Shown here piece after piece: positions 1 through 64,000 of a DNA stretch of 64,000 nt; positions within the stretch are counted from its first letter, which is position 1, and each line of letters opens with the position of its first letter. The stretch covers positions 23,529 to 87,528 of the forward strand of contig JASHPJ010000132.1 of the NCBI GenBank assembly GCA_030038195.1, read 5' to 3'. The position numbers and the translations under genes were made by a program. The stretch comes from Acidobacteriaceae bacterium. GTDB lineage: Bacteria > Acidobacteriota > Terriglobia > Terriglobales > Acidobacteriaceae. The notes beneath the pieces are model-generated. The model did no database searches, had not been told where the DNA came from, and saw only the letters and a list, made by a program, of their open reading frames with translations.

Positions 1-420
1 CGTGCAAAACCCGAGGTGCACGTCGTCAGCGAGCTAGACAGCCTGTTGCCGCGTGCGGAAGTCGTCGTGCTGATACTGCCTTCTACGCCGGAGAGCCACT
101 GGCTCATCGATCGTGCGCAGCTTGCGCTCATGCCGCAGGGCGCGCTGCTGGTCAACGCCGCGCGCGGACCCATTGTGAATACCGATGCGCTGGTCGAGTC
201 GTTGCACGCCGGCCATATTCGTGCTGCTCTTGATGTCACCGATCCCGAGCCGCTGCCCCAGGATCATCCGCTGTGGAGCTGTCCCAATCTGCTCATCACG
301 CCGCACATCGGCGCATCGAGTCCGCAGTTTTCAGCGAATGCCTTGCGCACTGCGGCAGACGAGCTGCGCCGCTACATGAGCGGCAAGCCGCTGCGCAACG
401 TGGTTCAGGCGGCGATCTGA
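1..420 (+). CDS. D-isomer-specific 2-hydroxyacid dehydrogenase, C-terminal part (5' end outside window)
   Basis: Frame open from base 1. Motifs LVNAARGPIV, AALDVTDPEP and ITPHIG are typical of the NAD-binding domain. Confidence 0.9.
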   Translation, partial: RAKPEVHVVSELDSLLPRAEVVVLILPSTPESHWLIDRAQLALMPQGALLVNAARGPIVNTDALVESLHAGHIRAALDVTDPEPLPQDHPLWSCPNLLITPHIGASSPQFSANALRTAADELRRYMSGKPLRNVVQAAI

Positions 421-1007
421 GGCGCAGCCGAGGCGCGGCGCCAGTCCAGCAGGCCAAGCACGGCCAGCAGCACCAGCACGGCATAAAGAAGCGCCGTCGG
501 GAGCAGGTTTTTGTAAAGATATTCGCCGATGTAAGCCAGGTCCACAACAATCCACAGCCACCAGTTGGCGATGTGCTTGCGCGCCTGCCACCAACTAGCC
601 ACCAGGCTGTAACTCGCCAGCGTGGCATCGAGGCGTGGCAACGCCGCGCCGGCGTGCACCATCAGCCAGCCCAGCAGAACCGAGCCCACCGCGCCTGCAG
701 TAAGACCGGCGATCCATCCGCGCAGCGGCAGCGGCTCCACGCGCACCTCGCCTTCTTCGCGCACGCCGCGCCACCAGTGCCACCATCCGTAAAGCGTGAA
801 GACGATGAAGAAGACCTGCAGCAGCGCGTCAGAGAGCAAGCGGGCCTGGTAGAAGACCACCAGGTAAATGAAATCTGCGAGCAAGGTGACGGGCCAGCAG
901 ATGAGCAGCCGTTTCGTTGTGAGCCAGATCCCCATGAGCGTCGCGGCCAGCCCGCCAATCTCCAGCCAGTGCTCGGCAAAGTAGCCGGTTGTCGCAGTCC
1001 AGCTCAT
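405..1007 (-). CDS. pnuC: PnuC-family vitamin transporter, probably thiamine-specific (PnuT type)
   Basis: Hydrophobic 200-aa protein (LEIGGLAATLMGIWL...YGWWHW...NWWLWIVVDL). ATG at 1007 overlaps the upstream stop (ATGA). Lies in a TPP-riboswitch operon. Confidence 0.85.
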   Translation of the reverse strand: MSWTATTGYFAEHWLEIGGLAATLMGIWLTTKRLLICWPVTLLADFIYLVVFYQARLLSDALLQVFFIVFTLYGWWHWWRGVREEGEVRVEPLPLRGWIAGLTAGAVGSVLLGWLMVHAGAALPRLDATLASYSLVASWWQARKHIANWWLWIVVDLAYIGEYLYKNLLPTALLYAVLVLLAVLGLLDWRRASAAPQIAA

Positions 1008-2191
1008 CGCGCAATACCTGCGTGTGCAGCGGTGCGTTTGCGCAGCGTGTCGAGCAGCCGGCGGCCGGCGTTCGAGTGGAACCAGCGCGCGTGGCCTGCC
1101 AGCCAGCCGTCGTAAGCCATGCGGGCCTGGTCTGCAGCGCGCAGCACGCTCAGAAAGTAGTCCGCCTCTGAAAGCGCGAACTCCGCATGGCAAAGCGCGG
1201 TCATGGGCGCGAGCGCGGCGGCTTCCTCGCGAGAGAGCGGACGCACGGACTTGTATCCGTCAAGCAGCGCATCGAGATGATCGAGGTGAATGCACACGCC
1301 GTCTGGATGCCCAGGATCGGTGACCAATGCAAGCCATTCGACGATGTTCCGCTCGATGGCCTGAGCCAGATCGTGGATCGCGTTGGTGCGGTCGGAGAGG
1401 CCGAAGTCGATGATCGCCGTCGCACACGCTAAGTTTCCCGGATCGCTCCACAGCAGGTTCGAAGCGTGCAGATCGTTGTGCGTCCACAAAGGCGCCAGCG
1501 ACGGCAGCAGCGGCGCAAGCTCGGCATGAAACGGCATGAGCAGCTCCAGCGCCTGAACGGCGCACGCTTGAACGCTCCTGTGTTCCGCCAGCGCCGGCCG
1601 CGCGGCCAGATATTGCATCATTGCGCAAGCCGGATCAGCCGATGCAAAGATCGTGAAGCTGGCCACGAGCGGCTGGGGCCTGCGCGGCGGCGCGGCAAAT
1701 CCAGCGGAGGCAAGATGGAGTTGCGCGAGCGCCTGGCCGGCTGCATATGCGTGCTGCGCGCAGCGGAATGGCGTCCAGGAGAACGCATCTTCATAAATGT
1801 CCACGCCTCTTGCCGCTTCATGAACTTCGTAGGTCCACTCGCCGGCTTTGATGGCAGTTTCACCCGGAGCGGACGCGAAGACGCGCGGCACCGGCGCGCC
1901 GTGAGCGCGCAGATGCGCGAGAAACCGGTGTTCTTCGAGCAGTCCTTGCTGGTCGCGCACGCTGCGGTGATGGCGCTTGATGAAGACCCGGCCGCTTGCG
2001 GTTTGCACCAGGCCAGCCGCCGAAAACGGGCGCGGGCTCACGGAGAGAATCGCCGACGGCTCGCCGATTGCCGGAAACTCGCGCAGCAGCGCGCGTAAAT
2101 CGGCAAGCGTGAGCGGCGGCCAGTCGTGCTCGACCAGTGCGCCGTCCATGCCGTGCATCTTTGCTGTTGCGCTCAAGGCAGCCTCATGCAT
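1004..2191 (-). CDS. APH/choline-kinase-like phosphotransferase, putative thiamine kinase
   Basis: Brenner motif HNDLHASNLL and IIDFG. Located between the TonB receptor and pnuC. Substrate is inferred from context. Confidence 0.8.
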   Translation of the reverse strand: MHEAALSATAKMHGMDGALVEHDWPPLTLADLRALLREFPAIGEPSAILSVSPRPFSAAGLVQTASGRVFIKRHHRSVRDQQGLLEEHRFLAHLRAHGAPVPRVFASAPGETAIKAGEWTYEVHEAARGVDIYEDAFSWTPFRCAQHAYAAGQALAQLHLASAGFAAPPRRPQPLVASFTIFASADPACAMMQYLAARPALAEHRSVQACAVQALELLMPFHAELAPLLPSLAPLWTHNDLHASNLLWSDPGNLACATAIIDFGLSDRTNAIHDLAQAIERNIVEWLALVTDPGHPDGVCIHLDHLDALLDGYKSVRPLSREEAAALAPMTALCHAEFALSEADYFLSVLRAADQARMAYDGWLAGHARWFHSNAGRRLLDTLRKRTAAHAGIAR

Positions 2192-2209
2192 GGTTTCAAC
2201 AGCGGGGAC

Positions 2210-4555
2210 TTAAAAAGTGTAATGCGCCGAGAGCCTGACCGTAGTGGGCGCGCCGAGATGAATGAATGTGTCGCCGTAGTTTGCGCCGGTGTCTTTCCAG
2301 TAGCGCTTATCGGTGATGTTATCGGCATAGACGCGCAGCGTCATACGGCCCTGTTCGCCGCCGGGCGTGTAGCGCGCGCCCAGGTTGAACAGGTTGTAGC
2401 CGCCCACGCTCACCGCATCGTCGCGCGTAGCTTCTTTGCGGTCGGTATAGCCCCAGCCCGGCATCAGATAAAAGCCATGCGTGCGCGGCACCGCCAACTC
2501 GGCAAAAAGCGTGGTGCGCACGCGCGGTGCGTTGATCACCTGTTTGTTGTCGAAAGACGGCGTGCCGGTATCGGTGGAGATCGCGCTCATGGCTGCGGCT
2601 GAAGCCGTCAGCTTCAGCCAGTTTGCCGCCTTGCCTTCCACGTTGAACTCGAAGCCGTCATGGGTTTCGCGGCCTTCCGACTCGAAGCACTGATCGCCCG
2701 GATTACCGTCGGGGCAAAAACTGTCAGGGCCGGCAAGGGTCTTGGGATAGAAGAACGGCGCGCGCATGCGATAAAACGCGGCGGTGAGCAAAATGCGTTG
2801 AGCGGGCTCGTACTTTGCGCCCACTTCCATCTGGCGCGTAAAGAAAGGTGCAAGAAACTGGCTGCCGTTATCCGTCCAGAAAGGACCCTGCGGTCCAAGC
2901 GAGAGAAGCACGCCGTAATTGCCATAGAGCGTCAGCTCGTCAATCGGGTTATAGGTTGCCGCGTAGGCCGGCAGCCAGATGGGTTTGTCGGTGTTTTGCG
3001 CGGCAGAGTAGTTATGATCGCGCAATGAATCGTAGCGCCCGCTGGCAATCAACTGAATACGGCCTGGAAGATGAACGCGGTCCTGCACAATGGCTGCCGC
3101 TTGATGGTCATCTTCCCACAAGGTGCGTGGACCGGCGGATTGGAGAGGATCTTCAATAGGAACGGGGGTGATCGGCTGATAGATATTTTCCGAGCCGACA
3201 TAGGTGTAAACCGCGCCATCCTGTACGGTGGCAGAAGCATTTGCGGGCGGTGCGCCGGGCTGCTGCACGCTGCGCAGAAACAGTTCGCCGCCAGCCGCCA
3301 GGTCCTGCGCAATGGCGCCCGTCTCCACGCGGCCCATCACCATGGCTTCGGCCTCTGCATCTATGCGCAGCTCGCCGGGATCGCGATAGTCGTAAATATC
3401 GTAAGTGCCGTCAGGCGCAAAGAACCACGGATAGGGCGCCGCGCCGGTGTTGCACTCCGCTTCGTAGTAGCAGCCGTAAGCGTAGACCACGTTGTCATCG
3501 ATGAGCGAATGGCTGAAGCTGCCGGCGGCGAAAGCATGCCAGCTTTGCGTTATACCATAGTCGAGCCGCGTGCCGGTGTTGTACGTATCGAAGATGTTCG
3601 GCTTCTCCCACGACTGCTGGCCAAGCATCGTGGAGGGATAAATTCTGCTCATATCCGGCACCGTATCGCCGCCCAGCAGTTGATAGCCACAGACCGAGCG
3701 CTCGCGCTTATGCTGATACTCGAAGTCGCTCTTGAGCGTTGCCCTGGGCGAAATCTTCCAGTCGGCTGCGCCCGCGCCCACCGCGCGCCATCCGTCGGCG
3801 CCGTTCACGTAGCTCTGAATCTTTTCGCCGGCCAGGTTGAGCCGCGCGCCCACCTGCTGATTGCCGCCGAAGAGATGTCCAAGGTCTACCGCCGTGTAGG
3901 CGCTGCCGCGATGGTCGGTGCCCGCGTCGAGCGCCTCGGTCGCCGCCGGCCGCTTGGTTACGTAGTCGATCAGGCCGCCCGCCGAGGCCACACCACTCTC
4001 CACGCCGGCGATGCCTTTGAGGAACTCGACGCTCTCTTTATTTTCGAGCGGCACATCCTGCTCGCCGGCAATGGTCATACCGTTGATCTCGAGGCCAGTG
4101 GCCAGGTCGATGGGGAACCCGCGTATCTCGAAGTCGCCGTAGTAACCCACCGGCGCGTAGTCTTCGCCAATCGAGGCGTCGTTCTTAACCACGTCTGAGA
4201 GCACGCGCGAAATCTGATCGTTCATGACGCCGCGCGTCAGCACCGTGGCTGAAAGCGGCGCTTCTTTGAGCGGTGCGCCGTCAATCGTGCCTACCGTTAC
4301 GGCTTCGGGCAGATAGTTGTCGCCGGCCTGGCCATGGACCACAACCGTCGTGGTGACCGGTGCGAGCTTCTGCTGGGCAGGCGCTGGTTTGGCGGTCTCT
4401 GCCTGAGGGGAGGGCTCGCCCGTGCTTTGCGCGCGTACGCTGGCGGCGTATACAGCGCACAAAGCCAGCGCAACGGCATGCATAGCCAACCGGGGGGTGA
4501 GAGCGGAAAGGAATGGAAGAAAACGTGTTCGGACAATGGCCGCGGCTGCTTGCAT
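2210..4555 (-). CDS. TonB-dependent outer membrane receptor, putative thiamine receptor
   Basis: Signal peptide, plug motif (VEFLKGIAG...AGGLIDYV) and C-terminal aromatic beta strand (LSAHYTF). RBS GAGGAG upstream. Preceded by a TPP riboswitch. Confidence 0.9.
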   Translation of the reverse strand: MQAAAAIVRTRFLPFLSALTPRLAMHAVALALCAVYAASVRAQSTGEPSPQAETAKPAPAQQKLAPVTTTVVVHGQAGDNYLPEAVTVGTIDGAPLKEAPLSATVLTRGVMNDQISRVLSDVVKNDASIGEDYAPVGYYGDFEIRGFPIDLATGLEINGMTIAGEQDVPLENKESVEFLKGIAGVESGVASAGGLIDYVTKRPAATEALDAGTDHRGSAYTAVDLGHLFGGNQQVGARLNLAGEKIQSYVNGADGWRAVGAGAADWKISPRATLKSDFEYQHKRERSVCGYQLLGGDTVPDMSRIYPSTMLGQQSWEKPNIFDTYNTGTRLDYGITQSWHAFAAGSFSHSLIDDNVVYAYGCYYEAECNTGAAPYPWFFAPDGTYDIYDYRDPGELRIDAEAEAMVMGRVETGAIAQDLAAGGELFLRSVQQPGAPPANASATVQDGAVYTYVGSENIYQPITPVPIEDPLQSAGPRTLWEDDHQAAAIVQDRVHLPGRIQLIASGRYDSLRDHNYSAAQNTDKPIWLPAYAATYNPIDELTLYGNYGVLLSLGPQGPFWTDNGSQFLAPFFTRQMEVGAKYEPAQRILLTAAFYRMRAPFFYPKTLAGPDSFCPDGNPGDQCFESEGRETHDGFEFNVEGKAANWLKLTASAAAMSAISTDTGTPSFDNKQVINAPRVRTTLFAELAVPRTHGFYLMPGWGYTDRKEATRDDAVSVGGYNLFNLGARYTPGGEQGRMTLRVYADNITDKRYWKDTGANYGDTFIHLGAPTTVRLSAHYTF

Positions 4556-4558
4556 AAA

Positions 4559-4592
4559 CTCCTCTTGTTTCGTACTGCCGGAAACAAAGGAG
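4559..4592 (-). promoter_or_regulatory. Shine-Dalgarno-sequestering hairpin (riboswitch expression platform)
   Basis: On the minus strand CTCCTTTGTTTC-loop-GAAACAAGAGGAG pairs over the GAGGAG RBS of the receptor gene. Confidence 0.7.
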
Positions 4593-4629
4593 CTTGAGCT
4601 GCAATGGAGGAAATCTGGCCGCTCGGCTT

Positions 4630-4712
4630 CGAAAACTTCCCACGCCGGTATTATCCGGATCGGGTTCGAGGGTATTTCTCAGCCCCGCGTCTGCGGAGCA
4701 CCCCTGTTTCAA
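4630..4712 (-). ncRNA. TPP (thiamine pyrophosphate) riboswitch
   Basis: Minus strand reads AGGGGTGC...CTGAGAAATACCC...GAACCCGATCCGGATAATACCGGCGTGGGAAG, matching the THI-box core. Confidence 0.95.
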
Positions 4713-4799
4713 TAACTCCATTGAAACACTCTCAACCCAGAATTTGCAAATCGGCGCGTACACTTGCATTTGGTTCTTGCCAGCATATGGGAGCAGTCC

Positions 4800-5564
4800 A
4801 TGGGAATTCTCAACCTCTTCAGCCTCAAGGGAAAGAACGCGCTGGTTACCGGATCGGGCCAGGGCCTGGGATCAGGTATTGCCATCGCGCTTGCGCAGGC
4901 TGGCGCAAACGTAACGCTGCACAACTACGACAAGGTGCAGGATGCCGTCCTTGAGGAAGTGAAAAAGACCGGCGCGCGGTACATCGTGCGCGCGGGCGAT
5001 GTGCGCGACGCGGCGGTTTGCCGCATGCTCGTCGACGATACCATTTCGTCCTTCGGCTCCATCGACATTCTCTTCAATAATGCCGGCACCATCCTGCGCG
5101 CGCCGGCAGAAGAGCATCCGGAAGAATATTGGCAGACGGTGATCGACACCAATCTCAATGCGGTATGGCGCATCAGCCAGTACGCGGGCCGCAAGATGAT
5201 CGCTCAGGGACACGGTAAGATCGTCAACACCGCTTCGATGATGTCGTTTCAGGGCGGATTTCTGATTGCCAGCTACGTGGCGTCGAAGGGCGCAGTCGCG
5301 CAGCTTACCAAGGCGCTGGCCAACGAGTGGGCCCCGCTGGGCGTCAACGTGAACGCCATTGCGCCCGGCTACATGGCCACGGAAAACACCGCGCCGCTAC
5401 GCGCCGACCCGGTGCGATCAGCTTCGATTTTGAGCAGGATTCCCGCCGGTCGCTGGGGCGAGCCGTCTGACCTGGCTGGCGCGGCCGTCTTCCTTGCCTC
5501 TGGAGCAAGCAACTACCTCCACGGCCAGGTGCTGGCGGTGGATGGCGGATGGCTCTGCCGTTGA
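4800..5564 (+). CDS. kduD: 2-deoxy-D-gluconate 3-dehydrogenase-like SDR
   Basis: FSLKGKNALVTG, NNAG, YVASK, NVNAIAPGYMATENT and LAVDGGWL are characteristic of KduD. Confidence 0.8.
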   Translation: MGILNLFSLKGKNALVTGSGQGLGSGIAIALAQAGANVTLHNYDKVQDAVLEEVKKTGARYIVRAGDVRDAAVCRMLVDDTISSFGSIDILFNNAGTILRAPAEEHPEEYWQTVIDTNLNAVWRISQYAGRKMIAQGHGKIVNTASMMSFQGGFLIASYVASKGAVAQLTKALANEWAPLGVNVNAIAPGYMATENTAPLRADPVRSASILSRIPAGRWGEPSDLAGAAVFLASGASNYLHGQVLAVDGGWLCR

Positions 5565-5573
5565 TTCCATGGT

Positions 5574-6893
5574 TCACAGGCCGGCGAGCGTCTCTTCTTC
5601 CGGCACCTGGGCACGCAGTGACTCGGTGGTGAGCTCGTCCACCGCGCGCAGGCCGGGAAAGATCACAGACCACAGTCGGGCCACCGCCAGCGCGCCCAGT
5701 CCGCCAATCACCGTGGCCCGCACTGCGCCCCACCATTGGGCCGTCAGCCCGCTCTCAAACTCGCCCAGCTCGTTGGACGCGCCGATGAACAGCGAGTTCA
5801 CCGCGCTCACCCGTCCGCGCATCTCCGGTGGCGTGGCAAGCTGCAGAATCGATCCGCGAATGATCACGCTGATGGTATCTGCCACGCCGGCGATTGCCAG
5901 CGAGGCCAGCGAGAGCCACAGCGTGTGCGACAAGCCGAAAACAACCGTGGCCGCGCCAAAGATCGAAACGCACACAAACAGCCATTTGCCCGCGCGCCGG
6001 CGCATGGGAAACCGCGCCATGATGAGCGACATGGTCACCGCGCCGGCGGCCGGCGCGGCGCGCAGCAGGCCCAGTCCGCGCGGCCCCTGGTGCAGAATCT
6101 CGTGGGCAAAGATAGGCATGAGCGCCGTGGCGCCGCCCAGCAGCACCACAAAAAGATCGAGCGAAAAAGATCCCAGCAGCATGGAGGCGCGCCGAACGTA
6201 GCGGAAACCGGCCAGCACGACCTCGATCGAAAGGGCGCGGTGCTCCATGCGGCCTGGTCTGACACGCAGCGTGCTCACCAGCACCAGGAACCACCCCAGC
6301 GTGCTCAGCGTGAACACGTACACGATGCCCGCGCCTTCAAGCCGCGTATCCGGCGCAAAGCGCGTGAGCGGGAATGTAAACAGCAGCCCGCCCAGCGCCG
6401 GACCGGTGATGTTGGCAAACTGGAAGATAGCGCCGCCCCAGGTCACGGCGTTGACGAAGTGTTCTTCGGGGACGAGATGCGGAATCAGCGCCGAGCTTGC
6501 CGGGCCTGAGAACGCGCGGCCTGTTCCCACCAGGAACAGCACGGCGTAAATCGCCAGAATGCTGTGTGACCCGCTGCGCGCCAGCAGCACCAGCGCCGTG
6601 CTGCACAGCACCTGCAGCGAGTAACACACCAGGATCACGTGTCGGCGGTCGAAGCGGTCCGCCACGTGGCCTGAAGGCAACAGGAAGATCAGTCCGGGCA
6701 GGAACAGCGCCAGCCCTGTATAACCGAGGTCGATGGCCTTGTGGGTGATCGAGTAGACCTGCCACGCCACGGCCACGGCCTGCGCCTCAGCCCCCAGGAT
6801 CGCCATGACGCGCGCCAGTTGGTACCGCCTGAAGTCGCGGGACGCAAAAGCCTCCATGCCGCGCTGCAGTGGCTTTGGGGAAACGGACGCCAT
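5574..6893 (-). CDS. MFS transporter (EntS/H+ antiporter-like)
   Basis: About 12 hydrophobic segments, GHVADRFDRR motif A, PPEMRGRV. Start placed at ATG 6893. Confidence 0.88.
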   Translation of the reverse strand: MASVSPKPLQRGMEAFASRDFRRYQLARVMAILGAEAQAVAVAWQVYSITHKAIDLGYTGLALFLPGLIFLLPSGHVADRFDRRHVILVCYSLQVLCSTALVLLARSGSHSILAIYAVLFLVGTGRAFSGPASSALIPHLVPEEHFVNAVTWGGAIFQFANITGPALGGLLFTFPLTRFAPDTRLEGAGIVYVFTLSTLGWFLVLVSTLRVRPGRMEHRALSIEVVLAGFRYVRRASMLLGSFSLDLFVVLLGGATALMPIFAHEILHQGPRGLGLLRAAPAAGAVTMSLIMARFPMRRRAGKWLFVCVSIFGAATVVFGLSHTLWLSLASLAIAGVADTISVIIRGSILQLATPPEMRGRVSAVNSLFIGASNELGEFESGLTAQWWGAVRATVIGGLGALAVARLWSVIFPGLRAVDELTTESLRAQVPEEETLAGL

Positions 6894-6960
6894 GGCCTCT
6901 CCTTCAGGGTATACTGTCGCGTCATAAAACCCCGCAGCGGAAGAGTCTTTGCTCTTGGAT

Positions 6961-6989
6961 TTGACATCCCTGCCTGCCGCACCTATAGT
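6961..6989 (+). promoter_or_regulatory. sigma70-type promoter
   Basis: TTGACA (6961-6966), 17-nt spacer, TATAGT (6984-6989). ATG follows at 6999, implying a nearly leaderless mRNA. Confidence 0.65.
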
Positions 6990-6998
6990 TTGCTCGCC

Positions 6999-8534
6999 AT
7001 GCATCCGGAATACGCGCGCGCCCGCTGCGCAGTTTTTTTGTTCGTTGTCCTGCTTTTTGCGTCTGCAATGCGAGCCCAGTCTCCCGGTATTTTTGAAGGC
7101 CAATCAGACGTGGGCGCGGTCACTCCTCCCGGCGCCGCGCACTTCGACCCGGCCAGCGGCGCTTACACCATCACATCGGCGGGTGCCAACCTCTGGTCGA
7201 CGGCCGACGGTTTCCATTTCGTGTGGAAGAAGGTCTCGGGTGACTTCGCGCTCGCTGCCGATATCGACTTTCCCGTCAAGACCGGCGCGCACAGCGAACA
7301 TCGCAAGGCCATCCTCATCTTTCGTCAGACCCTCGATGCCGACAGCGCCTATGCTGACGCGGCGCAGCACGGCTCCGGACTCACCGCCCTCCAGTTCCGC
7401 CAGTCGAAAGGCGACACCACCCAGAGCATCGAGCTGAATATCGATCCGCCCAGCCGCGTGCAACTGGTAAAGCGCGGCGACACCTTTACCCTGTTCGTAA
7501 GCCGCCACGGCGAGCCGCTGCACCAGTCCGGCGCAGCCATCAAACTCCATCTCGAAGAGCCATTCTATGCCGGCATCGGCCTGTGCGCCCACGATGCGCA
7601 CGCTGTCGAGACGGCTACGTTCTCGCATCTTGCGTTCAAGCAGCTCGCGCCGCTTGCCGCTCCATCGGCCACTACGCTCTACAGCACGGTGCAGGCCATC
7701 GAGATCGATCCCGCTGCGCGGCGCTCGACCGTTGCCTACACCGCGCAGGCGCGCGCCCAGGCGCCCAACTGGTCGCGCGACGGCCATTCGCTGATCTTCA
7801 ATCAGGACGGCCGCATCTTCACCGTCTCCGCCGACGGCAAAGGCGCTCCGCAGGCAATCGACACCGGCTCAGCCACCGATTGCAGCGGCAGCCACGGCCT
7901 TTCGCCGGACGGCAAGTGGCTGGCTATCTCCTGCTCCATGCCCGGCATGACCGGCCGCCACGTGGCGATCATTCCCTCCACCGGCGGAACGCCACGCCTG
8001 CTCACCACGAATATTGGCTACTTCCATAGCTGGTCGCCCGACGGCAAAACCATCCTCTTCACCCGCGGAGGCAATGGCGCAAACAATATCTACGCCATCT
8101 CCGTGGATGGTGGACCGGAGCATGCGCTCACCACCGGCACAGGCATCAGCGACGATCCCGACTACTCGGCGGATGGCCAGTACATCTACTTCAATACCGA
8201 CCGCTGGGGAGGCATGCAGATTGCACGCATGCGGCCGGACGGCAGCCACGTGGAGCAGATCACCTTCGATGCCTTCCACAACTGGACGCCGCATCCCTCA
8301 CCCAATGGCAGGTCCATTGTCTTTATCTCGTACCCGCCGGATGTAACCACGCACGCGGCTAACAAAGATATCGCGCTGCGCATTCTTTCCACCGGCGACA
8401 ACAAGATTCGCGTGCTGACCAATCTGGTCGGCGGCGATGGCTCCATGAACGTCCCGAACTGGTCGCCTGACTCCAAAAGCCTGGCATTTGTAAGTTATCA
8501 ATTGCTGCCCGCCGAAGACGGAACCAACCAATAG
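6999..8534 (+). CDS. Secreted TolB-like (PD40/WD40-like beta-propeller) protein with N-terminal beta-sandwich domain
   Basis: Signal peptide and repeated WSRDG/LSPDG/WSPDG/YSADG/PSPNG/WSPDS motifs. Confidence 0.8.
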   Translation: MHPEYARARCAVFLFVVLLFASAMRAQSPGIFEGQSDVGAVTPPGAAHFDPASGAYTITSAGANLWSTADGFHFVWKKVSGDFALAADIDFPVKTGAHSEHRKAILIFRQTLDADSAYADAAQHGSGLTALQFRQSKGDTTQSIELNIDPPSRVQLVKRGDTFTLFVSRHGEPLHQSGAAIKLHLEEPFYAGIGLCAHDAHAVETATFSHLAFKQLAPLAAPSATTLYSTVQAIEIDPAARRSTVAYTAQARAQAPNWSRDGHSLIFNQDGRIFTVSADGKGAPQAIDTGSATDCSGSHGLSPDGKWLAISCSMPGMTGRHVAIIPSTGGTPRLLTTNIGYFHSWSPDGKTILFTRGGNGANNIYAISVDGGPEHALTTGTGISDDPDYSADGQYIYFNTDRWGGMQIARMRPDGSHVEQITFDAFHNWTPHPSPNGRSIVFISYPPDVTTHAANKDIALRILSTGDNKIRVLTNLVGGDGSMNVPNWSPDSKSLAFVSYQLLPAEDGTNQ

Positions 8535-8560
8535 AGCCGGTTGCATGCATGAAGAGGCAT

Positions 8561-8660
8561 TGTCTTGAAAGGGCGTTCTCTCGAAAGGGTGTCGTTTTGA
8601 AAGAGCACGGCTTCAGCCGTGCCATCGCAGCCGCGTAAAATCCGGGGTTCTAGCCCCCGT
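8561..8660. repeat. REP-like hairpin cluster (GCACGGCTTCAGCCGTGC family)
   Basis: Three degenerate GAAAGRGY units, then hairpin 8605-8622 and GGGGTTCTAGCCCC. The same hairpin family is inside the elements at 28549 and 49547. Confidence 0.7.
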
Positions 8661-8702
8661 GGGATGGGGCTCACGAATTCCTGCGCTCGATCGGAGTTGC
8701 CT

Positions 8703-9473
8703 TTAAAACTCTTTGATGGCTCTTTCCGATCGTTCGTCTCCTCCATTCGCTCTAGCCGCAACGCCGGCCCCAGGTTTTTGTGCTCCGGCGGGCGTACGTA
8801 GTGGCTGCGCCGGCAGGGGCTGGTGCATCGTGACAATAATGGCCTCGGCCGGTTTTTTGCTCACGCACAAGTAGGAGTGCGGCGTGCCTGCATCGAAATA
8901 CACGGCGTCGCCGGTTTCGAGGGTGCAGTTGTGCTCGCCATGGCGCAGTTGCAGCTCTCCGTCCAGTACATAGAGAAACTCGAATCCCTGGTGCACGTGC
9001 GCCTTGGGCTCGAAACTTCCAGCCTGCGGCATGAACTCCGCAAAGTAGGGGTCCATGTGCCGGTCGGGCACCATGTAGGCAAGGCTTTCGAAGGTATACG
9101 TTGGCGGTTCCACGCCGGTCTGCGGCAGGCGCACACGGTCCTTATGGCGGTGCACGCGGAACATGGCGGTGGGCTCGGTCTCAAAGAAATACGACAGATC
9201 CTTGGAGAAGACCATGGCGATCCGCGCCAGGTTGCGCAGCGTCGGAACCACGCGGCCGGTTTCCAACTGTGAGAGAAAGCTGGCCGAAAGGCCGGTGTGC
9301 TTGCCCAGCTCGACCAGGCCCATGGACTTCTTGAGCCGCAGCCGCCGGATGCGCTCGCCGATCCGCTTTTCCGCGATGAACCGCTCGGCAGTCTCCGGAT
9401 CGGCCTGCGTCTTCTGCATCTCCTCGCTTCTCACCTCAGCGCGCTCGCTCATGGCTGCCTTCGCTTCCTCCAT
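8703..9473 (-). CDS. XRE-family HTH transcriptional regulator with C-terminal cupin domain
   Basis: IGERIRRLR...LSASFLSQLETG HTH and HQGFEFLYVLDG...GDAVYFDA cupin. Start uncertain (9452 or 9473). Confidence 0.88.
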   Translation of the reverse strand: MEEAKAAMSERAEVRSEEMQKTQADPETAERFIAEKRIGERIRRLRLKKSMGLVELGKHTGLSASFLSQLETGRVVPTLRNLARIAMVFSKDLSYFFETEPTAMFRVHRHKDRVRLPQTGVEPPTYTFESLAYMVPDRHMDPYFAEFMPQAGSFEPKAHVHQGFEFLYVLDGELQLRHGEHNCTLETGDAVYFDAGTPHSYLCVSKKPAEAIIVTMHQPLPAQPLRTPAGAQKPGAGVAARANGGDERSERAIKEF

Positions 9474-9781
9474 GCTGCAATAGGATGCAGTTCGAGTCCG
9501 TATTGTTGTGATCAAAATTTATTCCCATGATACCAAATAGCTGCACCTGTACTGGCGTCAAAAGCAAGCGCTGTCTTCCCGCGTTATCCTGGAGCGTGCT
9601 GCTTCCAAAGCATGAGCCCGGCGCCCAAAATCCACGCCGATTGGCCGCCTTCCTCCCGGAGCAAGGTTTTTGCCACCCGGGAAGATTCGTGTGTTTTGTT
9701 GTGTTTACGGCAACAGCCAGCTCTGTGCGCCGCGACCGGAAAAATAGCTTTGAACAACGTGCCTGTCACAAGGAAACCTGA

Positions 9782-11119
9782 ATGACCGAAGAAAGTTCCA
9801 CTCCTCTTGCCACCATTGCTGATATCGGCCGGTATGAAGGCCAGTCCGTCACCCTGCACGGCTGGCTTTATAACCTGCGCGAGTCGGGCAAGCTGCTCTT
9901 TCCCATCTTTCGCGACGGGACGGGGACGATTCAGGGCGTCGCTCATGTGAAAAGCGTGCCTTCTGAGGTCTTTGATGCGCTCAAAGGGCTCACGCAGGAG
10001 TCGAGCGTCATTGTTACGGGAAAAGTGCGCGCGGATAAGCGCGCGCCGGGTGGATACGAGCTCGATGTGGAGAACCTGCAGGTGGTGCACCGGGTTCCGG
10101 AGAGCGATCCGTACCCGATCACGCTCAAGGAGCACGGGGTCGATTTCCTGATGGAGCACCGGCACCTATGGGTGCGTACACCGCGGCAGTCAGCCATCCT
10201 GCGTATCCGCGCGGAGATCATGCGCGCGGCGGCAGAGTACTTTGACCGGAACGGCTTCGTCCGCACCGATCCGCCCATCCTGACGCCGGCGGCCTGCGAG
10301 GGTACCTCGACGCTCTTCCCGGTGGACTACTTCGGCGCCCCGGCGTTTCTCACGCAATCCGGCCAGCTTTATATCGAGTCGACGGCTCTCGCGCTGGGCA
10401 AGGTATACAGCTTCGGACCCACCTTCCGGGCCGAGAAGTCGAAGACGCGTCGGCACTTGACCGAGTTCTGGATGATCGAGCCGGAGGTCGCCTTCATGGA
10501 TCTCGACGGGCTGCTGGAACTGGCCGAGAACTTCCTCTCGCACATTGTGCAGTCGGTGCTGAAGAACTGCGCGGCCGACCTGGCGGTGATCGGGCGGGAT
10601 GCGGAAAAGCTGAGGCACATCGTCCCGCCGTTCCCGCGGCTGCGCTACGACGAGGCGGCCGAGATGCTCAACCAGGCGCACCGGGACGGCCATTTGGAGC
10701 AACCCTTCGAGTACGGCAACGACTTCGGGTCGCCGGACGAAACCTGGCTGAGCGCGCAGTTTGACCGCCCGGTGATGGTGCACCGCTACCCGGCCAACGT
10801 GAAGGCTTTCTACATGGAGCCCGATCCGCAGGACCCGAAGTATGCGCTGTGCGTGGACGTGCTGGCGCCGGAGGGTTACGGCGAGATCATCGGCGGCTCG
10901 CAGCGCGTGTCGAGCTTTGAGCTGCTCAAGAGCCGCATCGAGCACCACAACCTGCCCATCGAGGCTTTCCAGTGGTACCTCGACCTGCGCCGCTACGGCA
11001 GCGTGCCCCACGCAGGCTTCGGCATGGGCATCGAGCGCGCCGTGGCGTGGATCTGCGGCCTGGAGCACGTGCGCGAGACGATTCCCTTCGCGCGCACGCT
11101 GCACAGGATCTATCCCTAG
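9782..11119 (+). CDS. asnS: Asparagine--tRNA ligase
   Basis: OB-fold N-terminus, class II motifs [29 protein letters not shown] and [11 protein letters not shown]. Confidence 0.95.
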
Positions 11120-11188
11120 TACCGTGACTTCGTGGTTTCGTAACCCAATCCACAAGACTTGGGGCACAAATCCACATGGTCACGGTAT
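11119..11188. mobile_element. 70-bp MITE-like element (type C, short form)
   Basis: TIR GTACCGTGAC / GTCACGGTAT (9/10), flanked by TA on both sides. The left TA is part of the asnS TAG stop. A second copy is at 13319. Confidence 0.75.
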
Positions 11189-11334
11189 TAGTTGCCAGTG
11201 GTCGGTGATCCGTTGCCGGCGGGGTTGGGTTCGCGTATCTCAACCTGTGCTGACCGGGACGTTGATACGGCCAGAAAATCTTCTAGTGTTTGCACTGCGT
11301 CCGGATGTATATTCCTCGCAATCTGCCCGGAGGC

Positions 11335-12315
11335 ATGCGAACTATGTTTGGATCCGACGTTCTGGACATCGTCATCGGGATGGTGTTTATTTTCCTGCTG
11401 CTCAGCCTGATCTGTTCAGCGCTGAATGAGTTCATCGAAACCTTGGTGAAAAACCGCGCGCGCGATCTGGAAAGAGGAATCCGCGAGCTGATTGGCGACC
11501 CGAAGGACACAACCAACTTTGTCGACGAAATCTACAACCACGGGCTGGTAAACTCGCTCTTCAAGGGCAAGTACTCACCCACCAGGAAAAGCAATCTGCC
11601 CTCGTACATTCCGTCAGCCAACTTTGCGATGGCGGTGATCGATCTGATCGAGAATCCGCCGACGGCCGGGATCAAGCTGCCCGATAACGTGAAGACAGCC
11701 TATGACATCTTCAAGCGGCAGGCTGCAGGCGATGCGGCCAAGCTGCAGGCCAGCCTGGAAGACTGGTACGATACGGGCATGGACCGGGTTTCCGGCTGGT
11801 ACAAGCGCCGCGCGCAGTGGATTCTGGTGATACTTGGGTTTGCGGTTGCGGTCGCGGTGAATGCCGACGCGATTCTTATCGCTCAAACGCTCTCCAACGA
11901 CGCCACTCTTCGCAAGGGACTGGTGGCCATGGCGCAGGCGAAGGCGAATCAGCCGCCTTCGAGCGTGCCGGCCGTCACGCAACCCGCCACGCAGCCGGCG
12001 AACGGCGCTGGAGGGACAAGCCTGCCTGCAACTGCGACCAGCCCGTCGCTCGGCAGCAACGTGGACCAGATTCAGCAGTATGTTGGGCAACTCAATCAGA
12101 TTGGGGTGCCGTTCGGCTGGCACCCGTCGGCTGCGGCCCAGCGGGAGGGCTTGGTGAAGCATGCCTTCCGCGTGGCTCCGCACGAGGTAAAGCGGCATGG
12201 CATCGGATGGCTGCTGACGGCCCTTGCCATCTCGATGGGCGCGCCCTTCTGGTTCGACCTGCTGGACAAGATCATCTCCGTCCGCACCGCGCTGAAGCCG
12301 CAGACTGAGAATTGA
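11335..12315 (+). CDS. Conserved uncharacterised membrane protein (PSYIP...WYKR...NAD...GAPFWFDLL family)
   Basis: ORF with GGAGG RBS, N-terminal TM helix, central and C-terminal TM segments and a Pro/Ala/Thr-rich linker. Start 11335 or 11344. Confidence 0.75.
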   Translation: MRTMFGSDVLDIVIGMVFIFLLLSLICSALNEFIETLVKNRARDLERGIRELIGDPKDTTNFVDEIYNHGLVNSLFKGKYSPTRKSNLPSYIPSANFAMAVIDLIENPPTAGIKLPDNVKTAYDIFKRQAAGDAAKLQASLEDWYDTGMDRVSGWYKRRAQWILVILGFAVAVAVNADAILIAQTLSNDATLRKGLVAMAQAKANQPPSSVPAVTQPATQPANGAGGTSLPATATSPSLGSNVDQIQQYVGQLNQIGVPFGWHPSAAAQREGLVKHAFRVAPHEVKRHGIGWLLTALAISMGAPFWFDLLDKIISVRTALKPQTEN

Positions 12316-12684
12316 CAGAGGCAGCGAGTCGGCCAGCGAGCGAAGGAACGGGGATAGATACGCTTTTCTGCGCTTGCGATTCGCTGCGATCGATTCGCTG
12401 CGATGTGGACCGGTTCTTTTTCGCGTGCAACTGCGTTCGAGCGAAACCAGAGTGAGTGTGTCCTGTGGAGAGCCGTGCCAGGTTACCGCTGCCTGCCGGT
12501 CGCGCTCACAAGCCATAACCGTATGGTTATGAGCTGTCAAGAGCGACATGCAGGGAATTTCCGGCTTGAATACAGCAGATATTCGTTGCAACAACTTTCT
12601 GCTGGGATGCGGGAATCCTGGGGGAGAGTGTGGAATCCTTAAAAGAGAGTCTTTTCTACTTTTTGAGATCTGCGGAGATTGGTT

Positions 12685-13305
12685 ATGGCGTTGAGCGCCG
12701 GTGAGGTAAGAAAGATCAAGAAGGCGGCGGTGGTGGATGGGGTGCTGCCGATCTTCCATGAGCGGTGGAGCGCGCGGGCGTTTGCGGATCGGGACGTGGC
12801 GCAGGAAGATCTGAAGCGGGCGTTCGAGGCGGCGCGGTGGGCGGCCTCGAGCAACAACGAGCAGCCATGGCGGTTTGTAGTGGGACGGCGCGGGACGGCG
12901 ACGCACGAGAAGATTCGGGAGTCGCTGACGGGATTCAACCAGGCATGGGCGGGGAAGGCCCCGGTACTGATTCTGGGAGTGGCGAAGACGCGATTTTCGC
13001 ATAACGATGGGCCGAACGGGTATGCGCTGTATGACCTGGGAGCGGCGAGCTCGTATCTGACGCTGCAGGCAGCGGCGCTGGGGATGACGACGCACCAGAT
13101 GGCGGGGTTCGACCGGGCAAAGGCGCGGGAGCGGCTGGGGATTCCGGAGGGGTACGAGTTTGGCGTGGTGATTGCGCTGGGATATCAGGGTGAGCCGGAG
13201 TCGCTGGGGAACGAGGAACTGATCCGGCGGGAGACGGCGCCCCGGCAGCGCAGGGGACTGGCGGAGATTGTGTTTGCGGAGTGGGGCAAGGCGATGGAGT
13301 GGTGA
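12685..13305 (+). CDS. Nitroreductase family protein
   Basis: ERWSARAF, AASSNNEQPWRF and GMTTHQMAGFD motifs. Confidence 0.9.
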   Translation: MALSAGEVRKIKKAAVVDGVLPIFHERWSARAFADRDVAQEDLKRAFEAARWAASSNNEQPWRFVVGRRGTATHEKIRESLTGFNQAWAGKAPVLILGVAKTRFSHNDGPNGYALYDLGAASSYLTLQAAALGMTTHQMAGFDRAKARERLGIPEGYEFGVVIALGYQGEPESLGNEELIRRETAPRQRRGLAEIVFAEWGKAMEW

Positions 13306-13318
13306 GCGAGCGGAGTCA

Positions 13319-13437
13319 GTACCGTGACTTTGTGGTTTCGTAATCCAATCCACAAGACTTGGGTGCCCAGGTCTTCCGCCGTGGCGGACCGCGGCGGATG
13401 AGACCTGGGAAAGCACAAATCCACATGGTCACGGAGC
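13319..13437. mobile_element. 119-bp MITE-like element (type C) carrying a 49-bp REP-like hairpin
   Basis: Collinear with 11119-11188 except for an extra TGCCCAGGTCTTCCGCCGTGGCGGACCGCGGCGGATGAGACCTGGGAAA. Right flank TA, left flank CA. Confidence 0.75.
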
Positions 13438-13483
13438 TAGTGGGGCTTGCGACGTTAGTGAATAGCGGGGTCAGGAGCGTGCT

Positions 13484-13541
13484 TTCCCCGATCTTCCGCG
13501 GCCGTCTGCCACGGTCTGCCGCGGCGGAAACGGGGACACCC
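13484..13541. repeat. Degenerate REP-like hairpin (CCCCG...CGGGGACACCC)
   Basis: Imperfect inverted repeat containing TCTGCCGCGGCGGA and ending GGGGACACCC, like the other REP copies. Confidence 0.55.
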
Positions 13542-13565
13542 ATTGTCGTGCCGGGTTGAGTTCCT

Positions 13566-14348
13566 TTGGGATCAGGGGTACTGGGTGAATGGGAAGCGTG
13601 CAACAGGGTAAAGTGGAGGGGGAGGCGGTGTGCGCGGGTGAGTCTTGCTCCCTCACGAGGTTCTGGCGTTCAGCGAAGGCGCGGACCGGCGCGGCGGAGT
13701 CCGCACCGGCGGACGGCGGCTGGGCGGCGCAGGAGCCGGCTGGGAGGACGTGGGCGCGCGGTGGTGGCTGCGGCGCTGCTGGGGGTCGGGCTGTGGGTAT
13801 GGGCCTACGCGGCGCGACGGCTGGCTCCCGAGGGAAATACCGGCCAGGCGCGCTTTGACGCGATTGTGGTGCTGGGCGATCCGGCGGACTCGGATGGGAA
13901 TCCGACGCCGACGGAGCTGGCGCGGGTAACCGAGGCGGTGCACGAATATGAGCGCGGAGTGGCGGCGCACCTGATCTTTACCGGCGGAGCGGTGCACAAC
14001 CGGTTTGTGGAGGCGCAGGTGATGGCACGGACGGCCGAGGCGCAGGGCATTCCGGAGCCGGCCGTAGTGATGGAACCGGCGGCGCGGGACACGATGGAGA
14101 ATGCCTGCTACGCGGTGCGGCTGATGCGCGCGCGGGGGTGGGAGTCGGCGGAGGTGGTGTCGAGCCCGTGGCATTTGCAGCGGGCGGGGCTGATCTTCAG
14201 CCGGATGCCGATCCGATGGCGGGTGCACGGCGCGCCGGCGGTGGAACCGGAGTCGGGGATGGATCAAGAGGCCGCGGGGTTCTTGGAAACGCTCAAGACA
14301 GTGCGATATCTGGTCTGGGGCCGTCCAATAGAACAATGCGAGCCATAG
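13566..14348 (+). CDS. YdcF/DUF218 (ElyC/SanA-like) family protein
   Basis: FDAIVVLG, LIFTGG, EA..MA, ARDTMENA and VVSSPWHLQRA motifs after an N-terminal TM helix. True start is uncertain and probably downstream of 13566. Confidence 0.82.
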   Translation: MGSGVLGEWEACNRVKWRGRRCARVSLAPSRGSGVQRRRGPARRSPHRRTAAGRRRSRLGGRGRAVVAAALLGVGLWVWAYAARRLAPEGNTGQARFDAIVVLGDPADSDGNPTPTELARVTEAVHEYERGVAAHLIFTGGAVHNRFVEAQVMARTAEAQGIPEPAVVMEPAARDTMENACYAVRLMRARGWESAEVVSSPWHLQRAGLIFSRMPIRWRVHGAPAVEPESGMDQEAAGFLETLKTVRYLVWGRPIEQCEP

Positions 14349-14420
14349 ACAGAGATCAGGGGCCTGGTTTCAGAGGTCAGATGCGGTTGGAGAACACCGG
14401 CCTGGTGAGGATTGGTGTTT

Positions 14421-14463
14421 TCCCGCCCTTTCGGCTGGAGAACGCCGAAAGGATGGGGCACGG
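14421..14463. repeat. REP-like element (CCCTT-hairpin-AAGGATGGGGCAC family)
   Basis: CCCTTTCGGC-TGGAGAAC-GCCGAAAGGATGGGGCAC. Same frame as 27079-27123. Confidence 0.65.
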
Positions 14464-14527
14464 AAGAGCCGGGAAATTGGCGGATGGGCGCGTTGTCGCT
14501 CGCCGGTATGGTCCTGTAAGCTGGAGG

Positions 14528-15265
14528 ATGATGCGCCTTTCCGTAAGATTTTACCCCTGCATTGTTGCCGCTTTTGCTTTCGCCCTGCTGGCGGGAGCGA
14601 GCGCGAAAGCCCAGAGCTCGAGCAGCTCAAACACGAGCCTCCAGACCGACGCACAGACGGCTGCGAACGGGACGTATATCGCTATCGACCCGCTGGCCAA
14701 CGTGCGGTATGACAACCGCTGGGATATGTCGCTGGAGATGGCCTACCAGCACATCAAGGCCGGTCCCAACGTGCTCGAGGGCGCGAACCTGGGCGGACTG
14801 AACCTTTCGGCTTCGTACTGGCTGACGAAGCGGTGGGGCATTGAAGGCAGCGGACGCGGCTTTCTGGGCACCAGCGGCGTGGGCCAGCCGAATGCGCTCA
14901 ATATCAAGGGACCGTTCATCAGCGAGTACTTCTTTACGGCCGGGCCGGAGTGGCTGGGTCCACACAACAAGCATGGCGCGCTGATTGCGCACGTGCTGGT
15001 GGGTGGCGTCTACGGCGACTTTGAGGGCGGCCTGCAGGGACAGAATGCAAGCTACGTGGCGTTCTATAACAACCAGGTGGCCCCGGCGGTGATCATGGGC
15101 GGGCACTTTGACCTGAACCGCTCGGCACACTGGGTGTTCCGCATCACCACTGACGCGGCAATGACGCATTACGGCACAAACTACGGCGCAAAGATCGCGC
15201 AGTGGGACATCAATACCGGCGTATCGGTGGGCATACAGTACAAGTTCACCAAGATCAAGCGGTAA
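14528..15265 (+). CDS. Putative outer membrane beta-barrel protein
   Basis: Signal peptide (ASAKAQ), amphipathic beta strands and C-terminal GIQYKF. Confidence 0.7.
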   Translation: MMRLSVRFYPCIVAAFAFALLAGASAKAQSSSSSNTSLQTDAQTAANGTYIAIDPLANVRYDNRWDMSLEMAYQHIKAGPNVLEGANLGGLNLSASYWLTKRWGIEGSGRGFLGTSGVGQPNALNIKGPFISEYFFTAGPEWLGPHNKHGALIAHVLVGGVYGDFEGGLQGQNASYVAFYNNQVAPAVIMGGHFDLNRSAHWVFRITTDAAMTHYGTNYGAKIAQWDINTGVSVGIQYKFTKIKR

Positions 15266-15286
15266 AAAGCCGACAAGAATAGATGC

Positions 15287-15316
15287 ATGGCCCGGATGCA
15301 GAAAGCTCCGGGCCAT
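15287..15316 (+). terminator. Stem-loop downstream of the OMP gene, possible terminator
   Basis: Perfect 10-bp stem ATGGCCCGGA / TCCGGGCCAT with only a weak U tract. Confidence 0.45.
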
Positions 15317-15566
15317 TCGTATTTGCTCGCCGCATCTCCTGCGGGCTGTGCGGCAGATGCGTGCGCACGCGCTAAGCCAGGCGCTCCGGATGCGGCATTC
15401 CCAATCCAGAATGAAGCGGGATGAGGTGGGCGCAGGCTTGACCGGGTGTGGTATCCTCCTGCGTTCGGTGACGCTTGTGGAAAAGTGCCGCTAAAGAATA
15501 TGCTGTTTCGGATTGCGGCATCGGCGCACATGTCCCGAATATTCGAGGCGGGGGTGAAGGCGGTCC

Positions 15567-16826
<1,260 letters not shown>

Positions 16827-16908
16827 GCGGCCGCGTCGTGCGTATCTGCGCATTGTTTAGCGCTTCAGACCAATTTGCTTTAGGAGCTGAGCATCGAGTG
16901 CTGCTTAA

Positions 16909-17046
16909 GGCGGGTGGCCCAGAGCTTGAAGATGCAAATTGGATCACAAGACAAGGGTGCCCCAGGTCTCGTCCGCCGCGGCGGACGAGACCTGGGGCAC
17001 CCATTTTCGTGCTGGATTGAATGCCTCAAGCCCTGGGCCACCCGCC
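16909..17046. mobile_element. 138-bp inverted-repeat-bounded element (type F) enclosing a perfect 48-bp palindrome
   Basis: Ends GGCGGGTGGCCCAGAGCTTGA / TCAAGCCCTGGGCCACCCGCC (20/21). Internal 16955-17002 is a perfect palindrome. No clear TSD. Confidence 0.7.
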
Positions 17047-17112
17047 CTGGGCGAGCCTGGGCGAGGTTTTCCATGACGGCCACGCAGGCGTCCATTGCTG
17101 CGCCTGCCCAGG

Positions 17113-17138
17113 GGAACCAATCGAAGAAACCTGCCGTA
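17113..17138 (+). promoter_or_regulatory. Putative ECF-sigma promoter (autoregulatory)
   Basis: GGAACC (17113-17118), N16, CGTA (17135-17138), 10 nt before the ATG at 17149 of the ECF sigma gene. Confidence 0.6.
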
Positions 17139-17148
17139 TTAAACCCGT

Positions 17149-17964
17149 ATGCAGTGCGTGGGTACATTAAGCTGGAACGTGATAGGGCTGGCGAGCCGGT
17201 CCATAGCGCCGCGGGCGCCTGCGGTGCGGTTGGTTGCGCCTTCGGCCCGGCGCGACGCCGGTGCGGATGAGGCCGGGAGGCTTCGGCGCGGCGGTGGCCC
17301 GGAGGCCGGCAACCCCGACACACCCAAGGCCGCAGCGCCTGGGATGCTGGCAACGCGCGTGGAGGGCAGCAAGCTGGAGACCGACTGGTCCCAAATCGTC
17401 CGCCGTTGCATGAGCGGGGATTCCGGCGCGTGGGCCGAGATGGTGCGCACGCAGCATAAGCGCGTGTACTCGCTCTGCTACCGGTTTACGGGCAACGCCA
17501 CCGACGCTGAGGATCTGACGCAGGACGTCTTTCTCAAGATTTACTCCAACCTGGCCAGCTTTGACGCGGGACGCGGCAGTTTGCCGGTATGGATCACCAC
17601 CATGACGCGGAATCTGCTCGTGGACAACTTCCGGCGTACACGGAATCAGCGGGCTACGTCTTCTTTAGATGAGGGCTGGGAGCAGGCGGAGGATCTGAAG
17701 CCGGTGGACCGGTTAACAGCCAGAGGCCCTTCGCAGCACGATCTGGCGGCGCAAAAAGAACTGGCGCGGATGGTGCAGGACGCGCTGGCCAAGGTCTCGG
17801 TGGAACTGCGCGAGGCGGTGATTTTAAGGGATTTACAGGATATGGATTATAAAGAGATCGCCCAGGTGCTGGGCATACCCGAAGGGACGGTCAAGTCCCG
17901 CATCAGCAGAGGACGCGCGGAACTGGCGCGGCTGCTGGAACGTAATAGACGGGAGGTGATGTAA
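17149..17964 (+). CDS. ECF (sigma-70 group 4) RNA polymerase sigma factor
   Basis: Region 2 DAEDLTQDVFLKIY...WITTMTRN and region 4 YKEIAQVLGIPEGTVKSRISRGR. Possible ~65-aa N-terminal extension. Confidence 0.92.
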   Translation: MQCVGTLSWNVIGLASRSIAPRAPAVRLVAPSARRDAGADEAGRLRRGGGPEAGNPDTPKAAAPGMLATRVEGSKLETDWSQIVRRCMSGDSGAWAEMVRTQHKRVYSLCYRFTGNATDAEDLTQDVFLKIYSNLASFDAGRGSLPVWITTMTRNLLVDNFRRTRNQRATSSLDEGWEQAEDLKPVDRLTARGPSQHDLAAQKELARMVQDALAKVSVELREAVILRDLQDMDYKEIAQVLGIPEGTVKSRISRGRAELARLLERNRREVM

Positions 17965-17967
17965 ACC

Positions 17968-18807
17968 ATGACAGAGCGCACACACATTCCGAGCTCTCCG
18001 GCCTGCGGGCAGTGGGAGACCCTTTTAGCGGATGCGCTCGACGGGCTGCTGAAGCCTGAAGACGAGGCCACGTTTACGGCGCACATGGCTACCTGCCCGA
18101 ACTGCGCGGCGCTGTTTGAGGAGGCGCGCCGCGGCCGGGAGTGGCTGGAGTTTCTCTCGCCCGAGCCCGAGGTTCCGGCAGGCCTGCTGGACAGGATCCT
18201 GGCGCATACGGGTCCGGGGCACGAGGCGGAGTTTGAGCTGGTGGCTGTGGGCAGCGTAGCGCCGCTGCCGCAGATGACAGTGCCGGCGTGGCAGAAGCCG
18301 GGGTTCATGGCATTCGTTCGGCGGTTTGCCGAGCCGCGGCTGATGATGACGGCGGCGATGGCGTTCTTTTCGATCGCGCTCACGCTGAACATGACCGGCG
18401 TGCGGCTGACGAGCGTGCGGCTCTCTGACCTGCGGCCGACGGCGGTACGGTCGTTCATGGAGCGGCAGTTGACGATGGCGTCGGTGCCGATCATCCGCTA
18501 CTACGATCACCTGCGCTTTGTGTACGAAGTGGAATCGAAGGTGCGGCAACTGCGCGGCACGCCGGAGGACCAGACCAACGGCGGCCAGAACAACGCGCAG
18601 CCGGCCCAGCCGGGCGAGTCAAGACAGAACGCGCCGCGCAAGGATGGAGGGTCGCGGGTGGACCCTCCGCAGGGGTCGGGCAGCCCGGCCGTTGATGGTT
18701 TTGGCGATTATTTAGAGGCTTCGCTGACTGACAGAAACCTGACCGCGCATTCCGGCGGCTCCGCAGCACTGGCAAGACGGGAAAGGAGCAGGGTATGGAC
18801 TGCGTAA
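17968..18807 (+). CDS. Zinc-binding (ZAS/zf-HC2) membrane anti-sigma factor
   Basis: HMATCPNC (HxxxCxxC) motif and one TM helix, immediately after the sigma gene. Confidence 0.88.
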   Translation: MTERTHIPSSPACGQWETLLADALDGLLKPEDEATFTAHMATCPNCAALFEEARRGREWLEFLSPEPEVPAGLLDRILAHTGPGHEAEFELVAVGSVAPLPQMTVPAWQKPGFMAFVRRFAEPRLMMTAAMAFFSIALTLNMTGVRLTSVRLSDLRPTAVRSFMERQLTMASVPIIRYYDHLRFVYEVESKVRQLRGTPEDQTNGGQNNAQPAQPGESRQNAPRKDGGSRVDPPQGSGSPAVDGFGDYLEASLTDRNLTAHSGGSAALARRERSRVWTA

Positions 18808-19649
18808 ATCACAGCGGGGTCAATGCGACCGCGTATTGCCAGAACTGCGGCAAAGCGCTGTGCGGCGCGTGCGTGAAGACCGCGCCGGGAGGACAGATCC
18901 TGTGCGAGCCCTGCTGGACGGCATGGCATAACGTGCAGCCCCCGTATACGGGAGGCTATACCGGCACGCCGAACCCGGCGGTGGCCGCGGCGCTGGGCAT
19001 CATTCCCGGCGTAGGCGCAATGTATAACGGCCAGTTTCTCAAGGGGTTTGTGCACGTCTTCATCTTCGCGGTGCTGGTGAGCACGGCGGGGCGCTACCCG
19101 ATCTTCGGGCTGTTCATTGCCGCCTGGGTCATCTACCAGGCCTTCGAAGCGTTTCATGTAGCCAAGGCGCGGCGCGACGGGCAGCCGCTGCCCGATCCGC
19201 TGGGGCTGAACGAGATCAGCAACTGGCTCAACCTGAGCGGACACCAGCAGAATCCCCCGCCGCCAGCGGGCGTAGGGACGGGCGCAGCGAATACGGGACA
19301 AAGTGCCGGCTTCTCCAGCGCCTCCGGGGCGTATCAGGCTCCGCCGCAGACGCCGCCCTGGCAGCCGCCCTATCAAGGAACAGGACAGGGACAGGCCGGC
19401 GGGCCGGGGTATCCGAATCCGGGATTTCCGCCCATTCCGCCGGTGCCGCCGCCACCGCCGCTCTATTGGAGACGCAAGGAGCCGGTAGGCGCGGTGATTC
19501 TGATCGGGCTGGGGCTGCTGTTCCTGCTGGGGCAACTGGATCTTTTCTCCGGACGCGTGTTTGAGTTCGCATGGCCGCTGCTGTTGATCGGGCTGGGCCT
19601 GTGGATGGTCGTCCGGCATGTGCAGGACTCGCAAGGAGGTCCGAAATGA
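18795..19649 (+). CDS. B-box zinc-finger membrane protein with C-terminal DUF5668/LiaF-TM-like segment
   Basis: CVNH...CQNCGKALCGAC...CEPC, TM hairpin (LGIIPGVGAMYNGQ), Pro-rich linker, GAVILIGLGLLFLL...WPLLLIGLG. Confidence 0.75.
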   Translation: MDCVNHSGVNATAYCQNCGKALCGACVKTAPGGQILCEPCWTAWHNVQPPYTGGYTGTPNPAVAAALGIIPGVGAMYNGQFLKGFVHVFIFAVLVSTAGRYPIFGLFIAAWVIYQAFEAFHVAKARRDGQPLPDPLGLNEISNWLNLSGHQQNPPPPAGVGTGAANTGQSAGFSSASGAYQAPPQTPPWQPPYQGTGQGQAGGPGYPNPGFPPIPPVPPPPPLYWRRKEPVGAVILIGLGLLFLLGQLDLFSGRVFEFAWPLLLIGLGLWMVVRHVQDSQGGPK

Positions 19650-19969
19650 ACCGCTATATCCTGATTCACCGCCTGCGTGCACCGGCCGTTCTGCTGCTGA
19701 TTGGCGTGCTTGCGCTGATGGATCAGACGGGGTTGATCAGCCACTTCTGGGGCTGGTTCTGGCCGCTGCTGATGATCCTGATCGGGGCGCTGCTGCTAGC
19801 CGAGCGCGCGGCGCTGGCTGCGGAAGATTACTACCCGCCGCAACCGTATCCGGGAACTCCGTATCCGGGCGCGCAGCCCGGTATGGCGCAGGTGGCACAG
19901 CCAGGAACGGCGATTGTGCCAGCCGGTTCGGGCGACTTCCACAATGGCGGGAACGGAGGCCAGCTATGA
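19646..19969 (+). CDS. Small DUF5668/LiaI-LiaF-like membrane protein
   Basis: ATGA overlaps at both ends. LLLIGVLALM...WPLLMILIG pattern. Confidence 0.7.
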   Translation: MNRYILIHRLRAPAVLLLIGVLALMDQTGLISHFWGWFWPLLMILIGALLLAERAALAAEDYYPPQPYPGTPYPGAQPGMAQVAQPGTAIVPAGSGDFHNGGNGGQL

Positions 19970-21585
19970 GCGCCATGCCTCCCAATACGCCGCCGGGCGG
20001 AGTTCCTCCTTACGATCCGAAGACACAGTGGCGCGTCTACCGCGAACAGCAGCGGGCGGCGTGGCGCGCGCAGCGCGACGCATGGCGGGCGCAGCGGCAC
20101 GCGTGGAAAGCCGGCTACGCGGGTGTCTACGGGCCGCGGGTGCCGTCGATGGTGGGGCCGCTGATCCTGATTGCGATCGGCGTGATTGCCCTGCTGGTGA
20201 TGACCGGGCACATTGCGGCGGCCGACTTCTGGGCCTGGTACGCGCGCTGGTGGCCGCTGTTGCTGATCGGCGCGGGGCTGGCGCTGCTGGGCGAGTGGGC
20301 GCTGGACATGCGCCGGCCGGCGCCGGTGCGGCGCAGCGGAAACTTCGTCGGCATCCTGATCCTGCTGGCTTTTCTGGGCTTTGGGGCAGCGGGCTGGCAC
20401 CACATGGGACCGTGGTTCCAACAGTGGGGCGGCGACAGCGACGACTTCTTCAACACCTTCGGCCTGCCGGAGCATGACAACGACCAGCAGGCGCTGAATG
20501 CGCAGATTCCGGCGAATGCGACGGTGGACATCGAGAATCCCCGCGGTGATGTGAGCGTAACCGCGGGCGACGGGCCAGCGATCAGCGTGCAGACGCACGA
20601 GGTGGCGTTTGCCGGCTCGGACAACGATGCGAAGAATATCTGGTCGTCAGAGGAGGCGCACCTGAGCGTGAATGGCAGCTCGGTGCTGGTGAAGTCAGAG
20701 GGCAACAACAAGGGACGCGTGAACCTGACGCTGACGGTTCCCAGGACCGCCAAGGTGACGATCAATGCCGGACATGGCGACGTGACGGCGGCCGGGCTGG
20801 GTTCCGGTGCAGTGGTGACGGCGCCGCACGGCGATACGCAACTGAATTCGATTACCGGGCCGGTGGAAGCGCACTTCTCGAGCGGCCGGCATGATTTTTC
20901 AGCCCATGAGATCAACGGCGACCTGACGGTGGACGGCGACTGCAACGACCTGACTCTCTCTGAGGTCAAGGGCAGGCTGACGCTGAACGGAGAGATCTTC
21001 GGCGAGGTGCACATTGAAAGCATTGCCGGGCTGCTGAAGCTGCACACGTCCGTTACCGACATCGAGCTGGCGCAGTTGCCCGGCGACCTGACCCTGGACT
21101 CGGACGACCTGCGCGTGACGGAGGCCGAGGGCGGCGTGCGCGTGACCACGCATGCCAAGGACGTGGACCTGAGCCAGATCTACGGCGATACCTACGTGGA
21201 GAACCGTGACGGGCGCATCTCCGTGGAGCCGGCAGGCTCGTATGCGATTGAAGCCAAGAACAGCAAGGGCGACGTGGAGATCACGCTGCCGCCGAATGCC
21301 TCGGGAGACGTGGATGGCCACACGCACAACGGCGACATTGTGACCGACTTTGCGCTGCAGGTGAGCGGCGACGAAGACAAGACGGTGAGCGGCAAGATTG
21401 GCGCGGGTGGGCCGCGGATTTATCTGAGCTCCGACAACGGCGACCTGGGCATCAAGCGGGGATCGGCATTCCCGCCTGCACCGTCGGCGGCCAATGTGCC
21501 GGCCCCGCCCAGGACGCCTGCGCCGCCGAATGCCCCGCACCTGAAGTCGTCGAAGGCGCTGCCTCCGCAGCCAGTAACCGAGTAG
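19966..21585 (+). CDS. DUF4097 (Toastrack/LiaG-like) beta-repeat protein with N-terminal TM domain
   Basis: N-terminal TM helices (WWPLLLIGAG) followed by many NxxGDV/GDI beta repeats. Confidence 0.82.
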   Translation: MSAMPPNTPPGGVPPYDPKTQWRVYREQQRAAWRAQRDAWRAQRHAWKAGYAGVYGPRVPSMVGPLILIAIGVIALLVMTGHIAAADFWAWYARWWPLLLIGAGLALLGEWALDMRRPAPVRRSGNFVGILILLAFLGFGAAGWHHMGPWFQQWGGDSDDFFNTFGLPEHDNDQQALNAQIPANATVDIENPRGDVSVTAGDGPAISVQTHEVAFAGSDNDAKNIWSSEEAHLSVNGSSVLVKSEGNNKGRVNLTLTVPRTAKVTINAGHGDVTAAGLGSGAVVTAPHGDTQLNSITGPVEAHFSSGRHDFSAHEINGDLTVDGDCNDLTLSEVKGRLTLNGEIFGEVHIESIAGLLKLHTSVTDIELAQLPGDLTLDSDDLRVTEAEGGVRVTTHAKDVDLSQIYGDTYVENRDGRISVEPAGSYAIEAKNSKGDVEITLPPNASGDVDGHTHNGDIVTDFALQVSGDEDKTVSGKIGAGGPRIYLSSDNGDLGIKRGSAFPPAPSAANVPAPPRTPAPPNAPHLKSSKALPPQPVTE

Positions 21586-21694
21586 GGTGTTTGGCGAGTT
21601 AGCAGGTCAGCGAGTTAGCGGGAGTTGTGACTGGATTGGATTCGTGCTGAACGCAGTTTGAAAAACAGGTTTGTGCCTGAGTTGAGAACTTGAG

Positions 21695-21723
21695 GCGCGG
21701 CGGAGTTTTCTGCTGCGCTTTTT
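21695..21723 (+). terminator. Intrinsic terminator of the ECF operon
   Basis: GCGCGGCGGA-GTTT-TCTGCTGCGC followed by a T tract. Confidence 0.65.
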
Positions 21724-24384
21724 CTATTCCGTTCGGAGCGCCTGCATGGGGTCCAGGCGCGAGGCGTGCCAGGCGGGAGCCATGCAGGCCAGTGCGGCGA
21801 CAAGCAGCAAGGTTGCGGCGACGGCCGCGAAGACTGCGGGATCGAGCGGCTGCGTCTCGTAGAGCAGGGAGCGGATGAAGCGCGTCGCCGCTGCGCTCGC
21901 GGCGAGTCCGAGGATCAGTCCGAACAAGGCGGGCTGCAGGCCGTCCAACAGCATCAGCCGCAGCACCTGCTCCCGCTGCGCGCCCAGCGCGATGCGGATG
22001 CCGATCTCGCCGGTGCGCTGCGTGGCCAGATACGACAGCACGCCGAACAATCCTACCCCGGCAAGAGCCAGCGAGAGCGCGGCAAAGATGGAAAGAAGGG
22101 TCGCGTCAAAGCTGGCGCCCAGCGTCGACCGGCCTACGATCTCCTCCATCGTGAGGATGTGGCCCACGGCAAGGTCGGCGTCCATCTTCGCGACGATTTT
22201 CTGCACCGGCACGGCATATGCCAGCGGGTCGGTATGTGTGCGGATGGCCAGGAAAGCAAAACTCATATCGCCGCGATAGAGAGGGTAGTAGATCGTCGGC
22301 CGCGGCGGGTCGCCGATGCTCTCACGCACATCGCCTACCACGCCGACGATCTGGAAGCTGTGCGGACCGTCGAAGTTGCCATCGACGATGTGTTTTCCGA
22401 TCGGATCGGCATTGGGAAAGAACTCGTGCACGAATGCCGGCGTAACCACGGCGACTTCGGCATCCTCCAGGCGCTCCGCGGGTTGAAAAAGGCGGCCGCG
22501 GAGTAGCGGAATCCCGAGCGCCTGGAAGAGGCCGGGATCGGTGCTGGGTACGCTCGCGTCAAGAAATTTGCCTTGCGGCAAGGGAGGATTCTCCTGGATT
22601 GTAAAGGCGTCGTCGCGTTGATGCCCTATTCCCGGCAACTCGGTATCCAGGCCAGCGGCTTCGATGCCGGGCAGCGCCCGCACCCGCTCCACAAGCTGCT
22701 CAAAGAAGGCCAGCCGCTGCACCGGAGTGGCATAGCGCGCCTCCGGCAGATCGAGGCTCATGGTCAAAACATCCTTGGTGACGCAGCCCAGATCGACCGA
22801 TCGCAGCCGCTGGTAACTCTTCAGCAGCAGGCCCGCGCAGGCCAGCAGGACCACGGTGAGCGAGACTTCGAGCGCCAGCAGAACGCGGCGCAGACGGACC
22901 TTGCCATGGCTCCCCACGTGGAAGCGCGAAGACTCCCAGAGCGTGTGCAGGATTTGTCCGTCGTGGAATGAAAGGACCGGAACAAGCCCGGTCACGAGTC
23001 CGCAGAGCAAAATGACGCTCACCCCGAAGACCAGGGAGATGCCGTCCGGATGCACCGCGTAGACACGGGGCAGGTCGCCACGCATGTGAACGAGCCATTG
23101 CACGGTGAGCCAGGCGACCAGCAACCCCAGGCCGCCGCCACCCAGTGAAAGCAACGCGCTTTCGACGAGCTGCTCCTGGAACCGGCGCGCGCGGCTTCCT
23201 CCCAGTGCTGCCCGGATGGCGATCTCTTTGCGGCGCGAAGCGATGCGGGCCACGAGCAGGTTGGCGATGTTCAGGCAGGCGATGAAGAGCAGACAGCCGG
23301 TTGCTGCAAAGAGCACATAGATGGCGGTTCGGATTGGGCCGACCTGGGCCTCGAGCATCGGCACCACGGCGGCGGCATCGAAGATCGGCCCGGTGGGAAA
23401 CCGTTTTCGTATGCGCGCCTGGATTGCATCCATCTCCGCCTTGGCCTGCACAAGGGACACCCCGGGCCTGAGCCGCGCCAGCACCTGGAAGTTATGGGCT
23501 CCATGCGCGGTTGTAAGACCGGGCCACGTTTCTTCGTGGTAGACGGGAGTCCAGAGCTGAACCGTGGGGTCGGAATAGGAGAACCAGGATGGAAGAATCC
23601 CAATGACCGTATAAGGCTTGGTGTCCAGAAAAACAGTGCTGCCTACAACATGAGGGTCCGCCCCGTAGCGGCGCTCCCAAAGACCCCAGGTAAGAACAAC
23701 CGTCGCATTCGCGCCGGCCGCATCGTCGCCGGCGGTAAACAGGCGTCCGAGAGCCGGCTGTACGCCCAGCATGGGAAACAGGTTCCAGCTCGTTTGCTGC
23801 ACGGCGATCTGTTCCGGAAGCTGGCCAGCCGAGCCCGAGAGGTTGATGTCGTAGCCACTCGTGGTCAGCAATGCCATCTGTTCGAAGCTGTGTTGCTGCC
23901 TCTGCCAGTCAAAGAAATCCGCGCCGGAGACGGCCACACGGTTGTGAACCGGGTTGTGCGCATCGGCTTCGTAGATGCGCACCAGCCGGTCGGGGTCCTT
24001 GAACGGCAGCGGCTTGAGCAGCACGCCGCGCACCACTGTAAACAGCGCTACATTCGAGCCTATGCCGAGGGCCATGATTCCAATAGCGATGAAGGTAAAT
24101 CCGGGCGCGCGGCCGAGCGTGCGCATGCCGATGCGCAGGTCGCGCAGCAGCGATTCGAGACCGTTCCAGCTCCAGGCGGCGCGGGCCTGGTCGCGCAGCA
24201 GCGCCGGGTTGCCGAAGGCGCGCAGCGCGGCGTAGCGGGCTTGGTCTGCGCTCATGCCGGCGGCGCGATTCTCTTCGATCTGGCGGTCGAGGTGGAAGCG
24301 CAGCTCGGCGTCGAGCTGTGCGCCGGCTTTGCGCCGCATGAAGAGCGTGCGGAGTTTCATACCGAGTTGATGGAACCTGAGCAT
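21724..24384 (-). CDS. ADOP-family duplicated orphan ABC permease (MacB/FtsX-like), copy 1
   Basis: N-terminal ELRFHL...A.YAALRAFG prefix, two MacB-periplasmic/FtsX repeats, RRKEIAIRAALG, EIGIRIALGA, ASRLDPMQALR. No ATPase domain. Confidence 0.92.
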   Translation of the reverse strand: MLRFHQLGMKLRTLFMRRKAGAQLDAELRFHLDRQIEENRAAGMSADQARYAALRAFGNPALLRDQARAAWSWNGLESLLRDLRIGMRTLGRAPGFTFIAIGIMALGIGSNVALFTVVRGVLLKPLPFKDPDRLVRIYEADAHNPVHNRVAVSGADFFDWQRQQHSFEQMALLTTSGYDINLSGSAGQLPEQIAVQQTSWNLFPMLGVQPALGRLFTAGDDAAGANATVVLTWGLWERRYGADPHVVGSTVFLDTKPYTVIGILPSWFSYSDPTVQLWTPVYHEETWPGLTTAHGAHNFQVLARLRPGVSLVQAKAEMDAIQARIRKRFPTGPIFDAAAVVPMLEAQVGPIRTAIYVLFAATGCLLFIACLNIANLLVARIASRRKEIAIRAALGGSRARRFQEQLVESALLSLGGGGLGLLVAWLTVQWLVHMRGDLPRVYAVHPDGISLVFGVSVILLCGLVTGLVPVLSFHDGQILHTLWESSRFHVGSHGKVRLRRVLLALEVSLTVVLLACAGLLLKSYQRLRSVDLGCVTKDVLTMSLDLPEARYATPVQRLAFFEQLVERVRALPGIEAAGLDTELPGIGHQRDDAFTIQENPPLPQGKFLDASVPSTDPGLFQALGIPLLRGRLFQPAERLEDAEVAVVTPAFVHEFFPNADPIGKHIVDGNFDGPHSFQIVGVVGDVRESIGDPPRPTIYYPLYRGDMSFAFLAIRTHTDPLAYAVPVQKIVAKMDADLAVGHILTMEEIVGRSTLGASFDATLLSIFAALSLALAGVGLFGVLSYLATQRTGEIGIRIALGAQREQVLRLMLLDGLQPALFGLILGLAASAAATRFIRSLLYETQPLDPAVFAAVAATLLLVAALACMAPAWHASRLDPMQALRTE

Positions 24385-24393
24385 CGGTGTCTC

Positions 24394-27054
24394 CTATTCC
24401 ATTCGGAGCGCCTGCATGGGGTCGAGGCGCGAGGCGCGCCATGCCGGGGCCATGCAGGCCAGCGCGGCGACAAGCAGCAAGGTTGCGGCGACGGCCGCGA
24501 AGACTGCGAGATCGAGCGGCTGCGTCTCGTAGAGCATCGAGTGGATGAGGCGCACGGTAACGGTGCTGGCGGCGAGGCCGAGCGCAAGGCCGATCAGTGC
24601 GGGGCGCAGTCCGTCGGCGAGCATGAGGCGCAGCACCTGCTCGCGCTGCGCGCCGAGCGCGATGCGAATGCCGATCTCGCTGGTACGCTGCGCAGCGATG
24701 TACGAGAGTACGCCGAAGAGGCCCGCAGCGGCCAGCAGCAGCGACAACGCAGCGAATCCTGTGAGCAGCGTGGTATTAAAGCTCTCATCGAGCGTGGATT
24801 TGCCGAGGAGCTGATCCATGGTAAGAACGTCAGAGACGGGCAGATCGTGGTCCATACCCTGAATTACATGCTGTACAGGGAGCGCCAGTTGCTCCACGTC
24901 ATGGCTGGAGCGGATGACGAGCGTCCCGTTGTTCGTGTCGCCTGCATAGAGCGGGTAATACTGCGTGGGCTCGGGCGTCTCGCCGAGGTCATAGCGCGTG
25001 TCGCCCACAACGCCGACGATGAGATGCAACTCTTTTCCGCCCATCACATGCAAGTGCTTGCCGACGGGATCTTCGCCGGGAAAGAATTTTCTCGCGAACG
25101 ACTCGCTGATGATCGCCTCATTGGCGCGGTCGAGTGTCTGGCCGTCGTCGAAGGTATGGCCACGCAGGATGGGAATGCCCATCGCTGCGAAGTAGCCGGG
25201 ATCGGCCGAGCGGTTGATTGCGAATGTGCCTTTGCCGCGCGGCAACGGCGGATGCTCGGCGATGGTGAATCCCATGTCACCCATGTATCCCTGCCCCGGA
25301 ACGGCAGTCACAAATCCGGCGGCCTCGACGCCCGGCAGCGCTCGCACACGCTCCAGCAAGGTTGCAAAGAAGTTGACGGGAGCCGGTCCGGGTGTTTTGT
25401 AGCGCGCGCCTGGCAGGTCAATGTGCAGGGTAAGAATGTTTTTCGTGGTGCAACCGATATCGGTATCGCGCAGCCGCTGGTAGCTCTTGAGCAGCAGGCC
25501 CGCGGCAATCAGCAACATCACCGTAAGACCGACCTCAGCCGCAAGAAGCGTCTTGCGCAGGCGTGCTCGCGCACTGCCCGCACTGTGCGACTTCGAGCTC
25601 TCGTGCAGCGATGCGAGCAGGCGTTTGCCGTCAGCGTTCAGCGCAGAGACAAGACCTGAGAAAAGCGCGCAGAGAACGATGACGCCCAAGGTGAAGGTGG
25701 CGACAACACCGTCCAGATGGATGGATCCTACGCGCGCCATATTGCGGCGCGTGGCCACGAACCAGTGAACAGCCTCCCAGGCCAGCGCCAGGCCGGCCGC
25801 GCCGCCCGCGGCTGAGAGAAGAAAGCTTTCCATCAGGTGCTCGCGCAGCAGACGTAGCCGTCCGCCGCCCAGCGCGGTGCGAATGGCGAGCTCTTTACGG
25901 CGCGCCGCAGCCCGCGCAACGAGAAGGTTCGCAACGTTCAGGCATGCGATGAGGAGCAGGCATGCGGTAGCCGCGAGCATCACGTAAAGCGGGCGCTCGA
26001 CATCGCCCACTATATGCTCAATCAGCGGCCGGCTGTTTGCCGCTGCGGCAATAAACGGGTCGTCCAATTGAGATTCGTGAAGCCGCCGCGAGATGATACT
26101 TAAGTTCGCCGTTGCTTCCTCTGCCGTCACTCTGGGCTTCAGCCGGCCCACTGCACGAAAATTATGGAAGTCGAGGTGCGACATGATTGTTGTCGGCATC
26201 TCGTGATATACGGGCAGCCAGAGTTGTGTAGTAGAATCCGGGAACTCGAACCACTCGGGCATGACGCCGATCACCGTGTACGGCTTGGCATCAAGATAGA
26301 TAATGCGGTCGAGGATAGCCGGATCACTCCCAAAGCGGCGTTTCCACAAATTCCAGCTCAACACGACTGTGCCATTTGCAGTCAGGCTATCGTCGGCGGC
26401 CGCAAAACCGCGCCCCAGCGCTGGCTGTACTCCGAGCGTCGGGAACAGGTTCCAGGAGACAGTCCCGCTATTGAGTGTCTCCGGCAGTTGACCGCCAGAC
26501 GCCGAAAGATCCACCTGGTCGTTGCGGACGAGAGCCATGCTGCTGAACGTGGTATTTTCTTTGTTCCACGCGTCGAAGACGCCGCCGGCGACAAGGTTGT
26601 ACGGAAAGTCTCCGCCGCCGGCCGAATACGTACTGTGCTCGTAAAGCATCAGCAGCCGATCGGAATTTTCAAACGGCAGCGGCTTGAGCAGCACGCCGCG
26701 CACCACTGTAAACAGCGCTACATTCGAGCCTATGCCGAGGGCCATGATTCCAATAGCGATGAAGGTAAATCCGGGTGCGCGGCCGAGCGTGCGCATGCCG
26801 ATGCGCAGGTCGCGCAGCAGCGATTCGAGGCCGTTCCAGCTCCAGGCGGCGCGGGTCTGGTCGCGCAGCAGCGCCGGGTTGCCGAAGGCGCGCAGCGCGG
26901 CGTAGCGGGCTTGGTCTGCGCTCATGCCGGCGGCGCGATTCTCTTCGATCTGGCGGTCGAGGTGGAAGCGCAGCTCGGCGTCGAGCTGTGCGCCGGCTTT
27001 GCGCCGCATGAAGAGCGTGCGGAGTTTCATACCGAGTTGATGAAGACGGCGCAT
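24394..27054 (-). CDS. ADOP-family duplicated orphan ABC permease, copy 2
   Basis: Same architecture and length (886 aa) as copy 1. Directly downstream of padR. Confidence 0.92.
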   Translation of the reverse strand: MRRLHQLGMKLRTLFMRRKAGAQLDAELRFHLDRQIEENRAAGMSADQARYAALRAFGNPALLRDQTRAAWSWNGLESLLRDLRIGMRTLGRAPGFTFIAIGIMALGIGSNVALFTVVRGVLLKPLPFENSDRLLMLYEHSTYSAGGGDFPYNLVAGGVFDAWNKENTTFSSMALVRNDQVDLSASGGQLPETLNSGTVSWNLFPTLGVQPALGRGFAAADDSLTANGTVVLSWNLWKRRFGSDPAILDRIIYLDAKPYTVIGVMPEWFEFPDSTTQLWLPVYHEMPTTIMSHLDFHNFRAVGRLKPRVTAEEATANLSIISRRLHESQLDDPFIAAAANSRPLIEHIVGDVERPLYVMLAATACLLLIACLNVANLLVARAAARRKELAIRTALGGGRLRLLREHLMESFLLSAAGGAAGLALAWEAVHWFVATRRNMARVGSIHLDGVVATFTLGVIVLCALFSGLVSALNADGKRLLASLHESSKSHSAGSARARLRKTLLAAEVGLTVMLLIAAGLLLKSYQRLRDTDIGCTTKNILTLHIDLPGARYKTPGPAPVNFFATLLERVRALPGVEAAGFVTAVPGQGYMGDMGFTIAEHPPLPRGKGTFAINRSADPGYFAAMGIPILRGHTFDDGQTLDRANEAIISESFARKFFPGEDPVGKHLHVMGGKELHLIVGVVGDTRYDLGETPEPTQYYPLYAGDTNNGTLVIRSSHDVEQLALPVQHVIQGMDHDLPVSDVLTMDQLLGKSTLDESFNTTLLTGFAALSLLLAAAGLFGVLSYIAAQRTSEIGIRIALGAQREQVLRLMLADGLRPALIGLALGLAASTVTVRLIHSMLYETQPLDLAVFAAVAATLLLVAALACMAPAWRASRLDPMQALRME

Positions 27055-27078
27055 CGGAGCTTCTCATTTCTGTGGCTC

Positions 27079-27123
27079 TCCACCCTTGCGGCATCCGCCG
27101 CGGCGGATGCAAGGATGGGGCAC
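27079..27123. repeat. REP-like element containing perfect 20-bp palindrome GCATCCGCCGCGGCGGATGC
   Basis: CACCCTTGC...GCAAGGATGGGGCAC frame as at 14421. Palindrome at 27091-27110. Confidence 0.7.
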
Positions 27124-27157
27124 GCAACTGATCACTGACCACTGTTCCCTGCTTTTT

Positions 27158-27487
27158 TCATGCTTCGCTGACGACCAGGTTGATGGCGGCCGAAAGGCGC
27201 GTCCAGTTGGCGGCTTCGGCTTCAAGCTGTTTGCGGCCGGCAGCGGTGAGCGAGTAGAACCGGGCCTGGCGGCCGGTTTCGCTCTCGGCCCACCTGGCCT
27301 TGATCCAGCCCTGCTGCTCCAGGCGGTGAAGAGCCGGGTAAAGCGAGCCCTGCTGCACCTGGAGGACTTCACGCGAAACCTGCTGAATGCGTTTGGCGAT
27401 GGCCCAGCCGTGCATCGGCTCGAGCGAGATGGTTTTGAGGATGAGAAGATCGAGCGTGCCCTGAAGAAGATCGCTTGGTTTGCCCAT
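27158..27487 (-). CDS. padR: PadR-family transcriptional regulator (acidobacterial ADOP-associated type)
   Basis: [12 protein letters not shown]...[10 protein letters not shown]...[11 protein letters not shown]...RFYSLT. Confidence 0.93.
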
Positions 27488-27490
27488 GCC

Positions 27491-27535
27491 TAGATTATCT
27501 ACAATAAGGATGTGTAGACCGTCAAGGTATCGAGG
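27491..27535 (-). promoter_or_regulatory. padR promoter/operator region
   Basis: Inverted repeats TAGATTATCTA (27491-27501) and TCTACA-N9-TGTAGA (27498-27518), with TTGACG upstream on the minus strand, directly before the ATG. Confidence 0.5.
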
Positions 27536-27613
27536 CAAATTTTGTTATGATTCTGGGGTTTTAAGCGGCTGGAAATCGGGATTGCCTCCCCTTTGTCCTC
27601 CCCTTTTGTCGGC

Positions 27614-27641
27614 TTGACAATCGCCGGTGTGGGTGTATGCT
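27614..27641 (+). promoter_or_regulatory. sigma70-type promoter
   Basis: TTGACA-N16-TATGCT upstream of 27667. Confidence 0.5.
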
Positions 27642-27666
27642 CCAGTCGCGGGGGTGAATTGCCGGT

Positions 27667-28374
27667 ATGGTGAATGCGCCGATTCGAGTGATCACCGTAG
27701 AGCGGGAGTACGGGTCGCGCGGCGGGGAATTTGCGCACAACCTGGCAGAGCGGCTGGGATGGCGGCTGCTGGACTCAGAGCTGGTGGCGGGCGCGGCGCG
27801 CGTGGCGGGCGTGGACCCCAAGCTGGCGGAGCGGTTCGACGAACGGCTCGATCCCTGGTACTACCGCTACGGAAAGCTCTTCTTTCAGGATTCTTCGTAT
27901 TCCATGCTGAGCAACTCGGAGGATTTTCTGTTCGACTCCGAACGGATGCTGGGGCTGATCCGGCAGGAGATTCTGGACGCGGCCAAAGAGGGCAACTGCG
28001 TGCTGGTAGGGCGCGGGGCAGCCTGCGCGCTGGCGGGGCAGCCGGGGTGCTTTCACATCTTTGTGTACGCCACGATGCGGGCCAAGCGCGACTGGTTCAG
28101 GAAGGCCTTTCCCAAGCAGGCGCACAACGCAGAGCAGCATCTGGCCGCATTCGACAAGCGGCGCGCGGCGGTGATCCGCAGGTTTTATCAGCAGGACTGG
28201 TGCGCACGCGGAATGTATCACATGCTGCTGAACTCATGCATCGGGATCGACTCGATGATTGCCGCGGTGCAATGCGCGGCGGGGCTGGGCGTGCCGGAGG
28301 TGGTGAGTGCGCCGGGGAGCTGCCCGGAGGAGCTGAAGCCGGAAGAGATGCAGGGCGGGCCGGCGGTTCTCTAG
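27667..28374 (+). CDS. Cytidylate kinase-like family protein
   Basis: VITVEREYGSRGGE P-loop-like motif, CVLVGRGA, DKRRAA and YHMLLNS. Confidence 0.85.
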   Translation: MVNAPIRVITVEREYGSRGGEFAHNLAERLGWRLLDSELVAGAARVAGVDPKLAERFDERLDPWYYRYGKLFFQDSSYSMLSNSEDFLFDSERMLGLIRQEILDAAKEGNCVLVGRGAACALAGQPGCFHIFVYATMRAKRDWFRKAFPKQAHNAEQHLAAFDKRRAAVIRRFYQQDWCARGMYHMLLNSCIGIDSMIAAVQCAAGLGVPEVVSAPGSCPEELKPEEMQGGPAVL

Positions 28375-28545
28375 GCTGTATCGACATATAAGCGAGCAGA
28401 AAATAAAGGGCTTGTCATCCTGAGCGAAGCAGGTGCGATTTTTTGCACCTGTGGAGTCGAAGGATCTGCGGTTGCTTTCCGTCATTCCCCGCGTACTACG
28501 CCCGATTTCCAGCCTTTCTTGCCAAGCCTATATGTCGATACGGCC
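28374..28545. mobile_element. 172-bp MITE-like element (type G) carrying a GTCATCCTGAGCGA REP (28412-28474)
   Basis: TIR GGCTGTATCGACATATAAGC / GCCTATATGTCGATACGGCC (18/20), TA on both flanks. The left TA is within the upstream TAG stop. Confidence 0.82.
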
Positions 28546-28548
28546 TAA

Positions 28549-28796
28549 GAACTTGTTTAAAAACTCTTCAGAGCAAGGCAAGAGCTTTCAAGGGGCACGG
28601 CTTTATTGATTGCTGCATAAAGAATGTCCGGTTGTCATCTTGAGCGAAGTCCTGTGCAGTCCGCCGCGGCGGAGAGTCGCAGGTCAAAGATCCGCCGTGG
28701 CGGAATCTGCGGTTGCCTTTCTCATGGCACAGGACATTCCATTTGCGGGAGTCAATAGCCGTGCCCTTTCAGAACATCAGGTTTTTAGACAGGCTC
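28549..28796. mobile_element. MITE-like element type A (96-bp unit) interrupted by a 150-bp nested element
   Basis: Ends GAACTTGTTTAAAAAC / GGTTTTTAGACAGGCTC, TAA on both flanks. After removing the insert it aligns over 96 bp (~87%) with the reverse complement of 49547-49642. Confidence 0.85.
28606..28755. mobile_element. 150-bp nested MITE-like element (type B) carrying a REP (28631-28715)
   Basis: Duplicated TA (28604-05, 28756-57) in the loop of the host hairpin GCACGGCTTTAGCCGTGC. Imperfect TIR TTGATTGC...GAATGTCC / GGACATTC...GAGTCAA. Confidence 0.75.
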
Positions 28797-29995
28797 TAAA
28801 CCGGTCTGCGCGGGACGCGCGGTGCGATGCGCGTAAAGATCTCCCAGGGGATGGTGCCCGCGGCGCGGGCGTGATCGAAGGCGGTGATGGTCTGTCCGCC
28901 CTGGGTTCCCAGGATCACAACTTCATCGCCAGGCTGGACGCCGGGAACCCCGGTGACGTCGAGGACAGCCTGGTCCATGCTGACGCGGCCGACGAGCGGA
29001 GCACGTGCGCCGTGGACGAGCAGGCTGAAGCGGTTGCCGAGGCTGCGGGTGAGGCCGTCGCCATAGCCGGCGGCGATGAGCGCCAGGCGCATGGGCTCAG
29101 AGGCGACAAAGGTTCCGTTGTAGCCGACGACGGCTCCGGCAGGGACGGAGCGGACGCCGACCACCTGGGTCTTCCAACTGAGAACGGGCTGGAGATGCGT
29201 GCGGGCGGCGGCGAGCGACGCGGGCTCAGCGGATGCGAAGTCCGGGTTGAATTCGGGAACGAGACCGTAGAGCGCGAAGCCGGGACGGAGCAGGGCCTTC
29301 ATGCCGTGGTGCGCGGCGAGGTCGGCGATGGCGCGCGCCTGGCCCGCCAGAAGCGCGGCGGAGTTACCCACGTTGAGCCACTCGCCGAAGAGGCCGGCCG
29401 ACGAGATGCGGCCGAGGGTTTCGTCCAGGCGGTCGAGCTGCGCGGCGGTAACGCGGCCGTCGGCCTCGTCGGCAGCGAAGAGATGGGTCATGATGCCTTC
29501 AAGCCGGAAGGGCGACGCAGGCGAGATGTGGGCGAGGAGGACAGGGAGGGTTGTGGGGCTTGCGCCCTGGCGGCTCATGCCGGTGTCGATCTCGAGATGA
29601 ATGGGCAGAGAGCCCGGCGCGAGTCCGGCGGCGTGCGCGGCGGCTTCGAGCTGGTCGAGATGCCAGGGTTCCCAGGCAACGGGTGTAAGCCGGTGAGCGA
29701 GCAGTGCAGCAGCCTGGCCGGGAAAGACGCCGGCGATGACCAGAATCTGCGCGGCGGGGCAGAGTGCGCGGGCGACGATGCCCTCTTCCACGCTGGTGAC
29801 CCCGAGCCATTGCGCGCCAGCGCGGACGACGGCCGGCGCGCAGTGGGCGAGGGAGTGGCCGTAGGCGTCAGCCTTGACGATGGCCAGAAGCTCGGCGTGC
29901 GGCGCGGCCAGGTTGGCGAGAAAACGATAGTTGTCCTCTAGTGTGCGGGTGCGGATTTCGACCCGGCAGGGACGGGTTGGCATCGAGCTGTCCAA
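28796..29995 (-). CDS. alr: Alanine racemase
   Basis: AIVKADAYGH PLP lysine, HLEIDTGMSRQG, RPGFALYG, GYGDG and GRVSMDQ. Alternative ATG start at 29983. Confidence 0.95.
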   Translation of the reverse strand: MDSSMPTRPCRVEIRTRTLEDNYRFLANLAAPHAELLAIVKADAYGHSLAHCAPAVVRAGAQWLGVTSVEEGIVARALCPAAQILVIAGVFPGQAAALLAHRLTPVAWEPWHLDQLEAAAHAAGLAPGSLPIHLEIDTGMSRQGASPTTLPVLLAHISPASPFRLEGIMTHLFAADEADGRVTAAQLDRLDETLGRISSAGLFGEWLNVGNSAALLAGQARAIADLAAHHGMKALLRPGFALYGLVPEFNPDFASAEPASLAAARTHLQPVLSWKTQVVGVRSVPAGAVVGYNGTFVASEPMRLALIAAGYGDGLTRSLGNRFSLLVHGARAPLVGRVSMDQAVLDVTGVPGVQPGDEVVILGTQGGQTITAFDHARAAGTIPWEIFTRIAPRVPRRPV

Positions 29996-30003
29996 GCCTT
30001 AGT

Positions 30004-30639
30004 TTACGGCACAGGGCAGGGCGTTTCCGGCAACAGCGCAAAAGCAACGATGGTTTCGGATTGTGAGCCGATTTCGTCGCCAATTTCAGTGATGAGCTGT
30101 GCTTCGAGTTCGTGCGGGACGGTCATTTTGCAGGCGGCGACCTGCTCGGGCGTGGCGCCGGTGAAGCAGAGCTCGCAATGGCCGAGGCCTTCTGCATCTT
30201 CTGCGCCGGCGGTGCGGACGGGTGGGCCGAAGACGCGGCAGGTCATAGGACGCCAGGCGTAGACGCCGCAGAGGCCGGTGACGGGGTCGAGCGCGGGACA
30301 GGGAGCGTCGTTGGCGTAGTCTCCGAATTTTTGCTGGTCTGCTTCCGATGTGCCGAGGATGCCGGTTTCGGGATCGCCGGGAAATGCGGCGCCGTATTGA
30401 ACGAGCCAGGCGCGGGCGCGCTGCTCGATGGCCTGGGCGGTGGAAGGATCGGTGGCGCACAATGTGTTAATGCCGGCGCGGAGGCGCTCGGCGTCGAGCG
30501 CGTTGATGGAGAATGCGCCGTAACAGCACTGCGTGCAGCCGGGATGGCAGACGAGCCACGAGCCGGCGCGGCGCGCGGCATCGGCCAGCGCGGCGTCGAC
30601 GATCTGGATCAGCCTGGAGTCACGCGGCGGCAACGGCAT
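30004..30639 (-). CDS. YkgJ/FliB-like cysteine-cluster (Fe-S or Zn) protein
   Basis: CHPGCTQCC and CPALD...CGVYAWRPMTCR motifs. Confidence 0.8.
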   Translation of the reverse strand: MPLPPRDSRLIQIVDAALADAARRAGSWLVCHPGCTQCCYGAFSINALDAERLRAGINTLCATDPSTAQAIEQRARAWLVQYGAAFPGDPETGILGTSEADQQKFGDYANDAPCPALDPVTGLCGVYAWRPMTCRVFGPPVRTAGAEDAEGLGHCELCFTGATPEQVAACKMTVPHELEAQLITEIGDEIGSQSETIVAFALLPETPCPVP

Positions 30640-30770
30640 GAGTGCAGGATAGCAAGGCGGCGAGTCGGCAGGTCAGCGGCGGGGCAGCGGGCGCCCAGGG
30701 CTTGTGCGGACGAGCGTTTGGAAACGTGCGCACAGGCCATGCGTCAGGAGCGAGGACTTTCATCTCTGTT

Positions 30771-33700
30771 TCAATCCCCGTGCGCCTCTTCGAGCTCAGC
30801 GCCAATGCGGCGCAGCTTCATGAACCTCCACTGCAGCCTGTCGAAGAACAGGTACACCACCGGCGTGGTAAACAGCGTGAGCGCCTGCGACACCAGCAGC
30901 CCGCCCACGATCGCGATGCCCAGCGGCTTGCGCAGCTCCGAGCCGACGCCCATGCCGATAGCCAGCGGCAGCCCGCCAAACATGGCTGCCATCGTGGTCA
31001 TCATGATGGGCCGGAAGCGCAGCAGCGACGCCTCATAGATCGCCTCCACCGGCGGCAATCCCTGGTCGCGCTCGGCCTGCAGCGCAAAGTCGATCATTAA
31101 AATTGCGTTTTTCTTGACGATGCCGATCAGCAGAATAATGCCGATCAGCGCGATGATGCTCAGTTCAGTGCCGGTGAGCAGCAGCGCCAGAATGGCGCCC
31201 GCGCCGGCCGGCGGCAGTGTGGAGAGAATCGTGAGCGGATGAATCAGGCTCTCGTACAGGATGCCCAGCACGATGTAGACTGCAACAATCGCCGACAGGA
31301 TCAACCACTTCTCGTTGCGCAGCGACTCCTGATAGGCCTGCGCGGTTCCCTGAAAGGTGGCGTGCACGCTCGACGGCATGCCCAGGTCCTGCTGTACCTT
31401 TTCGAGCGCGGTCACGGCATTGCCCAGCGCCACGTTGGGAGCGAGATTGAAGGTGAGCGTCACCGCCGGATACTGCCCCTGGTGGTTCACCTGCAGCGAG
31501 GTGCGCTGATTCTCGAAGTGCGCAATCGCCGAGAGCGGCACCATGGCGCCCGTCGACGACTTGATAAAGATTCCGTTCAGCGAGTCCGGGCTGCGCTGAA
31601 AGGCCGGATCGACCTCCATTACCACGTAATACTGGTTGAGCGCGGTGTACATCGTGGAAACTTCGCGCTGGCCAAAGGCGTCGTAGAGCACCTGGTCGAT
31701 ATCCTGTGCGCTGATGCCCAGCCGCGACGCCGTATCGCGGTCGATGACAAGATTTGCCGCCAGCCCCTGATCTTGCTGATCGGTAGAGACGTCGCGCAGT
31801 TCCGGCATCTTCATGGCGCGGTCCAGCAGTTGCGGGGCCCACTGGTTCAGCTCCTTGAGATCTTCGTCCGACAGCGTGTACTGGTACTGCGCCGAGCTGC
31901 CGCGTGCGCCGATCTGGATATCCTGCTGCGCCTGCAGGAACAGCGTCGCGCCCGGCACGCTGGTGAGCTTGCTGCGCAGGCGGTTCACCACGTCGTCAGA
32001 GGAGACGCGCCCGGGCCGCTCGCTCAGCGGCTTGAGCGCAAGCCACATGCGGCCCACGTTGTTGCTGCCGCCGCCCGGGCCGCCGCCGCCCGCAAATCCA
32101 TTCACGGTCTGCACGGCCGGATCGTCGAGCGCAATCTGCGCCAGCAGCCGCTGCTTGGCCATCATCGCGTCGAAGCTGATGTCTTGCGCGCCGATGGCCT
32201 GCCCGCTGATGCGTCCCGTGTCCTGCTGCGGAAAGAAGCCTTTGGGCACGATGAGAAAGAGATAGACGTTCAAGGCGGCGATGCTTACCGTTACGCCAAG
32301 CATGAACGCCTGGTGGCGCAGCACCCAGCGCAGCGCCGCCGCATACTCGCCATGCAGCCACTCGAAGGCCCGCTCGCTGGCGCGATAGAGCGCGCCGTGT
32401 CCGCTCTCGTCGCGAGGCTTCAGGAAGCGCGCGCAGAGCATGGGCGTGGTGGTGAGCGAAATCAGCAGCGAAGCGGCAATGGCCACCGAAAGCGTAACGG
32501 CAAATTCGCGGAAGAGCTTGCCCACGATGCCGCCCATGAGCAGAATCGGGGTGAACACCGCAATCAGCGATGTGCTCATCGAGAGCACCGTGAATCCGAT
32601 CTCCTTCGAGCCCTTCATCGCCGCGTCGAAGGGTTTCATGCCCATCTCGAGATAGCGGGTGATGTTCTCGATCACCACGATCGCATCGTCCACCACGAAT
32701 CCCGTGGAAATGGTGAGTGCCATCAGGGACAGGTTGTCGATGCTGTAGCCTAGCAGCGACATCACCCCAAACGTGCCCACCAGCGAGAGCGGCACGGCGA
32801 TCGACGGAATAATGGTGGCCCACACCTCGCGTAGAAACAGGAAGACCACCAGTACCACCAGCAGCACGCTGATCATGAGCGTGATCTCCACATCGCGCAC
32901 GCCGGCGCGGATGGTCACCGTGCGGTCGCTCACCACGTCGATCTTGATGGTGGGCGGAATCGAGGCCTGCAGGTGCGGCATCTCCGCCATCAGCCGGTCC
33001 ACGGTTGAGATCACGTTCGCTCCGGGACTCTTGAAGATGAAGAGCATGATCGCGTCCGTGATCTTGCCCGGTGGTCCCTCATCGGGATTGATGCCGGCCA
33101 CGCCGCCGGTCAGGATGTTGGAGACGCTGTCGGTCACTTCGCCCAGGTCCGTAATCCGCACCGGCGCGCCGGTCGTGCGGTTATAGCCGGCGATGATCGG
33201 CGCGTAATCGCTGGCCTTGAAGATCTGGTCGTTGTCGGTGATCGCCCAGCGATGGGTCGCATCCTGAAACGCGCCCTTGGGACGGTTGGCGTTGGCGTTG
33301 GCGAGCGCCGTGCGCACGGCTTCAAGGCCCACGCCGTTGTTGCCGAGCTGCATGGGGTTCAGCTCCACGCGCACCGCGGGACTGGCGCTGCCGCCTACGA
33401 ACACCTGCCCCACTCCCTGCACCTGCGACATCTTCTGCGCCAGGATCGAGTCAGCCATATCGTAGATCACCGGCTTCGGCACCACGTCCGAGGTCAGCGT
33501 CATGATCAGGATGGGCGCGTCGGCCGGATTGGCCTTGCGGTAGCTCGGATTCTGCGGCAGATAGGCAGGCAACTGGCTGCGGGCCGCGTTGATGGCCGCC
33601 TGCACATCGCGCGCCGCCGCGTCGATGTTGCGGTTGATGTCGAACTGCAGGTTGACCGACGCCGTGCCCAGCGCGCTGGACGAGGTCATCTGGTTCACGC

Positions 33701-33926
33701 CGGCGATGCGCCCGAACTGGCGCTCCAGCGGCGTAGCCACAGCCGAGGCCATCGTCTCCGGGCTGCCGCCGGGCAGCCCCGCGTTCACGCTGATCACCGG
33801 GAAATCGACATCCGGCAGCGAGGCCACGGGCAGCACCGAGTACGCCACCGACCCGGCCAGCAGCAGCGCCAGGCTCAGCAACGACGTGGCTACCGGCCGC
33901 TTGATGAAAGGCGCGGAGAGATGCAT
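30771..33926 (-). CDS. mdtC: RND efflux transporter permease subunit, MdtC-like
   Basis: [36 protein letters not shown] and RFRPIMMTT. Confidence 0.9.
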   Translation of the reverse strand: MHLSAPFIKRPVATSLLSLALLLAGSVAYSVLPVASLPDVDFPVISVNAGLPGGSPETMASAVATPLERQFGRIAGVNQMTSSSALGTASVNLQFDINRNIDAAARDVQAAINAARSQLPAYLPQNPSYRKANPADAPILIMTLTSDVVPKPVIYDMADSILAQKMSQVQGVGQVFVGGSASPAVRVELNPMQLGNNGVGLEAVRTALANANANRPKGAFQDATHRWAITDNDQIFKASDYAPIIAGYNRTTGAPVRITDLGEVTDSVSNILTGGVAGINPDEGPPGKITDAIMLFIFKSPGANVISTVDRLMAEMPHLQASIPPTIKIDVVSDRTVTIRAGVRDVEITLMISVLLVVLVVFLFLREVWATIIPSIAVPLSLVGTFGVMSLLGYSIDNLSLMALTISTGFVVDDAIVVIENITRYLEMGMKPFDAAMKGSKEIGFTVLSMSTSLIAVFTPILLMGGIVGKLFREFAVTLSVAIAASLLISLTTTPMLCARFLKPRDESGHGALYRASERAFEWLHGEYAAALRWVLRHQAFMLGVTVSIAALNVYLFLIVPKGFFPQQDTGRISGQAIGAQDISFDAMMAKQRLLAQIALDDPAVQTVNGFAGGGGPGGGSNNVGRMWLALKPLSERPGRVSSDDVVNRLRSKLTSVPGATLFLQAQQDIQIGARGSSAQYQYTLSDEDLKELNQWAPQLLDRAMKMPELRDVSTDQQDQGLAANLVIDRDTASRLGISAQDIDQVLYDAFGQREVSTMYTALNQYYVVMEVDPAFQRSPDSLNGIFIKSSTGAMVPLSAIAHFENQRTSLQVNHQGQYPAVTLTFNLAPNVALGNAVTALEKVQQDLGMPSSVHATFQGTAQAYQESLRNEKWLILSAIVAVYIVLGILYESLIHPLTILSTLPPAGAGAILALLLTGTELSIIALIGIILLIGIVKKNAILMIDFALQAERDQGLPPVEAIYEASLLRFRPIMMTTMAAMFGGLPLAIGMGVGSELRKPLGIAIVGGLLVSQALTLFTTPVVYLFFDRLQWRFMKLRRIGAELEEAHGD

Positions 33927-36900
33927 CAGCCGGCGCTCACGGTTTCCGGTTCGTGCTGCGTTTCGGGTGCGTGCGGCCGCATGCGGTGCGCCAGCTTGTC
34001 AAAGTAGAGGTAGACCACCGGCGTGGTGAACAGCGTGAGCATCTGCGAAAAGATCAATCCGCCCACGATGGTGATGCCCAGCGGCTCGCGCAGCTCCGCG
34101 CCCACGCCGCCGCCCAGCGCCAGCGGCAACCCGCCCAGCAGCGCGGCCATCGTGGTCATCACGATGGGCCGGAAGCGCAGCAGGCACGCCTGGAAGATGG
34201 CCGCCTCGGCCGTCTTGCCCTCTTCGCGCTCGGCCTGCAGCGCAAAGTCGATCATCATGATCGCGTTCTTCTGCACAATGCCGATCAGCAGGATGATGCC
34301 GATGAGCGCAATCACGCTGAACTCCACGTGGGTCATCATCAGCGCCAGCAGCGCACCCACGCCGGCCGAAGGTAGCGTGGAGATAATGGTGATGGGGTGA
34401 ATGTAGCTCTCGTAAAGCACGCCCAGCACGATGTACACCGTGATGAGCGCGGCCAGGATCAGCAGCGGCTCGTTGCGCAGCGAGCTTTGAAAGGCCGCCG
34501 CCGTTCCCTCGAAGCTCGCGTTGATCGAAGCCGGCATCTGGATGCGCTGCTCGACGCGATTGACGGCATCGACCGCGTCGCCCAGCGCCTTGCCCGGCGC
34601 CAGGTTGAAGCTGATCACGGTGGATGGGAACTGCCCCTGGTGGCCGATGGCCAGTTGCGCGCGCGCCTCCTCCCAGTGGGCCAGCATGCTCAGCGGCACC
34701 TGCGTCCCGTTGCCCGACTTCACGAAGAGATGCTCGAGCGTGGCCGGATCGGTCTGGAAGCCCTGGCCCACCTCCATCACCACGTGGTACTGGTTGAGCT
34801 GCGTAAAGATGGTGGAAACCTGCCGCTGGCCGAAGGCGTCGTAGAGCGTGTTGTCGATGTCGGCCATGGCGATGCCCAGCCGCGCCGCCGTGTCGCGATC
34901 GATCACCAGGCGCGCGCCCAGGCCCTGATCCTGCAGGTCGCTGGCCACGTCGGTGACCACGCTTTCCCTGCTCAGCTCATCCACCATCTTGCGCGTGTAG
35001 ATGGCCAGCTCGCTCGGGTCGGGGTCTTCGAGCGCGTACTGGAACTCGGTGCGGCTCACGCGGTCTTCCACGGTCAGGTCCTGCAGCGGCTGCAGAAAGA
35101 GCTGGATGCCTTCGACCTGCGCAACCTTCGGCTGCAGCCTCTGGATCACCTTCGTCGCCGAGACCTTGCGTACTTCGAGCGGCTTGAGCGTGATCTGGAT
35201 GCGGCCGGAGTTGAGCGTGGTATTCGTGCCGTCCACGCCGATGAACGACGAAATGTTATCGACGGCCGGGTCCTGCAGCACCACGTCGACGAGCTTCTGC
35301 TGCCGCTCGGCCATGCTGGTAAAACTCACCGTCTGCGGCGCTTCGCTGATGCCCAGGATCACGCCCGTGTCCTGCACCGGGAAGAATCCCTTGGGCACCG
35401 CAATGAACAGCAGCACCGTGGCCACGAACGTGGAGATCGTCACCAGCAGCGTAGCGAAGCGATGGCGCAGAATGACGCGCAGCATGCGTCCATACGCGGC
35501 GATGACGGCGTTGAACACATCCTCTGACCAGTGATAGAACCGCGTCTGCCTGGCGTGCGCCTTGTCGCGCAGGATGCGCGAGCACATCATGGGCGTAAGC
35601 GTGAGCGAAACCACCGCCGACACCATGATGGTGATCGCCAGCGTGATGGCGAACTCGCGGAAGAGCCGGCCCACCACGTCGCTCATGAACAAAAGCGGAA
35701 TCAGCACCGCGATGAGCGAGACGGTAAGCGACATGATGGTGAACCCGATCTGCTCGCTGCCCTTGAGCGCCGCGCGCATCGGGCTCATGCCCTCCTCGAT
35801 AAATCGAGAGATGTTCTCGATCATCACGATGGCATCATCGACCACGAAGCCCGTCGAGATGGTAAGTGCCATCAGCGTGAGGTTGTTGAGCGAGTAGCCC
35901 AGCAGGTACATCACGCCAAACGTGCCCACAATCGAGAGCGGCACGGCGACGGAAGGAATGATGGTTGCGGCCAGGTTGCGCAGGAAGAGAAAGATCACCA
36001 TCACCACCAGCGCGACGGTGAGCATGAGCTCGAACTCGACGTCTTTCACCGACGCGCGGATGGTCACCGTGCGGTCGGTGAGCACGCGCACCCGGATGGT
36101 GGCCGGCAGTGCCTGCTGCAACTGCGGCAGCAGCTTGTGAATGCGGTCGACGACAGCGATGATGTTGGCGCCCGGCTGGCGCTGGATGTTGACGATGACT
36201 GCCGGCTGGCGGTCCATCCACGCGGCCTGCTGGCTGTTCTCGGCTGCATCGATGATCGTGGCTACATCCGACGCGCGCACCGGCGCGCCGTTGCGATAGG
36301 CCACAATCACCGGCTTGTAGTCCTGGCTCGAAAGCAGTTGATCGTTCGCGCCGATGGTGAACGACTGCCGTGAGCCGTTCAGCGTGCCCTTGGCCTGGTC
36401 CACGTTGGCCGCAGCCACCGCTGTGCGCAGGTCTTCAAGGCTCAGGTTGTAGGCCGCAAGCTGCGCCGGATTGGCCTGGATGCGCACCGCCGGCTTCTGG
36501 CCCCCGGCTATCGCCACCAGCCCCACGCCGGTCACCTGCGAGATCTTCTGCGCCAGGTTGGTGTCTGCCGCGTCTTCGATCTTGTCGAGAGGCAACGTAT
36601 CCGAGGTCAGCGCCAGGGTCAGGATGGGCGCATCGGCCGGATTGACCTTGCTGTAGATGGGCGGATTGGGCAGATCGGTGGGCAGAAAGTTGGTGGCCGC
36701 GTTGATGGCCGCCTGCACCTCCTGCTCGGCCACGTCGATGTTCTCCTCCAGCTCGAATTCGAGGGTGATGACCGAGCCGCCGCCCGAGCTGACCGAGGTC
36801 ATTTGCTTGAGCCCCGGCATCTGGCCGAACTGCCGTTCCAGCGGCGACGTGACCGACGAAGCCATCACCTCCGGCCCGCCGCCGGGATAAAACGTGAGCA

Positions 36901-37045
36901 CCTGGATGATTGGATAATCAACCTCGGGCAGCGCCGAGACCGGCAACTGCTGGTAGCCCAGCCCGCCGGCCAGCAGAATGGCCGCCATCAGCAGCGACGT
37001 AGCCACCGGGCGCAGAATGAACGGCCGTGACGGGCTGAGGCTCAC
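33926..37045 (-). CDS. mdtB: RND efflux transporter permease subunit, MdtB-like
   Basis: [24 protein letters not shown] and [11 protein letters not shown]. Lies between the MFP and the second RND gene. Confidence 0.92.
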
Positions 37046-38376
37046 TGCACTGTCCCCTGGCTGGCCGGGCTTCCGCCGCCGCTTGGCTGCGTGGCCCCGG
37101 CGCTCTTCGACCGGCTTGAAGCAGCGCTCATCGGCGCAATCGGACTGCGCGACTGCGCATCGCTGGCAATCACCCTGGCTCCCGGCTGCAACCGGTCGGC
37201 GCCATCCACCACCACGCGGTCGCCGCGTGCCACGCCCCCGTCAAGGATCGAAACCTGCCCCTGCGTAAGCGCCACTTTGACCGGCTGTATCTTCACCGTG
37301 CCCGAACCCTGCCCATCCGTATCGGCCGTCCACACATACGCGCCGTTCACCCCGCTCTGGATGGCTGCCGACGGCACCACCAGCGCATTCGGCCGGCTTT
37401 CCATCACCAGGTGAATGTTTACGAACTGATCAGGAAACAGCAGGTTGTCGGTATTGGCAAACACCGCCTTCAGCTTGTCGGTTCCGGTGGTGGTGTCAAT
37501 CTGGTTGTCGGCCGTGAGCAGCTCGCCCGAGGCCAGCTTCTGCACGTCCGCGTGGTCGTAGGCGTCCACCGGCAGCCTGCGGTCCGCTTCCAGCTTGCGC
37601 AGCACCTGCGGCAGCTCGTTTTCCGGCAGCGTGAAGTACACGGCGATGGGCTGGAACTGGTTGATCACTACCAGGTTCGTCGTATTCGCAGTAATGATGT
37701 TGCCGGGATCGACCAGCCGCAGCCCGATGCGCCCGGTGATCGGCGACTGGATGGTGCACCAGCCCAGTTGCAGCTCCGCCGTCTCGATCGCCGCCTTGTC
37801 AGCCTGGATGGCGCCCTGGTACTGGCCCATCGTCGCCTCGTCGGCATCGAGCGTCTCCTTCGAGACCACCCCGGCCTCGTAGAGCGCCTTGTAGCGCGCG
37901 TATTCGGCCTGTGCATCCTTGAGCAGCGCCTGGTCGTGCGCCAGCGTGCCCTTGGCCTGGTCCAGCGCGGCCTGGTAAGGCTTGGGATCGATGTTCATGA
38001 TCGTGTCACCCTCGTGCACGAGCTGCCCCTCGGTAAACTTCACCGGCAGCAGTTGCCCGCTGACCCGCGCCTTTACCGTGACGCTGTAGTAGGGCGTTAC
38101 CGTGCCCAGCGCCGCGAGATAGATGGGCATGGGACGCTCGTCCACCGCAGCCACCTGCACCGGCACCGGCCGGTTGAGCAGCGCCGCGGCCTGCCGCGCG
38201 CTGTTTTCCGCCGTCTGCCGCTGGTTCTGGTAGATGCGCCACACCACGAACCCCAGCGCGCCGATGACAACCACATAAGTGAGGACGCGGACCCACGAGC
38301 TTTTGCCCGCAGGCGGACCGGCGTGCGCACCCGGCGCGGAATGAGGAGACTCCGGAGCTGCTTCAAAAGAAGACAT
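37042..38376 (-). CDS. mdtA: RND periplasmic adaptor (MFP), MdtA-like
   Basis: N-terminal TM, lipoyl/biotin-like halves (VTVKARVSG; [18 protein letters not shown]), [10 protein letters not shown]. Start at ATG 38376. Confidence 0.9.
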
Positions 38377-38686
38377 GAATCGAATGCCGTCGCTTTCTCG
38401 CCTGGATATGCGCGCTTTACGCGTGTTCGCCGCAACCGGCAACCGGCGCAGTGAAGAACTTCAGGCCGCGTACGTTCTCCCATGTGAAAATCTGAGACGC
38501 TGAGCCAGCCTGAACGGCTGACAGCGGTCCTTCTCAGTTGAGAAAAACCGTTTGAGTGCCCAGTTCCCCAGGGAGGAAGACGCGATCATTGTAAGCTAAT
38601 CGGGTAAGAGATGGTGCAACACGCGCCCGTGCGTCACGCATACCGAAATTGTCTCGCCATTGTCTCGCTGGAAAAGGCTGCTGCAG

Positions 38687-39376
38687 ATGAAGATTCTCCT
38701 CTTTGGCGCAACGGGAATGGTCGGCCAGGGCGTGCTGCACGAGTGCCTGCGCGATCCGGGCGTCGATCGCGTCGCTGCCATCGGCCGCAGCTCGACCGGC
38801 GTCCAGGACCCCAAATTCGTTGAGATCCCGCACGCCGACATGGCCAGCTACACCGCTGTCGAAGATCGCCTGCGCGGCTTTGACGCCTGCTTCTTCTGCC
38901 TGGGCGTCTCCTCGGCAGGCATGAAAGAGGCCGACTACGAACGCATCACCTGCAGCTTCACCCTCGCCGCTGCAGAAACGCTCAGCCGGCTCAACCCCGG
39001 CATGATTTTCATTTACGTCTCCGGAGCCGGTACCGACTCGACGGAAAAGGGCCGCACGATGTGGGCCCGCGTGAAAGGCCGCACCGAGAACGCACTGTTG
39101 CGGTTGCCTCTGGACGCCTACATGTTCCGCCCCGGCGTCATCCAGCCGCTCGATGGCATCCGGTCAAAGACTGCCGCGTACCGGGTGATTTATGCGCTCT
39201 TCGGGCCGCTGCTGACCTTGTTGCACCGGCTGCTGCCGAACGTAGTGCTCACCACGCGCGAGATCGGCCAGGCCATGCTGAACGTGGTGCGGCGTGGCTA
39301 TCCGAAACATATCCTTGAAGTCCGCGATCTGCGTATTGCCGCGAACCAGCAGCGCCGATCTTCAGACCGGCAATAG
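38687..39376 (+). CDS. NAD(P)-binding Rossmann protein (epimerase/TIP30-like atypical SDR)
   Basis: ILLFGATGMVG, FFCLG, YVSGAG and VKGRTEN. Confidence 0.82.
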   Translation: MKILLFGATGMVGQGVLHECLRDPGVDRVAAIGRSSTGVQDPKFVEIPHADMASYTAVEDRLRGFDACFFCLGVSSAGMKEADYERITCSFTLAAAETLSRLNPGMIFIYVSGAGTDSTEKGRTMWARVKGRTENALLRLPLDAYMFRPGVIQPLDGIRSKTAAYRVIYALFGPLLTLLHRLLPNVVLTTREIGQAMLNVVRRGYPKHILEVRDLRIAANQQRRSSDRQ

Positions 39377-39477
39377 CGCGGGTCTCCCGGCCCGCATACT
39401 TTGGCGGCGTGGACGCCAGCGCGGCGTGATCGCAACCTTGCCGGCCGTGCTAAAGTGAGATTCCACGGAGAACCGAA

Positions 39478-40656
39478 ATGGCGGCGGGCGCGCAGCTTGC
39501 GGGCAACGGCGAGACTATTGATCTGCAGCAGCAGGTGGCGCGGCTGCAGGCGCTGCTTGAGGCTTCCCGCCAGGTGCATTCCACCACTGACGAGCAGGAA
39601 GTGCTGGAACAGGTGCTGCGCATCGTGGTCCGCGAGCTGGAGATGGCCGGCGCGGCCTTCCCGGACGCGGGCCTGAGCTATGGCGACAGCCCTGCGGCGG
39701 ACGCGAACGGCGCCGCGCCGCTGGCCTATCCGCTGGCCGACCGCGACGGCAAGCGCATGACCGAACTGCGCGTAGCCGCGCCGGAGGGTCGCGCGCTCAC
39801 GCTCTACGAGGCCGACTTTCTCGAAGGCCTGGCGCTGCAGGCCGCCGTCGCCCTTGAAAACGCGCGCAACCACAAGCGCAACGTGGAGTTTGCCCGCGTG
39901 CAGCAGGACCTGGAAGCCGCCCGCCAGATTCAGCGCTCGCTGCTGCCGCAGCATCTGCCCCGGATTCCCGGCTACTCCATCGGCTTCCGCTGCGACACCT
40001 GCTACGAAGTGGGCGGCGACTATCTCGACATCGTCGCGCAGCCGGACGGCAGCCTGCTCATGGTGGTGGCTGACGTGGCCGGTAAGGGACTGGCTTCGGC
40101 CTTTATGTCGGCCAGCTTCCGCGCCGCCTTTCGCGGCATGGTCACCACGCCCTTGCCGCTCGACGAGCTGGCCACGCGCATGAACCAGCACCACTGGGCC
40201 GAGGGCGAAGAGGCGCGCCGCCGCTACGTCACCGCCATCTTCCTGCGCCTGCATCCCGAGGCCGGCACAATCGAAGTGGTCAACGCCGGGCACACCCCTG
40301 GATTTCTCCTCGCGCCCGGCGCGCCACCGCGGCAGTTTGAGTCGGTTGGCCCGCCGCTGGGCCTGCTGCCCGGCATGCGCTACGCGAGCGAGCGATCCCC
40401 GTTCCCGTCCGGCGCGCGGCTGCTCTTTTATACCGACGGGCTGACGGAAGTCTTCCGGGAGAATGAAGAGTTTGGGCCCGAGCGGCTGCTCAGGGAATTT
40501 TCTGCGTGCCCGGCCGAGAATGCCGATGGTATCCTCGATGCATTGTGGACGGCCATTGAAAAATTTGCCGAGGGCGGCCCGCAGGGAGACGACATGACCG
40601 CACTGGTGCTGGCCGCGGCGAGCCCCGCTACCGGCTCAACGGAGATGCCCGCATGA
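39478..40656 (+). CDS. SpoIIE/RsbU-type PP2C phosphatase with N-terminal degenerate GAF-like region
   Basis: AARQIQRSLLP, VGGDYLD, VADVAGKG, NAGH, YTDGLTE and GDDMT. Confidence 0.9.
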   Translation: MAAGAQLAGNGETIDLQQQVARLQALLEASRQVHSTTDEQEVLEQVLRIVVRELEMAGAAFPDAGLSYGDSPAADANGAAPLAYPLADRDGKRMTELRVAAPEGRALTLYEADFLEGLALQAAVALENARNHKRNVEFARVQQDLEAARQIQRSLLPQHLPRIPGYSIGFRCDTCYEVGGDYLDIVAQPDGSLLMVVADVAGKGLASAFMSASFRAAFRGMVTTPLPLDELATRMNQHHWAEGEEARRRYVTAIFLRLHPEAGTIEVVNAGHTPGFLLAPGAPPRQFESVGPPLGLLPGMRYASERSPFPSGARLLFYTDGLTEVFRENEEFGPERLLREFSACPAENADGILDALWTAIEKFAEGGPQGDDMTALVLAAASPATGSTEMPA

Positions 40657-41099
40657 GCCCATCCAAGCCCACGTCGGTTGAAGTAAGGCTGCCCTCGCGC
40701 ATGGGCTATGAAAAAGTGGCTATGAGCGCCGCCGCAGCCGTGGCCAAGCTGGTAGGCTTTCGCGACGAGCGCATCGAGGACCTTAAGACTGCCGTGGCCG
40801 AGGCCTGCATCAATGCCATCGAGCACGGCAACCGGCTGAATGAGAAACTTTCCGTGGGCGTGGTGCTCTCGGCCGGCGAAGACGCCCTGGAAGTGAAGGT
40901 CATCGACGACGGCAAAGGCATCAAAAAGGAACCCGCCAAGCCGGACATCGACCGTAAGATGCACGGCGAGGAAGACCCGCGCGGCATGGGCATGTTCCTC
41001 ATCCAGGCGCTGGTGGACGAGGCCGAGTGGGTGGCCGGCTCCGACGGCAAAAGCAGCTACGTCCGCCTCGTCATCCGTCTCGACAAAGACGCGGAATAA
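40653..41099 (+). CDS. RsbW/SpoIIAB-type anti-sigma factor serine kinase
   Basis: AVAEACINAIEHGN, VIDDGKG and RGMGMFLI. Confidence 0.9.
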   Translation: MSPSKPTSVEVRLPSRMGYEKVAMSAAAAVAKLVGFRDERIEDLKTAVAEACINAIEHGNRLNEKLSVGVVLSAGEDALEVKVIDDGKGIKKEPAKPDIDRKMHGEEDPRGMGMFLIQALVDEAEWVAGSDGKSSYVRLVIRLDKDAE

Positions 41100-41140
41100 A
41101 ATTGACTTAGGCTAAAGAGAATCGGGGAGGCAATCGACAC

Positions 41141-41500
41141 GTGCAGAGCGAAACCAAGTCGCGCATTGACCAGCTAACCACACCGGCCGGCCATTCCGTC
41201 GCCGTCCTGCGCTTTGAGGGCGATATCGCCAGCACGTCAAAGGACGCGGTGCTGGGCGCCTACCAGTCTCTGCCCAAGTCCACCACCAGGCTCATCCTGC
41301 TCGACTTCACCAGGGTCGACTACATTAACTCGAGCGGCATCGCGCTGGTGATCCAGTTGCTCATCGAAGCCTCCAACTCCGACCAGAAGGTTTATGCTTT
41401 CGGCCTCTCGGCGCACTTCACCAAGGTCTTCACCATGGTGGGCATCACCAAGTACGCGCAACTGTTCACCAGCGAGCAAGAGGCGCTGGCGGCGCTGTAA
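41141..41500 (+). CDS. STAS-domain anti-sigma factor antagonist (RsbV/SpoIIAA-like)
   Basis: LLDFTRVDYINSSGIALV with the phosphorylatable Ser. GTG start after GGAGG. Confidence 0.9.
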   Translation: MQSETKSRIDQLTTPAGHSVAVLRFEGDIASTSKDAVLGAYQSLPKSTTRLILLDFTRVDYINSSGIALVIQLLIEASNSDQKVYAFGLSAHFTKVFTMVGITKYAQLFTSEQEALAAL

Positions 41501-41569
41501 ATCCACCCGAAAAAATCCCCGGTATTCTGCTGTGTATACAATTGTGCTGACATAATTCAGGTGGCTCGC

Positions 41570-41947
41570 ATGCCAATACTCAATAAAAAGTCGACCGCCG
41601 TAAACCAGCCGACGGCAACCGCGTACCGCGGCCGGCAGACCAAAACCGGAAATTCCTCCGATTTTCGCTTTGAAGGAGCCTTGTTCAAAAGCTATCCAGA
41701 GTTTAACGGTGAGGTAAAAGCTCATGTCATTGCGCTTGGCCGCATGCCGGTAACGGCTGAGAGTGAACCCCACGAACGAACTGATCCTGTCATGGCGTCT
41801 TTCCTCGCCTTTCTCGCGCAGGATATTGCCAGCCATCCCAAGAAGGTGTTGCCGCTCGATGAGAAGCTGATGAGGCGCGCGACGAAGTTGACGAAGGGTA
41901 TCGTCGTCCATTCCGACGAAGACCTCGGCGACCTGGATATCCTGTAG
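41570..41947 (+). CDS. prlF: PrlF (SohA)-family antitoxin
   Basis: AbrB-like N-terminus (KTGNS) and C-terminal DPVMASFLAFLAQDIASHP. Followed by a yhaV remnant. Confidence 0.75.
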   Translation: MPILNKKSTAVNQPTATAYRGRQTKTGNSSDFRFEGALFKSYPEFNGEVKAHVIALGRMPVTAESEPHERTDPVMASFLAFLAQDIASHPKKVLPLDEKLMRRATKLTKGIVVHSDEDLGDLDIL

Positions 41948-41961
41948 CTGCTCGCAAAGAG

Positions 41962-42230
41962 ATGATTGTCAACGGCTGGCGACTGTATGCTCATCCGCTC
42001 TTCGAGCATCGGCTCCGGCGTCTCGTCCAACAGAGCGATATCGCCTTTCCTTTCGCTTTTCAAGCAAAGAAAAAGTGATCGTTGATGCCTGGGTGAATGA
42101 CGAAAAGACGTTGCGCAAGTATGGCTCAAAGACTGATCCCTACGCCGTATTCCGGGCCATGCTTGAATCCGGCGATCCACCACAAGCAATGGAGCAGTTG
42201 CTATCACGATCCAAAGAAATAAAGGACTGA
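41962..42230 (+). pseudogene. yhaV: YhaV-family toxin (RelE-superfamily RNase) with internal deletion and frameshift
   Basis: First frame gives MIVNGWRLYAHPLF. After ~42035 a different frame gives RYRLSFRFSSKEKVIVDAWVNDEKTLRKYGSKTDPYAVFRAMLESGDPP. These match the YhaV N- and C-termini with the middle missing. Confidence 0.85.
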
Positions 42231-42253
42231 GCGTCGGCGCGTAAAATGCCCGT

Positions 42254-43462
42254 ATGAACCTCGACGCGATCCAGTCCGCCCTGCGCGACTCCAACCTCGA
42301 CGGCTGGCTCTTCTACGATCACCATCACCGCGATCCCATCGCCGCGCGCATCCTGGGCCTCGATCCCAAGGCGCACATCACCCGGCGCTGGTATTACTTC
42401 ATTCCCGCCAGCGGCGAGCCGCGCAAGCTCGCGCACCGCGTGGAGCGGGGCCGGCTGGACGCGCTGCCCGGCGCGAAGACACTCTACTCAAGCTGGCAGG
42501 AGCTGCATGCAGGCATCGAGACAATGCTCGTTGGCGCGCGGCGCATCGCCATGCAGTACTCGCCCAACAACGACATCATGTACGTATCGATGGTCGATGC
42601 GGGCACGGTCGAGTTCCTGCGCTCGCTCGGCAAGCAGATCGTGAGCTCCGCCGATCTGGTCAGCCAGTTCGAGGCCGTGCTGAGCGCAGGCCAGGTGGCC
42701 AGCCACGCCGCCGCACAGCAGGCCATCGATGCCATCCTGGCCGAGGGCTGGAAGGAGATGGGCCGGCGGGTGCGGCCGGGCACGGCCAGCGTATCCGAGT
42801 ACGACATGGTGGTCTGGCTCAGAGAGGCCATGCGCCGCGAGGGCCTGGTGTGGGAGAGCGGCCCCAACGTGAGCGCCAACGCCAACAGCTCCGACTCGCA
42901 CTACGAGCCGGCAGCCGAAAAATCCGCGCCCATCCGCGAAGGCGACTTTGTGCTCATCGACATCTGGGGCCGCCAGGATTCGAATCGTGATCCGAATCAT
43001 GACCCGAATACCGATTCGCCCGGCACTATCTTTTACGACATCACCTGGACCGGCGTCGTAGGTCGCGAGCCCTCCGCGCGCGAGCAGCAGGTCTTCGAGA
43101 CCGTGCGCAACGCGCGTGACGCGGCTATTGCCGCCGTCGAGTCCGCCTTCGCAGAGGGCCGCCCGATTTGCGGCTTCGAGGCCGACGACGCGGCCCGCGC
43201 CGTGATTCGCGCCGCCGGCTTTGGCGAATCTTTCACGCACCGCACGGGGCATAATATCGCGCAGGAGCTGCACGGCAACGGCGCGCACCTCGACAACCTC
43301 GAGACCCACGACGACCGGCGCATCCTGCCCAACACCTGCTTCTCCGTCGAGCCCGGCATCTACCTGCCCGAGTTTGGTGTGCGCAGCGAAGTGAATATGC
43401 TTACTGTTCCCGGCAAAGCCTGGGTGACCGGAAAGATTCAGCGGGAGCTGGTGAGGATTTAG
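42254..43462 (+). CDS. M24-family (Xaa-Pro) aminopeptidase
   Basis: Metal ligands in LIDIWG...YDITWT, HRTGH, SVEPGIY and RSE. Confidence 0.9.
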   Translation: MNLDAIQSALRDSNLDGWLFYDHHHRDPIAARILGLDPKAHITRRWYYFIPASGEPRKLAHRVERGRLDALPGAKTLYSSWQELHAGIETMLVGARRIAMQYSPNNDIMYVSMVDAGTVEFLRSLGKQIVSSADLVSQFEAVLSAGQVASHAAAQQAIDAILAEGWKEMGRRVRPGTASVSEYDMVVWLREAMRREGLVWESGPNVSANANSSDSHYEPAAEKSAPIREGDFVLIDIWGRQDSNRDPNHDPNTDSPGTIFYDITWTGVVGREPSAREQQVFETVRNARDAAIAAVESAFAEGRPICGFEADDAARAVIRAAGFGESFTHRTGHNIAQELHGNGAHLDNLETHDDRRILPNTCFSVEPGIYLPEFGVRSEVNMLTVPGKAWVTGKIQRELVRI

Positions 43463-43575
43463 AGCAGTTCCAGGGTTGCTCTATCCCGGAGCCGTTGCGG
43501 TGGAGTGGTTTTTTCTCTCAAGAAAAAAGCCGCCTTGCTCGATGGCAAAAGGGCACACAAACTCTGGAACTGCTC
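43462..43575. mobile_element. 114-bp MITE-like element (type E, uninterrupted)
   Basis: TIR GAGCAGTTCCAGGGTT / AACTCTGGAACTGCTC (15/16). Left flank TA is within the TAG stop; right flank is not TA. Collinear with the reverse complement of the outer element at 55262-55530. Confidence 0.72.
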
Positions 43576-43627
43576 CCGGCAAACACATCGCACTAAAACC
43601 GCGTCTTTACCGGCAGAGGATGTGCGC

Positions 43628-44884
43628 ATGAGCAAGACGGCATGGCTGCTTAGTCTGTTGGGCTGCGCCGGACTGGCGGCGCAGACGGTTCCGATGGCCA
43701 CCGATCTGCCCAGCCAGCCGTTCTTCATCAAGACCACCTGGTACATTGGCGGCGCCGGCAACTGGGATTACCTCACCATGGACCCGCAGGCCGGCCGCCT
43801 CTACATCGCGCATGGAACTGCCATGCAGGTGGTCGATGTCAACTCCGGTACGCTGGTGGGAGAGATCGACAACTTTTATGAAGCACGCCAGATCGCGCTT
43901 GACGACACCGGCCAGTTCGGCTTTGTGAGCGACGGAGGCCAGGGCAAGGTCGTCGTCTTCGACCGCCAGACCCTCAAAAAAGTCGCCGAGATCGACACCG
44001 GTCCCAACCCGCGCTCGCTGGTCTACGACCCCAACACCCGGCTGCTCTTCGCCGTGCGCGCCAATCCGCCGGTCGAGCCCCCTGCCGCCCAGGTAGGCCC
44101 CCGGCGCGCTCCATCCAGGGAAGAACCGCCTTCTGTGCCCGGCACGCAGTCCTTCATCACCGTTATCGACACCGAGTCCGACGCCGCGATTGGCGAGATC
44201 ATTCTTCCCGGCCTGCTCGGCTTTGCCGTCGGCGACCAGACCGGGCAGATTTACGTGGCCGTCACCGACCGCAACCAGGTCTTCCGCTTCGATGCGCCGG
44301 CCGTCGACGCGCTGCTGCGTCCGCAATCGGCAGAAAACACTGCGTCTGCAACGGCGAGCCCGGCAAAAGCCGCCGCTCCCTGGGTCTCGCTCGACTGGAC
44401 CGGCCGCCAGCGCCCGCAAACCGCGGCGGAAGGTCATCTGACCGCTTTCAGCCTGGGCCCCGAATGCTCTAACCCCACCAGCCTGGCCGTGGACAACGCG
44501 CACATCCGTCTCTTTGCCGCCTGCAACAACCGCAGGCTGATTGTGCTCAACGCCGGCACCGGCGATAAAGTTACGTCCCTGCCCATCGGCCCCGGCGTGG
44601 AGGCGGTAGGCTACGATAGCGAGCGCGGGCTGATTTTCACCGCCAATGGCGCAGCCGAAGGCAGTATAACGATCATTCGCCAGGATGTGACGGACTCCTA
44701 CGCCGTGATCCAGACGCTGCCCACGCGTCAGCGCGCCAGCACCCTGGCCGTCAACCCCGAAACCGGCGCCGTGTATCTGGTAACGGATTATCTGGGCGTG
44801 GATCTCGACCGCCCCGGCGGCATCGGCACGCTGGTGCAGACGCCAGTCAAAGGCAGCTTCCAGGTGCTGCAGGTGGGGAATTGA
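43628..44884 (+). CDS. Secreted YncE/YVTN-type beta-propeller protein
   Basis: Signal peptide, GNWDYLTMDPQAGRLYIAH, repeated beta-propeller blades and QTLPTRQRASTLAVNP. Confidence 0.8.
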   Translation: MSKTAWLLSLLGCAGLAAQTVPMATDLPSQPFFIKTTWYIGGAGNWDYLTMDPQAGRLYIAHGTAMQVVDVNSGTLVGEIDNFYEARQIALDDTGQFGFVSDGGQGKVVVFDRQTLKKVAEIDTGPNPRSLVYDPNTRLLFAVRANPPVEPPAAQVGPRRAPSREEPPSVPGTQSFITVIDTESDAAIGEIILPGLLGFAVGDQTGQIYVAVTDRNQVFRFDAPAVDALLRPQSAENTASATASPAKAAAPWVSLDWTGRQRPQTAAEGHLTAFSLGPECSNPTSLAVDNAHIRLFAACNNRRLIVLNAGTGDKVTSLPIGPGVEAVGYDSERGLIFTANGAAEGSITIIRQDVTDSYAVIQTLPTRQRASTLAVNPETGAVYLVTDYLGVDLDRPGGIGTLVQTPVKGSFQVLQVGN

Positions 44885-44891
44885 AAAGGGC

Positions 44892-45028
44892 AGGGAGTAG
44901 GGAATAGGGAACAGAAAACCTTCGTGCTGCAATCCACTGCATCAACTTTCGCAAGTCCACCCAAGACGACTGGCCCTCCGTGCCATTGAGGGTTCTTCCC
45001 TATTCCCTATTCCCTGTCGTTCCCTACT
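44892..45028. repeat. Inverted arrays of heptamer tandem repeats (AGGGAAT/C)
   Basis: AGGGAGT-AGGGAAT-AGGGAAC at 44892-44912 and the complementary TTCCCTA arrays at 44996-45028, between convergent genes. Confidence 0.7.
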
Positions 45029-45920
45029 TCTGCGGCGTTTGCCCGCCCGTCTGCCTGCCGTTCGGCTGCTGGCTGTTGTTGGTAATATCCTGCCCGTCGT
45101 AAATAATCTTTGTGGTCGAGCCGAAGCGCTTGTAGTCTGTGTACTTGACGACGTCGCGGATGTGCACGTCCTGGGCCATGTAGCCGTAGCCACCGCTGAA
45201 GTGCAGAACGCCTTCTCCCTTGGTATACACCGGGAACCAGTAGTGGCCGTCAACCTGCTGCCGCCAGGTCATGAACGGCGGATGCAGGTCTTCCTGGCCT
45301 TTTTTCGTATCGTCGGGCACCATGCGGCCGTCGGTCACCACGATCTGCAGGTCGGTCGCGTCCACCCAGATGCGCCCGTCCAGGTAGCGCTTGTGCTTCT
45401 CGATCACCTTGGGAGTCACGTCGAAAACGTAGCAGTCCACCTCGTCCACGCGCTGCCGGCCCACGTACTTGATGTCGTACTCGGGCACGTCGGCCGTGGT
45501 CAGCACAAACGGGTATCCGTGCTGGATGTCCTGGAGATCGGAGGGCGACATCATCACCCGGGTCAGCGTGCTGGCCGGGGCGTAAACCACCTTCTCTGTG
45601 CGCGCGCCGGAGGGGTCGAAGATGACGTCGTCCACCTCGTACCACTCGCCATCCACCTTGCCGTCGTCGTCGATGGTCTGCACGCGGGCCACGCGCCGGT
45701 AGGTGTAGTGGTTCAGCGCGTCCTGAAACTCGGTTTCCTTGGCGGCGAACTGCTTGATGATCTGGTCCACGGGAATGGAAGGCTGGGAGAGATCCATCCG
45801 CCCGAATCCGGCGTCGAGCGGCATCGGCGTAAAGCTGTCCTTGCCCTGCGCCGCGCCGCTGCCAGGCGCGCTTGCCAGCGCAAGCAACCAAAAGAGCGCC
45901 ATCCATCCGCGATTCCGCAT
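45024..45920 (-). CDS. Conserved secreted protein (possible LolA/MucB-like fold)
   Basis: Signal peptide and YVGRQRVDEVDCYVFDVTP...GRIWVD pattern. Confidence 0.65.
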   Translation of the reverse strand: MRNRGWMALFWLLALASAPGSGAAQGKDSFTPMPLDAGFGRMDLSQPSIPVDQIIKQFAAKETEFQDALNHYTYRRVARVQTIDDDGKVDGEWYEVDDVIFDPSGARTEKVVYAPASTLTRVMMSPSDLQDIQHGYPFVLTTADVPEYDIKYVGRQRVDEVDCYVFDVTPKVIEKHKRYLDGRIWVDATDLQIVVTDGRMVPDDTKKGQEDLHPPFMTWRQQVDGHYWFPVYTKGEGVLHFSGGYGYMAQDVHIRDVVKYTDYKRFGSTTKIIYDGQDITNNSQQPNGRQTGGQTPQK

Positions 45921-46205
45921 CAACCTTCCTCCCTCCGTGGCCAGCCGCACACGATTCAATCAGTAAGAGCCGGCTGCGCGCAAATTTGTTGCCCCTCTGC
46001 CACTTTAGACGGATATCCGGCGGCAGAGGGATTGAAGAATTTAATATGGAGTTTACCGCCTTGCTGCTGCCGTAGACTCTCCTCAAGGCAGGCCGGGAAC
46101 CGCTGCACGCTGGACCTCGGGCTCGCATCTTCCGGCATCAACGGGTCAGGCAGCGTCAAGCTCAGCATTTTTCGCTCATTGGACGGAAGGGGAACTCCGG
46201 CTCGC

Positions 46206-48266
46206 ATGCACGATTATTACCACGCTCCAGCGTCGATCCTCACCGCGCTTCTGCTGCCGGCGTTCGGGTACCTCTACCTGCGCTACCGCGACGCGCGCAC
46301 GCTGCTGTGGTTTCTGGGCTTTCTCTTTTCCATGTTCGCCATGCTGACGTTCTATGCCACCGGCTGGTGGGGCATCTGGCCGGTGCGCAGCCCGTGGGGA
46401 ATGACCGCAGGACAAACCTCACTGCAAATCAGCGCAGCGCTGTTTCTGGCCTCGCTTTCGCCGCTTCGCTTTCGGGTCGGCCGGTTCCATGTCTGGTACG
46501 TAGTTCCCTACACGCTCCCGCTGGTAGCCTGCTCCATCGTGTTTTATGGCGTATTCCGGGGGGCTGAGCCCAAGGGGCCGGTCGACCTGGTCTTCCCCGC
46601 GCTGGGGCTCGTTTGCTTCATCACGGCTATTTTTTGGGGCGCGCAAAAGAACATCATGCCCGCTTGGCTTGGCATCTCAGCCACGGCGCTGCTGGGCGGC
46701 CTGGTCCTGTGGGGCCTGTTTGCGCTGGGAGTGGGCTGGGCGCTCACCTTTGTCGAGTGCGCCAACTTTCTGATGACCGCCCTGCTCATGGTGTTCGCGT
46801 TCCGGCGCTTCTCGCCGGGCCTGCTGCTGAGCGTGACCGGCTTGCTGGCGTGGTCACTCTATGCATTGCAGGCAGTTCCGGCCATCGCTGGCGATGCCAC
46901 CGCCGACATGAACCTGATTCGCATCGTCGTGATGGCCAAGGTGGTGGCGGCGCTGGGGATGATCCTGCTTACGCTCGAGGACGAGCTGAACCTGAACAAG
47001 GCAGCCCGGGAACGCGAGCGCCGCGCCCGCCGCGAGCTCGAAGCCTACGCCAAGCTCATGATCTCCCGCCGCCGGGTAGACGACTTCGACCGCCAGGGCA
47101 CGGAGATTTGCGAAATCGTGGTCGAAAACAGCCGTTTTGCGCAAGCTGCGCTGTTGCTGCACAGCTCCGGCCGCTACCGCCTGGCCGGCTCCGCCGGTCT
47201 GGACGCAGCCACCGCCAAGGCGCTCGCCGACATGGCCGCGCGCATTCCCGCCACCGGCTTTCTGGCGCCCGGCTCGGTCCCGCCCGCCGTGGAGCAGACG
47301 CAGACCGTGCGGCTCGACCTGACCCCCTGGCTCTGGCCCGGCGACGATCTCAAGCGGCTGCACTTTACCTCGGTGCTGGCCGTGCCCATGACCAGCCGCT
47401 CGTCGATCGAGGGCGCGCTGCTGCTCTCCGGTCTGCGCCCGCTCGCCGGCAAGCCCGCCGCAGCGGGCAGGCGCTCTGAGCCCGAGCCGCTCCGCGCAGA
47501 CGACCTGCTGCCCATCGAGCTGCTGGTGGGCCGCTTGCAGGCCACGCGCAACCAGACCATGATGTTCGAGAAGCTCATCGATTCGGAGAAGTTCGCGCAC
47601 CTGGGCCAGCTTGCAGGCAACGTGAGCCAGCAGTTGAACAATCCGCTCACCGTGGTGCTGGGCTACGCTTCCCTGCTGGAGGAGACATCGTCACTGGACG
47701 CGCCGGACCGCAAGGCGGTGGGGGCCATCCTGGCCGAGGCCCGGCACATGCGCTCCACGCTCGAGAGCCTGGCCCGCATCTCGCGGCCCTACGGCGACGA
47801 GCTGGCCGCCATTTCGGTGGCCGAGCTGCTCAGCGACATGGGCGAGCTGCACCGCACCGAGTTCCTGCGCCGCTCCATCGAGTTCCGGCTCAGCATTGCG
47901 CCGGCTCTGCCGCGGGTCCTGTGCAGCGCGCAGCAGCTTCGCCAAGCCGTGCGCCACTGCCTGCAGTTCGCCATGGACGCAGTGGATCCCCCCACACCCA
48001 CCCCCAGCGACGAGCTAAAGACCATCCGCCTGGAAGCCGCCAGCGAGGGCAACCTGGTGCAGATTCTGGTGGGCCACTCCGGTCCCGGATTCCCCAATCC
48101 CGAGCGCGCGTTCGATCCCTTCGCCTCAGCCAGCGCGGAGGGCGAAGCCGCCAGCCTGGGCCTCAGCCTTTGCGCCACCATCCTGCGCGACAACAACGGC
48201 CGCGCGCTGGCTGTGAACCTCGAGCCGCAGGGCGCCGCTATCATCCTCGAGCTGCGCGCGGCCTGA
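46206..48266 (+). CDS. Multi-TM sensor with degenerate HisKA/HATPase module (pseudo-histidine kinase)
   Basis: About 8 TM helices, GAF-like middle, H-box LGQLAGNVSQQLNNPL lacking His, eroded N/G1/G2 boxes. Confidence 0.75.
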   Translation: MHDYYHAPASILTALLLPAFGYLYLRYRDARTLLWFLGFLFSMFAMLTFYATGWWGIWPVRSPWGMTAGQTSLQISAALFLASLSPLRFRVGRFHVWYVVPYTLPLVACSIVFYGVFRGAEPKGPVDLVFPALGLVCFITAIFWGAQKNIMPAWLGISATALLGGLVLWGLFALGVGWALTFVECANFLMTALLMVFAFRRFSPGLLLSVTGLLAWSLYALQAVPAIAGDATADMNLIRIVVMAKVVAALGMILLTLEDELNLNKAARERERRARRELEAYAKLMISRRRVDDFDRQGTEICEIVVENSRFAQAALLLHSSGRYRLAGSAGLDAATAKALADMAARIPATGFLAPGSVPPAVEQTQTVRLDLTPWLWPGDDLKRLHFTSVLAVPMTSRSSIEGALLLSGLRPLAGKPAAAGRRSEPEPLRADDLLPIELLVGRLQATRNQTMMFEKLIDSEKFAHLGQLAGNVSQQLNNPLTVVLGYASLLEETSSLDAPDRKAVGAILAEARHMRSTLESLARISRPYGDELAAISVAELLSDMGELHRTEFLRRSIEFRLSIAPALPRVLCSAQQLRQAVRHCLQFAMDAVDPPTPTPSDELKTIRLEAASEGNLVQILVGHSGPGFPNPERAFDPFASASAEGEAASLGLSLCATILRDNNGRALAVNLEPQGAAIILELRAA

Positions 48267-48421
48267 TCTCCTCCTTTTCTTTCACATTGCCTGCCTGCTT
48301 CAAAATAGGCTACCCGGCCGGCGCAGGCAGGAGACTCCGTTTGCGCAGGAGCGGCCATGTGACCAAAGTCGCTGCGGCCCCGGCCGGCTGTCATTAGGCT
48401 TCGAGTTGAAGGAGTGGGAAG

Positions 48422-49519
48422 ATGGCCACGGTGATTGCTGCTGGGACGATCACACCCCGCGCGCCCAGGAAGAAGCTCGACCGGCGTAGCACGCCTGACC
48501 GGTCGCAGCGCATCCGGCACGCGGTGCAGTGGCTGTTCGTCGCGCTGAACCTGTGGATTGGCGCGCAGTTCTTTCTGTGGGTGCGCTTTTTCGAGCGCGG
48601 GGCCACGGGCTTCTACGTGCCGCGTCCTGCCGGCGTGGAGGGGTGGCTGCCCATCGCCGGACTGATGAACGCCAAATACCTTTTTCTCACCGGCCGTGTG
48701 CCGGCCATCCATCCGGCGGCGATGTACCTGTTCCTGGGCTTCCTGTTGATGAGCTTGCTGCTCAAAAAAGCATTTTGTGGATGGCTTTGCCCGGTGGGAA
48801 CGCTCGCAGAGAGCCTGTGGAGGGCTGGCCGCCGCGTCTTTGGGCGCAATCTGCGCCTGTACCGGTGGCTGGACGTGCCGCTGCGCGGACTCAAGTACCT
48901 GTTGTTGGGCTTTTTCCTGTGGATCATCGGCGGCATGTCTGCAGAGATGCTTGAAGGGTTCATGGCCACGCCCTACGGCCTGGTTGCCGACGTCAAAATG
49001 CTGAATTTCTTCCGGGACATCGGCCTCACGGCGGCCATCGTGGTGGGTTTGCTGGCGCTGCTCTCCATGCTGGTCCAGAACTTCTGGTGCCGCTATCTGT
49101 GTCCCTACGGGGCGCTGCTGGGCCTGGCCTCGCTGTTCAGCCCGGTCAAGATACGGCGCGATGCAGAGGCCTGCATCGACTGCGGAAAATGCGCGCGCGC
49201 CTGCCCGGCCGGCCTGCCCGTCGACCGGCTCGTGCAGATCCGCTCAGCGGAGTGCAGCGCCTGCATGGCCTGCGTGGCCGCCTGCCCGGCTGAGAACGCG
49301 CTCCAGTTCGCCCTGCCCCCACGCAAGACAGCCGCGCTGCGGCAGCGGTGGTATCGCCGCGCGCTGGGACCAGTAGCAGTCACCGCGGTTCTGGCTTACA
49401 TCTTCCTGGGAGCCGTGCTGCTGGCGCACGCCACCAACCACTGGCAAACCAACATCCCGCAGGCGATCTACGCGCGCCTGGTGCCGCATATCGACCAGGT
49501 GACGCATCCCGGAATCTGA
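48422..49519 (+). CDS. Membrane polyferredoxin (NapH/MauN/RdxA-like 4Fe-4S binding protein)
   Basis: Two CGWLCP/CRYLCP motifs, plus CIDCGKCARACP and CSACMACVAACP. Confidence 0.88.
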   Translation: MATVIAAGTITPRAPRKKLDRRSTPDRSQRIRHAVQWLFVALNLWIGAQFFLWVRFFERGATGFYVPRPAGVEGWLPIAGLMNAKYLFLTGRVPAIHPAAMYLFLGFLLMSLLLKKAFCGWLCPVGTLAESLWRAGRRVFGRNLRLYRWLDVPLRGLKYLLLGFFLWIIGGMSAEMLEGFMATPYGLVADVKMLNFFRDIGLTAAIVVGLLALLSMLVQNFWCRYLCPYGALLGLASLFSPVKIRRDAEACIDCGKCARACPAGLPVDRLVQIRSAECSACMACVAACPAENALQFALPPRKTAALRQRWYRRALGPVAVTAVLAYIFLGAVLLAHATNHWQTNIPQAIYARLVPHIDQVTHPGI

Positions 49520-49546
49520 GCGGAGAAACGGGGCAATCGAACGTCA

Positions 49547-49642
49547 GAACCTGTTTAAAAACTTGATGTTTTGAAAGGGCACGGCTTTAGCCGTGCCCTT
49601 TCAAGGCGCTTGCCTTGCTTTGAAGAGTTTTTAAACAGGTTC
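49547..49642. mobile_element. 96-bp MITE-like element (type A) with internal REP hairpin
   Basis: Perfect 17-bp TIR GAACCTGTTTAAAAACT, TCA on both flanks (right TCA is the hemerythrin TGA stop), internal palindrome GAAAGGGCACGGCTTTAGCCGTGCCCTTTC. Confidence 0.88.
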
Positions 49643-50176
49643 TCAGGCCCGGCGCAGGCGGAACTCTTCGCCCATCGCCAGCACGGTTTCTTTGCCCAGC
49701 AGTCGAGCCGCCCGCGGAAAGACCACCTGCTCCTCGATCTGGATGTGTTCCGCGTAGAGCTGTTTGAGCCTTTGCGTTGCGGACCGGAGCTCGTCGTACT
49801 CGGCCTGCTGGAACGCACCGGCCTCAATCCATCGCCGATAAAGGGTCTCCGCGGCATTGTGCAGGCCTTCGGCAGTCTGGTGGTCGTGCTCCAGGCCGGC
49901 AAGCTCTTCGAGCGCGCCGACCGCGTCTTCCTGGCGCAGGCGCGGGAACAGGGATTCTTCCTCGTCGGCGTTATGCCGTTTTCCGCCCACGTGGAAGTAG
50001 CGGATGGCGGCCTCGACGGCTGCGATCTCCTCGGCAGAGAGTGCACGGCCCTGCGCGCGGTCAACGACCGTGCAGAGAATGCCGAGGAAGTGCTCGATTC
50101 TGCGATGACAGTCCTTCAACATCCCAATCGGGTCGTCGAAACCGCTGTCCGGCTTGGCGCCAATCTGTATACCCAT
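49643..50176 (-). CDS. Hemerythrin (HHE cation-binding) domain protein
   Basis: CHRRIE, HNADEEESLFP, EHDH and HIQIEEQVVFP motifs. Confidence 0.88.
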   Translation of the reverse strand: MGIQIGAKPDSGFDDPIGMLKDCHRRIEHFLGILCTVVDRAQGRALSAEEIAAVEAAIRYFHVGGKRHNADEEESLFPRLRQEDAVGALEELAGLEHDHQTAEGLHNAAETLYRRWIEAGAFQQAEYDELRSATQRLKQLYAEHIQIEEQVVFPRAARLLGKETVLAMGEEFRLRRA

Positions 50177-50318
50177 CTGCAATGTTCTCCGGCAACCACA
50201 AAAGATAAGCGCGCGCCGCCAAACGGGGTCGGCGGCGGCGCCCGCATGGCTCTATCAGACTCTTGGACGCGCCTGCCCGGCAGTGACGAAAGTCTCTCCA
50301 GCGGTCAACCCGGCCCGG

Positions 50319-50699
50319 TCAGCAGATGCCGGCGTGCTGTGGATTCTCGAAGGTGTCCGGCTGGTCCTCGCCGGCTGCTTCGATGCAGGCAAAGTCTTTT
50401 TCCACAACGAGTGAGAACGCGCGGCTGCCGTGGCGCAGCTCTTTATAGACGCCCACGTGGTCTTCCTGGGCCCATGCGCGCGCATCGGCGGCGGCAAGCG
50501 CGACCACGATCTCACCGGGCTGGTAGCGCACGGACGTCTCGCCGGCTCCGGCGGCAATCTCAAGCGCGTAGGTGAGGGATGCCTCCGGCTTGGCGGAAAA
50601 ATGAATGGTCTCCTCAACCCGGCCGCCGGCAAGCAGGCGTGCAAGCTCAGGGCGCAGCACGCGCAGCCGCAGCGAGTCGCCTTTGATGCGCATCTTCAT
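50319..50699 (-). CDS. Conserved hypothetical protein (MK.RI.GDSLRLR family)
   Basis: 126-aa ORF with ATG start, LRLR N-terminus and LVVEKDFAC C-terminal motif. Confidence 0.65.
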   Translation of the reverse strand: MKMRIKGDSLRLRVLRPELARLLAGGRVEETIHFSAKPEASLTYALEIAAGAGETSVRYQPGEIVVALAAADARAWAQEDHVGVYKELRHGSRAFSLVVEKDFACIEAAGEDQPDTFENPQHAGIC

Positions 50700-50746
50700 G
50701 CCCGTCTCCTGTCACCATTATCGCCGACTGCCATCTGAGGATGAAA

Positions 50747-52246
50747 TCAAACTGAGGAGACGGCGGAATCTGCCAAGGCATGGGATGGAATGGGCGCGGC
50801 GCGCGGCAGGCGGACGATGGCAGTGGTTCCGTTGCCCGGCGCGCTCGCGAGATGGATCGACCCGCCCGCATGCTCGACGATGCCCCTGACGATGGCCAGG
50901 CCCAGGCCGGCGCCGCCGGTGGAGCGCGCGCGCGACGGATCGCCGCGGTAGAAACGGTCAAAGACGTACGGCAGCACCGCGGGATCGATGCCTTCGCCAC
51001 GGTCCACCACGCTGAACTCGATCGCCGCCGGGCTTTCGCCTGTTTCCGCATCCATGCGAATCTCAACCACCGACTCCGGCGGGCTGTGCTGGATGGCGTT
51101 GAGCAGCAGATTGGAGACAACCAGCCAGCAATCTTCCGCAGCGAGCGGAACCGGCATCGCTTCGGACAAGTTCACGGCATCGATCCGCACGCTACGCAGC
51201 GCAGCGACGGTGGCCAGCTCGTCCGCCGCGCGCCGCAGGCACCCGGCCAGGTCGCAGGCCTGCGCAGAGCCGACGGCGACGGCGCCATCTTCCACGCGGG
51301 CCAGGGTGAGCATCTTGCCCACCAGCTCTTCCAGGCGCTCGGCATCTGCCACGCAGCGCGCCAGGCCCGCCTGCCACTCGGCCACGGTGCGCGGGCGCAG
51401 GCTGAGCAGTTGCAGGGATGACTTGATCACCGCAACGGCAGTCTTGAGCTCGTGGGCCGCGTCGGAAACGAACGTGCGCTGCTGCACAAACGACCGCTCC
51501 AGGCGCGCCAACGTGTTTTCGAGCGCCTGCGTGAGCGGAGCCAGCTCCGGCGTGGTGCGCGCAGACTCGGGCGGATCGAAATGCCAGTCGTTTGCGGTGA
51601 TGCCTGACGCGAGCGCGGCCAACTGCCGCAGCGGAAGTAGGCCGCGGTGCAGCAGCCAGGCAATGAGCGGGCCGGTGATGGCCAGCAGCAGGATGCTGCC
51701 GGCGGCATAGAACTCCACGGCGCTGTCGATGGCATGCCATACGCGGTCTGAAGGCGCGCCGTAGAGGATCGTGATGGAATGCACCTTGCCGCCGCCGGGC
51801 TCGCCGGGATCGACGATGCGCGAGCCGTGGAGCAGGACGAATCCATAGCGCCGGCGGCCGATCTTAAGGTGCGAGAACGTGTTGCTGGCCGTGGCCGCAA
51901 GCTGCGCCGGCGCGGCCGCGACGAGGCCTTTGGCATCTTCCGCGGGCCAGTTTGAGGAACGCCCAAGCAGCCGCTTCACGCCGTCGTCGTAGACCTCGTA
52001 GAGGTCTTCTCCCGGCACGTGCAGGTCGGCCCGGTCGAGGATCACATTGTCGTTCACGTCATCGGCGTCCTGCACGGCACCCAGCACGGAGTCCGCGCGG
52101 CCGCGCAGCACGGCGTCGAAGGAGCTCAAGTGGATGTGGCGCTCGTAGACCAGTGACAGCGCAGCCACCAGCAGCGAAGAAACCAGCTCTACCGCCAGCA
52201 CCGCGGCGATGAGCTGAAAGGCGATGCTTTTGCGTGCAGTCTTCAT
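50747..52246 (-). CDS. Sensor histidine kinase (2 TM, HAMP, HisKA, HATPase)
   Basis: FVSDAAHELKT, NLLLNAIQH, DRGEGI, FDRFYR and GAGLGLAI. Confidence 0.93.
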   Translation of the reverse strand: MKTARKSIAFQLIAAVLAVELVSSLLVAALSLVYERHIHLSSFDAVLRGRADSVLGAVQDADDVNDNVILDRADLHVPGEDLYEVYDDGVKRLLGRSSNWPAEDAKGLVAAAPAQLAATASNTFSHLKIGRRRYGFVLLHGSRIVDPGEPGGGKVHSITILYGAPSDRVWHAIDSAVEFYAAGSILLLAITGPLIAWLLHRGLLPLRQLAALASGITANDWHFDPPESARTTPELAPLTQALENTLARLERSFVQQRTFVSDAAHELKTAVAVIKSSLQLLSLRPRTVAEWQAGLARCVADAERLEELVGKMLTLARVEDGAVAVGSAQACDLAGCLRRAADELATVAALRSVRIDAVNLSEAMPVPLAAEDCWLVVSNLLLNAIQHSPPESVVEIRMDAETGESPAAIEFSVVDRGEGIDPAVLPYVFDRFYRGDPSRARSTGGAGLGLAIVRGIVEHAGGSIHLASAPGNGTTAIVRLPRAAPIPSHALADSAVSSV

Positions 52247-52932
52247 GCGCTTTGCCCGAGACAGAGCCTGTAGCCGCGTCCGCGCATGGTTTCGATCACC
52301 GGCTCGGCGCCGGGCGCCGCGGCTTCAAGCTTTTTGCGCAGGTTGGAGACGTGGGCCTCGATCACGTTGGAATGATGCTCCCAGTTGTAGTCGTAGAGAT
52401 GCTCGAGAAGCTCGCGCTTGGAAAAGATGCGCCGTGGATGGTAAATCAGGTATTCGAGGATGCGGTACTCGGTGGGCGAAAGATCGACAGCCACGCCGTT
52501 GCGGTGTACTGACTGCTCGAACGTGTTCACCTCGAGATCGAGCGCGCTGAGCGTGGGATGCGCCGCGCCCTTGCCGCGCCGGATAAGCGCCTTGGCGCGC
52601 GCGATCAGCTCGCCCAGATCAAAGGGTTTGGCGAGATAGTCGTCGGCGCCGGCATTGAGCAGCTCCACAATCGTGGACTTGCCCTCTTTGGCGGTAAGAA
52701 TCAGCACGGGTGTGGAATCGCGGCGCCCGCGCAAACGGCGCAGGAGGGCGAGGCCGTCGAGCTTGGGCAGCATCAGGTCGAGCACGATGAGGTCGTAGCA
52801 GCGGTAGCCGGCCATTGCGTCGCCAGTGAGGCCGTCGGCCGCGCAGTCCACGGCGAGGCCCGGCCCCTCGCGCAGCGCGGCGGCCAGGTTTTCCGCCAGG
52901 CGAGCCTCGTCTTCCACGATCAGCACCCGCAT
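52243..52932 (-). CDS. OmpR/PhoB-family response regulator
   Basis: LIVEDE, LDLMLP, GADDYLAKPF and IETMRGRGY. Confidence 0.95.
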   Translation of the reverse strand: MRVLIVEDEARLAENLAAALREGPGLAVDCAADGLTGDAMAGYRCYDLIVLDLMLPKLDGLALLRRLRGRRDSTPVLILTAKEGKSTIVELLNAGADDYLAKPFDLGELIARAKALIRRGKGAAHPTLSALDLEVNTFEQSVHRNGVAVDLSPTEYRILEYLIYHPRRIFSKRELLEHLYDYNWEHHSNVIEAHVSNLRKKLEAAAPGAEPVIETMRGRGYRLCLGQSA

Positions 52933-53058
52933 GGGTAGAGTATCTCCGATAGAAGTATGGTCCGGGGAAGATTAAAACAGGCTGAAGCCGGGACCGGATT
53001 GCGGCCCTGTGCATTTACTCTCATAGCTGCGGGCATTCGACACGCCAAGGAAGATTCA

Positions 53059-54345
53059 TTGCGCATTGTTCTTTCGAATATTGGCACCTTCGGCGACATC
53101 AATCCCCTGGTGGCCATTGCGCTTGAGCTCAAGCGGCGCGGCCATGCGCCGGTGATGACGCTGCCCGCCGTCTACGCGCCCAAGATCGTTCCGCTCGGTC
53201 TCGAGTTTCACCCGCTGCGCCCGGATATCGACCCCACCAACACCATGCTGGTGGAGATGGTCTATGACGTGAACAAGGGCACCGAGACCGGCCTGCGCAA
53301 ATTTCTGTTTCCTGTGTTGCGCGAGACGTATGCCGACCTGTTGGACGCGGCCACCAGGCCGGTGCGCGCTGATCTGCTGCTGCTGGGCGAATTGAACTAC
53401 GCGGGCCCGCTGGTGGCCGAGATCACCGGCATTCCCTGGGCCAGCTACGTGCTGGCGCCGTTCTCGTTTTTCTCGGCCTTCGATCCGCCGGTGCTGCCGC
53501 CGTATCCCAGGCTGGCGCGGGCCGACAAGGTAGTGCCGGGGATGGGCCGCGGCATCCAGCGGCTGGCGCGCTTTGTCACGCGCAGATGGCCGGAGCCGAT
53601 CTACAAGCTGCGCCGCGAACTGGGCCTGCCTATGGGACCCAACCCGATCTTCGACGCCAAGCACTCGCCCAACCTGGTGCTGGCGCTGTTTTCGCGCGTG
53701 CTGGGCGTGGCGCAGAAAGACTGGCCGGCGCATACGTTGATCAGCGGCTTCTGCTTTTACGACGCCGATGCCGGCAATGCGGCTCTTCCGCCGCACCTGG
53801 AAGAATTTGTGTCTGCAGGCGAGCCGCCGGTGGTTTTTACGCTGGGCTCGGCCGCGGTGCTCGCGGCAGGGGATTTTTACGAGCAGTCGGCGCGCGCGGC
53901 CATGCGGCTGGGCGTGCGCGCCGTGCTGCTCATTGGCAACGACCCGCGCAACAAGCCGCGCCAGGCGCTGCCCGGCTCGATCTGCGTGGCGGAGTACGCG
54001 CCCTACTCAGCCTTGTTTCCGCGCGCCAGGCTCGTCGTGCACCAGGGCGGCGTGGGAACCACGGCACAGTGCCTGCGCGCGGGCCGGCCGATGCTCATCA
54101 TGCCTTACTCGCACGACCAGCCGGACAATGCGCGGCGCATGAAACGGCTGGGCGTGGCGCGCGCCATCCAGCGCGCCAGCTACAAGCCATGGCGCGTGGC
54201 GCGCACGGTGCGCGCCATGCTGGCCGGCCATGCGTATGAGCAGAACGCGCAAAACGCCGCCCGCGCGCTGGCGCAGGAAGACGGCGTCAAGACAGCCTCC
54301 AACGCGCTGGAGCAGTTATGCGCGCGGATGCGCGCCCTGCGATGA
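53059..54345 (+). CDS. GT1/GT-B glycosyltransferase (UDP-sugar dependent)
   Basis: GTFGDINP, VFTLGS, HQGGVGTT and PYSHDQPDNA. TTG start inferred. Confidence 0.88.
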   Translation: MRIVLSNIGTFGDINPLVAIALELKRRGHAPVMTLPAVYAPKIVPLGLEFHPLRPDIDPTNTMLVEMVYDVNKGTETGLRKFLFPVLRETYADLLDAATRPVRADLLLLGELNYAGPLVAEITGIPWASYVLAPFSFFSAFDPPVLPPYPRLARADKVVPGMGRGIQRLARFVTRRWPEPIYKLRRELGLPMGPNPIFDAKHSPNLVLALFSRVLGVAQKDWPAHTLISGFCFYDADAGNAALPPHLEEFVSAGEPPVVFTLGSAAVLAAGDFYEQSARAAMRLGVRAVLLIGNDPRNKPRQALPGSICVAEYAPYSALFPRARLVVHQGGVGTTAQCLRAGRPMLIMPYSHDQPDNARRMKRLGVARAIQRASYKPWRVARTVRAMLAGHAYEQNAQNAARALAQEDGVKTASNALEQLCARMRALR

Positions 54346-54522
54346 ACGATTGCCTGGCAAGGATGCCTACACTCGGAAAAATAGCTTTTATGTTATGAAC
54401 CACAATCGTGTGTGAAGAAAGCGACTAACCCCGGGCTCAATCGTCTATATCCGCATTGAGACAGCCTCCGGAAAGGTGTGTTGCGGAGACGAACGCAAAC
54501 CCCAGCTTAGGAGCTTATCTTC

Positions 54523-55173
54523 ATGTTGAAACACGGAACCACACTTTCTTTTTCGATTGCAGCAGCTTGTTTTGCCTTACTCACTCCAGGACTTGCCCTG
54601 GCCGAGAATCCGAACGCCAGTACTTCTCCCGGCACTGCCGCAAACTCCACCGCCGTTTCACAGTCTGTGCAGCAGGAAGCGGCACAGATGGTGCCAGCGC
54701 AGGCGCGCCTGGTGAAGACCATCGATGCGCAAAAAGCGCAAGCAGGTGGCCAGTTTGAGGCCGTCGTGGATGGAACGGTGCGACTCAAGGACGGTACTGA
54801 GCTGCCGCACGGCACAGTGCTGATTGGCAAGATCGCCGCCGACCAGATGCATCCCGACGGCACCTCGCGGCTGGCGCTTCGCTTTACTGAAGCAAAGCTC
54901 AAGGATGGCAAGACCCTGCCCATCCGCGCCATGATTGCCGGAGTGGCTGCGCCCTCTTACGGCTCCGATTTCACGGACGGCGAAGCTACCCTGCCCACCT
55001 GGAGCCATAGCACGCTGCAGGTTGACGAGATTGGAGCCCTGAATCATGTTGACCTGCACAGCAGGATCGCCGGCCAGAACTCCGGAGTATTTATTGCCAC
55101 CAAGAAAGACAATGTAAAGTTGGCCGCCGGCAGCCAGCTTTCGCTGGCCATCGCCGTGCAGGGCGGCGCATAG
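54523..55173 (+). CDS. Secreted hypothetical protein
   Basis: AGGAG RBS, signal peptide (GLALAE) and beta-rich body. Confidence 0.7.
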   Translation: MLKHGTTLSFSIAAACFALLTPGLALAENPNASTSPGTAANSTAVSQSVQQEAAQMVPAQARLVKTIDAQKAQAGGQFEAVVDGTVRLKDGTELPHGTVLIGKIAADQMHPDGTSRLALRFTEAKLKDGKTLPIRAMIAGVAAPSYGSDFTDGEATLPTWSHSTLQVDEIGALNHVDLHSRIAGQNSGVFIATKKDNVKLAAGSQLSLAIAVQGGA

Positions 55174-55198
55174 CCAGCTCCTGACCGATCCGATAACA

Positions 55199-55248
55199 TG
55201 CATATCTCCGGGGAATAAGCCGGGTAATCAGCTTGTCCGGAGATATGC
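55199..55248. repeat. 13-bp perfect inverted repeat
   Basis: TGCATATCTCCGG ... CCGGAGATATGCA between convergent genes; possible terminator or processing hairpin. Confidence 0.55.
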
Positions 55249-55261
55249 AGAGGACGAGTTA

Positions 55262-55530
55262 GAGCGGTTCCACAGCTCGTGTAACCCTTTCCGGCTGCTA
55301 GAGCAATTTCACAGATGATGTACTCCATCTCGAATCAGAAAAACAACCGCAGATCCTTCGACTCCCTCGCGCTTTCCCTCATTGCATGAGGGAAAACACT
55401 TGGTCGCTCAGGATGACAACGCGATGAAAGAGTACAGCAACTCTGAAAATGCTATAGCGAGATGGCTTTTTCTTGTTGAAAAAGCCACTTAGCTCCCCGG
55501 CTCCGGAGTACAGCAACTGTGAAACCGCTG
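55262..55530. mobile_element. Type E MITE-like element (outer) interrupted by a related element
   Basis: TIR GAGCGGTTCCACAGCTCGTGTA / TACAGCAACTGTGAAACCGCTG (17/22), TA flanks, internal TGGCTTTTTC...GAAAAAGCCA hairpin. Homologous to 43462-43575. Confidence 0.78.
55301..55454. mobile_element. Inner MITE-like element with type E ends carrying a GTCATCCTGAGCGA REP (55344-55420, minus)
   Basis: TIR GAGCAATTTCACAGATGATGTACTC / GAGTACAGCAACTCTGAAAATGCTA (20/25), TA duplicated at 55299-300 and 55455-56. Confidence 0.78.
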
Positions 55531-55578
55531 TAGCCGGCCACTTAGGGTGAAGATAGCCGCCGGCGCACCATGTTATTG

Positions 55579-56550
55579 TCAGCAGTTGGCTCCGGCCTTC
55601 GCCAGGCACCCTTTCAGTCCTTTCATGCTGATGCGGCTTGAGGCCTCGGGCGTGCCTGCACCCCTCCAGTGCGTCTCCAGGCTGACAGCGTAGTGATAGC
55701 CGTTGCGCTGGAAGGCGCGGAACTGGCCGATCCAGTCGATGATGCCTCCGCCCACCGGCGCCCACTCGAATTTGCCGCCGGGTTTGCGGATCGTGTCTTT
55801 GCAGTGGCAGTGGCCGATGCGCTCCTTGGGCAGCAGGTTGTAGTCATCGGGGTACGGCGTGTCGCCGGGGAAGGTTGCCGAGTTGCCGGGGTCCCAGTTG
55901 AGCATGAAGTTCGGCTCGTGAATCTCGGCAAGCACGGCCGCAGCTTCTTTTCCGCTGCCGGTGTTGCAGGCCATTTCATTTTCGAGCAGCAGGATGAGAT
56001 TGTGTTTCGCGCAGGCGCGTGCAGCCTGGCGCAGCTTGTCGTTGATCGCGGCGCGATAGGGCGCCTGGTTGTCGAGCCGCCAGAAGTCGAAGCAGCGGAT
56101 GCGGTCGGTCTGGAAAGCCTTGGCCAGATTGATACAGCGGTCGAGCACATCGTCCTGCTGCTTGAAGTCGAAGTCGGCGTGGAACTGGTCGCGCTTGGGC
56201 CCGTGCGAGGACTGCGGCGCGCTCGGCCAGTTCACCTTGAACAGCGGACTGGCGATATCCGTGACGCGCAGCCTGTACTTTTCCAGTATCTTGCGAGCCC
56301 GGTCTATCTCATCCGAGTTAAGGTCTGTAACATTTTTGTTCCACATGCCGCGAATTTCGATCCATTGCAGGCCGAAGTCGTTGGCGGCGACCGAGCAGGC
56401 GTGGTCGAAGTCCTGCGAAATTTCATCGTTGATGACGGAAAGACGGAAAGGGCAGCTCGTAGAGACTGCCGCGAAGCCGGCACGCGGCGCAGCAGCCAGT
56501 GCCCCCGCGCTGGCAAGACCGGCCAGAAACGTCCGGCGCGAAGTGGACAT
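55579..56550 (-). CDS. Sugar phosphate isomerase/epimerase (TIM barrel) with Tat signal
   Basis: SRRTFL Tat motif, LLLENE, NWDPGN, HCHCKD and SLETH. Confidence 0.88.
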   Translation of the reverse strand: MSTSRRTFLAGLASAGALAAAPRAGFAAVSTSCPFRLSVINDEISQDFDHACSVAANDFGLQWIEIRGMWNKNVTDLNSDEIDRARKILEKYRLRVTDIASPLFKVNWPSAPQSSHGPKRDQFHADFDFKQQDDVLDRCINLAKAFQTDRIRCFDFWRLDNQAPYRAAINDKLRQAARACAKHNLILLLENEMACNTGSGKEAAAVLAEIHEPNFMLNWDPGNSATFPGDTPYPDDYNLLPKERIGHCHCKDTIRKPGGKFEWAPVGGGIIDWIGQFRAFQRNGYHYAVSLETHWRGAGTPEASSRISMKGLKGCLAKAGANC

Positions 56551-56637
56551 AGGATTTTTCCTCCATGGAAATAGAACGCGCCGCAGGACGGCGTTCCGCT
56601 TGCGCCAGAGATTATAGCCGCTTGCCTGCCCGTGCAT

Positions 56638-57726
56638 TTATCTCCGCGCGTACTCCCGGGTTTCGCCCGTGCGCGTATTGGTCACGGAGAAATCCCCGTT
56701 CGGCGCGGCAATCACCTTCAGATAGGCCCCATCCTGCGCGCTGCCGGCCGGATTGGCGATCAGCGCCGCAGGGCTGTTGTGCGCGGCGTCGGAGTCTTCC
56801 GCCGTGTGAAGCTGCCACAGGTCGATCAGTCCGGGGCTGTCATGCACGGTCTGCCACGCCTCCGGCATGCCGGCTTTGTGCGCGCCGTTGTTCATGATGG
56901 CCGCGCGCGGATGCACGGCGTCCACAATGGCGCGCGAGTTTGACAGGTTCATGCCATGATGCGTCACCAGGTAGAGGTCCACCGCGCCGATGGGATTTTT
57001 CGGGCAGACCAGCGCAACTTCCTTCTGCCCGGTCAGGTCGCCCAGGTCGAGAAAACGGAATTTGCCGAAGGTGACCAGAATGCCGGCCGAGCGCGCATTC
57101 TCGCTGGGATCGGCGGGCCACTGCCGCTCGGTGGCGCAGTAGGGATTAGGCGTGGGCGGAATGCCCGGCACCGCATCGATATGCTTGCCGTCGGCGGTGA
57201 GAACCACCACGCTGAGGCCGGGAATGGCGATGGTATCGCCGGGATGCACGACACGGTGCGGCTTGTTTCCAATGGCCTGCAGATAGGCTGCGTAGCCGGC
57301 GCGCGTGCTGTCGGAGTCCTCGCGGTTGGGCCCGTGATCGAGGAACTCGCCGATCGGAACGCGCTTTACCAGCTCCGGCACGCCGCCCACGTGATCCACG
57401 TGATAGTGCGTGATCAGCAGGTGATCGATGCGGTTGATGCCTGCGTCGCGCATGGCCGCCTGAATGCGGCCGGCGTCGCGGCCGTCATGATCCGACCATC
57501 CGGCATCGACCAGGAGGGAAGCCCCGGAAGGAGACACGAGCAGCGTAGACTGGCCGCCTTCCACGTCGATGGAATAGATGAGCAGGTGGCGGGCCTTTGC
57601 CTGCGCTGAAGCGGACGGCGCCGGGGCCAGGCAAAGCAGCAGAAGAAGAAGAACGCATGCACCCGCGAGACGGCCGGCGAGCGCGCCCGCAGCAAATTCA
57701 GAGCGTGTTTGAAGAGCAGTTTTCAT
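56638..57726 (-). CDS. Secreted metallo-beta-lactamase-fold hydrolase (ComEC/Rec2-like)
   Basis: IDVEGGQS, LVDAG, THYHVDHVGG, GDL and HHG. Confidence 0.85.
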   Translation of the reverse strand: MKTALQTRSEFAAGALAGRLAGACVLLLLLLCLAPAPSASAQAKARHLLIYSIDVEGGQSTLLVSPSGASLLVDAGWSDHDGRDAGRIQAAMRDAGINRIDHLLITHYHVDHVGGVPELVKRVPIGEFLDHGPNREDSDSTRAGYAAYLQAIGNKPHRVVHPGDTIAIPGLSVVVLTADGKHIDAVPGIPPTPNPYCATERQWPADPSENARSAGILVTFGKFRFLDLGDLTGQKEVALVCPKNPIGAVDLYLVTHHGMNLSNSRAIVDAVHPRAAIMNNGAHKAGMPEAWQTVHDSPGLIDLWQLHTAEDSDAAHNSPAALIANPAGSAQDGAYLKVIAAPNGDFSVTNTRTGETREYARR

Positions 57727-57845
57727 TTGCGCAAAAGTGTAATCGAGCCGGGCAGGAGACGGAAATCGGCTTGCAGCTCACATTTTGAGCCGGCTTCACG
57801 CTCGCCGACCCGTCTTTGGCATCCAAGCACAGAGGAGCGGAGCCA

Positions 57846-58616
57846 ATGCAGCGATTGGAAGGAAGAGTGGCTATCGTTACCGGAGCTGGCACCGGCATCG
57901 GACAGGCGATTGCGGATCGCCTGGGCAGCGAGGGCGCGAAGGTCGTCGTCGATTACGTGGGCAAGCCGGATGGCGCGGAAGAGACGCTGCGCCCCATTGA
58001 GCAGTCCGGCGGCGAGGGCGAGATGGTGAGCGCCGACATCACGCGCGACGACGACGTGCGCCGCCTTGTGGACGCTGCGTGGAACCGCTTCGGCGCAGCC
58101 GACATCCTGGTGAACAACGCCGGCATGGAGATCGAATCTGGCTTTTGCGACGTGACGGAAGCAGACTACGACCGCGTGATGAGCGTAAACCTGCGCGGCG
58201 CGTTTTTTCTCACGCAGGCTTTTGTGCGCCGGCTGCGCGACACGAAGAAGCCGGGCCGCATCGTCAACATCAGCTCGGTGCATGAAGACATGGCCTTCCC
58301 CAACTTTTCCACCTATTGCTGTAGCAAGGGCGGCCTGCGCATGCTCATGCGCGACCTGGCCGTGGAACTGGGTCCGCTTGGCATTACCGTGAATAATGTC
58401 GCTCCGGGTGCGATTCAAACGCCGATCAACAAGGCACTGCTGGCCGACAAGCCCAAGCTGAATGCGCTGCTGGCCAAGATTCCCCTGGGCCGGCTGGGCA
58501 CGCCGGAAGATGTTGCCGGCCTGGTGGCGTTTCTGGCTTCAGAAGACGCGGCGTACATAACCGGCGCAACCTTTGTCGTCGATGGCGGGCTGATGCGCGA
58601 CTATCACGAGCAATAA
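57846..58616 (+). CDS. Glucose 1-dehydrogenase-like SDR oxidoreductase
   Basis: VTGAGTGIG, NNAG, NISSVHE, YCCSK and IQTPIN. Confidence 0.85.
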   Translation: MQRLEGRVAIVTGAGTGIGQAIADRLGSEGAKVVVDYVGKPDGAEETLRPIEQSGGEGEMVSADITRDDDVRRLVDAAWNRFGAADILVNNAGMEIESGFCDVTEADYDRVMSVNLRGAFFLTQAFVRRLRDTKKPGRIVNISSVHEDMAFPNFSTYCCSKGGLRMLMRDLAVELGPLGITVNNVAPGAIQTPINKALLADKPKLNALLAKIPLGRLGTPEDVAGLVAFLASEDAAYITGATFVVDGGLMRDYHEQ

Positions 58617-58626
58617 AAACAGGACC

Positions 58627-60465
58627 ATGCCTGCAAAGATTGAAGACTATGCCCTCATCGGCGACTGCGAAACGGCCGCGCTGGTTGACGCGAGCGGATC
58701 CATCGACTGGCTCTGCTGGCCTGACTTTTCTTCAGAGGCCTGCTTTGCCGCGCTCCTGGGCGCGGAAGAGAACGGCTACTGGAGAATGGCTCCGCTTGAA
58801 GGCGAGTGGACAGCAACCCGCCGCTATCGCGATCGCACGGCGATCCTCGAAACCACGTTTCGCCAACGCGGCGGCGTGGTGCGGCTCATCGACTTCATGC
58901 CGCTGCGCAGCAGGCACTCGAGCGTGGTGCGCGTTGTGGAAGGCCTGCGCGGCCGCGTGAAGATGCGCATGGAGCTGGCGCTGCGCTTCGACTACGGACG
59001 CACCGTGCCCTGGGTAACGGCCATTGCCAACGGCGTACGCGCAGTTGCCGGACCTAATCTCGCCGTTCTGCGCACGCCGGCCCCGCTGCGCGGCGAGGAC
59101 CTGAAGACGATCGCGGAGTTCGAGGTTGGCCCGGACGAGCGCGTGGATTTCACGCTGACGCACGGCCGCTCGTATGAGCCCGATCCGCAGCCCGTCAACG
59201 CGCTACGCGCGCTCAGCGCCACGGAGCGCGCGTGGAAGCAGTGGACGGCGCGGCTGAAATTCCGCGGCACATATCGCGACGCGGTGGAGCGCTCGCTGAT
59301 CACGCTCAAGACGCTTACCTTCCGGCCGACCGGCGGCATTGTTGCCGCGCCCACCACGTCGCTGCCTGAGTCCATTGGCGGCGTGCGCAACTGGGACTAT
59401 CGCTACTGCTGGCTGCGCGACACCACGTTCACGCTGCTGGCGCTCACCAACGCCGGCTACTTTGACGAGGCCGCCGCGTGGCAGGACTGGCTGCTGCGCG
59501 CGCTGGCCGGCAGCCCTGACCAGGTGCAGATCATGTATGGCCTGAAAGGCGAGCGCCAGCTTGTGGAGTGGGAAGCCGATTGGCTGCCCGGCTACGAAAA
59601 TTCGCGGCCCGTGCGCATGGGCAACGCGGCGGCAGAGCAGTTGCAGCTCGACATCTACGGCGAGATGCTGGACTGCTTCTATCACGCGCAGGCCAGCATG
59701 AAGCGCCATAACGAGCGCGATTTCAGAGTTCTGGCACTGCTGCTCGAGCATCTTGAAGAGATCTGGCAGTTGCCGGACGAGGGAATCTGGGAGACGCGCG
59801 GCGGCCCGCAGCACTTCACCTATTCAAAGATGATGGCCTGGGTAGCCTTCGATCGCGCGATTCTTCTTGCCGAACAGCTTGACTATGCGGCGCCGCTTGA
59901 GCGATGGAAGACAATCCGCGGCGCGATTCACGAGGAGATCTGCGCGAAGGCATTCGACAAAACGAAAAACAGCTTCGTGCAGGCATATGGATCGAAGGAG
60001 CTGGATGCGTCTCTGCTGCTGATGCCGGTCTTGGGCTTTCTGCCGGGGACGGACCCGCGCGTGCGCGGAACCGTGAAGGCCATTGAGCGCGAGCTGATGC
60101 CCGATGGGTTCGTGCTGCGCTATAACACGGCGAAGGTGAAAGACGGATTGCCCCCCGGCGAGGGCGTATTTCTGGCGTGCAGCTTCTGGATGGTGAGCAG
60201 CCTGAAAGCGATTGGCCGCAGCCGCGATGCGCGCAGGCTCTTTGAGAGATTGCTGAAGCTGCGCAACAGCGTGGGCCTGCTCGCCGAGGAATACGACGTG
60301 CGGCGCAAACGCCTGGTCGGCAACTTTCCGCAGGCCTTTTCGCACATTGCGCTGGTGAATGCGGCCTTTGCGCTCCAAGACGGAAAGACGATGCGCGAGC
60401 GCGCCCATCGGCATCTGCAGCGGGCCAGGGCGTTGAAGTCGCCCGGGCCGCGCGCGAGCCGGTGA
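58627..60465 (+). CDS. Glycoside hydrolase family 15 (glucoamylase/trehalase-like)
   Basis: IEDYALIGD, NWDYRYCWLRD, QLQLDIYGE, GLLAEE and GNFPQAFSH. Confidence 0.93.
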   Translation: MPAKIEDYALIGDCETAALVDASGSIDWLCWPDFSSEACFAALLGAEENGYWRMAPLEGEWTATRRYRDRTAILETTFRQRGGVVRLIDFMPLRSRHSSVVRVVEGLRGRVKMRMELALRFDYGRTVPWVTAIANGVRAVAGPNLAVLRTPAPLRGEDLKTIAEFEVGPDERVDFTLTHGRSYEPDPQPVNALRALSATERAWKQWTARLKFRGTYRDAVERSLITLKTLTFRPTGGIVAAPTTSLPESIGGVRNWDYRYCWLRDTTFTLLALTNAGYFDEAAAWQDWLLRALAGSPDQVQIMYGLKGERQLVEWEADWLPGYENSRPVRMGNAAAEQLQLDIYGEMLDCFYHAQASMKRHNERDFRVLALLLEHLEEIWQLPDEGIWETRGGPQHFTYSKMMAWVAFDRAILLAEQLDYAAPLERWKTIRGAIHEEICAKAFDKTKNSFVQAYGSKELDASLLLMPVLGFLPGTDPRVRGTVKAIERELMPDGFVLRYNTAKVKDGLPPGEGVFLACSFWMVSSLKAIGRSRDARRLFERLLKLRNSVGLLAEEYDVRRKRLVGNFPQAFSHIALVNAAFALQDGKTMRERAHRHLQRARALKSPGPRASR

Positions 60466-60613
60466 GGCCGCGCGTTGCGGATGGCTGGTAGAATAAAAAC
60501 TGCCGCACTGCGCGGTTTCTGGCTGTTTTTTGAGTCTTTTCCGCATCCTGAACGCAGTCCCATGACTGGACCATGACCGGAACGGTCAAACCCGAAGAAG
60601 GAACTTTGCAGCC

Positions 60614-62434
60614 GTGAGCACGACGATACGCAACATCGCCATCATTGCCCATGTTGACCATGGAAAGACCACGCTGGTCGACGCCCTGCTGCGCCAGGCC
60701 GGAACGTTTCGCGCCAACGAGCAGGTAGCCGAGCGGGTGATGGACTCGAACGAGCTGGAGCGCGAGCGCGGCATTACGATCCTGGCCAAGAACACCGCGA
60801 TCCACTACGGCGGCGGCAAAATCAATATCGTCGACACGCCGGGCCACGCCGATTTTGGCGGTGAAGTGGAGCGCGCGCTCAAGATGGTGGATGGCGTGAT
60901 GCTGCTGGTGGACGCGGCCGAAGGGCCGCTGCCGCAGACGCGCTACGTCTTGTCGAAGGCGCTGGAAGCCAGGCTGCCGCCCATCGTGGTCATCAACAAG
61001 ATCGACCGTCCGGATGCGCGCCCACAGGAGGTGCTGAACGAGATTTACGATCTTTTCATCGATCTCGACGCCGACGAGCATCAGCTCGAGTTTCCCGTGC
61101 TCTACGCGGTGGCCAAGGCCGGCACTGCCACCACCGATCCGGCCACGCCGGGCACCGATCTGCAGCCGCTCTTCGAGGCGATTGTGAACACCATCCCCGC
61201 GGCCACCGGCGATGCGGAGGGCGCGCTGCAGATCCTGGTCACGAATCTCGACTACTCGGATTACTTTGGCCGCATCGCCATCTGCCGCGTCTTTCAGGGC
61301 ACGTTGCGCGTCGGCGACGAGGCGAATATTTCGCGGCGCGACGGCTCTCTCTACAAGACAAAGATCACCAAGCTGTTCACCTTCTCGGGCCTCAAGCGTA
61401 TCGAGACCACGGCAACGGAGATGGGCGACATTGTGGCCGTTGCCGGCGTGGAAGGCATCACGATTGGCGAGACCATCACCGGCGTGGAGAATCCGGCGCC
61501 GCTGCCGCTGATCGTCATCGACGAGCCGACCATCGCCATCCAGTTCAACGTGAACAACTCGCCGTTTGCGGGCCGCGAGGGCCAGTACGTCACCAGCCGC
61601 AACCTGCGCGAGCGGCTTGAAAAAGAGCTGCTCACCAACGTGTCGATCCGCGTGGAAGAGACCGGCTCGCCGGACAGCTTCAAGGTACTGGGCCGCGGCG
61701 AGCTGCAGCTTGCGATCCTGATCGAGATGATGCGCCGCGAGGGCTACGAGCTGATGGCCGGCCGGCCCGAGATTGTGACGCGCATGGTGGACGGCGTGCG
61801 CATGGAGCCGGTGGAGCATCTCACCATCGACGTGCCGGAGACTTACACGGGCGTGGTGATTGAAAAGCTCGGCCCGCGCAAGGGCGAGATGACCAGGATG
61901 CACAATCACGGCTCAGGCCGCGTGCGCCTGGAGTTTCGCGTGCCCAGCCGCGGCCTCATCGGCCTGCGCAGCGAGATGCTCACCGAGACGCGCGGCACCA
62001 TCGTGATGAACTCGCTCTTCGACGGCTACATCCCCTACCAGGGCGAGATTCCGCAGCGGCCCACGGGCGCGCTTATCGCTGACCGTCAGGGCGTGACCAC
62101 CACCTACTCGCTCAACGGCCTGCAGGAGCGCGGCATTCTCTTCGTGGGCCCGGGCGTGGAAGTGTACGAGGGCATGATCGTGGGCGAGCACTCGCGCGAC
62201 AACGACCTGGACGTAAACGTGGTGCGCGAAAAGAAGATGACCAATATGCGCGCGTCCACGGCGGACGAGGCGATTCGCCTGGTGCCTTATACCACGCTGA
62301 ATCTCGAGCAAGCCATCGAGTTCATCGCCGACGACGAGTTTGTCGAGGTGACGCCCAAGTCGCTGCGCCTGCGCAAGAAGATTCTACAGGCCAACAAACG
62401 GCCCAAGCGGTGGGAGAAGGCGCTAGCTGAGTAA
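60614..62434 (+). CDS. typA: Translational GTPase TypA/BipA
   Basis: [39 protein letters not shown] and [11 protein letters not shown]. Confidence 0.97.
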
Positions 62435-62440
62435 CCCTAG

Positions 62441-62575
62441 AGTCCTGTCTCTAAATTTCGCATCGTAAATGTGTTGTCTTCCTGGGCAAGCAGACCGCGT
62501 TTTTGTGGTCTGCGCAGTCGAAGAACCTGCGGTTCGGTTGCTCCAACATATGCCACGGACTTTGGGGACAGGACT
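62441..62575. mobile_element. 135-bp MITE-like element (type D) carrying a degenerate GTCATCCTGAGCGA-family REP (62473-62534)
   Basis: CTAG on both flanks (62437-40, 62576-79), TIR AGTCCTGTCTCTAAA / TTTGGGGACAGGACT (13/15). Confidence 0.8.
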
Positions 62576-62621
62576 CTAGTTGAGCTGCGTCGATGTAACC
62601 CCCTGCTATACTTGCCTCGCC

Positions 62622-62948
62622 ATGAGCGGACTTGTACTCGATATCTTTATTGGCTTCCTGCTGCGGTCGATCGTCATGCAGTGGCGTCGTGCTGCAAGCC
62701 GCAACTGGCCAGCAGTTTCGGGCAGCGTTGTTCGCTGTTATTTTCAGAAGCAGGGCTTCGGCGGGGATTTTGTTGTGCTTCGGTACAAATACAAAGCAGA
62801 CTTTGAACGCTTTCAAAGCGAAATCAAAAAGCCGTATATCTATACTAATTATGCAGACGCCTTTGTACGCCATCATTTTGCGGGCAGTGAACTAAAAGTT
62901 CGCATAAATCCCAAAGACCCAACACAATCGTTCCCAGTCTTCAGCTAA
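62622..62948 (+). CDS. Small membrane-anchored hypothetical protein (DUF3592-like)
   Basis: N-terminal TM, WPAVSGSV and VRINPKDP motifs. Low GC. Confidence 0.55.
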   Translation: MSGLVLDIFIGFLLRSIVMQWRRAASRNWPAVSGSVVRCYFQKQGFGGDFVVLRYKYKADFERFQSEIKKPYIYTNYADAFVRHHFAGSELKVRINPKDPTQSFPVFS

Positions 62949-64000
62949 AGCAGTCGCTTTGCTTCCAGCGCGCGTTCCAGCGCTTCTTCCGCAGTTGCGC
63001 CGGTAGCGGAGAGATGTCCCATCTTGCGGCCTGCGCGCGGGGTGTGCTTTTCGTAAAGATGGAGCCGCACGCCGGGCACGGCGAGCGCAGCGGGAAAGTT
63101 CGGCTCACCCTTCAGCCAGATATCGCCCAGCAGGTTCACGATGGCGCAGGGCGAGATCAGCTCTGTTGAGCCAAGCGGCAGGTTGCACGCCGCGCGCACC
63201 GCCTGCTCAAACTGGCTGGTGACGCAGCCGCGCTCGCTCTGGTGATAGCTGTTGTGCGGACGCGGCGCCAGCTCGTTGACAAAGAGCTCACCCTGCTTCG
63301 TGACGAAAAACTCGACACAGAGCAGCCCTTCGATGCCGAGTTTCGCCACGATTCCCGCGGCAATCTCCTCTGCGCGCGTCTCCAGCGCCTGCGGCACGCC
63401 TGCGGGCAGCACGCTCCAGGCCAGGATCTGATTTTCATGATGATTGCGCGCGGCGGGATAGGTGCGTACTTCGCCCGCAGGGTTGCGCGCGGCCATCACG
63501 CTGATCTCGCAGTCAAGATCGAGCGCCTGTTCGGCTACCGCGGGCCGTGCGCCGATGGATTGCCAGACGGCTGCAATGGAGAGTTCGGTCGCCGGGTTGT
63601 CCAGCCCGATGCGCGCCTGTCCGCGGCCGTCGTAACCACCGCGGCCGATCTTCAGAAACACGCGGCCATCCAGCGCAGGCACGGCCTGCTGCAGCTCCTG
63701 CTCCGCGCGTACCACGCGAAACGGGCCGACAGGAAATCCATTTTCAGCAAGCCAGGTCTTCTGCAGCGTCTTGTCCTGGATGATGCGGATGGGCTCTACG
63801 CCGGGGCGCAGCGGCGCAAGGCGCGCCACCTCAGCCAGCGCGGCCACGCCGATCTGCTCGATCTCCAGCGTGACGGCATCCGCACCTGCGGCCAGCCGTC
63901 GCGCCGCGTCCACGTCGTCCCATCGGCCGACGATCGTCTCATCCACCACAAAGCTTGCCGGACACGCTTGCTCGGGGTCCATCACGCGCACGCGGTAGCC
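62945..64000 (-). CDS. purK: N5-carboxyaminoimidazole ribonucleotide synthase (5' end outside window)
   Basis: TLEIEQ, QDKTLQK, GGYDGRGQ, NELAPRPHNS, SQFEQ and RKMGH. Confidence 0.95.
   Translation of the reverse strand, partial: GYRVRVMDPEQACPASFVVDETIVGRWDDVDAARRLAAGADAVTLEIEQIGVAALAEVARLAPLRPGVEPIRIIQDKTLQKTWLAENGFPVGPFRVVRAEQELQQAVPALDGRVFLKIGRGGYDGRGQARIGLDNPATELSIAAVWQSIGARPAVAEQALDLDCEISVMAARNPAGEVRTYPAARNHHENQILAWSVLPAGVPQALETRAEEIAAGIVAKLGIEGLLCVEFFVTKQGELFVNELAPRPHNSYHQSERGCVTSQFEQAVRAACNLPLGSTELISPCAIVNLLGDIWLKGEPNFPAALAVPGVRLHLYEKHTPRAGRKMGHLSATGATAEEALERALEAKRLL

Follow-up and report, generated by a model that had tools for sequence, protein, structure and literature searches.

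Among the systems that most resemble the elements considered here, those of the REP and REPIN-RAYT type have reportedly been described by Nunvar (2010), Bertels and Rainey (2011) and Ton-Hoang (2012). Mosaic repeat arrays include the enterobacterial BIMEs, the NIMEs/dRS3 and Correia elements of Neisseria and the pneumococcal BOX, and several insertion sequences (IS1397, ISKpn1 and IS110/IS1111-type elements) insert into REP hairpins, a habit reportedly surveyed by Tobes and Pareja (2006). The Ssn family comprises GIY-YIG single-strand nucleases with NTS/SRM hairpin repeats (Chenal et al., Nat Commun 2025, PMC11893778); the published NTS reads CGTCATTCCCGCG.MAV.GCGGGAATCYRG, and the SRM search motif is HGTCWYN(0-2)YYVSBRHN(0-5)WNVSBRGN(0-2)RNCYNB (PMC11893778).

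The window, that is, the whole stretch of 64,000 nucleotides analysed here, belongs to the 4.17-Mb genome of a soil acidobacterium and contains small inverted-repeat elements with housekeeping genes on either side. These elements are genuine transposon relics, and several of them enclose one of two hairpin repeats, designated R1 and R2. We propose, with a probability of roughly 0.6 for the reading as a whole, that each family captured its core once and was then co-amplified with it into rare CTAG and TA sites, followed by recombination at the shared cores, and that these cores would be the cognate repeats of two separate enzymes acting on single-stranded DNA, not members of one REP class.

Inverted-repeat elements of the window

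All 11 elements listed in the first-pass annotation were located in the sequence, and blastn of each element against the genome found every one to be multi-copy, with about 128 matches for A, 105 for B, 69 for F, 29-57 for E, 18-49 for C, 33 for G (4 full length) and 14 for D, the latter with the diverged window copy as query. G, B and D lie on the plus strand and E-inner on the minus strand, the remaining elements being listed without a strand. The absence of a transposase from the window was confirmed: transposase, HUH and GIY-YIG domains were found in none of its 48 predicted proteins, and genome-wide Pfam searches with PF01797, PF01609 and PF13358 gave no match inside it. Intergenic counts given below are approximate, since the gene map was obtained with a home-made ORF caller (83% coding).

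Three elements share the interval 28374-28796. The first, G (28374-28545, 172 bp), is inserted in a CTAG that contains the stop codon of the gene at 27667-28374; it is flanked by TA inside CTAG/CTAA, and G copies generally have CTA on the left and TAR on the right. The palindromic A1 (28549-28796, TAA/TAA duplication) is split at its central TTTA loop by the 150-bp element B (28606-28755), which is flanked by TA/TA and has the ends TTGATTGC.. and ..GAGTCAA. At least 6 of 11 B copies, the one at the A1 centre included, sit in the TTTA loop of a G+C-rich hairpin, a preference that may alternatively reflect longer B termini (GGGGCTTTA..). An intact 96-bp copy of family A, A2, is found at 49547-49642 with a TCA/TCA duplication. 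In those congeners that were examined, the spacer orthologous to 28374-28796 is no longer than about 0-195 bp, versus 420 bp in the window genome, and the elements within it are therefore insertions. Congeners are 70-78% identical in the flanking genes, and neither transposition events nor filled-versus-empty polymorphic sites within one species were seen.

Family E is represented by E1 (43462-43575, 114 bp), with the end GAGCAGTTCC.., decayed flanks (TA/CC) and a terminator-like hairpin of its own (GGTTTTTTCTCTCAAGAAAAAAGCC), and by E2 (55262-55530, TA/TA), which is split by the 154-bp E-inner (55301-55454, TA/TA). E-inner has eight genomic copies, most of them bordered by TA on both sides; both its copies and those of G are 97-99% identical, core included. 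Element D (62440-62576) is a diverged member of the largest family and is bordered left and right by TA inside CTAG; the family consensus reads CTAG|TGTCCTGTCTCTGAAGTTC.. and about 150 arms occur genome-wide. Family C is present as C1 (11119-11188, 70 bp), with the ends GTACCGTGAC and GTCACGGTAT and flanks TA/TA inside CTAG/TTAG, and as C2 (13319-13437, 119 bp), flanked by CA/TA. The first base of C1 completes the TAG stop of an Asn/Asp-tRNA-synthetase-like gene (9782-11119), and several elements adjoin or provide stop codons.

The remaining element, F (16909-17046), had been taken for another DDE-type MITE. It is a REPIN-like palindrome of 138 bp in which two extended R1 units stand in inverted orientation (GGCGGGTGGCCC..CACGAAAATGGGTGCCCCAGGTCTCG), with an R1 hairpin at 16955-17002 and an 82% self match in blastn against its own reverse strand. 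Reading of its ends and flanks revealed neither DDE-type ends nor a target duplication, and F was therefore rejected as a DDE shell: what looked like its shell is an extended arm belonging to the R1 unit. In addition, E and E-inner share a single terminus type. After these corrections the unrelated inverted-repeat types number six (A, B, C, D, E and G). CTAG is the target of G, C and D, as well as of a family H located elsewhere in the genome, TNA that of A, and TA that of E, E-inner and B. The first-pass view that the shells are DDE-type MITEs with TA, TNA or CTAG targets is supported for most of them, but F is not one.

Resident insertion sequences and CTAG sites

Insertion sequences with ends matching some of these shells reside elsewhere in the genome; as the draft assembly is interrupted at every IS, complete copies are unreadable and IS ends were read from contig ends. 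An IS5-like element with a DDE_Tnp_1 (PF01609) transposase occurs in at least 10 copies, with at least 11 left and at least 8 right ends at contig ends, all of them CTAG-flanked; several of these ends coincide exactly with termini of other MITEs, where the element often inserts. Its end, GGCGTATCCACATATAG, agrees with G in 19 of 24 bases on the left and 19 of 24 on the right, so that G combines the ends of a resident IS with the same CTAG target, as an IS5-derived MITE does. An IS630-like element (DDE_3, PF13358) is present on contigs C152, C137 and C17, with ends at three contig starts, and its end (GAGCATTTTC..) agrees with those of E-inner at 18-19 of 25 positions and with that of E1 at 15 of 25; the TA duplication typical of IS630/Tc1-type MITEs is seen at E2, E-inner and B, and E1 has TA/CC. 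The end of a third resident IS, which uses TNA, matches family A at 16 of 23 positions, and no partner for D, B, C or H was found among the IS ends read in the genome. As part of the proposed reading, families A, B, C, D, E, E-inner and G are probably non-autonomous DDE-type MITEs. The genome contains 1,694 CTAG sites (observed/expected 0.12), of which about half lie in the approximately 17% of non-coding DNA and at least 121 at recognised element termini.

The R1 repeat and the RAYT gene

The centre of C2 (13361-13416) is an R1 unit, GGGTGCCCAGGTCT..AGACCTGGGAAAGCAC, with CCGCCGYGGCGG mini-palindromes inside its loop. The central R1 hairpin is deleted from C1 and, because hairpin-less C copies retain R1 flank bases, such copies are deletions and not empty sites. 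The genome harbours 47 R1 units, 37 of them intergenic on the ORF-caller gene map; four of the 47 are symmetric doublets (F among them). Mini-palindromes are found in the loops of 13 of the 47 R1 hairpins and of most R2 hairpins. A gene on contig C153 (25147-25674) matches the NCBIfam model of the REP-associated tyrosine transposase (NF047646, 92.4 bits, cut-off 80), as well as Pfam Y1_Tnp, and is enclosed by an inverted pair of R1 units at C153:25065 (+) and C153:25679 (-), with three further units within 1.2 kb. Judged by sequence and arrangement, R1 is the REP of this resident RAYT, an HUH tyrosine transposase. The hairpins do not form one REP class spread by a RAYT, as the GTCATCCTGAGCGA repeat is linked to a small GIY-YIG gene and not to an HUH enzyme.

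The R2 repeat and its association with a GIY-YIG gene

The GTCATCCTGAGCGA repeat, R2, has 111 strict copies in the genome. In the window, the exact or nearly exact motif appears three times, in G, in B (1 mismatch) and, on the minus strand, in E-inner; the window copy of D has the degenerate motif GTTGTCTTCCTGGGCAAG, and the D family consensus shows the exact one. The core of G (28414-28480, plus strand) consists of GTCATCCTGAGCGA, the hairpin CAGGTGCGATTTTTTGCACCTG and GAGTCGAAGGATCTGCGGTTGC, that of B (28634-28721, plus) contains two CCGCCGYGGCGG hairpins, and those of E-inner and D extend over 55338-55417 (minus) and 62473-62537 (plus), respectively. The same repeat is therefore found in at least four unrelated shells, as had been noticed at first sight. 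The 30-80 nt between the stem halves are made up of two conserved segments, GAGCGA and GAGTCGAA, a freely varying hairpin and 0-2 units of GAAGA plus CCGCCGYGGCGG. The flanks comprise 34 specified bases that are identical across genera and the stem varies freely, a combination that indicates recognition by a protein.

Repeated arms surround 99 of the 111 strict R2 copies (89%), in shells of the D, B, E-inner and G types, whereas about 6 of the 47 R1 units lie inside shells and about 41 outside. E1 contains neither repeat.

The genome contains two genes with a GIY-YIG domain (C7:1567-1902 and C39:18002-18337; Pfam GIY-YIG, E = 1e-12), and both are preceded by a forward R2 copy, at about 90 nt, and followed by a reverse copy, at about 65 nt. 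An inverted R2 pair was also detected at three complete GIY-YIG loci of other species, and at a fourth, cut by its end, the upstream copy alone is visible. Among 70 metagenomic loci of homologues, R2 was present on both sides in 41 and on at least one side in 63, against a background of 28 motifs per 90 kb. The protein (112 aa) has GIY-YIG as its sole structural domain (residues 6-77), with a weak overlapping T5orf172 match; no NCBIfam match and no sequence relative in the PDB were found. In the favoured reading, R2 would be an NTS/SRM-like repeat in expanded form, belonging to a putative Ssn-type single-domain GIY-YIG nuclease.

Origin of the association between shells and cores

According to the proposed reading, each MITE family would have gained its core a single time, in one founder copy, and shell and core would then have been multiplied jointly by DDE transposition, the MITEs being mobilised in trans by the many-copy IS5-like and IS630-like elements present elsewhere in the genome. 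New insertions would stack beside and inside older ones, giving rise to nested arrays, because CTAG, nearly absent from the genome, is concentrated at gene ends and MITE termini. Shared R2 cores would in turn provide patches of homology, allowing the families to swap hairpin variants and entire arms. Indeed, several copies have chimeric arms (D-left/G-right, E-inner-left/D-right and C-left/H-right), cores vary within shells, the number of hairpin units ranges from 0 to 2 within a single shell family, and solo copies have hairpin variants in common with D, G and E-inner. Most of the enrichment of R2 in shells would thus represent co-amplification after few founder events, which suggests that enzyme-linked repeats can spread inside other mobile DNA.

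Alternatively, the RAYT and the GIY-YIG nuclease might insert R1, R2 and CCGCCGYGGCGG into the single-stranded loops of extruded palindromes, so that palindromic MITEs would be preferred landing sites and cores would have entered several families independently and repeatedly. The precisely central position of the cores in every palindromic shell, the mini-palindromes at the tips of R1 and R2 hairpins and the presence of identical hairpin variants in different shells agree with such homing, as does the approximately 21-nt unit of GAAGA plus hairpin, of which B, D, G and solo copies have 0, 1 or 2 at the same place in R2. However, recombination between cores accounts equally well for the shared variants, Ssn enzymes have so far been shown to cut only, not to join (PMC11893778), and the young families E-inner and G are uniform, core included. 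Moreover, homing of REPs into MITEs, one of the two options initially suggested, found no support, given the lack of any empty D shell among about 150 arms, all of which lead into R2, and the R1 remnants in hairpin-less C copies, and we regard it as unlikely. A related and distinctly unlikely idea is that R2 and its GIY-YIG gene form a self-propagating single-strand-DNA element, a GIY-YIG counterpart of REP/RAYT, whose nuclease inserts or copies R2 units at the tips of hairpins, the centres of palindromic MITEs among them; if true, Ssn-type repeats would in general be able to attain hundreds of copies by piggy-backing on DDE MITEs, a route not recognised so far.

Descent of all R2 families from one ancient R2-containing element, namely D, with ends replaced by recombination or by flanking IS insertions, would fit the chimeric arms and the D-type arms that surround R2 in 22 of 121 copies sampled from other genomes, several Acidobacteriaceae among them. 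Nevertheless, most R2 copies of other species are solo, B, E-inner, G and D are unrelated in sub-terminal sequence outside R2, and both solo copies and the pairs at GIY-YIG genes reveal an R2 independent of shells, making such a descent very improbable. The least credible explanation, to which we give hardly any weight, is selection without mobility, with cores retained for a role at gene ends, as terminators working in both directions or as stabilisers of mRNA, and core-bearing MITEs simply tolerated. It would account for the scarcity of R2 in divergent spacers, which hold 8 copies against 35 in convergent and 53 in co-directional ones on the approximate ORF-caller map, for the A-rich and TTGCTTTT tracts that frame solo R2 and for the proximity to stop codons, but R2 orientation is not biased with respect to transcription (30 same, 23 opposite), there is no match in Rfam, the invariant flanks around a variable stem point to a protein, and the tie to the GIY-YIG gene is left unexplained.

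Comparison with known repeat systems

As in the Ssn system, a single-domain GIY-YIG gene of about 100 aa lies between inverted copies of an oriented, almost exclusively extragenic repeat present about 100 or more times in the genome, and the NTS frame H-GTC-AT[stem ... stem]AT-C-Y-R has its counterpart in R2, TGTCATCC...GGATCTG. In contrast, R2 has 30-80 nt between the stem halves, and the SRM search motif, found 26 times in the genome versus 48-54 in shuffles, fits none of the 111 copies, agreement being restricted to the head (TGTCAT) and tail (ATCTGC). The location of 89% of the copies inside DDE-type MITEs is likewise a feature that PMC11893778 does not describe.

R1 resembles the repeats of REP/REPIN-RAYT systems in being an imperfect palindrome of about 40 nt with asymmetric flanks, in its mostly extragenic distribution, in the inverted copies flanking the RAYT gene and in the two-unit doublet F, arranged as in a REPIN. 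It departs from them in that a minority of units are central in CTAG-flanked inverted-repeat MITEs (families C and H) and a second, smaller palindrome is often found within the loops. Like mosaic arrays, the window elements are modular, with conserved end modules and a variable number of internal units, cluster at gene ends and act as hot spots of recombination and insertion, but their modules lie within true transposon ends with target duplications, and partner IS elements are identifiable. Finally, the insertion of B into TTTA hairpin loops and the frequent presence of the IS5-like element at MITE termini recall the IS elements that target REP hairpins; in the window genome, however, the relation is mostly reversed, the hairpin repeat being contained within the transposon relic.

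Inverted-repeat elements of the window and their insertion sites

The 11 inverted-repeat elements reported for the window by the first-pass annotation were borne out in their ends, flanks and coordinates (11/11), and all of them were found to be members of multi-copy families. TA/TA flanks were detected at C1, B, E2, E-inner and D (letters designate families), whereas G lies at a TA inside CTAG/CTAA, A1 and A2 are flanked by TAA/TAA and TCA/TCA, respectively, the flanks of C2 and E1 are decayed, and F shows no duplication. At three genes, the stop codon (window 11117-11119, 28372-28374 and 43460-43462) shares bases with the target TA/CTAG or with the first position of the MITE next to it, the elements at these places being flush against coding sequence.

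The spacer between a cytidylate-kinase-like gene and the alanine racemase gene measures 420 bp here, compared with approximately 0-195 bp at the orthologous site of the congeners examined, indicating that the block formed by G and A(B) is inserted DNA; this comparison concerns spacer lengths only, since the flanking genes are just 70-78% identical and no precise empty sites can be read. In one congener, the two genes are convergent and their stop codons overlap within a CTAG.

The source genome is a 4.17-Mb draft in 153 contigs with 61.7% G+C, in which the window spans C66:23529-87528, and exact-pattern matches of its repeat content in public genomes point to Acidobacteriaceae, chiefly Terracidiphilus, plus Edaphobacter and Granulicella. 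The 48 proteins predicted in the window are ordinary (a tRNA synthetase, RND and MacB-type efflux pairs, two-component systems, BipA and others), and transposase, HUH and GIY-YIG domains are absent from all of them. Paralogues occur as tandem pairs at window 21724-27054 and 30771-37045, one pair being MacB/FtsX-type permeases (2 x 886 aa, with stretches up to 95% identical) and the other AcrB-type RND pumps (1051 and 1039 aa), and a TPP riboswitch (Rfam RF00059, 67 bits) is located at window 4620-4715 on the minus strand, upstream of a TonB-dependent receptor gene (2210-4555).

Insertion sequence partners of the shells

The arms of these elements, here called shells, had been attributed to MITEs of DDE transposases, an assignment that holds for all shells other than F, which is REPIN-like and lacks a target duplication. 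In a genome-wide Pfam search, transposase fragments of the DDE_Tnp_1 and DDE_3 families lay mostly at contig ends, as is typical where multi-copy IS elements break a short-read assembly. For an IS5-like element, at least 11 left ends and 8 right ends could be read, every one adjoining CTAG and often placed exactly at the terminus of another MITE; these ends match both ends of G at 19 of 24 positions. An IS630-like end (..CGAAAATGCTC|TA) matches E-inner at 18-19 of 25 positions and E1 at 15 of 25, and the end of a third IS (..GTTTTTGAAACACGCTC|TAA) agrees with A at 16 of 23. No IS partner was found in this draft genome for B, C, D or H, a further family beginning with CTAG|GTCTCTGACCGCATGA.., and when inverted pairs of ends spaced 400-3000 bp were sought, no full-length IS with D, B, C or E ends emerged from an assembly that breaks at every IS.

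CTAG is rare in this genome (1,694 sites, observed/expected 0.12), with about half of the sites in non-coding DNA and at least 121 at recognised element termini. Rare targets are regenerated by each insertion, and hence elements become abutting and nested. Of 11 B copies, at least 6 are seated in the TTTA loop of a G+C-rich hairpin, one such site being the centre of A1.

Two hairpin repeats inside the shells

The presence of the same core in different shells is real. Nevertheless, the claim that this cargo is a single HUH-spread REP class has to be replaced by two enzyme-linked repeat systems, of which one, here R1, is linked to a RAYT and the other, here R2, to a GIY-YIG gene.

R1 is a hairpin of the form GGGTGCCCCAGGTCT..loop..AGACCTGGGAAAGCAC present in C2 and F. 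An inverted R1 pair brackets the gene C153:25147-25674, with three further R1 units beside it, and the gene product passed the NCBIfam model ‘REP-associated tyrosine transposase’ (92 bits, cut-off 80) in addition to matching Pfam Y1_Tnp. RAYT homologues were found in 56 of the 61 genera of Acidobacteriaceae sampled, a count that takes in two unpublished genomes (G032 and G055). The putative shell of F (GGCGGGTGGCCC..TTGA..CACGAAAATG) belongs to the R1 REP unit and recurs beside the RAYT gene; F is thus an inverted doublet of R1 units, a REPIN-like structure without target duplication. Only about 6 of the 47 R1 units lie in inverted-repeat shells (C and H), the remainder being free. Copies of family C carry the full hairpin, a hairpin with CCGCCGYGGCGG in its loop, or a deleted hairpin with the flank bases kept (GGGTGC|TGGGAAAGCAC), of which C1 in the window is a further deletion. 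A second Y1_Tnp gene (C112:12430-12793) was discarded as a source of R1 or R2: it encodes an IS200-like TnpA, is frameshifted at a G run, and is flanked by its own hairpins, unrelated to either repeat.

R2, found in G, B, E-inner and D, is an oriented module with GTCATCCTGAGCGA at its 5' end and the layout yT-GTCATCCTGAGCGA-[variable hairpin]-GAGTCGAAGG-(TCGAAGA TCCGCCGTGGCGGGA)0-2-A(C/T)CTGCGGTTGyTTTT. Of its 111 strict copies, 106 are intergenic. Over 120 loci in other Acidobacteriaceae have exactly the same two flanks, which together specify 34 bases. Between these flanks, the insert takes 103 distinct forms among 122 copies, most of which fold (mean -9.8 kcal/mol vs -4.4 kcal/mol for shuffles). 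With respect to the direction of neighbouring genes, R2 is not biased (30 same, 23 opposite), and it is rare in divergent spacers (8, vs 35 in convergent and 53 in co-directional ones), as expected for tolerated insertions. Rfam returned no match for R2 over the window at the gathering threshold, nor on 28350-28800 at E values up to 10; given this and the lack of orientation bias, a hammerhead-like, k-turn or other known RNA was rejected. Literature searches yielded nothing relevant on the R2 sequence, nor on GIY-YIG combined with RAYT or MITE.

The 12-nt palindrome CCGCCGYGGCGG occurs 210 times in the genome (164 intergenic), compared with 3-20 for composition-matched control palindromes. Nearly every copy caps a longer hairpin (R1 loops, R2 hairpins and other stems among them), and in the window the palindrome is found at 13384-13409, 16974-16985, 28661-28672 and 28694-28705.

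Origin of the coupling between cargo and shell

Clustering of flanks revealed repeated arms around 99 of the 111 R2 copies, distributed among D (56-64 copies), B (11), E-inner (8-9), and G with a G-like family (approximately 7-11); of the other copies, four flank GIY-YIG genes and about eight are isolated. All of the approximately 150 D-type arms run into R2 or a truncated R2, and copies of E-inner and G are 97-99% identical, core included. The enrichment of R2 at the copy level therefore reflects co-amplification of a few founders. At the family level, about 10 inverted-repeat families include 5-6 with R2 and two with R1, a share far above what random placement in approximately 1-2% of spacer DNA would yield, in a count that is biased by the survivorship of successful families. 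Among 121 R2 copies sampled in other species, just 22 were seen with a D-type arm, a rough comparison because the sample lacks the extra-unit forms of R2.

The number of 21-nt units varies from 0 to 2 within B, D and G, identical hairpin variants are found in different shells, and chimeras join E-inner-left to D-right, D-left to G-right (at least 3 copies) and C-left to H-right. These features are most simply accounted for by recombination at a common core, the alternative source being repeated homing of the hairpins into the shells. Homing, one of the readings put forward in the first-pass annotation, found no support: there is no empty shell among the approximately 150 D-type arms and no true empty site among the copy types of family C, window C1 included. 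Single captures followed by co-amplification and recombination best explain the coupling: each MITE family would have captured its core once, shell and core would then have amplified together by DDE transposition, and recombination at common cores would have followed. The C-left/H-right hybrids, at C27:24888, C60:14665 and C112:30606 of this genome (G000), are joined at the common R1 core.

R2, the GIY-YIG gene and the Ssn system

Two solo R2 copies that came up in the flank clustering precede the starts of paralogous genes, the only two copies in this genome of a 112-aa GIY-YIG gene (Pfam E = 1e-12). Both genes lie between an R2 in forward orientation, about 90 nt upstream, and one in reverse orientation, about 65 nt downstream. 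The same inverted pair surrounds the gene in three complete loci of other species (L105, L019 and L036), and a fourth (L006), whose downstream side is cut by the locus end, has the upstream R2 only. Among metagenomic homologues (59-82% identity), 41 of the 70 loci having at least 200 nt on both sides of the gene contain the pair and 63 at least one R2, forward at -63 to -189 and reverse at +23 to +202, against a motif background of 28 per 90 kb.

In L036, from another Acidobacteriaceae genome, the gene is followed (at approximately 1500-1760) by R2 in reverse orientation, repeated three times in tandem with a period of 86 nt, and the GIY-YIG reading frame extends into the first of these units. 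Truncated D-family copies (G000 C73:36382 and C130:5830; also C99:58659) stop at one place in R2, directly after GTCATCCT, a position at which the DNA could break, or be cut by the putative GIY-YIG nuclease, in vivo.

The GIY-YIG gene is arranged with its R2 pair just as Ssn nuclease genes are with their NTS/SRM hairpin repeats (PMC11893778). R2 has in common with NTS the frame GTC-AT[stem..stem]AT-CYR (PMC11893778), and its head TGTCAT and tail ATCTGC fit the published SRM search motif at either end. However, unlike SRM, R2 carries an insert of 30-80 nt, because of which none of the 111 copies matches that motif; the whole genome contains 26 matches, fewer than shuffles (48-54). Given the NTS frame and the Ssn architecture, and despite the motif failure, R2 is treated here as a divergent, expanded SRM variant that presumably works like SRM.

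In Acidobacteriaceae, an expanded, previously unlisted form of Ssn-type repeat is thus tied to a GIY-YIG gene, and nine tenths of the copies of this repeat in the present genome are housed by transposon relics whose ends are of at least four unrelated types. Published motif searches overlook entire lineages of Ssn-type repeats. For the annotation of this group of soil bacteria, these elements account for most of the long spacers and for many breaks in assemblies. The Ssn study leaves open how cognate repeats reach hundreds of copies, as well as the role of the enzymes outside Neisseria (PMC11893778). The occurrence of R2 in MITEs suggests that it could spread by hitch-hiking on DDE transposition, a concrete route open to testing, and the classical REP/RAYT system present in parallel in the same genome makes a side-by-side comparison possible.

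Follow-up and report, generated by a model that had tools for sequence, protein, structure and literature searches.

The locus examined here lies in a 64,000-nucleotide stretch (the window, whose positions are used throughout) of a genome of Terracidiphilus (Acidobacteriota). A cytidylate-kinase-like gene on the plus strand faces the alanine racemase gene alr on the minus strand across a spacer of 421 bp. The spacer has the layout TA[G 28374-28545]TA-A[A 28549-28796, split by TA[B 28606-28755]TA]TAA, where G, A and B are three MITEs, and the sequence from 28372 to 28799 agreed with the preliminary description of the locus at every coordinate. The features are as follows.

27667-28374, plus strand: cytidylate-kinase-like gene (235 aa), an ORF matching Cytidylate_kin2 (PF13189, E 1.7e-33)
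28372-28373, no strand: TA on the left of G, its target-site duplication; TA...TA also flanks the copy in C69, the other complete one
28374-28545, plus strand: MITE G, 172 bp, with ends GGCTGTATCGACATATA / GGCCGTATCGACATATA; four copies
28414-28475, plus strand: REP-like core in G, consisting of GTCATCCTGAGCGAAG, a hairpin and then ATCTGCGGTTGC
28546-28548, no strand: TAA, left 3-bp target duplication of A, whose first two bases double as the right TA duplication of G
28549-28605, plus strand: left part of MITE A, 57 nt, comprising the end GAACTTGTTTAAAAAC, the left hairpin arm and the loop TTTA
28606-28755, plus strand: MITE B, 150 bp, with ends TTGATTGCTGCATAAAGAATGTCC / TTGACTCCCGCAAATGGAATGTCC, in the hairpin loop of A
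28634-28716, plus strand: REP-like core in B with two 14-bp palindromes (28660-28673 and 28691-28704)
28756-28757, no strand: TA duplication of B on its right side; on the left side it lies at 28604-28605, within the loop TTTA
28758-28796, plus strand: right part of MITE A, 39 nt, ending in the C with which the alr stop CTA begins
28797-28799, no strand: TAA, right 3-bp target duplication of A
28796-29995, minus strand: alanine racemase gene alr (399 aa from TTG), an ORF matching TIGR00492 (E 1e-75)
49547-49642, minus strand: uninterrupted A paralogue, 96 bp, with a TCA/TCA duplication (fold z = -9.5)

Whole-genome BLASTN assigned each base of the spacer to a repeat family with copies elsewhere. 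Further copies of G, A and B had been predicted in the preliminary description, and all three units have them (three more near-identical copies of G, about 13 members of B and 17 intact copies of A), so the pattern is not due to chance. The units are small and non-coding (G 172 bp, B 150 bp, A 96 bp), and they have the TIRs, target duplications of fixed length, dispersed copies and empty orthologous or paralogous sites of MITEs. From copy to copy, their ends are conserved. The only ORFs over them are spurious frames of 66 to 83 aa or lie antisense to alr. In the predicted RNA fold, the spacer forms two giant hairpins side by side, one made by G and the other by A containing B (z = -8.0). Promoter and terminator scans of the region gave no match, and an Rfam search of it returned nothing but a chance miRNA match (E 3.3). 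The hairpin of A was also considered as an intrinsic terminator, a role for which a simple consensus scan provided no support and for which the U-tract is absent.

The four genomic copies of G, including the one in the spacer, are 98 to 100% identical and have a TA duplication, seen most cleanly at C69:3200-3371 (flanks tTA...TAa). Its inverted repeat, taken together with its TA, pairs 28372-28393 with 28526-28547 (22 nt, 91%), and TIRs of the same type also bound a sister family of ~213 bp with five copies, all of them TA-flanked. The ends of G match at 16 of 18 bases the TIR of a multi-copy IS5-family IS of the same genome. Assembled only as at least 10 left and at least 7 right ends located at contig ends, with its interior unassembled, this candidate has the TIR GGGCGTATCCACATATAG, which matches the right end of G at 16 of 18 positions, although its ends overall differ from those of G at 2 to 4 of 18. 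Each of the 17 copies at contig ends has cTA in front of it. The pieces match DUF4096 (PF13340), DDE_Tnp_1 (PF01609) and the IS5-family transposase model NF033580, and likewise does a complete related IS in contig C57, which is bounded by cTA...TAg, that is, by a TA duplication within CTAG. The candidate thus combines a DUF4096 N-terminus and DDE_Tnp_1 with a short duplication in a YTAR/CTAG-type target, as in the IS5 family. Judging by these end sequences, it probably supplies the transposase to G in trans. A partner of the IS630/Tc1-mariner type was considered for the TA duplications and rejected; the DDE_3 fragments found (C152, C137 and C17) end in AAATCGAAAATGCTC followed by TA, unlike the ends of G and B.

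The family of A, with the end sequence GAACCTGTTTAAAAAC, comprises interrupted copies besides the 17 intact ones and is associated with a 3-bp TNA duplication. In the spacer copy, the terminal inverted repeat pairs 28548-28564 with 28781-28797 (17 nt, 82%), and the hairpin arms now split by B pair 28590-28602 with 28757-28769 (13 nt, 92%). The preliminary description had stated that removing B would regenerate a hairpin and a 96-bp unit matching 49547-49642. Indeed, deleting B together with one TA restores GCACGGCTTTAGCCGTGC and yields a unit of 96 bp that is 87.5% identical to this paralogue over its whole length, in inverse orientation. The same loop is interrupted by other elements in further copies of A. 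Perfect direct repeats flank 7 of the 17 copies (TCA/TCA three times and TTA/TTA, TAA/TAA, TGA/TGA and TTG/TTG once each), which is moderate evidence for the 3-bp duplication of A. A minus-strand ORF of 202 codons takes its TGA stop from the right TCA of the paralogue at 49547-49642. In 7 to 8 of the 17 copies of A, the flank serves as the stop codon of an ORF of 200 codons or more, where about 18% would be expected (binomial p about 0.006 counting 8; the eighth, in C39, is a TAG shifted by one base). Searching this assembly for autonomous elements bounded by A-type or B-type ends gave none, and no transposase turned up between a long pair of such ends or of G ends.

With its TA included, the inverted repeat of B pairs 28604-28632 with 28729-28757 (29 nt, 76%). 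The nearest of the about 13 members of the family, which has a TA duplication, is located at C66:92612-92761 (97% identical), and the presence of the palindrome modules varies among copies. The flanks of B are very uniform: of 11 well-preserved members, 9 lie between [C/T]TTTA and TAGCC, and 8 between exactly CTTTA and TAGC, a context (CTTTAGC) that holds only 155 of the 82,001 TA sites. We found 36 unoccupied GGCTTTAGCC sites, and the uninterrupted hairpin GGCTTTAGCC is seen in the A paralogue at 49547-49642. A B-like element of another species (L035) is likewise placed between GGGCTCTA and TAGCCCC. B thus inserts almost only into the loops of GGCTTTAGCC hairpins, which explains its nesting in A.

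All copies of G and B contain the REP-like core, as do at least two other TIR families, and of 100 genomes sampled from the genus 95 have it; a literature search for the motif GTCATCCTGAGCGAAG of the core found no paper. Since no copy of G or B is without it, the core is best described as an internal module rather than as a demonstrated insertion of its own. Of the "four-level" nesting in the preliminary description, three insertion events with B within A therefore stand, while the additional level is not supported. Some elements (in C40, C150 and C57) are chimeric, joining the ends of different families at the shared core. Such chimeras point to recombination, and together with the genus-wide occurrence of the core and of the A hairpin (100% identical in many genomes) and the presence of a RAYT-like Y1 gene (C153:25003-25674, PF01797) they fit a different origin, in which the units would be REP/BIME- or REPIN-type repeats, spread by a Y1 (RAYT) transposase or by recombination or gene conversion, with the apparent duplications belonging to the repeat consensus and no DDE MITEs involved. 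However, the Y1 gene is flanked by other hairpins, with no core and no A, B or G ends, so that the arrangement typical of REP/REPIN systems (the repeat itself on either side of a RAYT gene, with no duplicated target) is not what we see, and a link of the core to the RAYT gene was rejected on the same grounds. Moreover, G, B and A each have long TIRs and direct, not inverted, flank repeats, the uninterrupted GGCTTTAGCC sites show that B truly duplicates TA, and the ends of G match a DDE element of the IS5 family. We consider a RAYT-type origin quite unlikely and treat the three units as MITEs.

Removal of G, A and B leaves GTTCTCTAAACCGG. The preliminary description had predicted that relatives would retain this empty site, and the prediction was confirmed in 7 distinct genomes, out of ~23 genus relatives keeping the gene pair, in which the stops of the two genes overlap by 4 nt: CTAA in L004, L013, L065 and L067, CTAG in L008 and L011 and TTAG in L063 (for example gcctgCTAAacgg or ggCTAAccgg, compared with the predicted ctCTAAaccgg). 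The two genes are convergent in almost all genus relatives found, with cytidylate-kinase-like orthologues 67 to 75% identical. Seven other relatives have spacers of 10 to 31 bp, and one (L003) carries a different TIR element at the same stop. Overlap is accordingly one of several states in the genus, and we infer that it was the ancestral one in this lineage, the nearest relatives being at about 70 to 76% protein identity. The claim that the insertions altered neither protein also holds. The stop of the cytidylate-kinase-like gene, TAG at 28372-28374, is made of the TA duplication and the first G of element G, and the only change is from TAA to TAG; alr keeps its TAG (CTA at 28796-28798) because A ends in C. 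The figure of 422 bp given earlier is correct for the material added by the insertions, and not for the spacer between the stop codons, which is 421 nt.

Across the genus, the junction measures anything from -4 to 634 bp, and the relatives available do not exceed 76% protein identity, which would be compatible with an old long spacer that relatives lost by deletion, the insert-like boundaries being coincidental. Deletions would not be expected, though, to restore overlapping stops exactly and repeatedly, whereas excision at the duplications yields precisely the junction type of 7 relatives. In addition, all spacer bases belong to repeat families with copies elsewhere, and the copies of G are so similar (98 to 100%) that they must be recent, all of which makes loss from a long ancestral spacer extremely unlikely. 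It could also be argued that a short-read assembler threaded the contig through repeats from different loci, as the draft consists of 153 contigs, at whose ends two G copies and many IS ends are located, and a Logan contig, from an independent assembly of a run, breaks after the end of the cytidylate-kinase-like gene and the first 26 nt of G. That same contig nevertheless reproduces the junction between the gene and G, the flanking genes adjoin in nearly all relatives, and the local copies of G, A and B have private substitutions relative to the other copies; there is very little chance that the arrangement is such an artefact. An exact-protein look-up of alr with either start found no Logan contig, and a metagenome scan for junction alleles with a 21-mer from the end of the cytidylate-kinase-like gene gave an unrelated gene as its sole match. 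Taken together, three non-coding transposons, with B nested in A, were very probably inserted where the two stops once overlapped.

The order of events and the transposases involved are inferred as follows. Probably A (96 bp) came first, because its best paralogue match is 87.5% against 97 to 100% for B and G and A-type half-units are present in other species. It would have entered the TAA, duplicating it, in a TNA type of duplication made by IS5/PIF-Harbinger-like transposases. B (150 bp) would have followed, into the TA of the TTTA loop of the central hairpin of A, with duplication of TA; a preference of its transposase for CTTTA^GCC would produce loop insertion almost everywhere B occurs. 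G (172 bp) would have entered the TA of the left TAA copy, again duplicating TA. With stop-codon-like targets (YTAR and C-TNA-R) and elements that begin with G and end with C, both stops would be rebuilt at each insertion, leaving the proteins unchanged.

Bacterial MITEs are a known kind of element, to which G, A and B add undescribed families from Terracidiphilus. Among those already known, Nezha of cyanobacteria and Chunjie of Geobacter come with empty-site proof (reviewed in PMC3184786). Like G, A and B, they are small and non-coding, with TIRs, a target duplication, many mostly intergenic copies and empty orthologous sites; here, in contrast, a single junction is filled by members of three families, one of which is nested, and the insertions are on the stop codons themselves. 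A literature search for "nested MITE" in bacteria found no relevant paper. Correia elements of Neisseria duplicate TA. SPRITE of Streptococcus pneumoniae has hairpins resembling terminators and is located preferentially near the 3' ends of convergently transcribed genes (PMC3184786). Neither Correia nor SPRITE/BOX/RUP has a sequence relationship to G, A or B, and the hairpin of A has no U-tract. The closest parallels for the putative transposases are the IS5 family (IS427- and IS1031-type groups) and the eukaryotic "Tourist" MITEs of PIF/Harbinger: the ends of G resemble the IS5-family IS of the genome, with TA duplicated in YTAR/CTAG, and the 3-bp TNA duplication of A, for which no transposase with A-type ends was found, fits the 3-nt targets of the IS1031 group (PMC2516522) and the duplications of 0, 2 or 3 bp of IS5/Harbinger relatives (PMC12730594). 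Repeats are known to serve as insertion targets, and ISPpu9, ISPpu10, ISPa11 and ISPsy8, which target REP hairpins, are, like B, highly selective for short palindromic repeats rich in G+C (Tobes and Pareja 2006, PMC1525189). Unlike these IS110- or IS3-type elements, B is a MITE of 150 bp that duplicates TA, and the hairpin of another MITE is among its targets.

The current understanding of MITEs is unchanged by this locus, a clean example of a known process. It is an unusually complete record, in which all intergenic bases are assigned to insertions and the pre-insertion state, with overlapping stops, survives in relatives. Stop-codon-like targets let transposons expand the intergenic DNA of a G+C-rich genome with the proteins untouched, and the locus shows why repeats pile up. 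A bolder reading, which we regard as possible but rather doubtful, is that the transposase of the B lineage recognises the hairpin-loop motif GGGC-TTTA-GCCC, which would confine B almost entirely to other repeats and turn its nesting into a programmed feature, with the core, common to at least four families whose ends differ, acting as a recombination hub that swaps transposon ends in a self-organising repeat ecosystem of Acidobacteriota. At least 9 of 11 insertions of B are at this motif, with an orientation bias of about 10:1. If that were so, the stop-codon-like targets (YTAR and C-TNA-R) would let elements settle at gene ends free of cost. The G, A and B families, the shared core and the IS5-family element together explain many contig breaks in Terracidiphilus assemblies and could act as strain markers. 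The narrow target preference of B might be useful if its transposase were found.

The gap between the convergent cmk-like gene and alr, in which 421 nt separate the two stop codons, is filled by three small repeat units (MITEs), here called G, A and B.

Features of the cmk-like/alr junction
27667-28374, + strand: Cytidylate_kin2 family protein of 235 aa (PF13189, E = 1.7e-33), the cmk-like gene
28374-28545: MITE G, flanked by TA on the left and TA on the right
28549-28796: MITE A, beginning after TA and A, ending before TAA and interrupted by TA-B-TA
28606-28755: MITE B, within A, with TA on either side
28796-29995, - strand: alanine racemase, alr (TIGR00492, E = 1e-75)

The arrangement TA-G-TAA-A(TA-B-TA)-TAA put forward in the preliminary description is confirmed by the sequence at these coordinates. 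A repeat finder returned inverted repeats for each unit: G and its flanking TA give 22 nt (91%), A gives 17 nt (82%), and B and its flanking TA give 29 nt (76%). The hairpin arms that B splits apart were recovered as well (13 nt, 92%). The RNA fold of the spacer consists of two adjoining giant hairpins that match the element layout (-193 kcal/mol, z = -8.0). An Rfam search of the junction region found no family, and simple scans of the same region found no terminator or promoter.

The relatives available for comparison, none above 76% protein identity (67 to 75% for cmk-like orthologues, 57 to 76% for those of alr), have the two genes convergent in nearly all cases found. Seven distinct genomes show a 4-nt overlap of the stops, the empty site that had been predicted, in the form CTAA (loci L004, L013, L065 and L067), CTAG (L008 and L011) or TTAG (L063); the spacer measures 10 to 31 bp in seven more and 59 to 634 bp in the remainder. 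Once G and one TA, and A and one TAA, are taken out of the window, the remaining junction is GTTCTCTAAACCGG, of the CTAA type and comparable to gcctgCTAAacgg (L067) and ggCTAAccgg (L013). This agrees with the proposal that the plus-strand gene originally ended in TAA and alr in an overlapping TAG. The plus-strand stop is now TAG because the first base of G is G, while that of alr remains TAG because the last base of A is C; this TAA-to-TAG change is the only one, and both proteins were left unaltered, as had been claimed. In locus L003 (relative G020), the orthologous cmk-like stop is exactly where a different element lies, ~130 bp long with ends of 20 nt (90%; L003:2150-2287), so the same junction has been colonised independently. 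In two relatives (L009 and L064) the junction spacer, of ~600 bp, resembles a small membrane-protein gene and not repeats. In one public run, a Logan contig carries the end of the cmk-like gene, runs on 26 nt into G and then breaks, and a metagenome scan for the junction gave a single, unrelated match.

The host genome, of the genus Terracidiphilus (family Acidobacteriaceae) by the names of its nearest relatives, is a 4.17-Mb draft in 153 contigs with 61.7% G+C, and the window lies within contig C66. BLASTN and nhmmer searches of the whole genome recovered additional copies of all three units. G has three further copies at 98 to 100% identity, two of them situated at contig ends, and a complete copy lies at C69:3200-3371 with flanks tTA...TAa; a sister family sharing its ends (~213 bp, five copies) has TA flanks in a YTAR context throughout. 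The B family has about 13 members, the closest being C66:92612-92761 (97% identical). Excision of B from A yields the expected 96-bp unit, 87.5% identical to window 49547-49642, and this paralogue retains the unbroken hairpin GCACGGCTTTAGCCGTGC. Seventeen intact A copies were found, and a minimum of eight others are interrupted or composite. Variants of ~206 bp (C27:15330-15547, C41:27868-28087 and C77:7702-7930), in which two A hairpins surround a long central hairpin TTTCACCCTCCGCTTCGCC...GGCGAAGCGGAGGGTGAAA, may be dimers or another nested element. A 33-nt portion of the A hairpin, GATGTTTTGAAAGGGCACGGCTTTAGCCGTGCC (window 49565-49597), shows 100% identity across many other species of the genus, in which orthologous proteins share only about 70%; this suggests selection or recent spread.

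G and B share a REP-like core (GTCATCCTGAGCGAAG, variable hairpins, ATCTGCGGTTGC) at 28414-28475 and 28634-28716, respectively. The preliminary description gave G and B each a REP; a separate insertion of it is unsupported because no G or B copy lacks it. Two or more additional families, whose ends differ from those of G and B, contain it too; four or more MITE families that differ in their terminal repeats have it as their interior. In chimeras (C40, C150 and C57:139119-139330) this core is where ends from two families meet, and of 100 genomes sampled from the genus 95 contain it. The 14-bp palindromes form indel modules within the core and vary from one B copy to the next. Three insertion events therefore stand, with two levels of nesting instead of four, since the REP is an internal core; apart from this level count, the earlier interpretation is supported. 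The hairpins flanking a RAYT-like gene of the host genome differ from the core. After this Y1 transposase gene (C153:25003-25674) come hairpins of type CCCAGGTC...GACCTGGGGCACCC; the sequence TCCGCCGCGGCGG in one of them closely resembles the 14-bp palindrome within B.

The direct repeats flanking A copies are 3 nt long and follow the pattern TNA (TCA/TCA in three copies, TTA/TTA, TAA/TAA, TGA/TGA and TTG/TTG), usually in the context C-TNA-R. In seven or eight of the 17 copies this flank coincides exactly with the stop of an ORF 200 or more codons long; for TNA sites outside long ORFs the expectation is ~18% (p about 0.006 counting eight; the eighth, on C39, has a TAG shifted by one base, as at alr, and lies outside the TNA null, and with seven we estimate p at roughly 0.02). 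B is much more target-selective, with 9 of 11 well-preserved members at [C/T]TTTA|TAGCC, in the loop of a G+C-rich hairpin from an A-type element or other repeat (GGGGCTTTAGCCCCTGAGGGATGAGTGA...). The CTTTAGC context holds only 155 of the 82,001 TA dinucleotides of the host genome, where 36 GGCTTTAGCC sites are unoccupied. A further repeat family, GCCGTAAGTGCCGTAAGATGAATGGGGCTTTAGCCCCTGAGGGATGAGTGAATGACT, bears the preferred loop at 36 genome sites (e.g., on C27, C41, C58 and C59). In another species, a B-like element is inserted in GGGCTCTA|TAGCCCC (L035), and the same loop of other A copies carries other inserted elements. Given this preference and these interruptions, B behaved here as it normally does, and its nesting at 28604-28757 is no local curiosity.

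Identity to the best paralogue is 87.5% for A and 97 to 100% for the G and B copies. A-type half-units and the A hairpin are present in other species; beyond the host, full-length G was seen chiefly in a single sampled genome (several copies at ~80%) and in a second genome at 73%, and full-length B in no other sampled genome. A was thus probably the first of the three to insert. B would then have entered the loop of A, and G the TA of its left TAA, a CTAA site of the type used by G-type ends. The junction is standard MITE biology, sharing ends, duplications, copies and empty sites with Nezha and Chunjie (PMC3184786), and it fits the known preference of mobile elements for palindromic repeats as targets (PMC1525189). 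A literature search found no paper on these families or the core motif; what is new here is the families, the narrow loop target of B and the fit between stop codon and target.

A search of the host assembly for autonomous elements with A-type or B-type ends found none, and IS630-type fragments, considered as a partner, are present with unrelated ends. One unassembled element, with end sequence GGGCGTATCCACATATAG, is represented by at least 10 left and 7 right ends, all at contig ends and preceded by cTA. Its coding pieces match DUF4096, DDE_Tnp_1 and NF033580 (NCBIfam, IS5-family transposase), and its end sequence is matched by the right end of G at 16 of 18 positions and by the left end of G at 14 of 18, which makes the element, from sequence likeness, a candidate transposase source for G. 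A complete, more distant IS5-family copy on C57 is flanked by cTA...TAg, so IS5-type elements of this genome duplicate TA within CTAG; IS5 relatives produce 2- or 3-bp duplications (PMC12730594), and the IS1031 group has a 3-nt target (PMC2516522). The GGGCGTATCCACATATAG-ended element, whose interior is absent from the assembly, explains at least 17 contig ends (e.g., the ends of C72, C111, C113, C127, C116 and C108 and the starts of C19 and C100) and is likely the cause of much of the assembly fragmentation.
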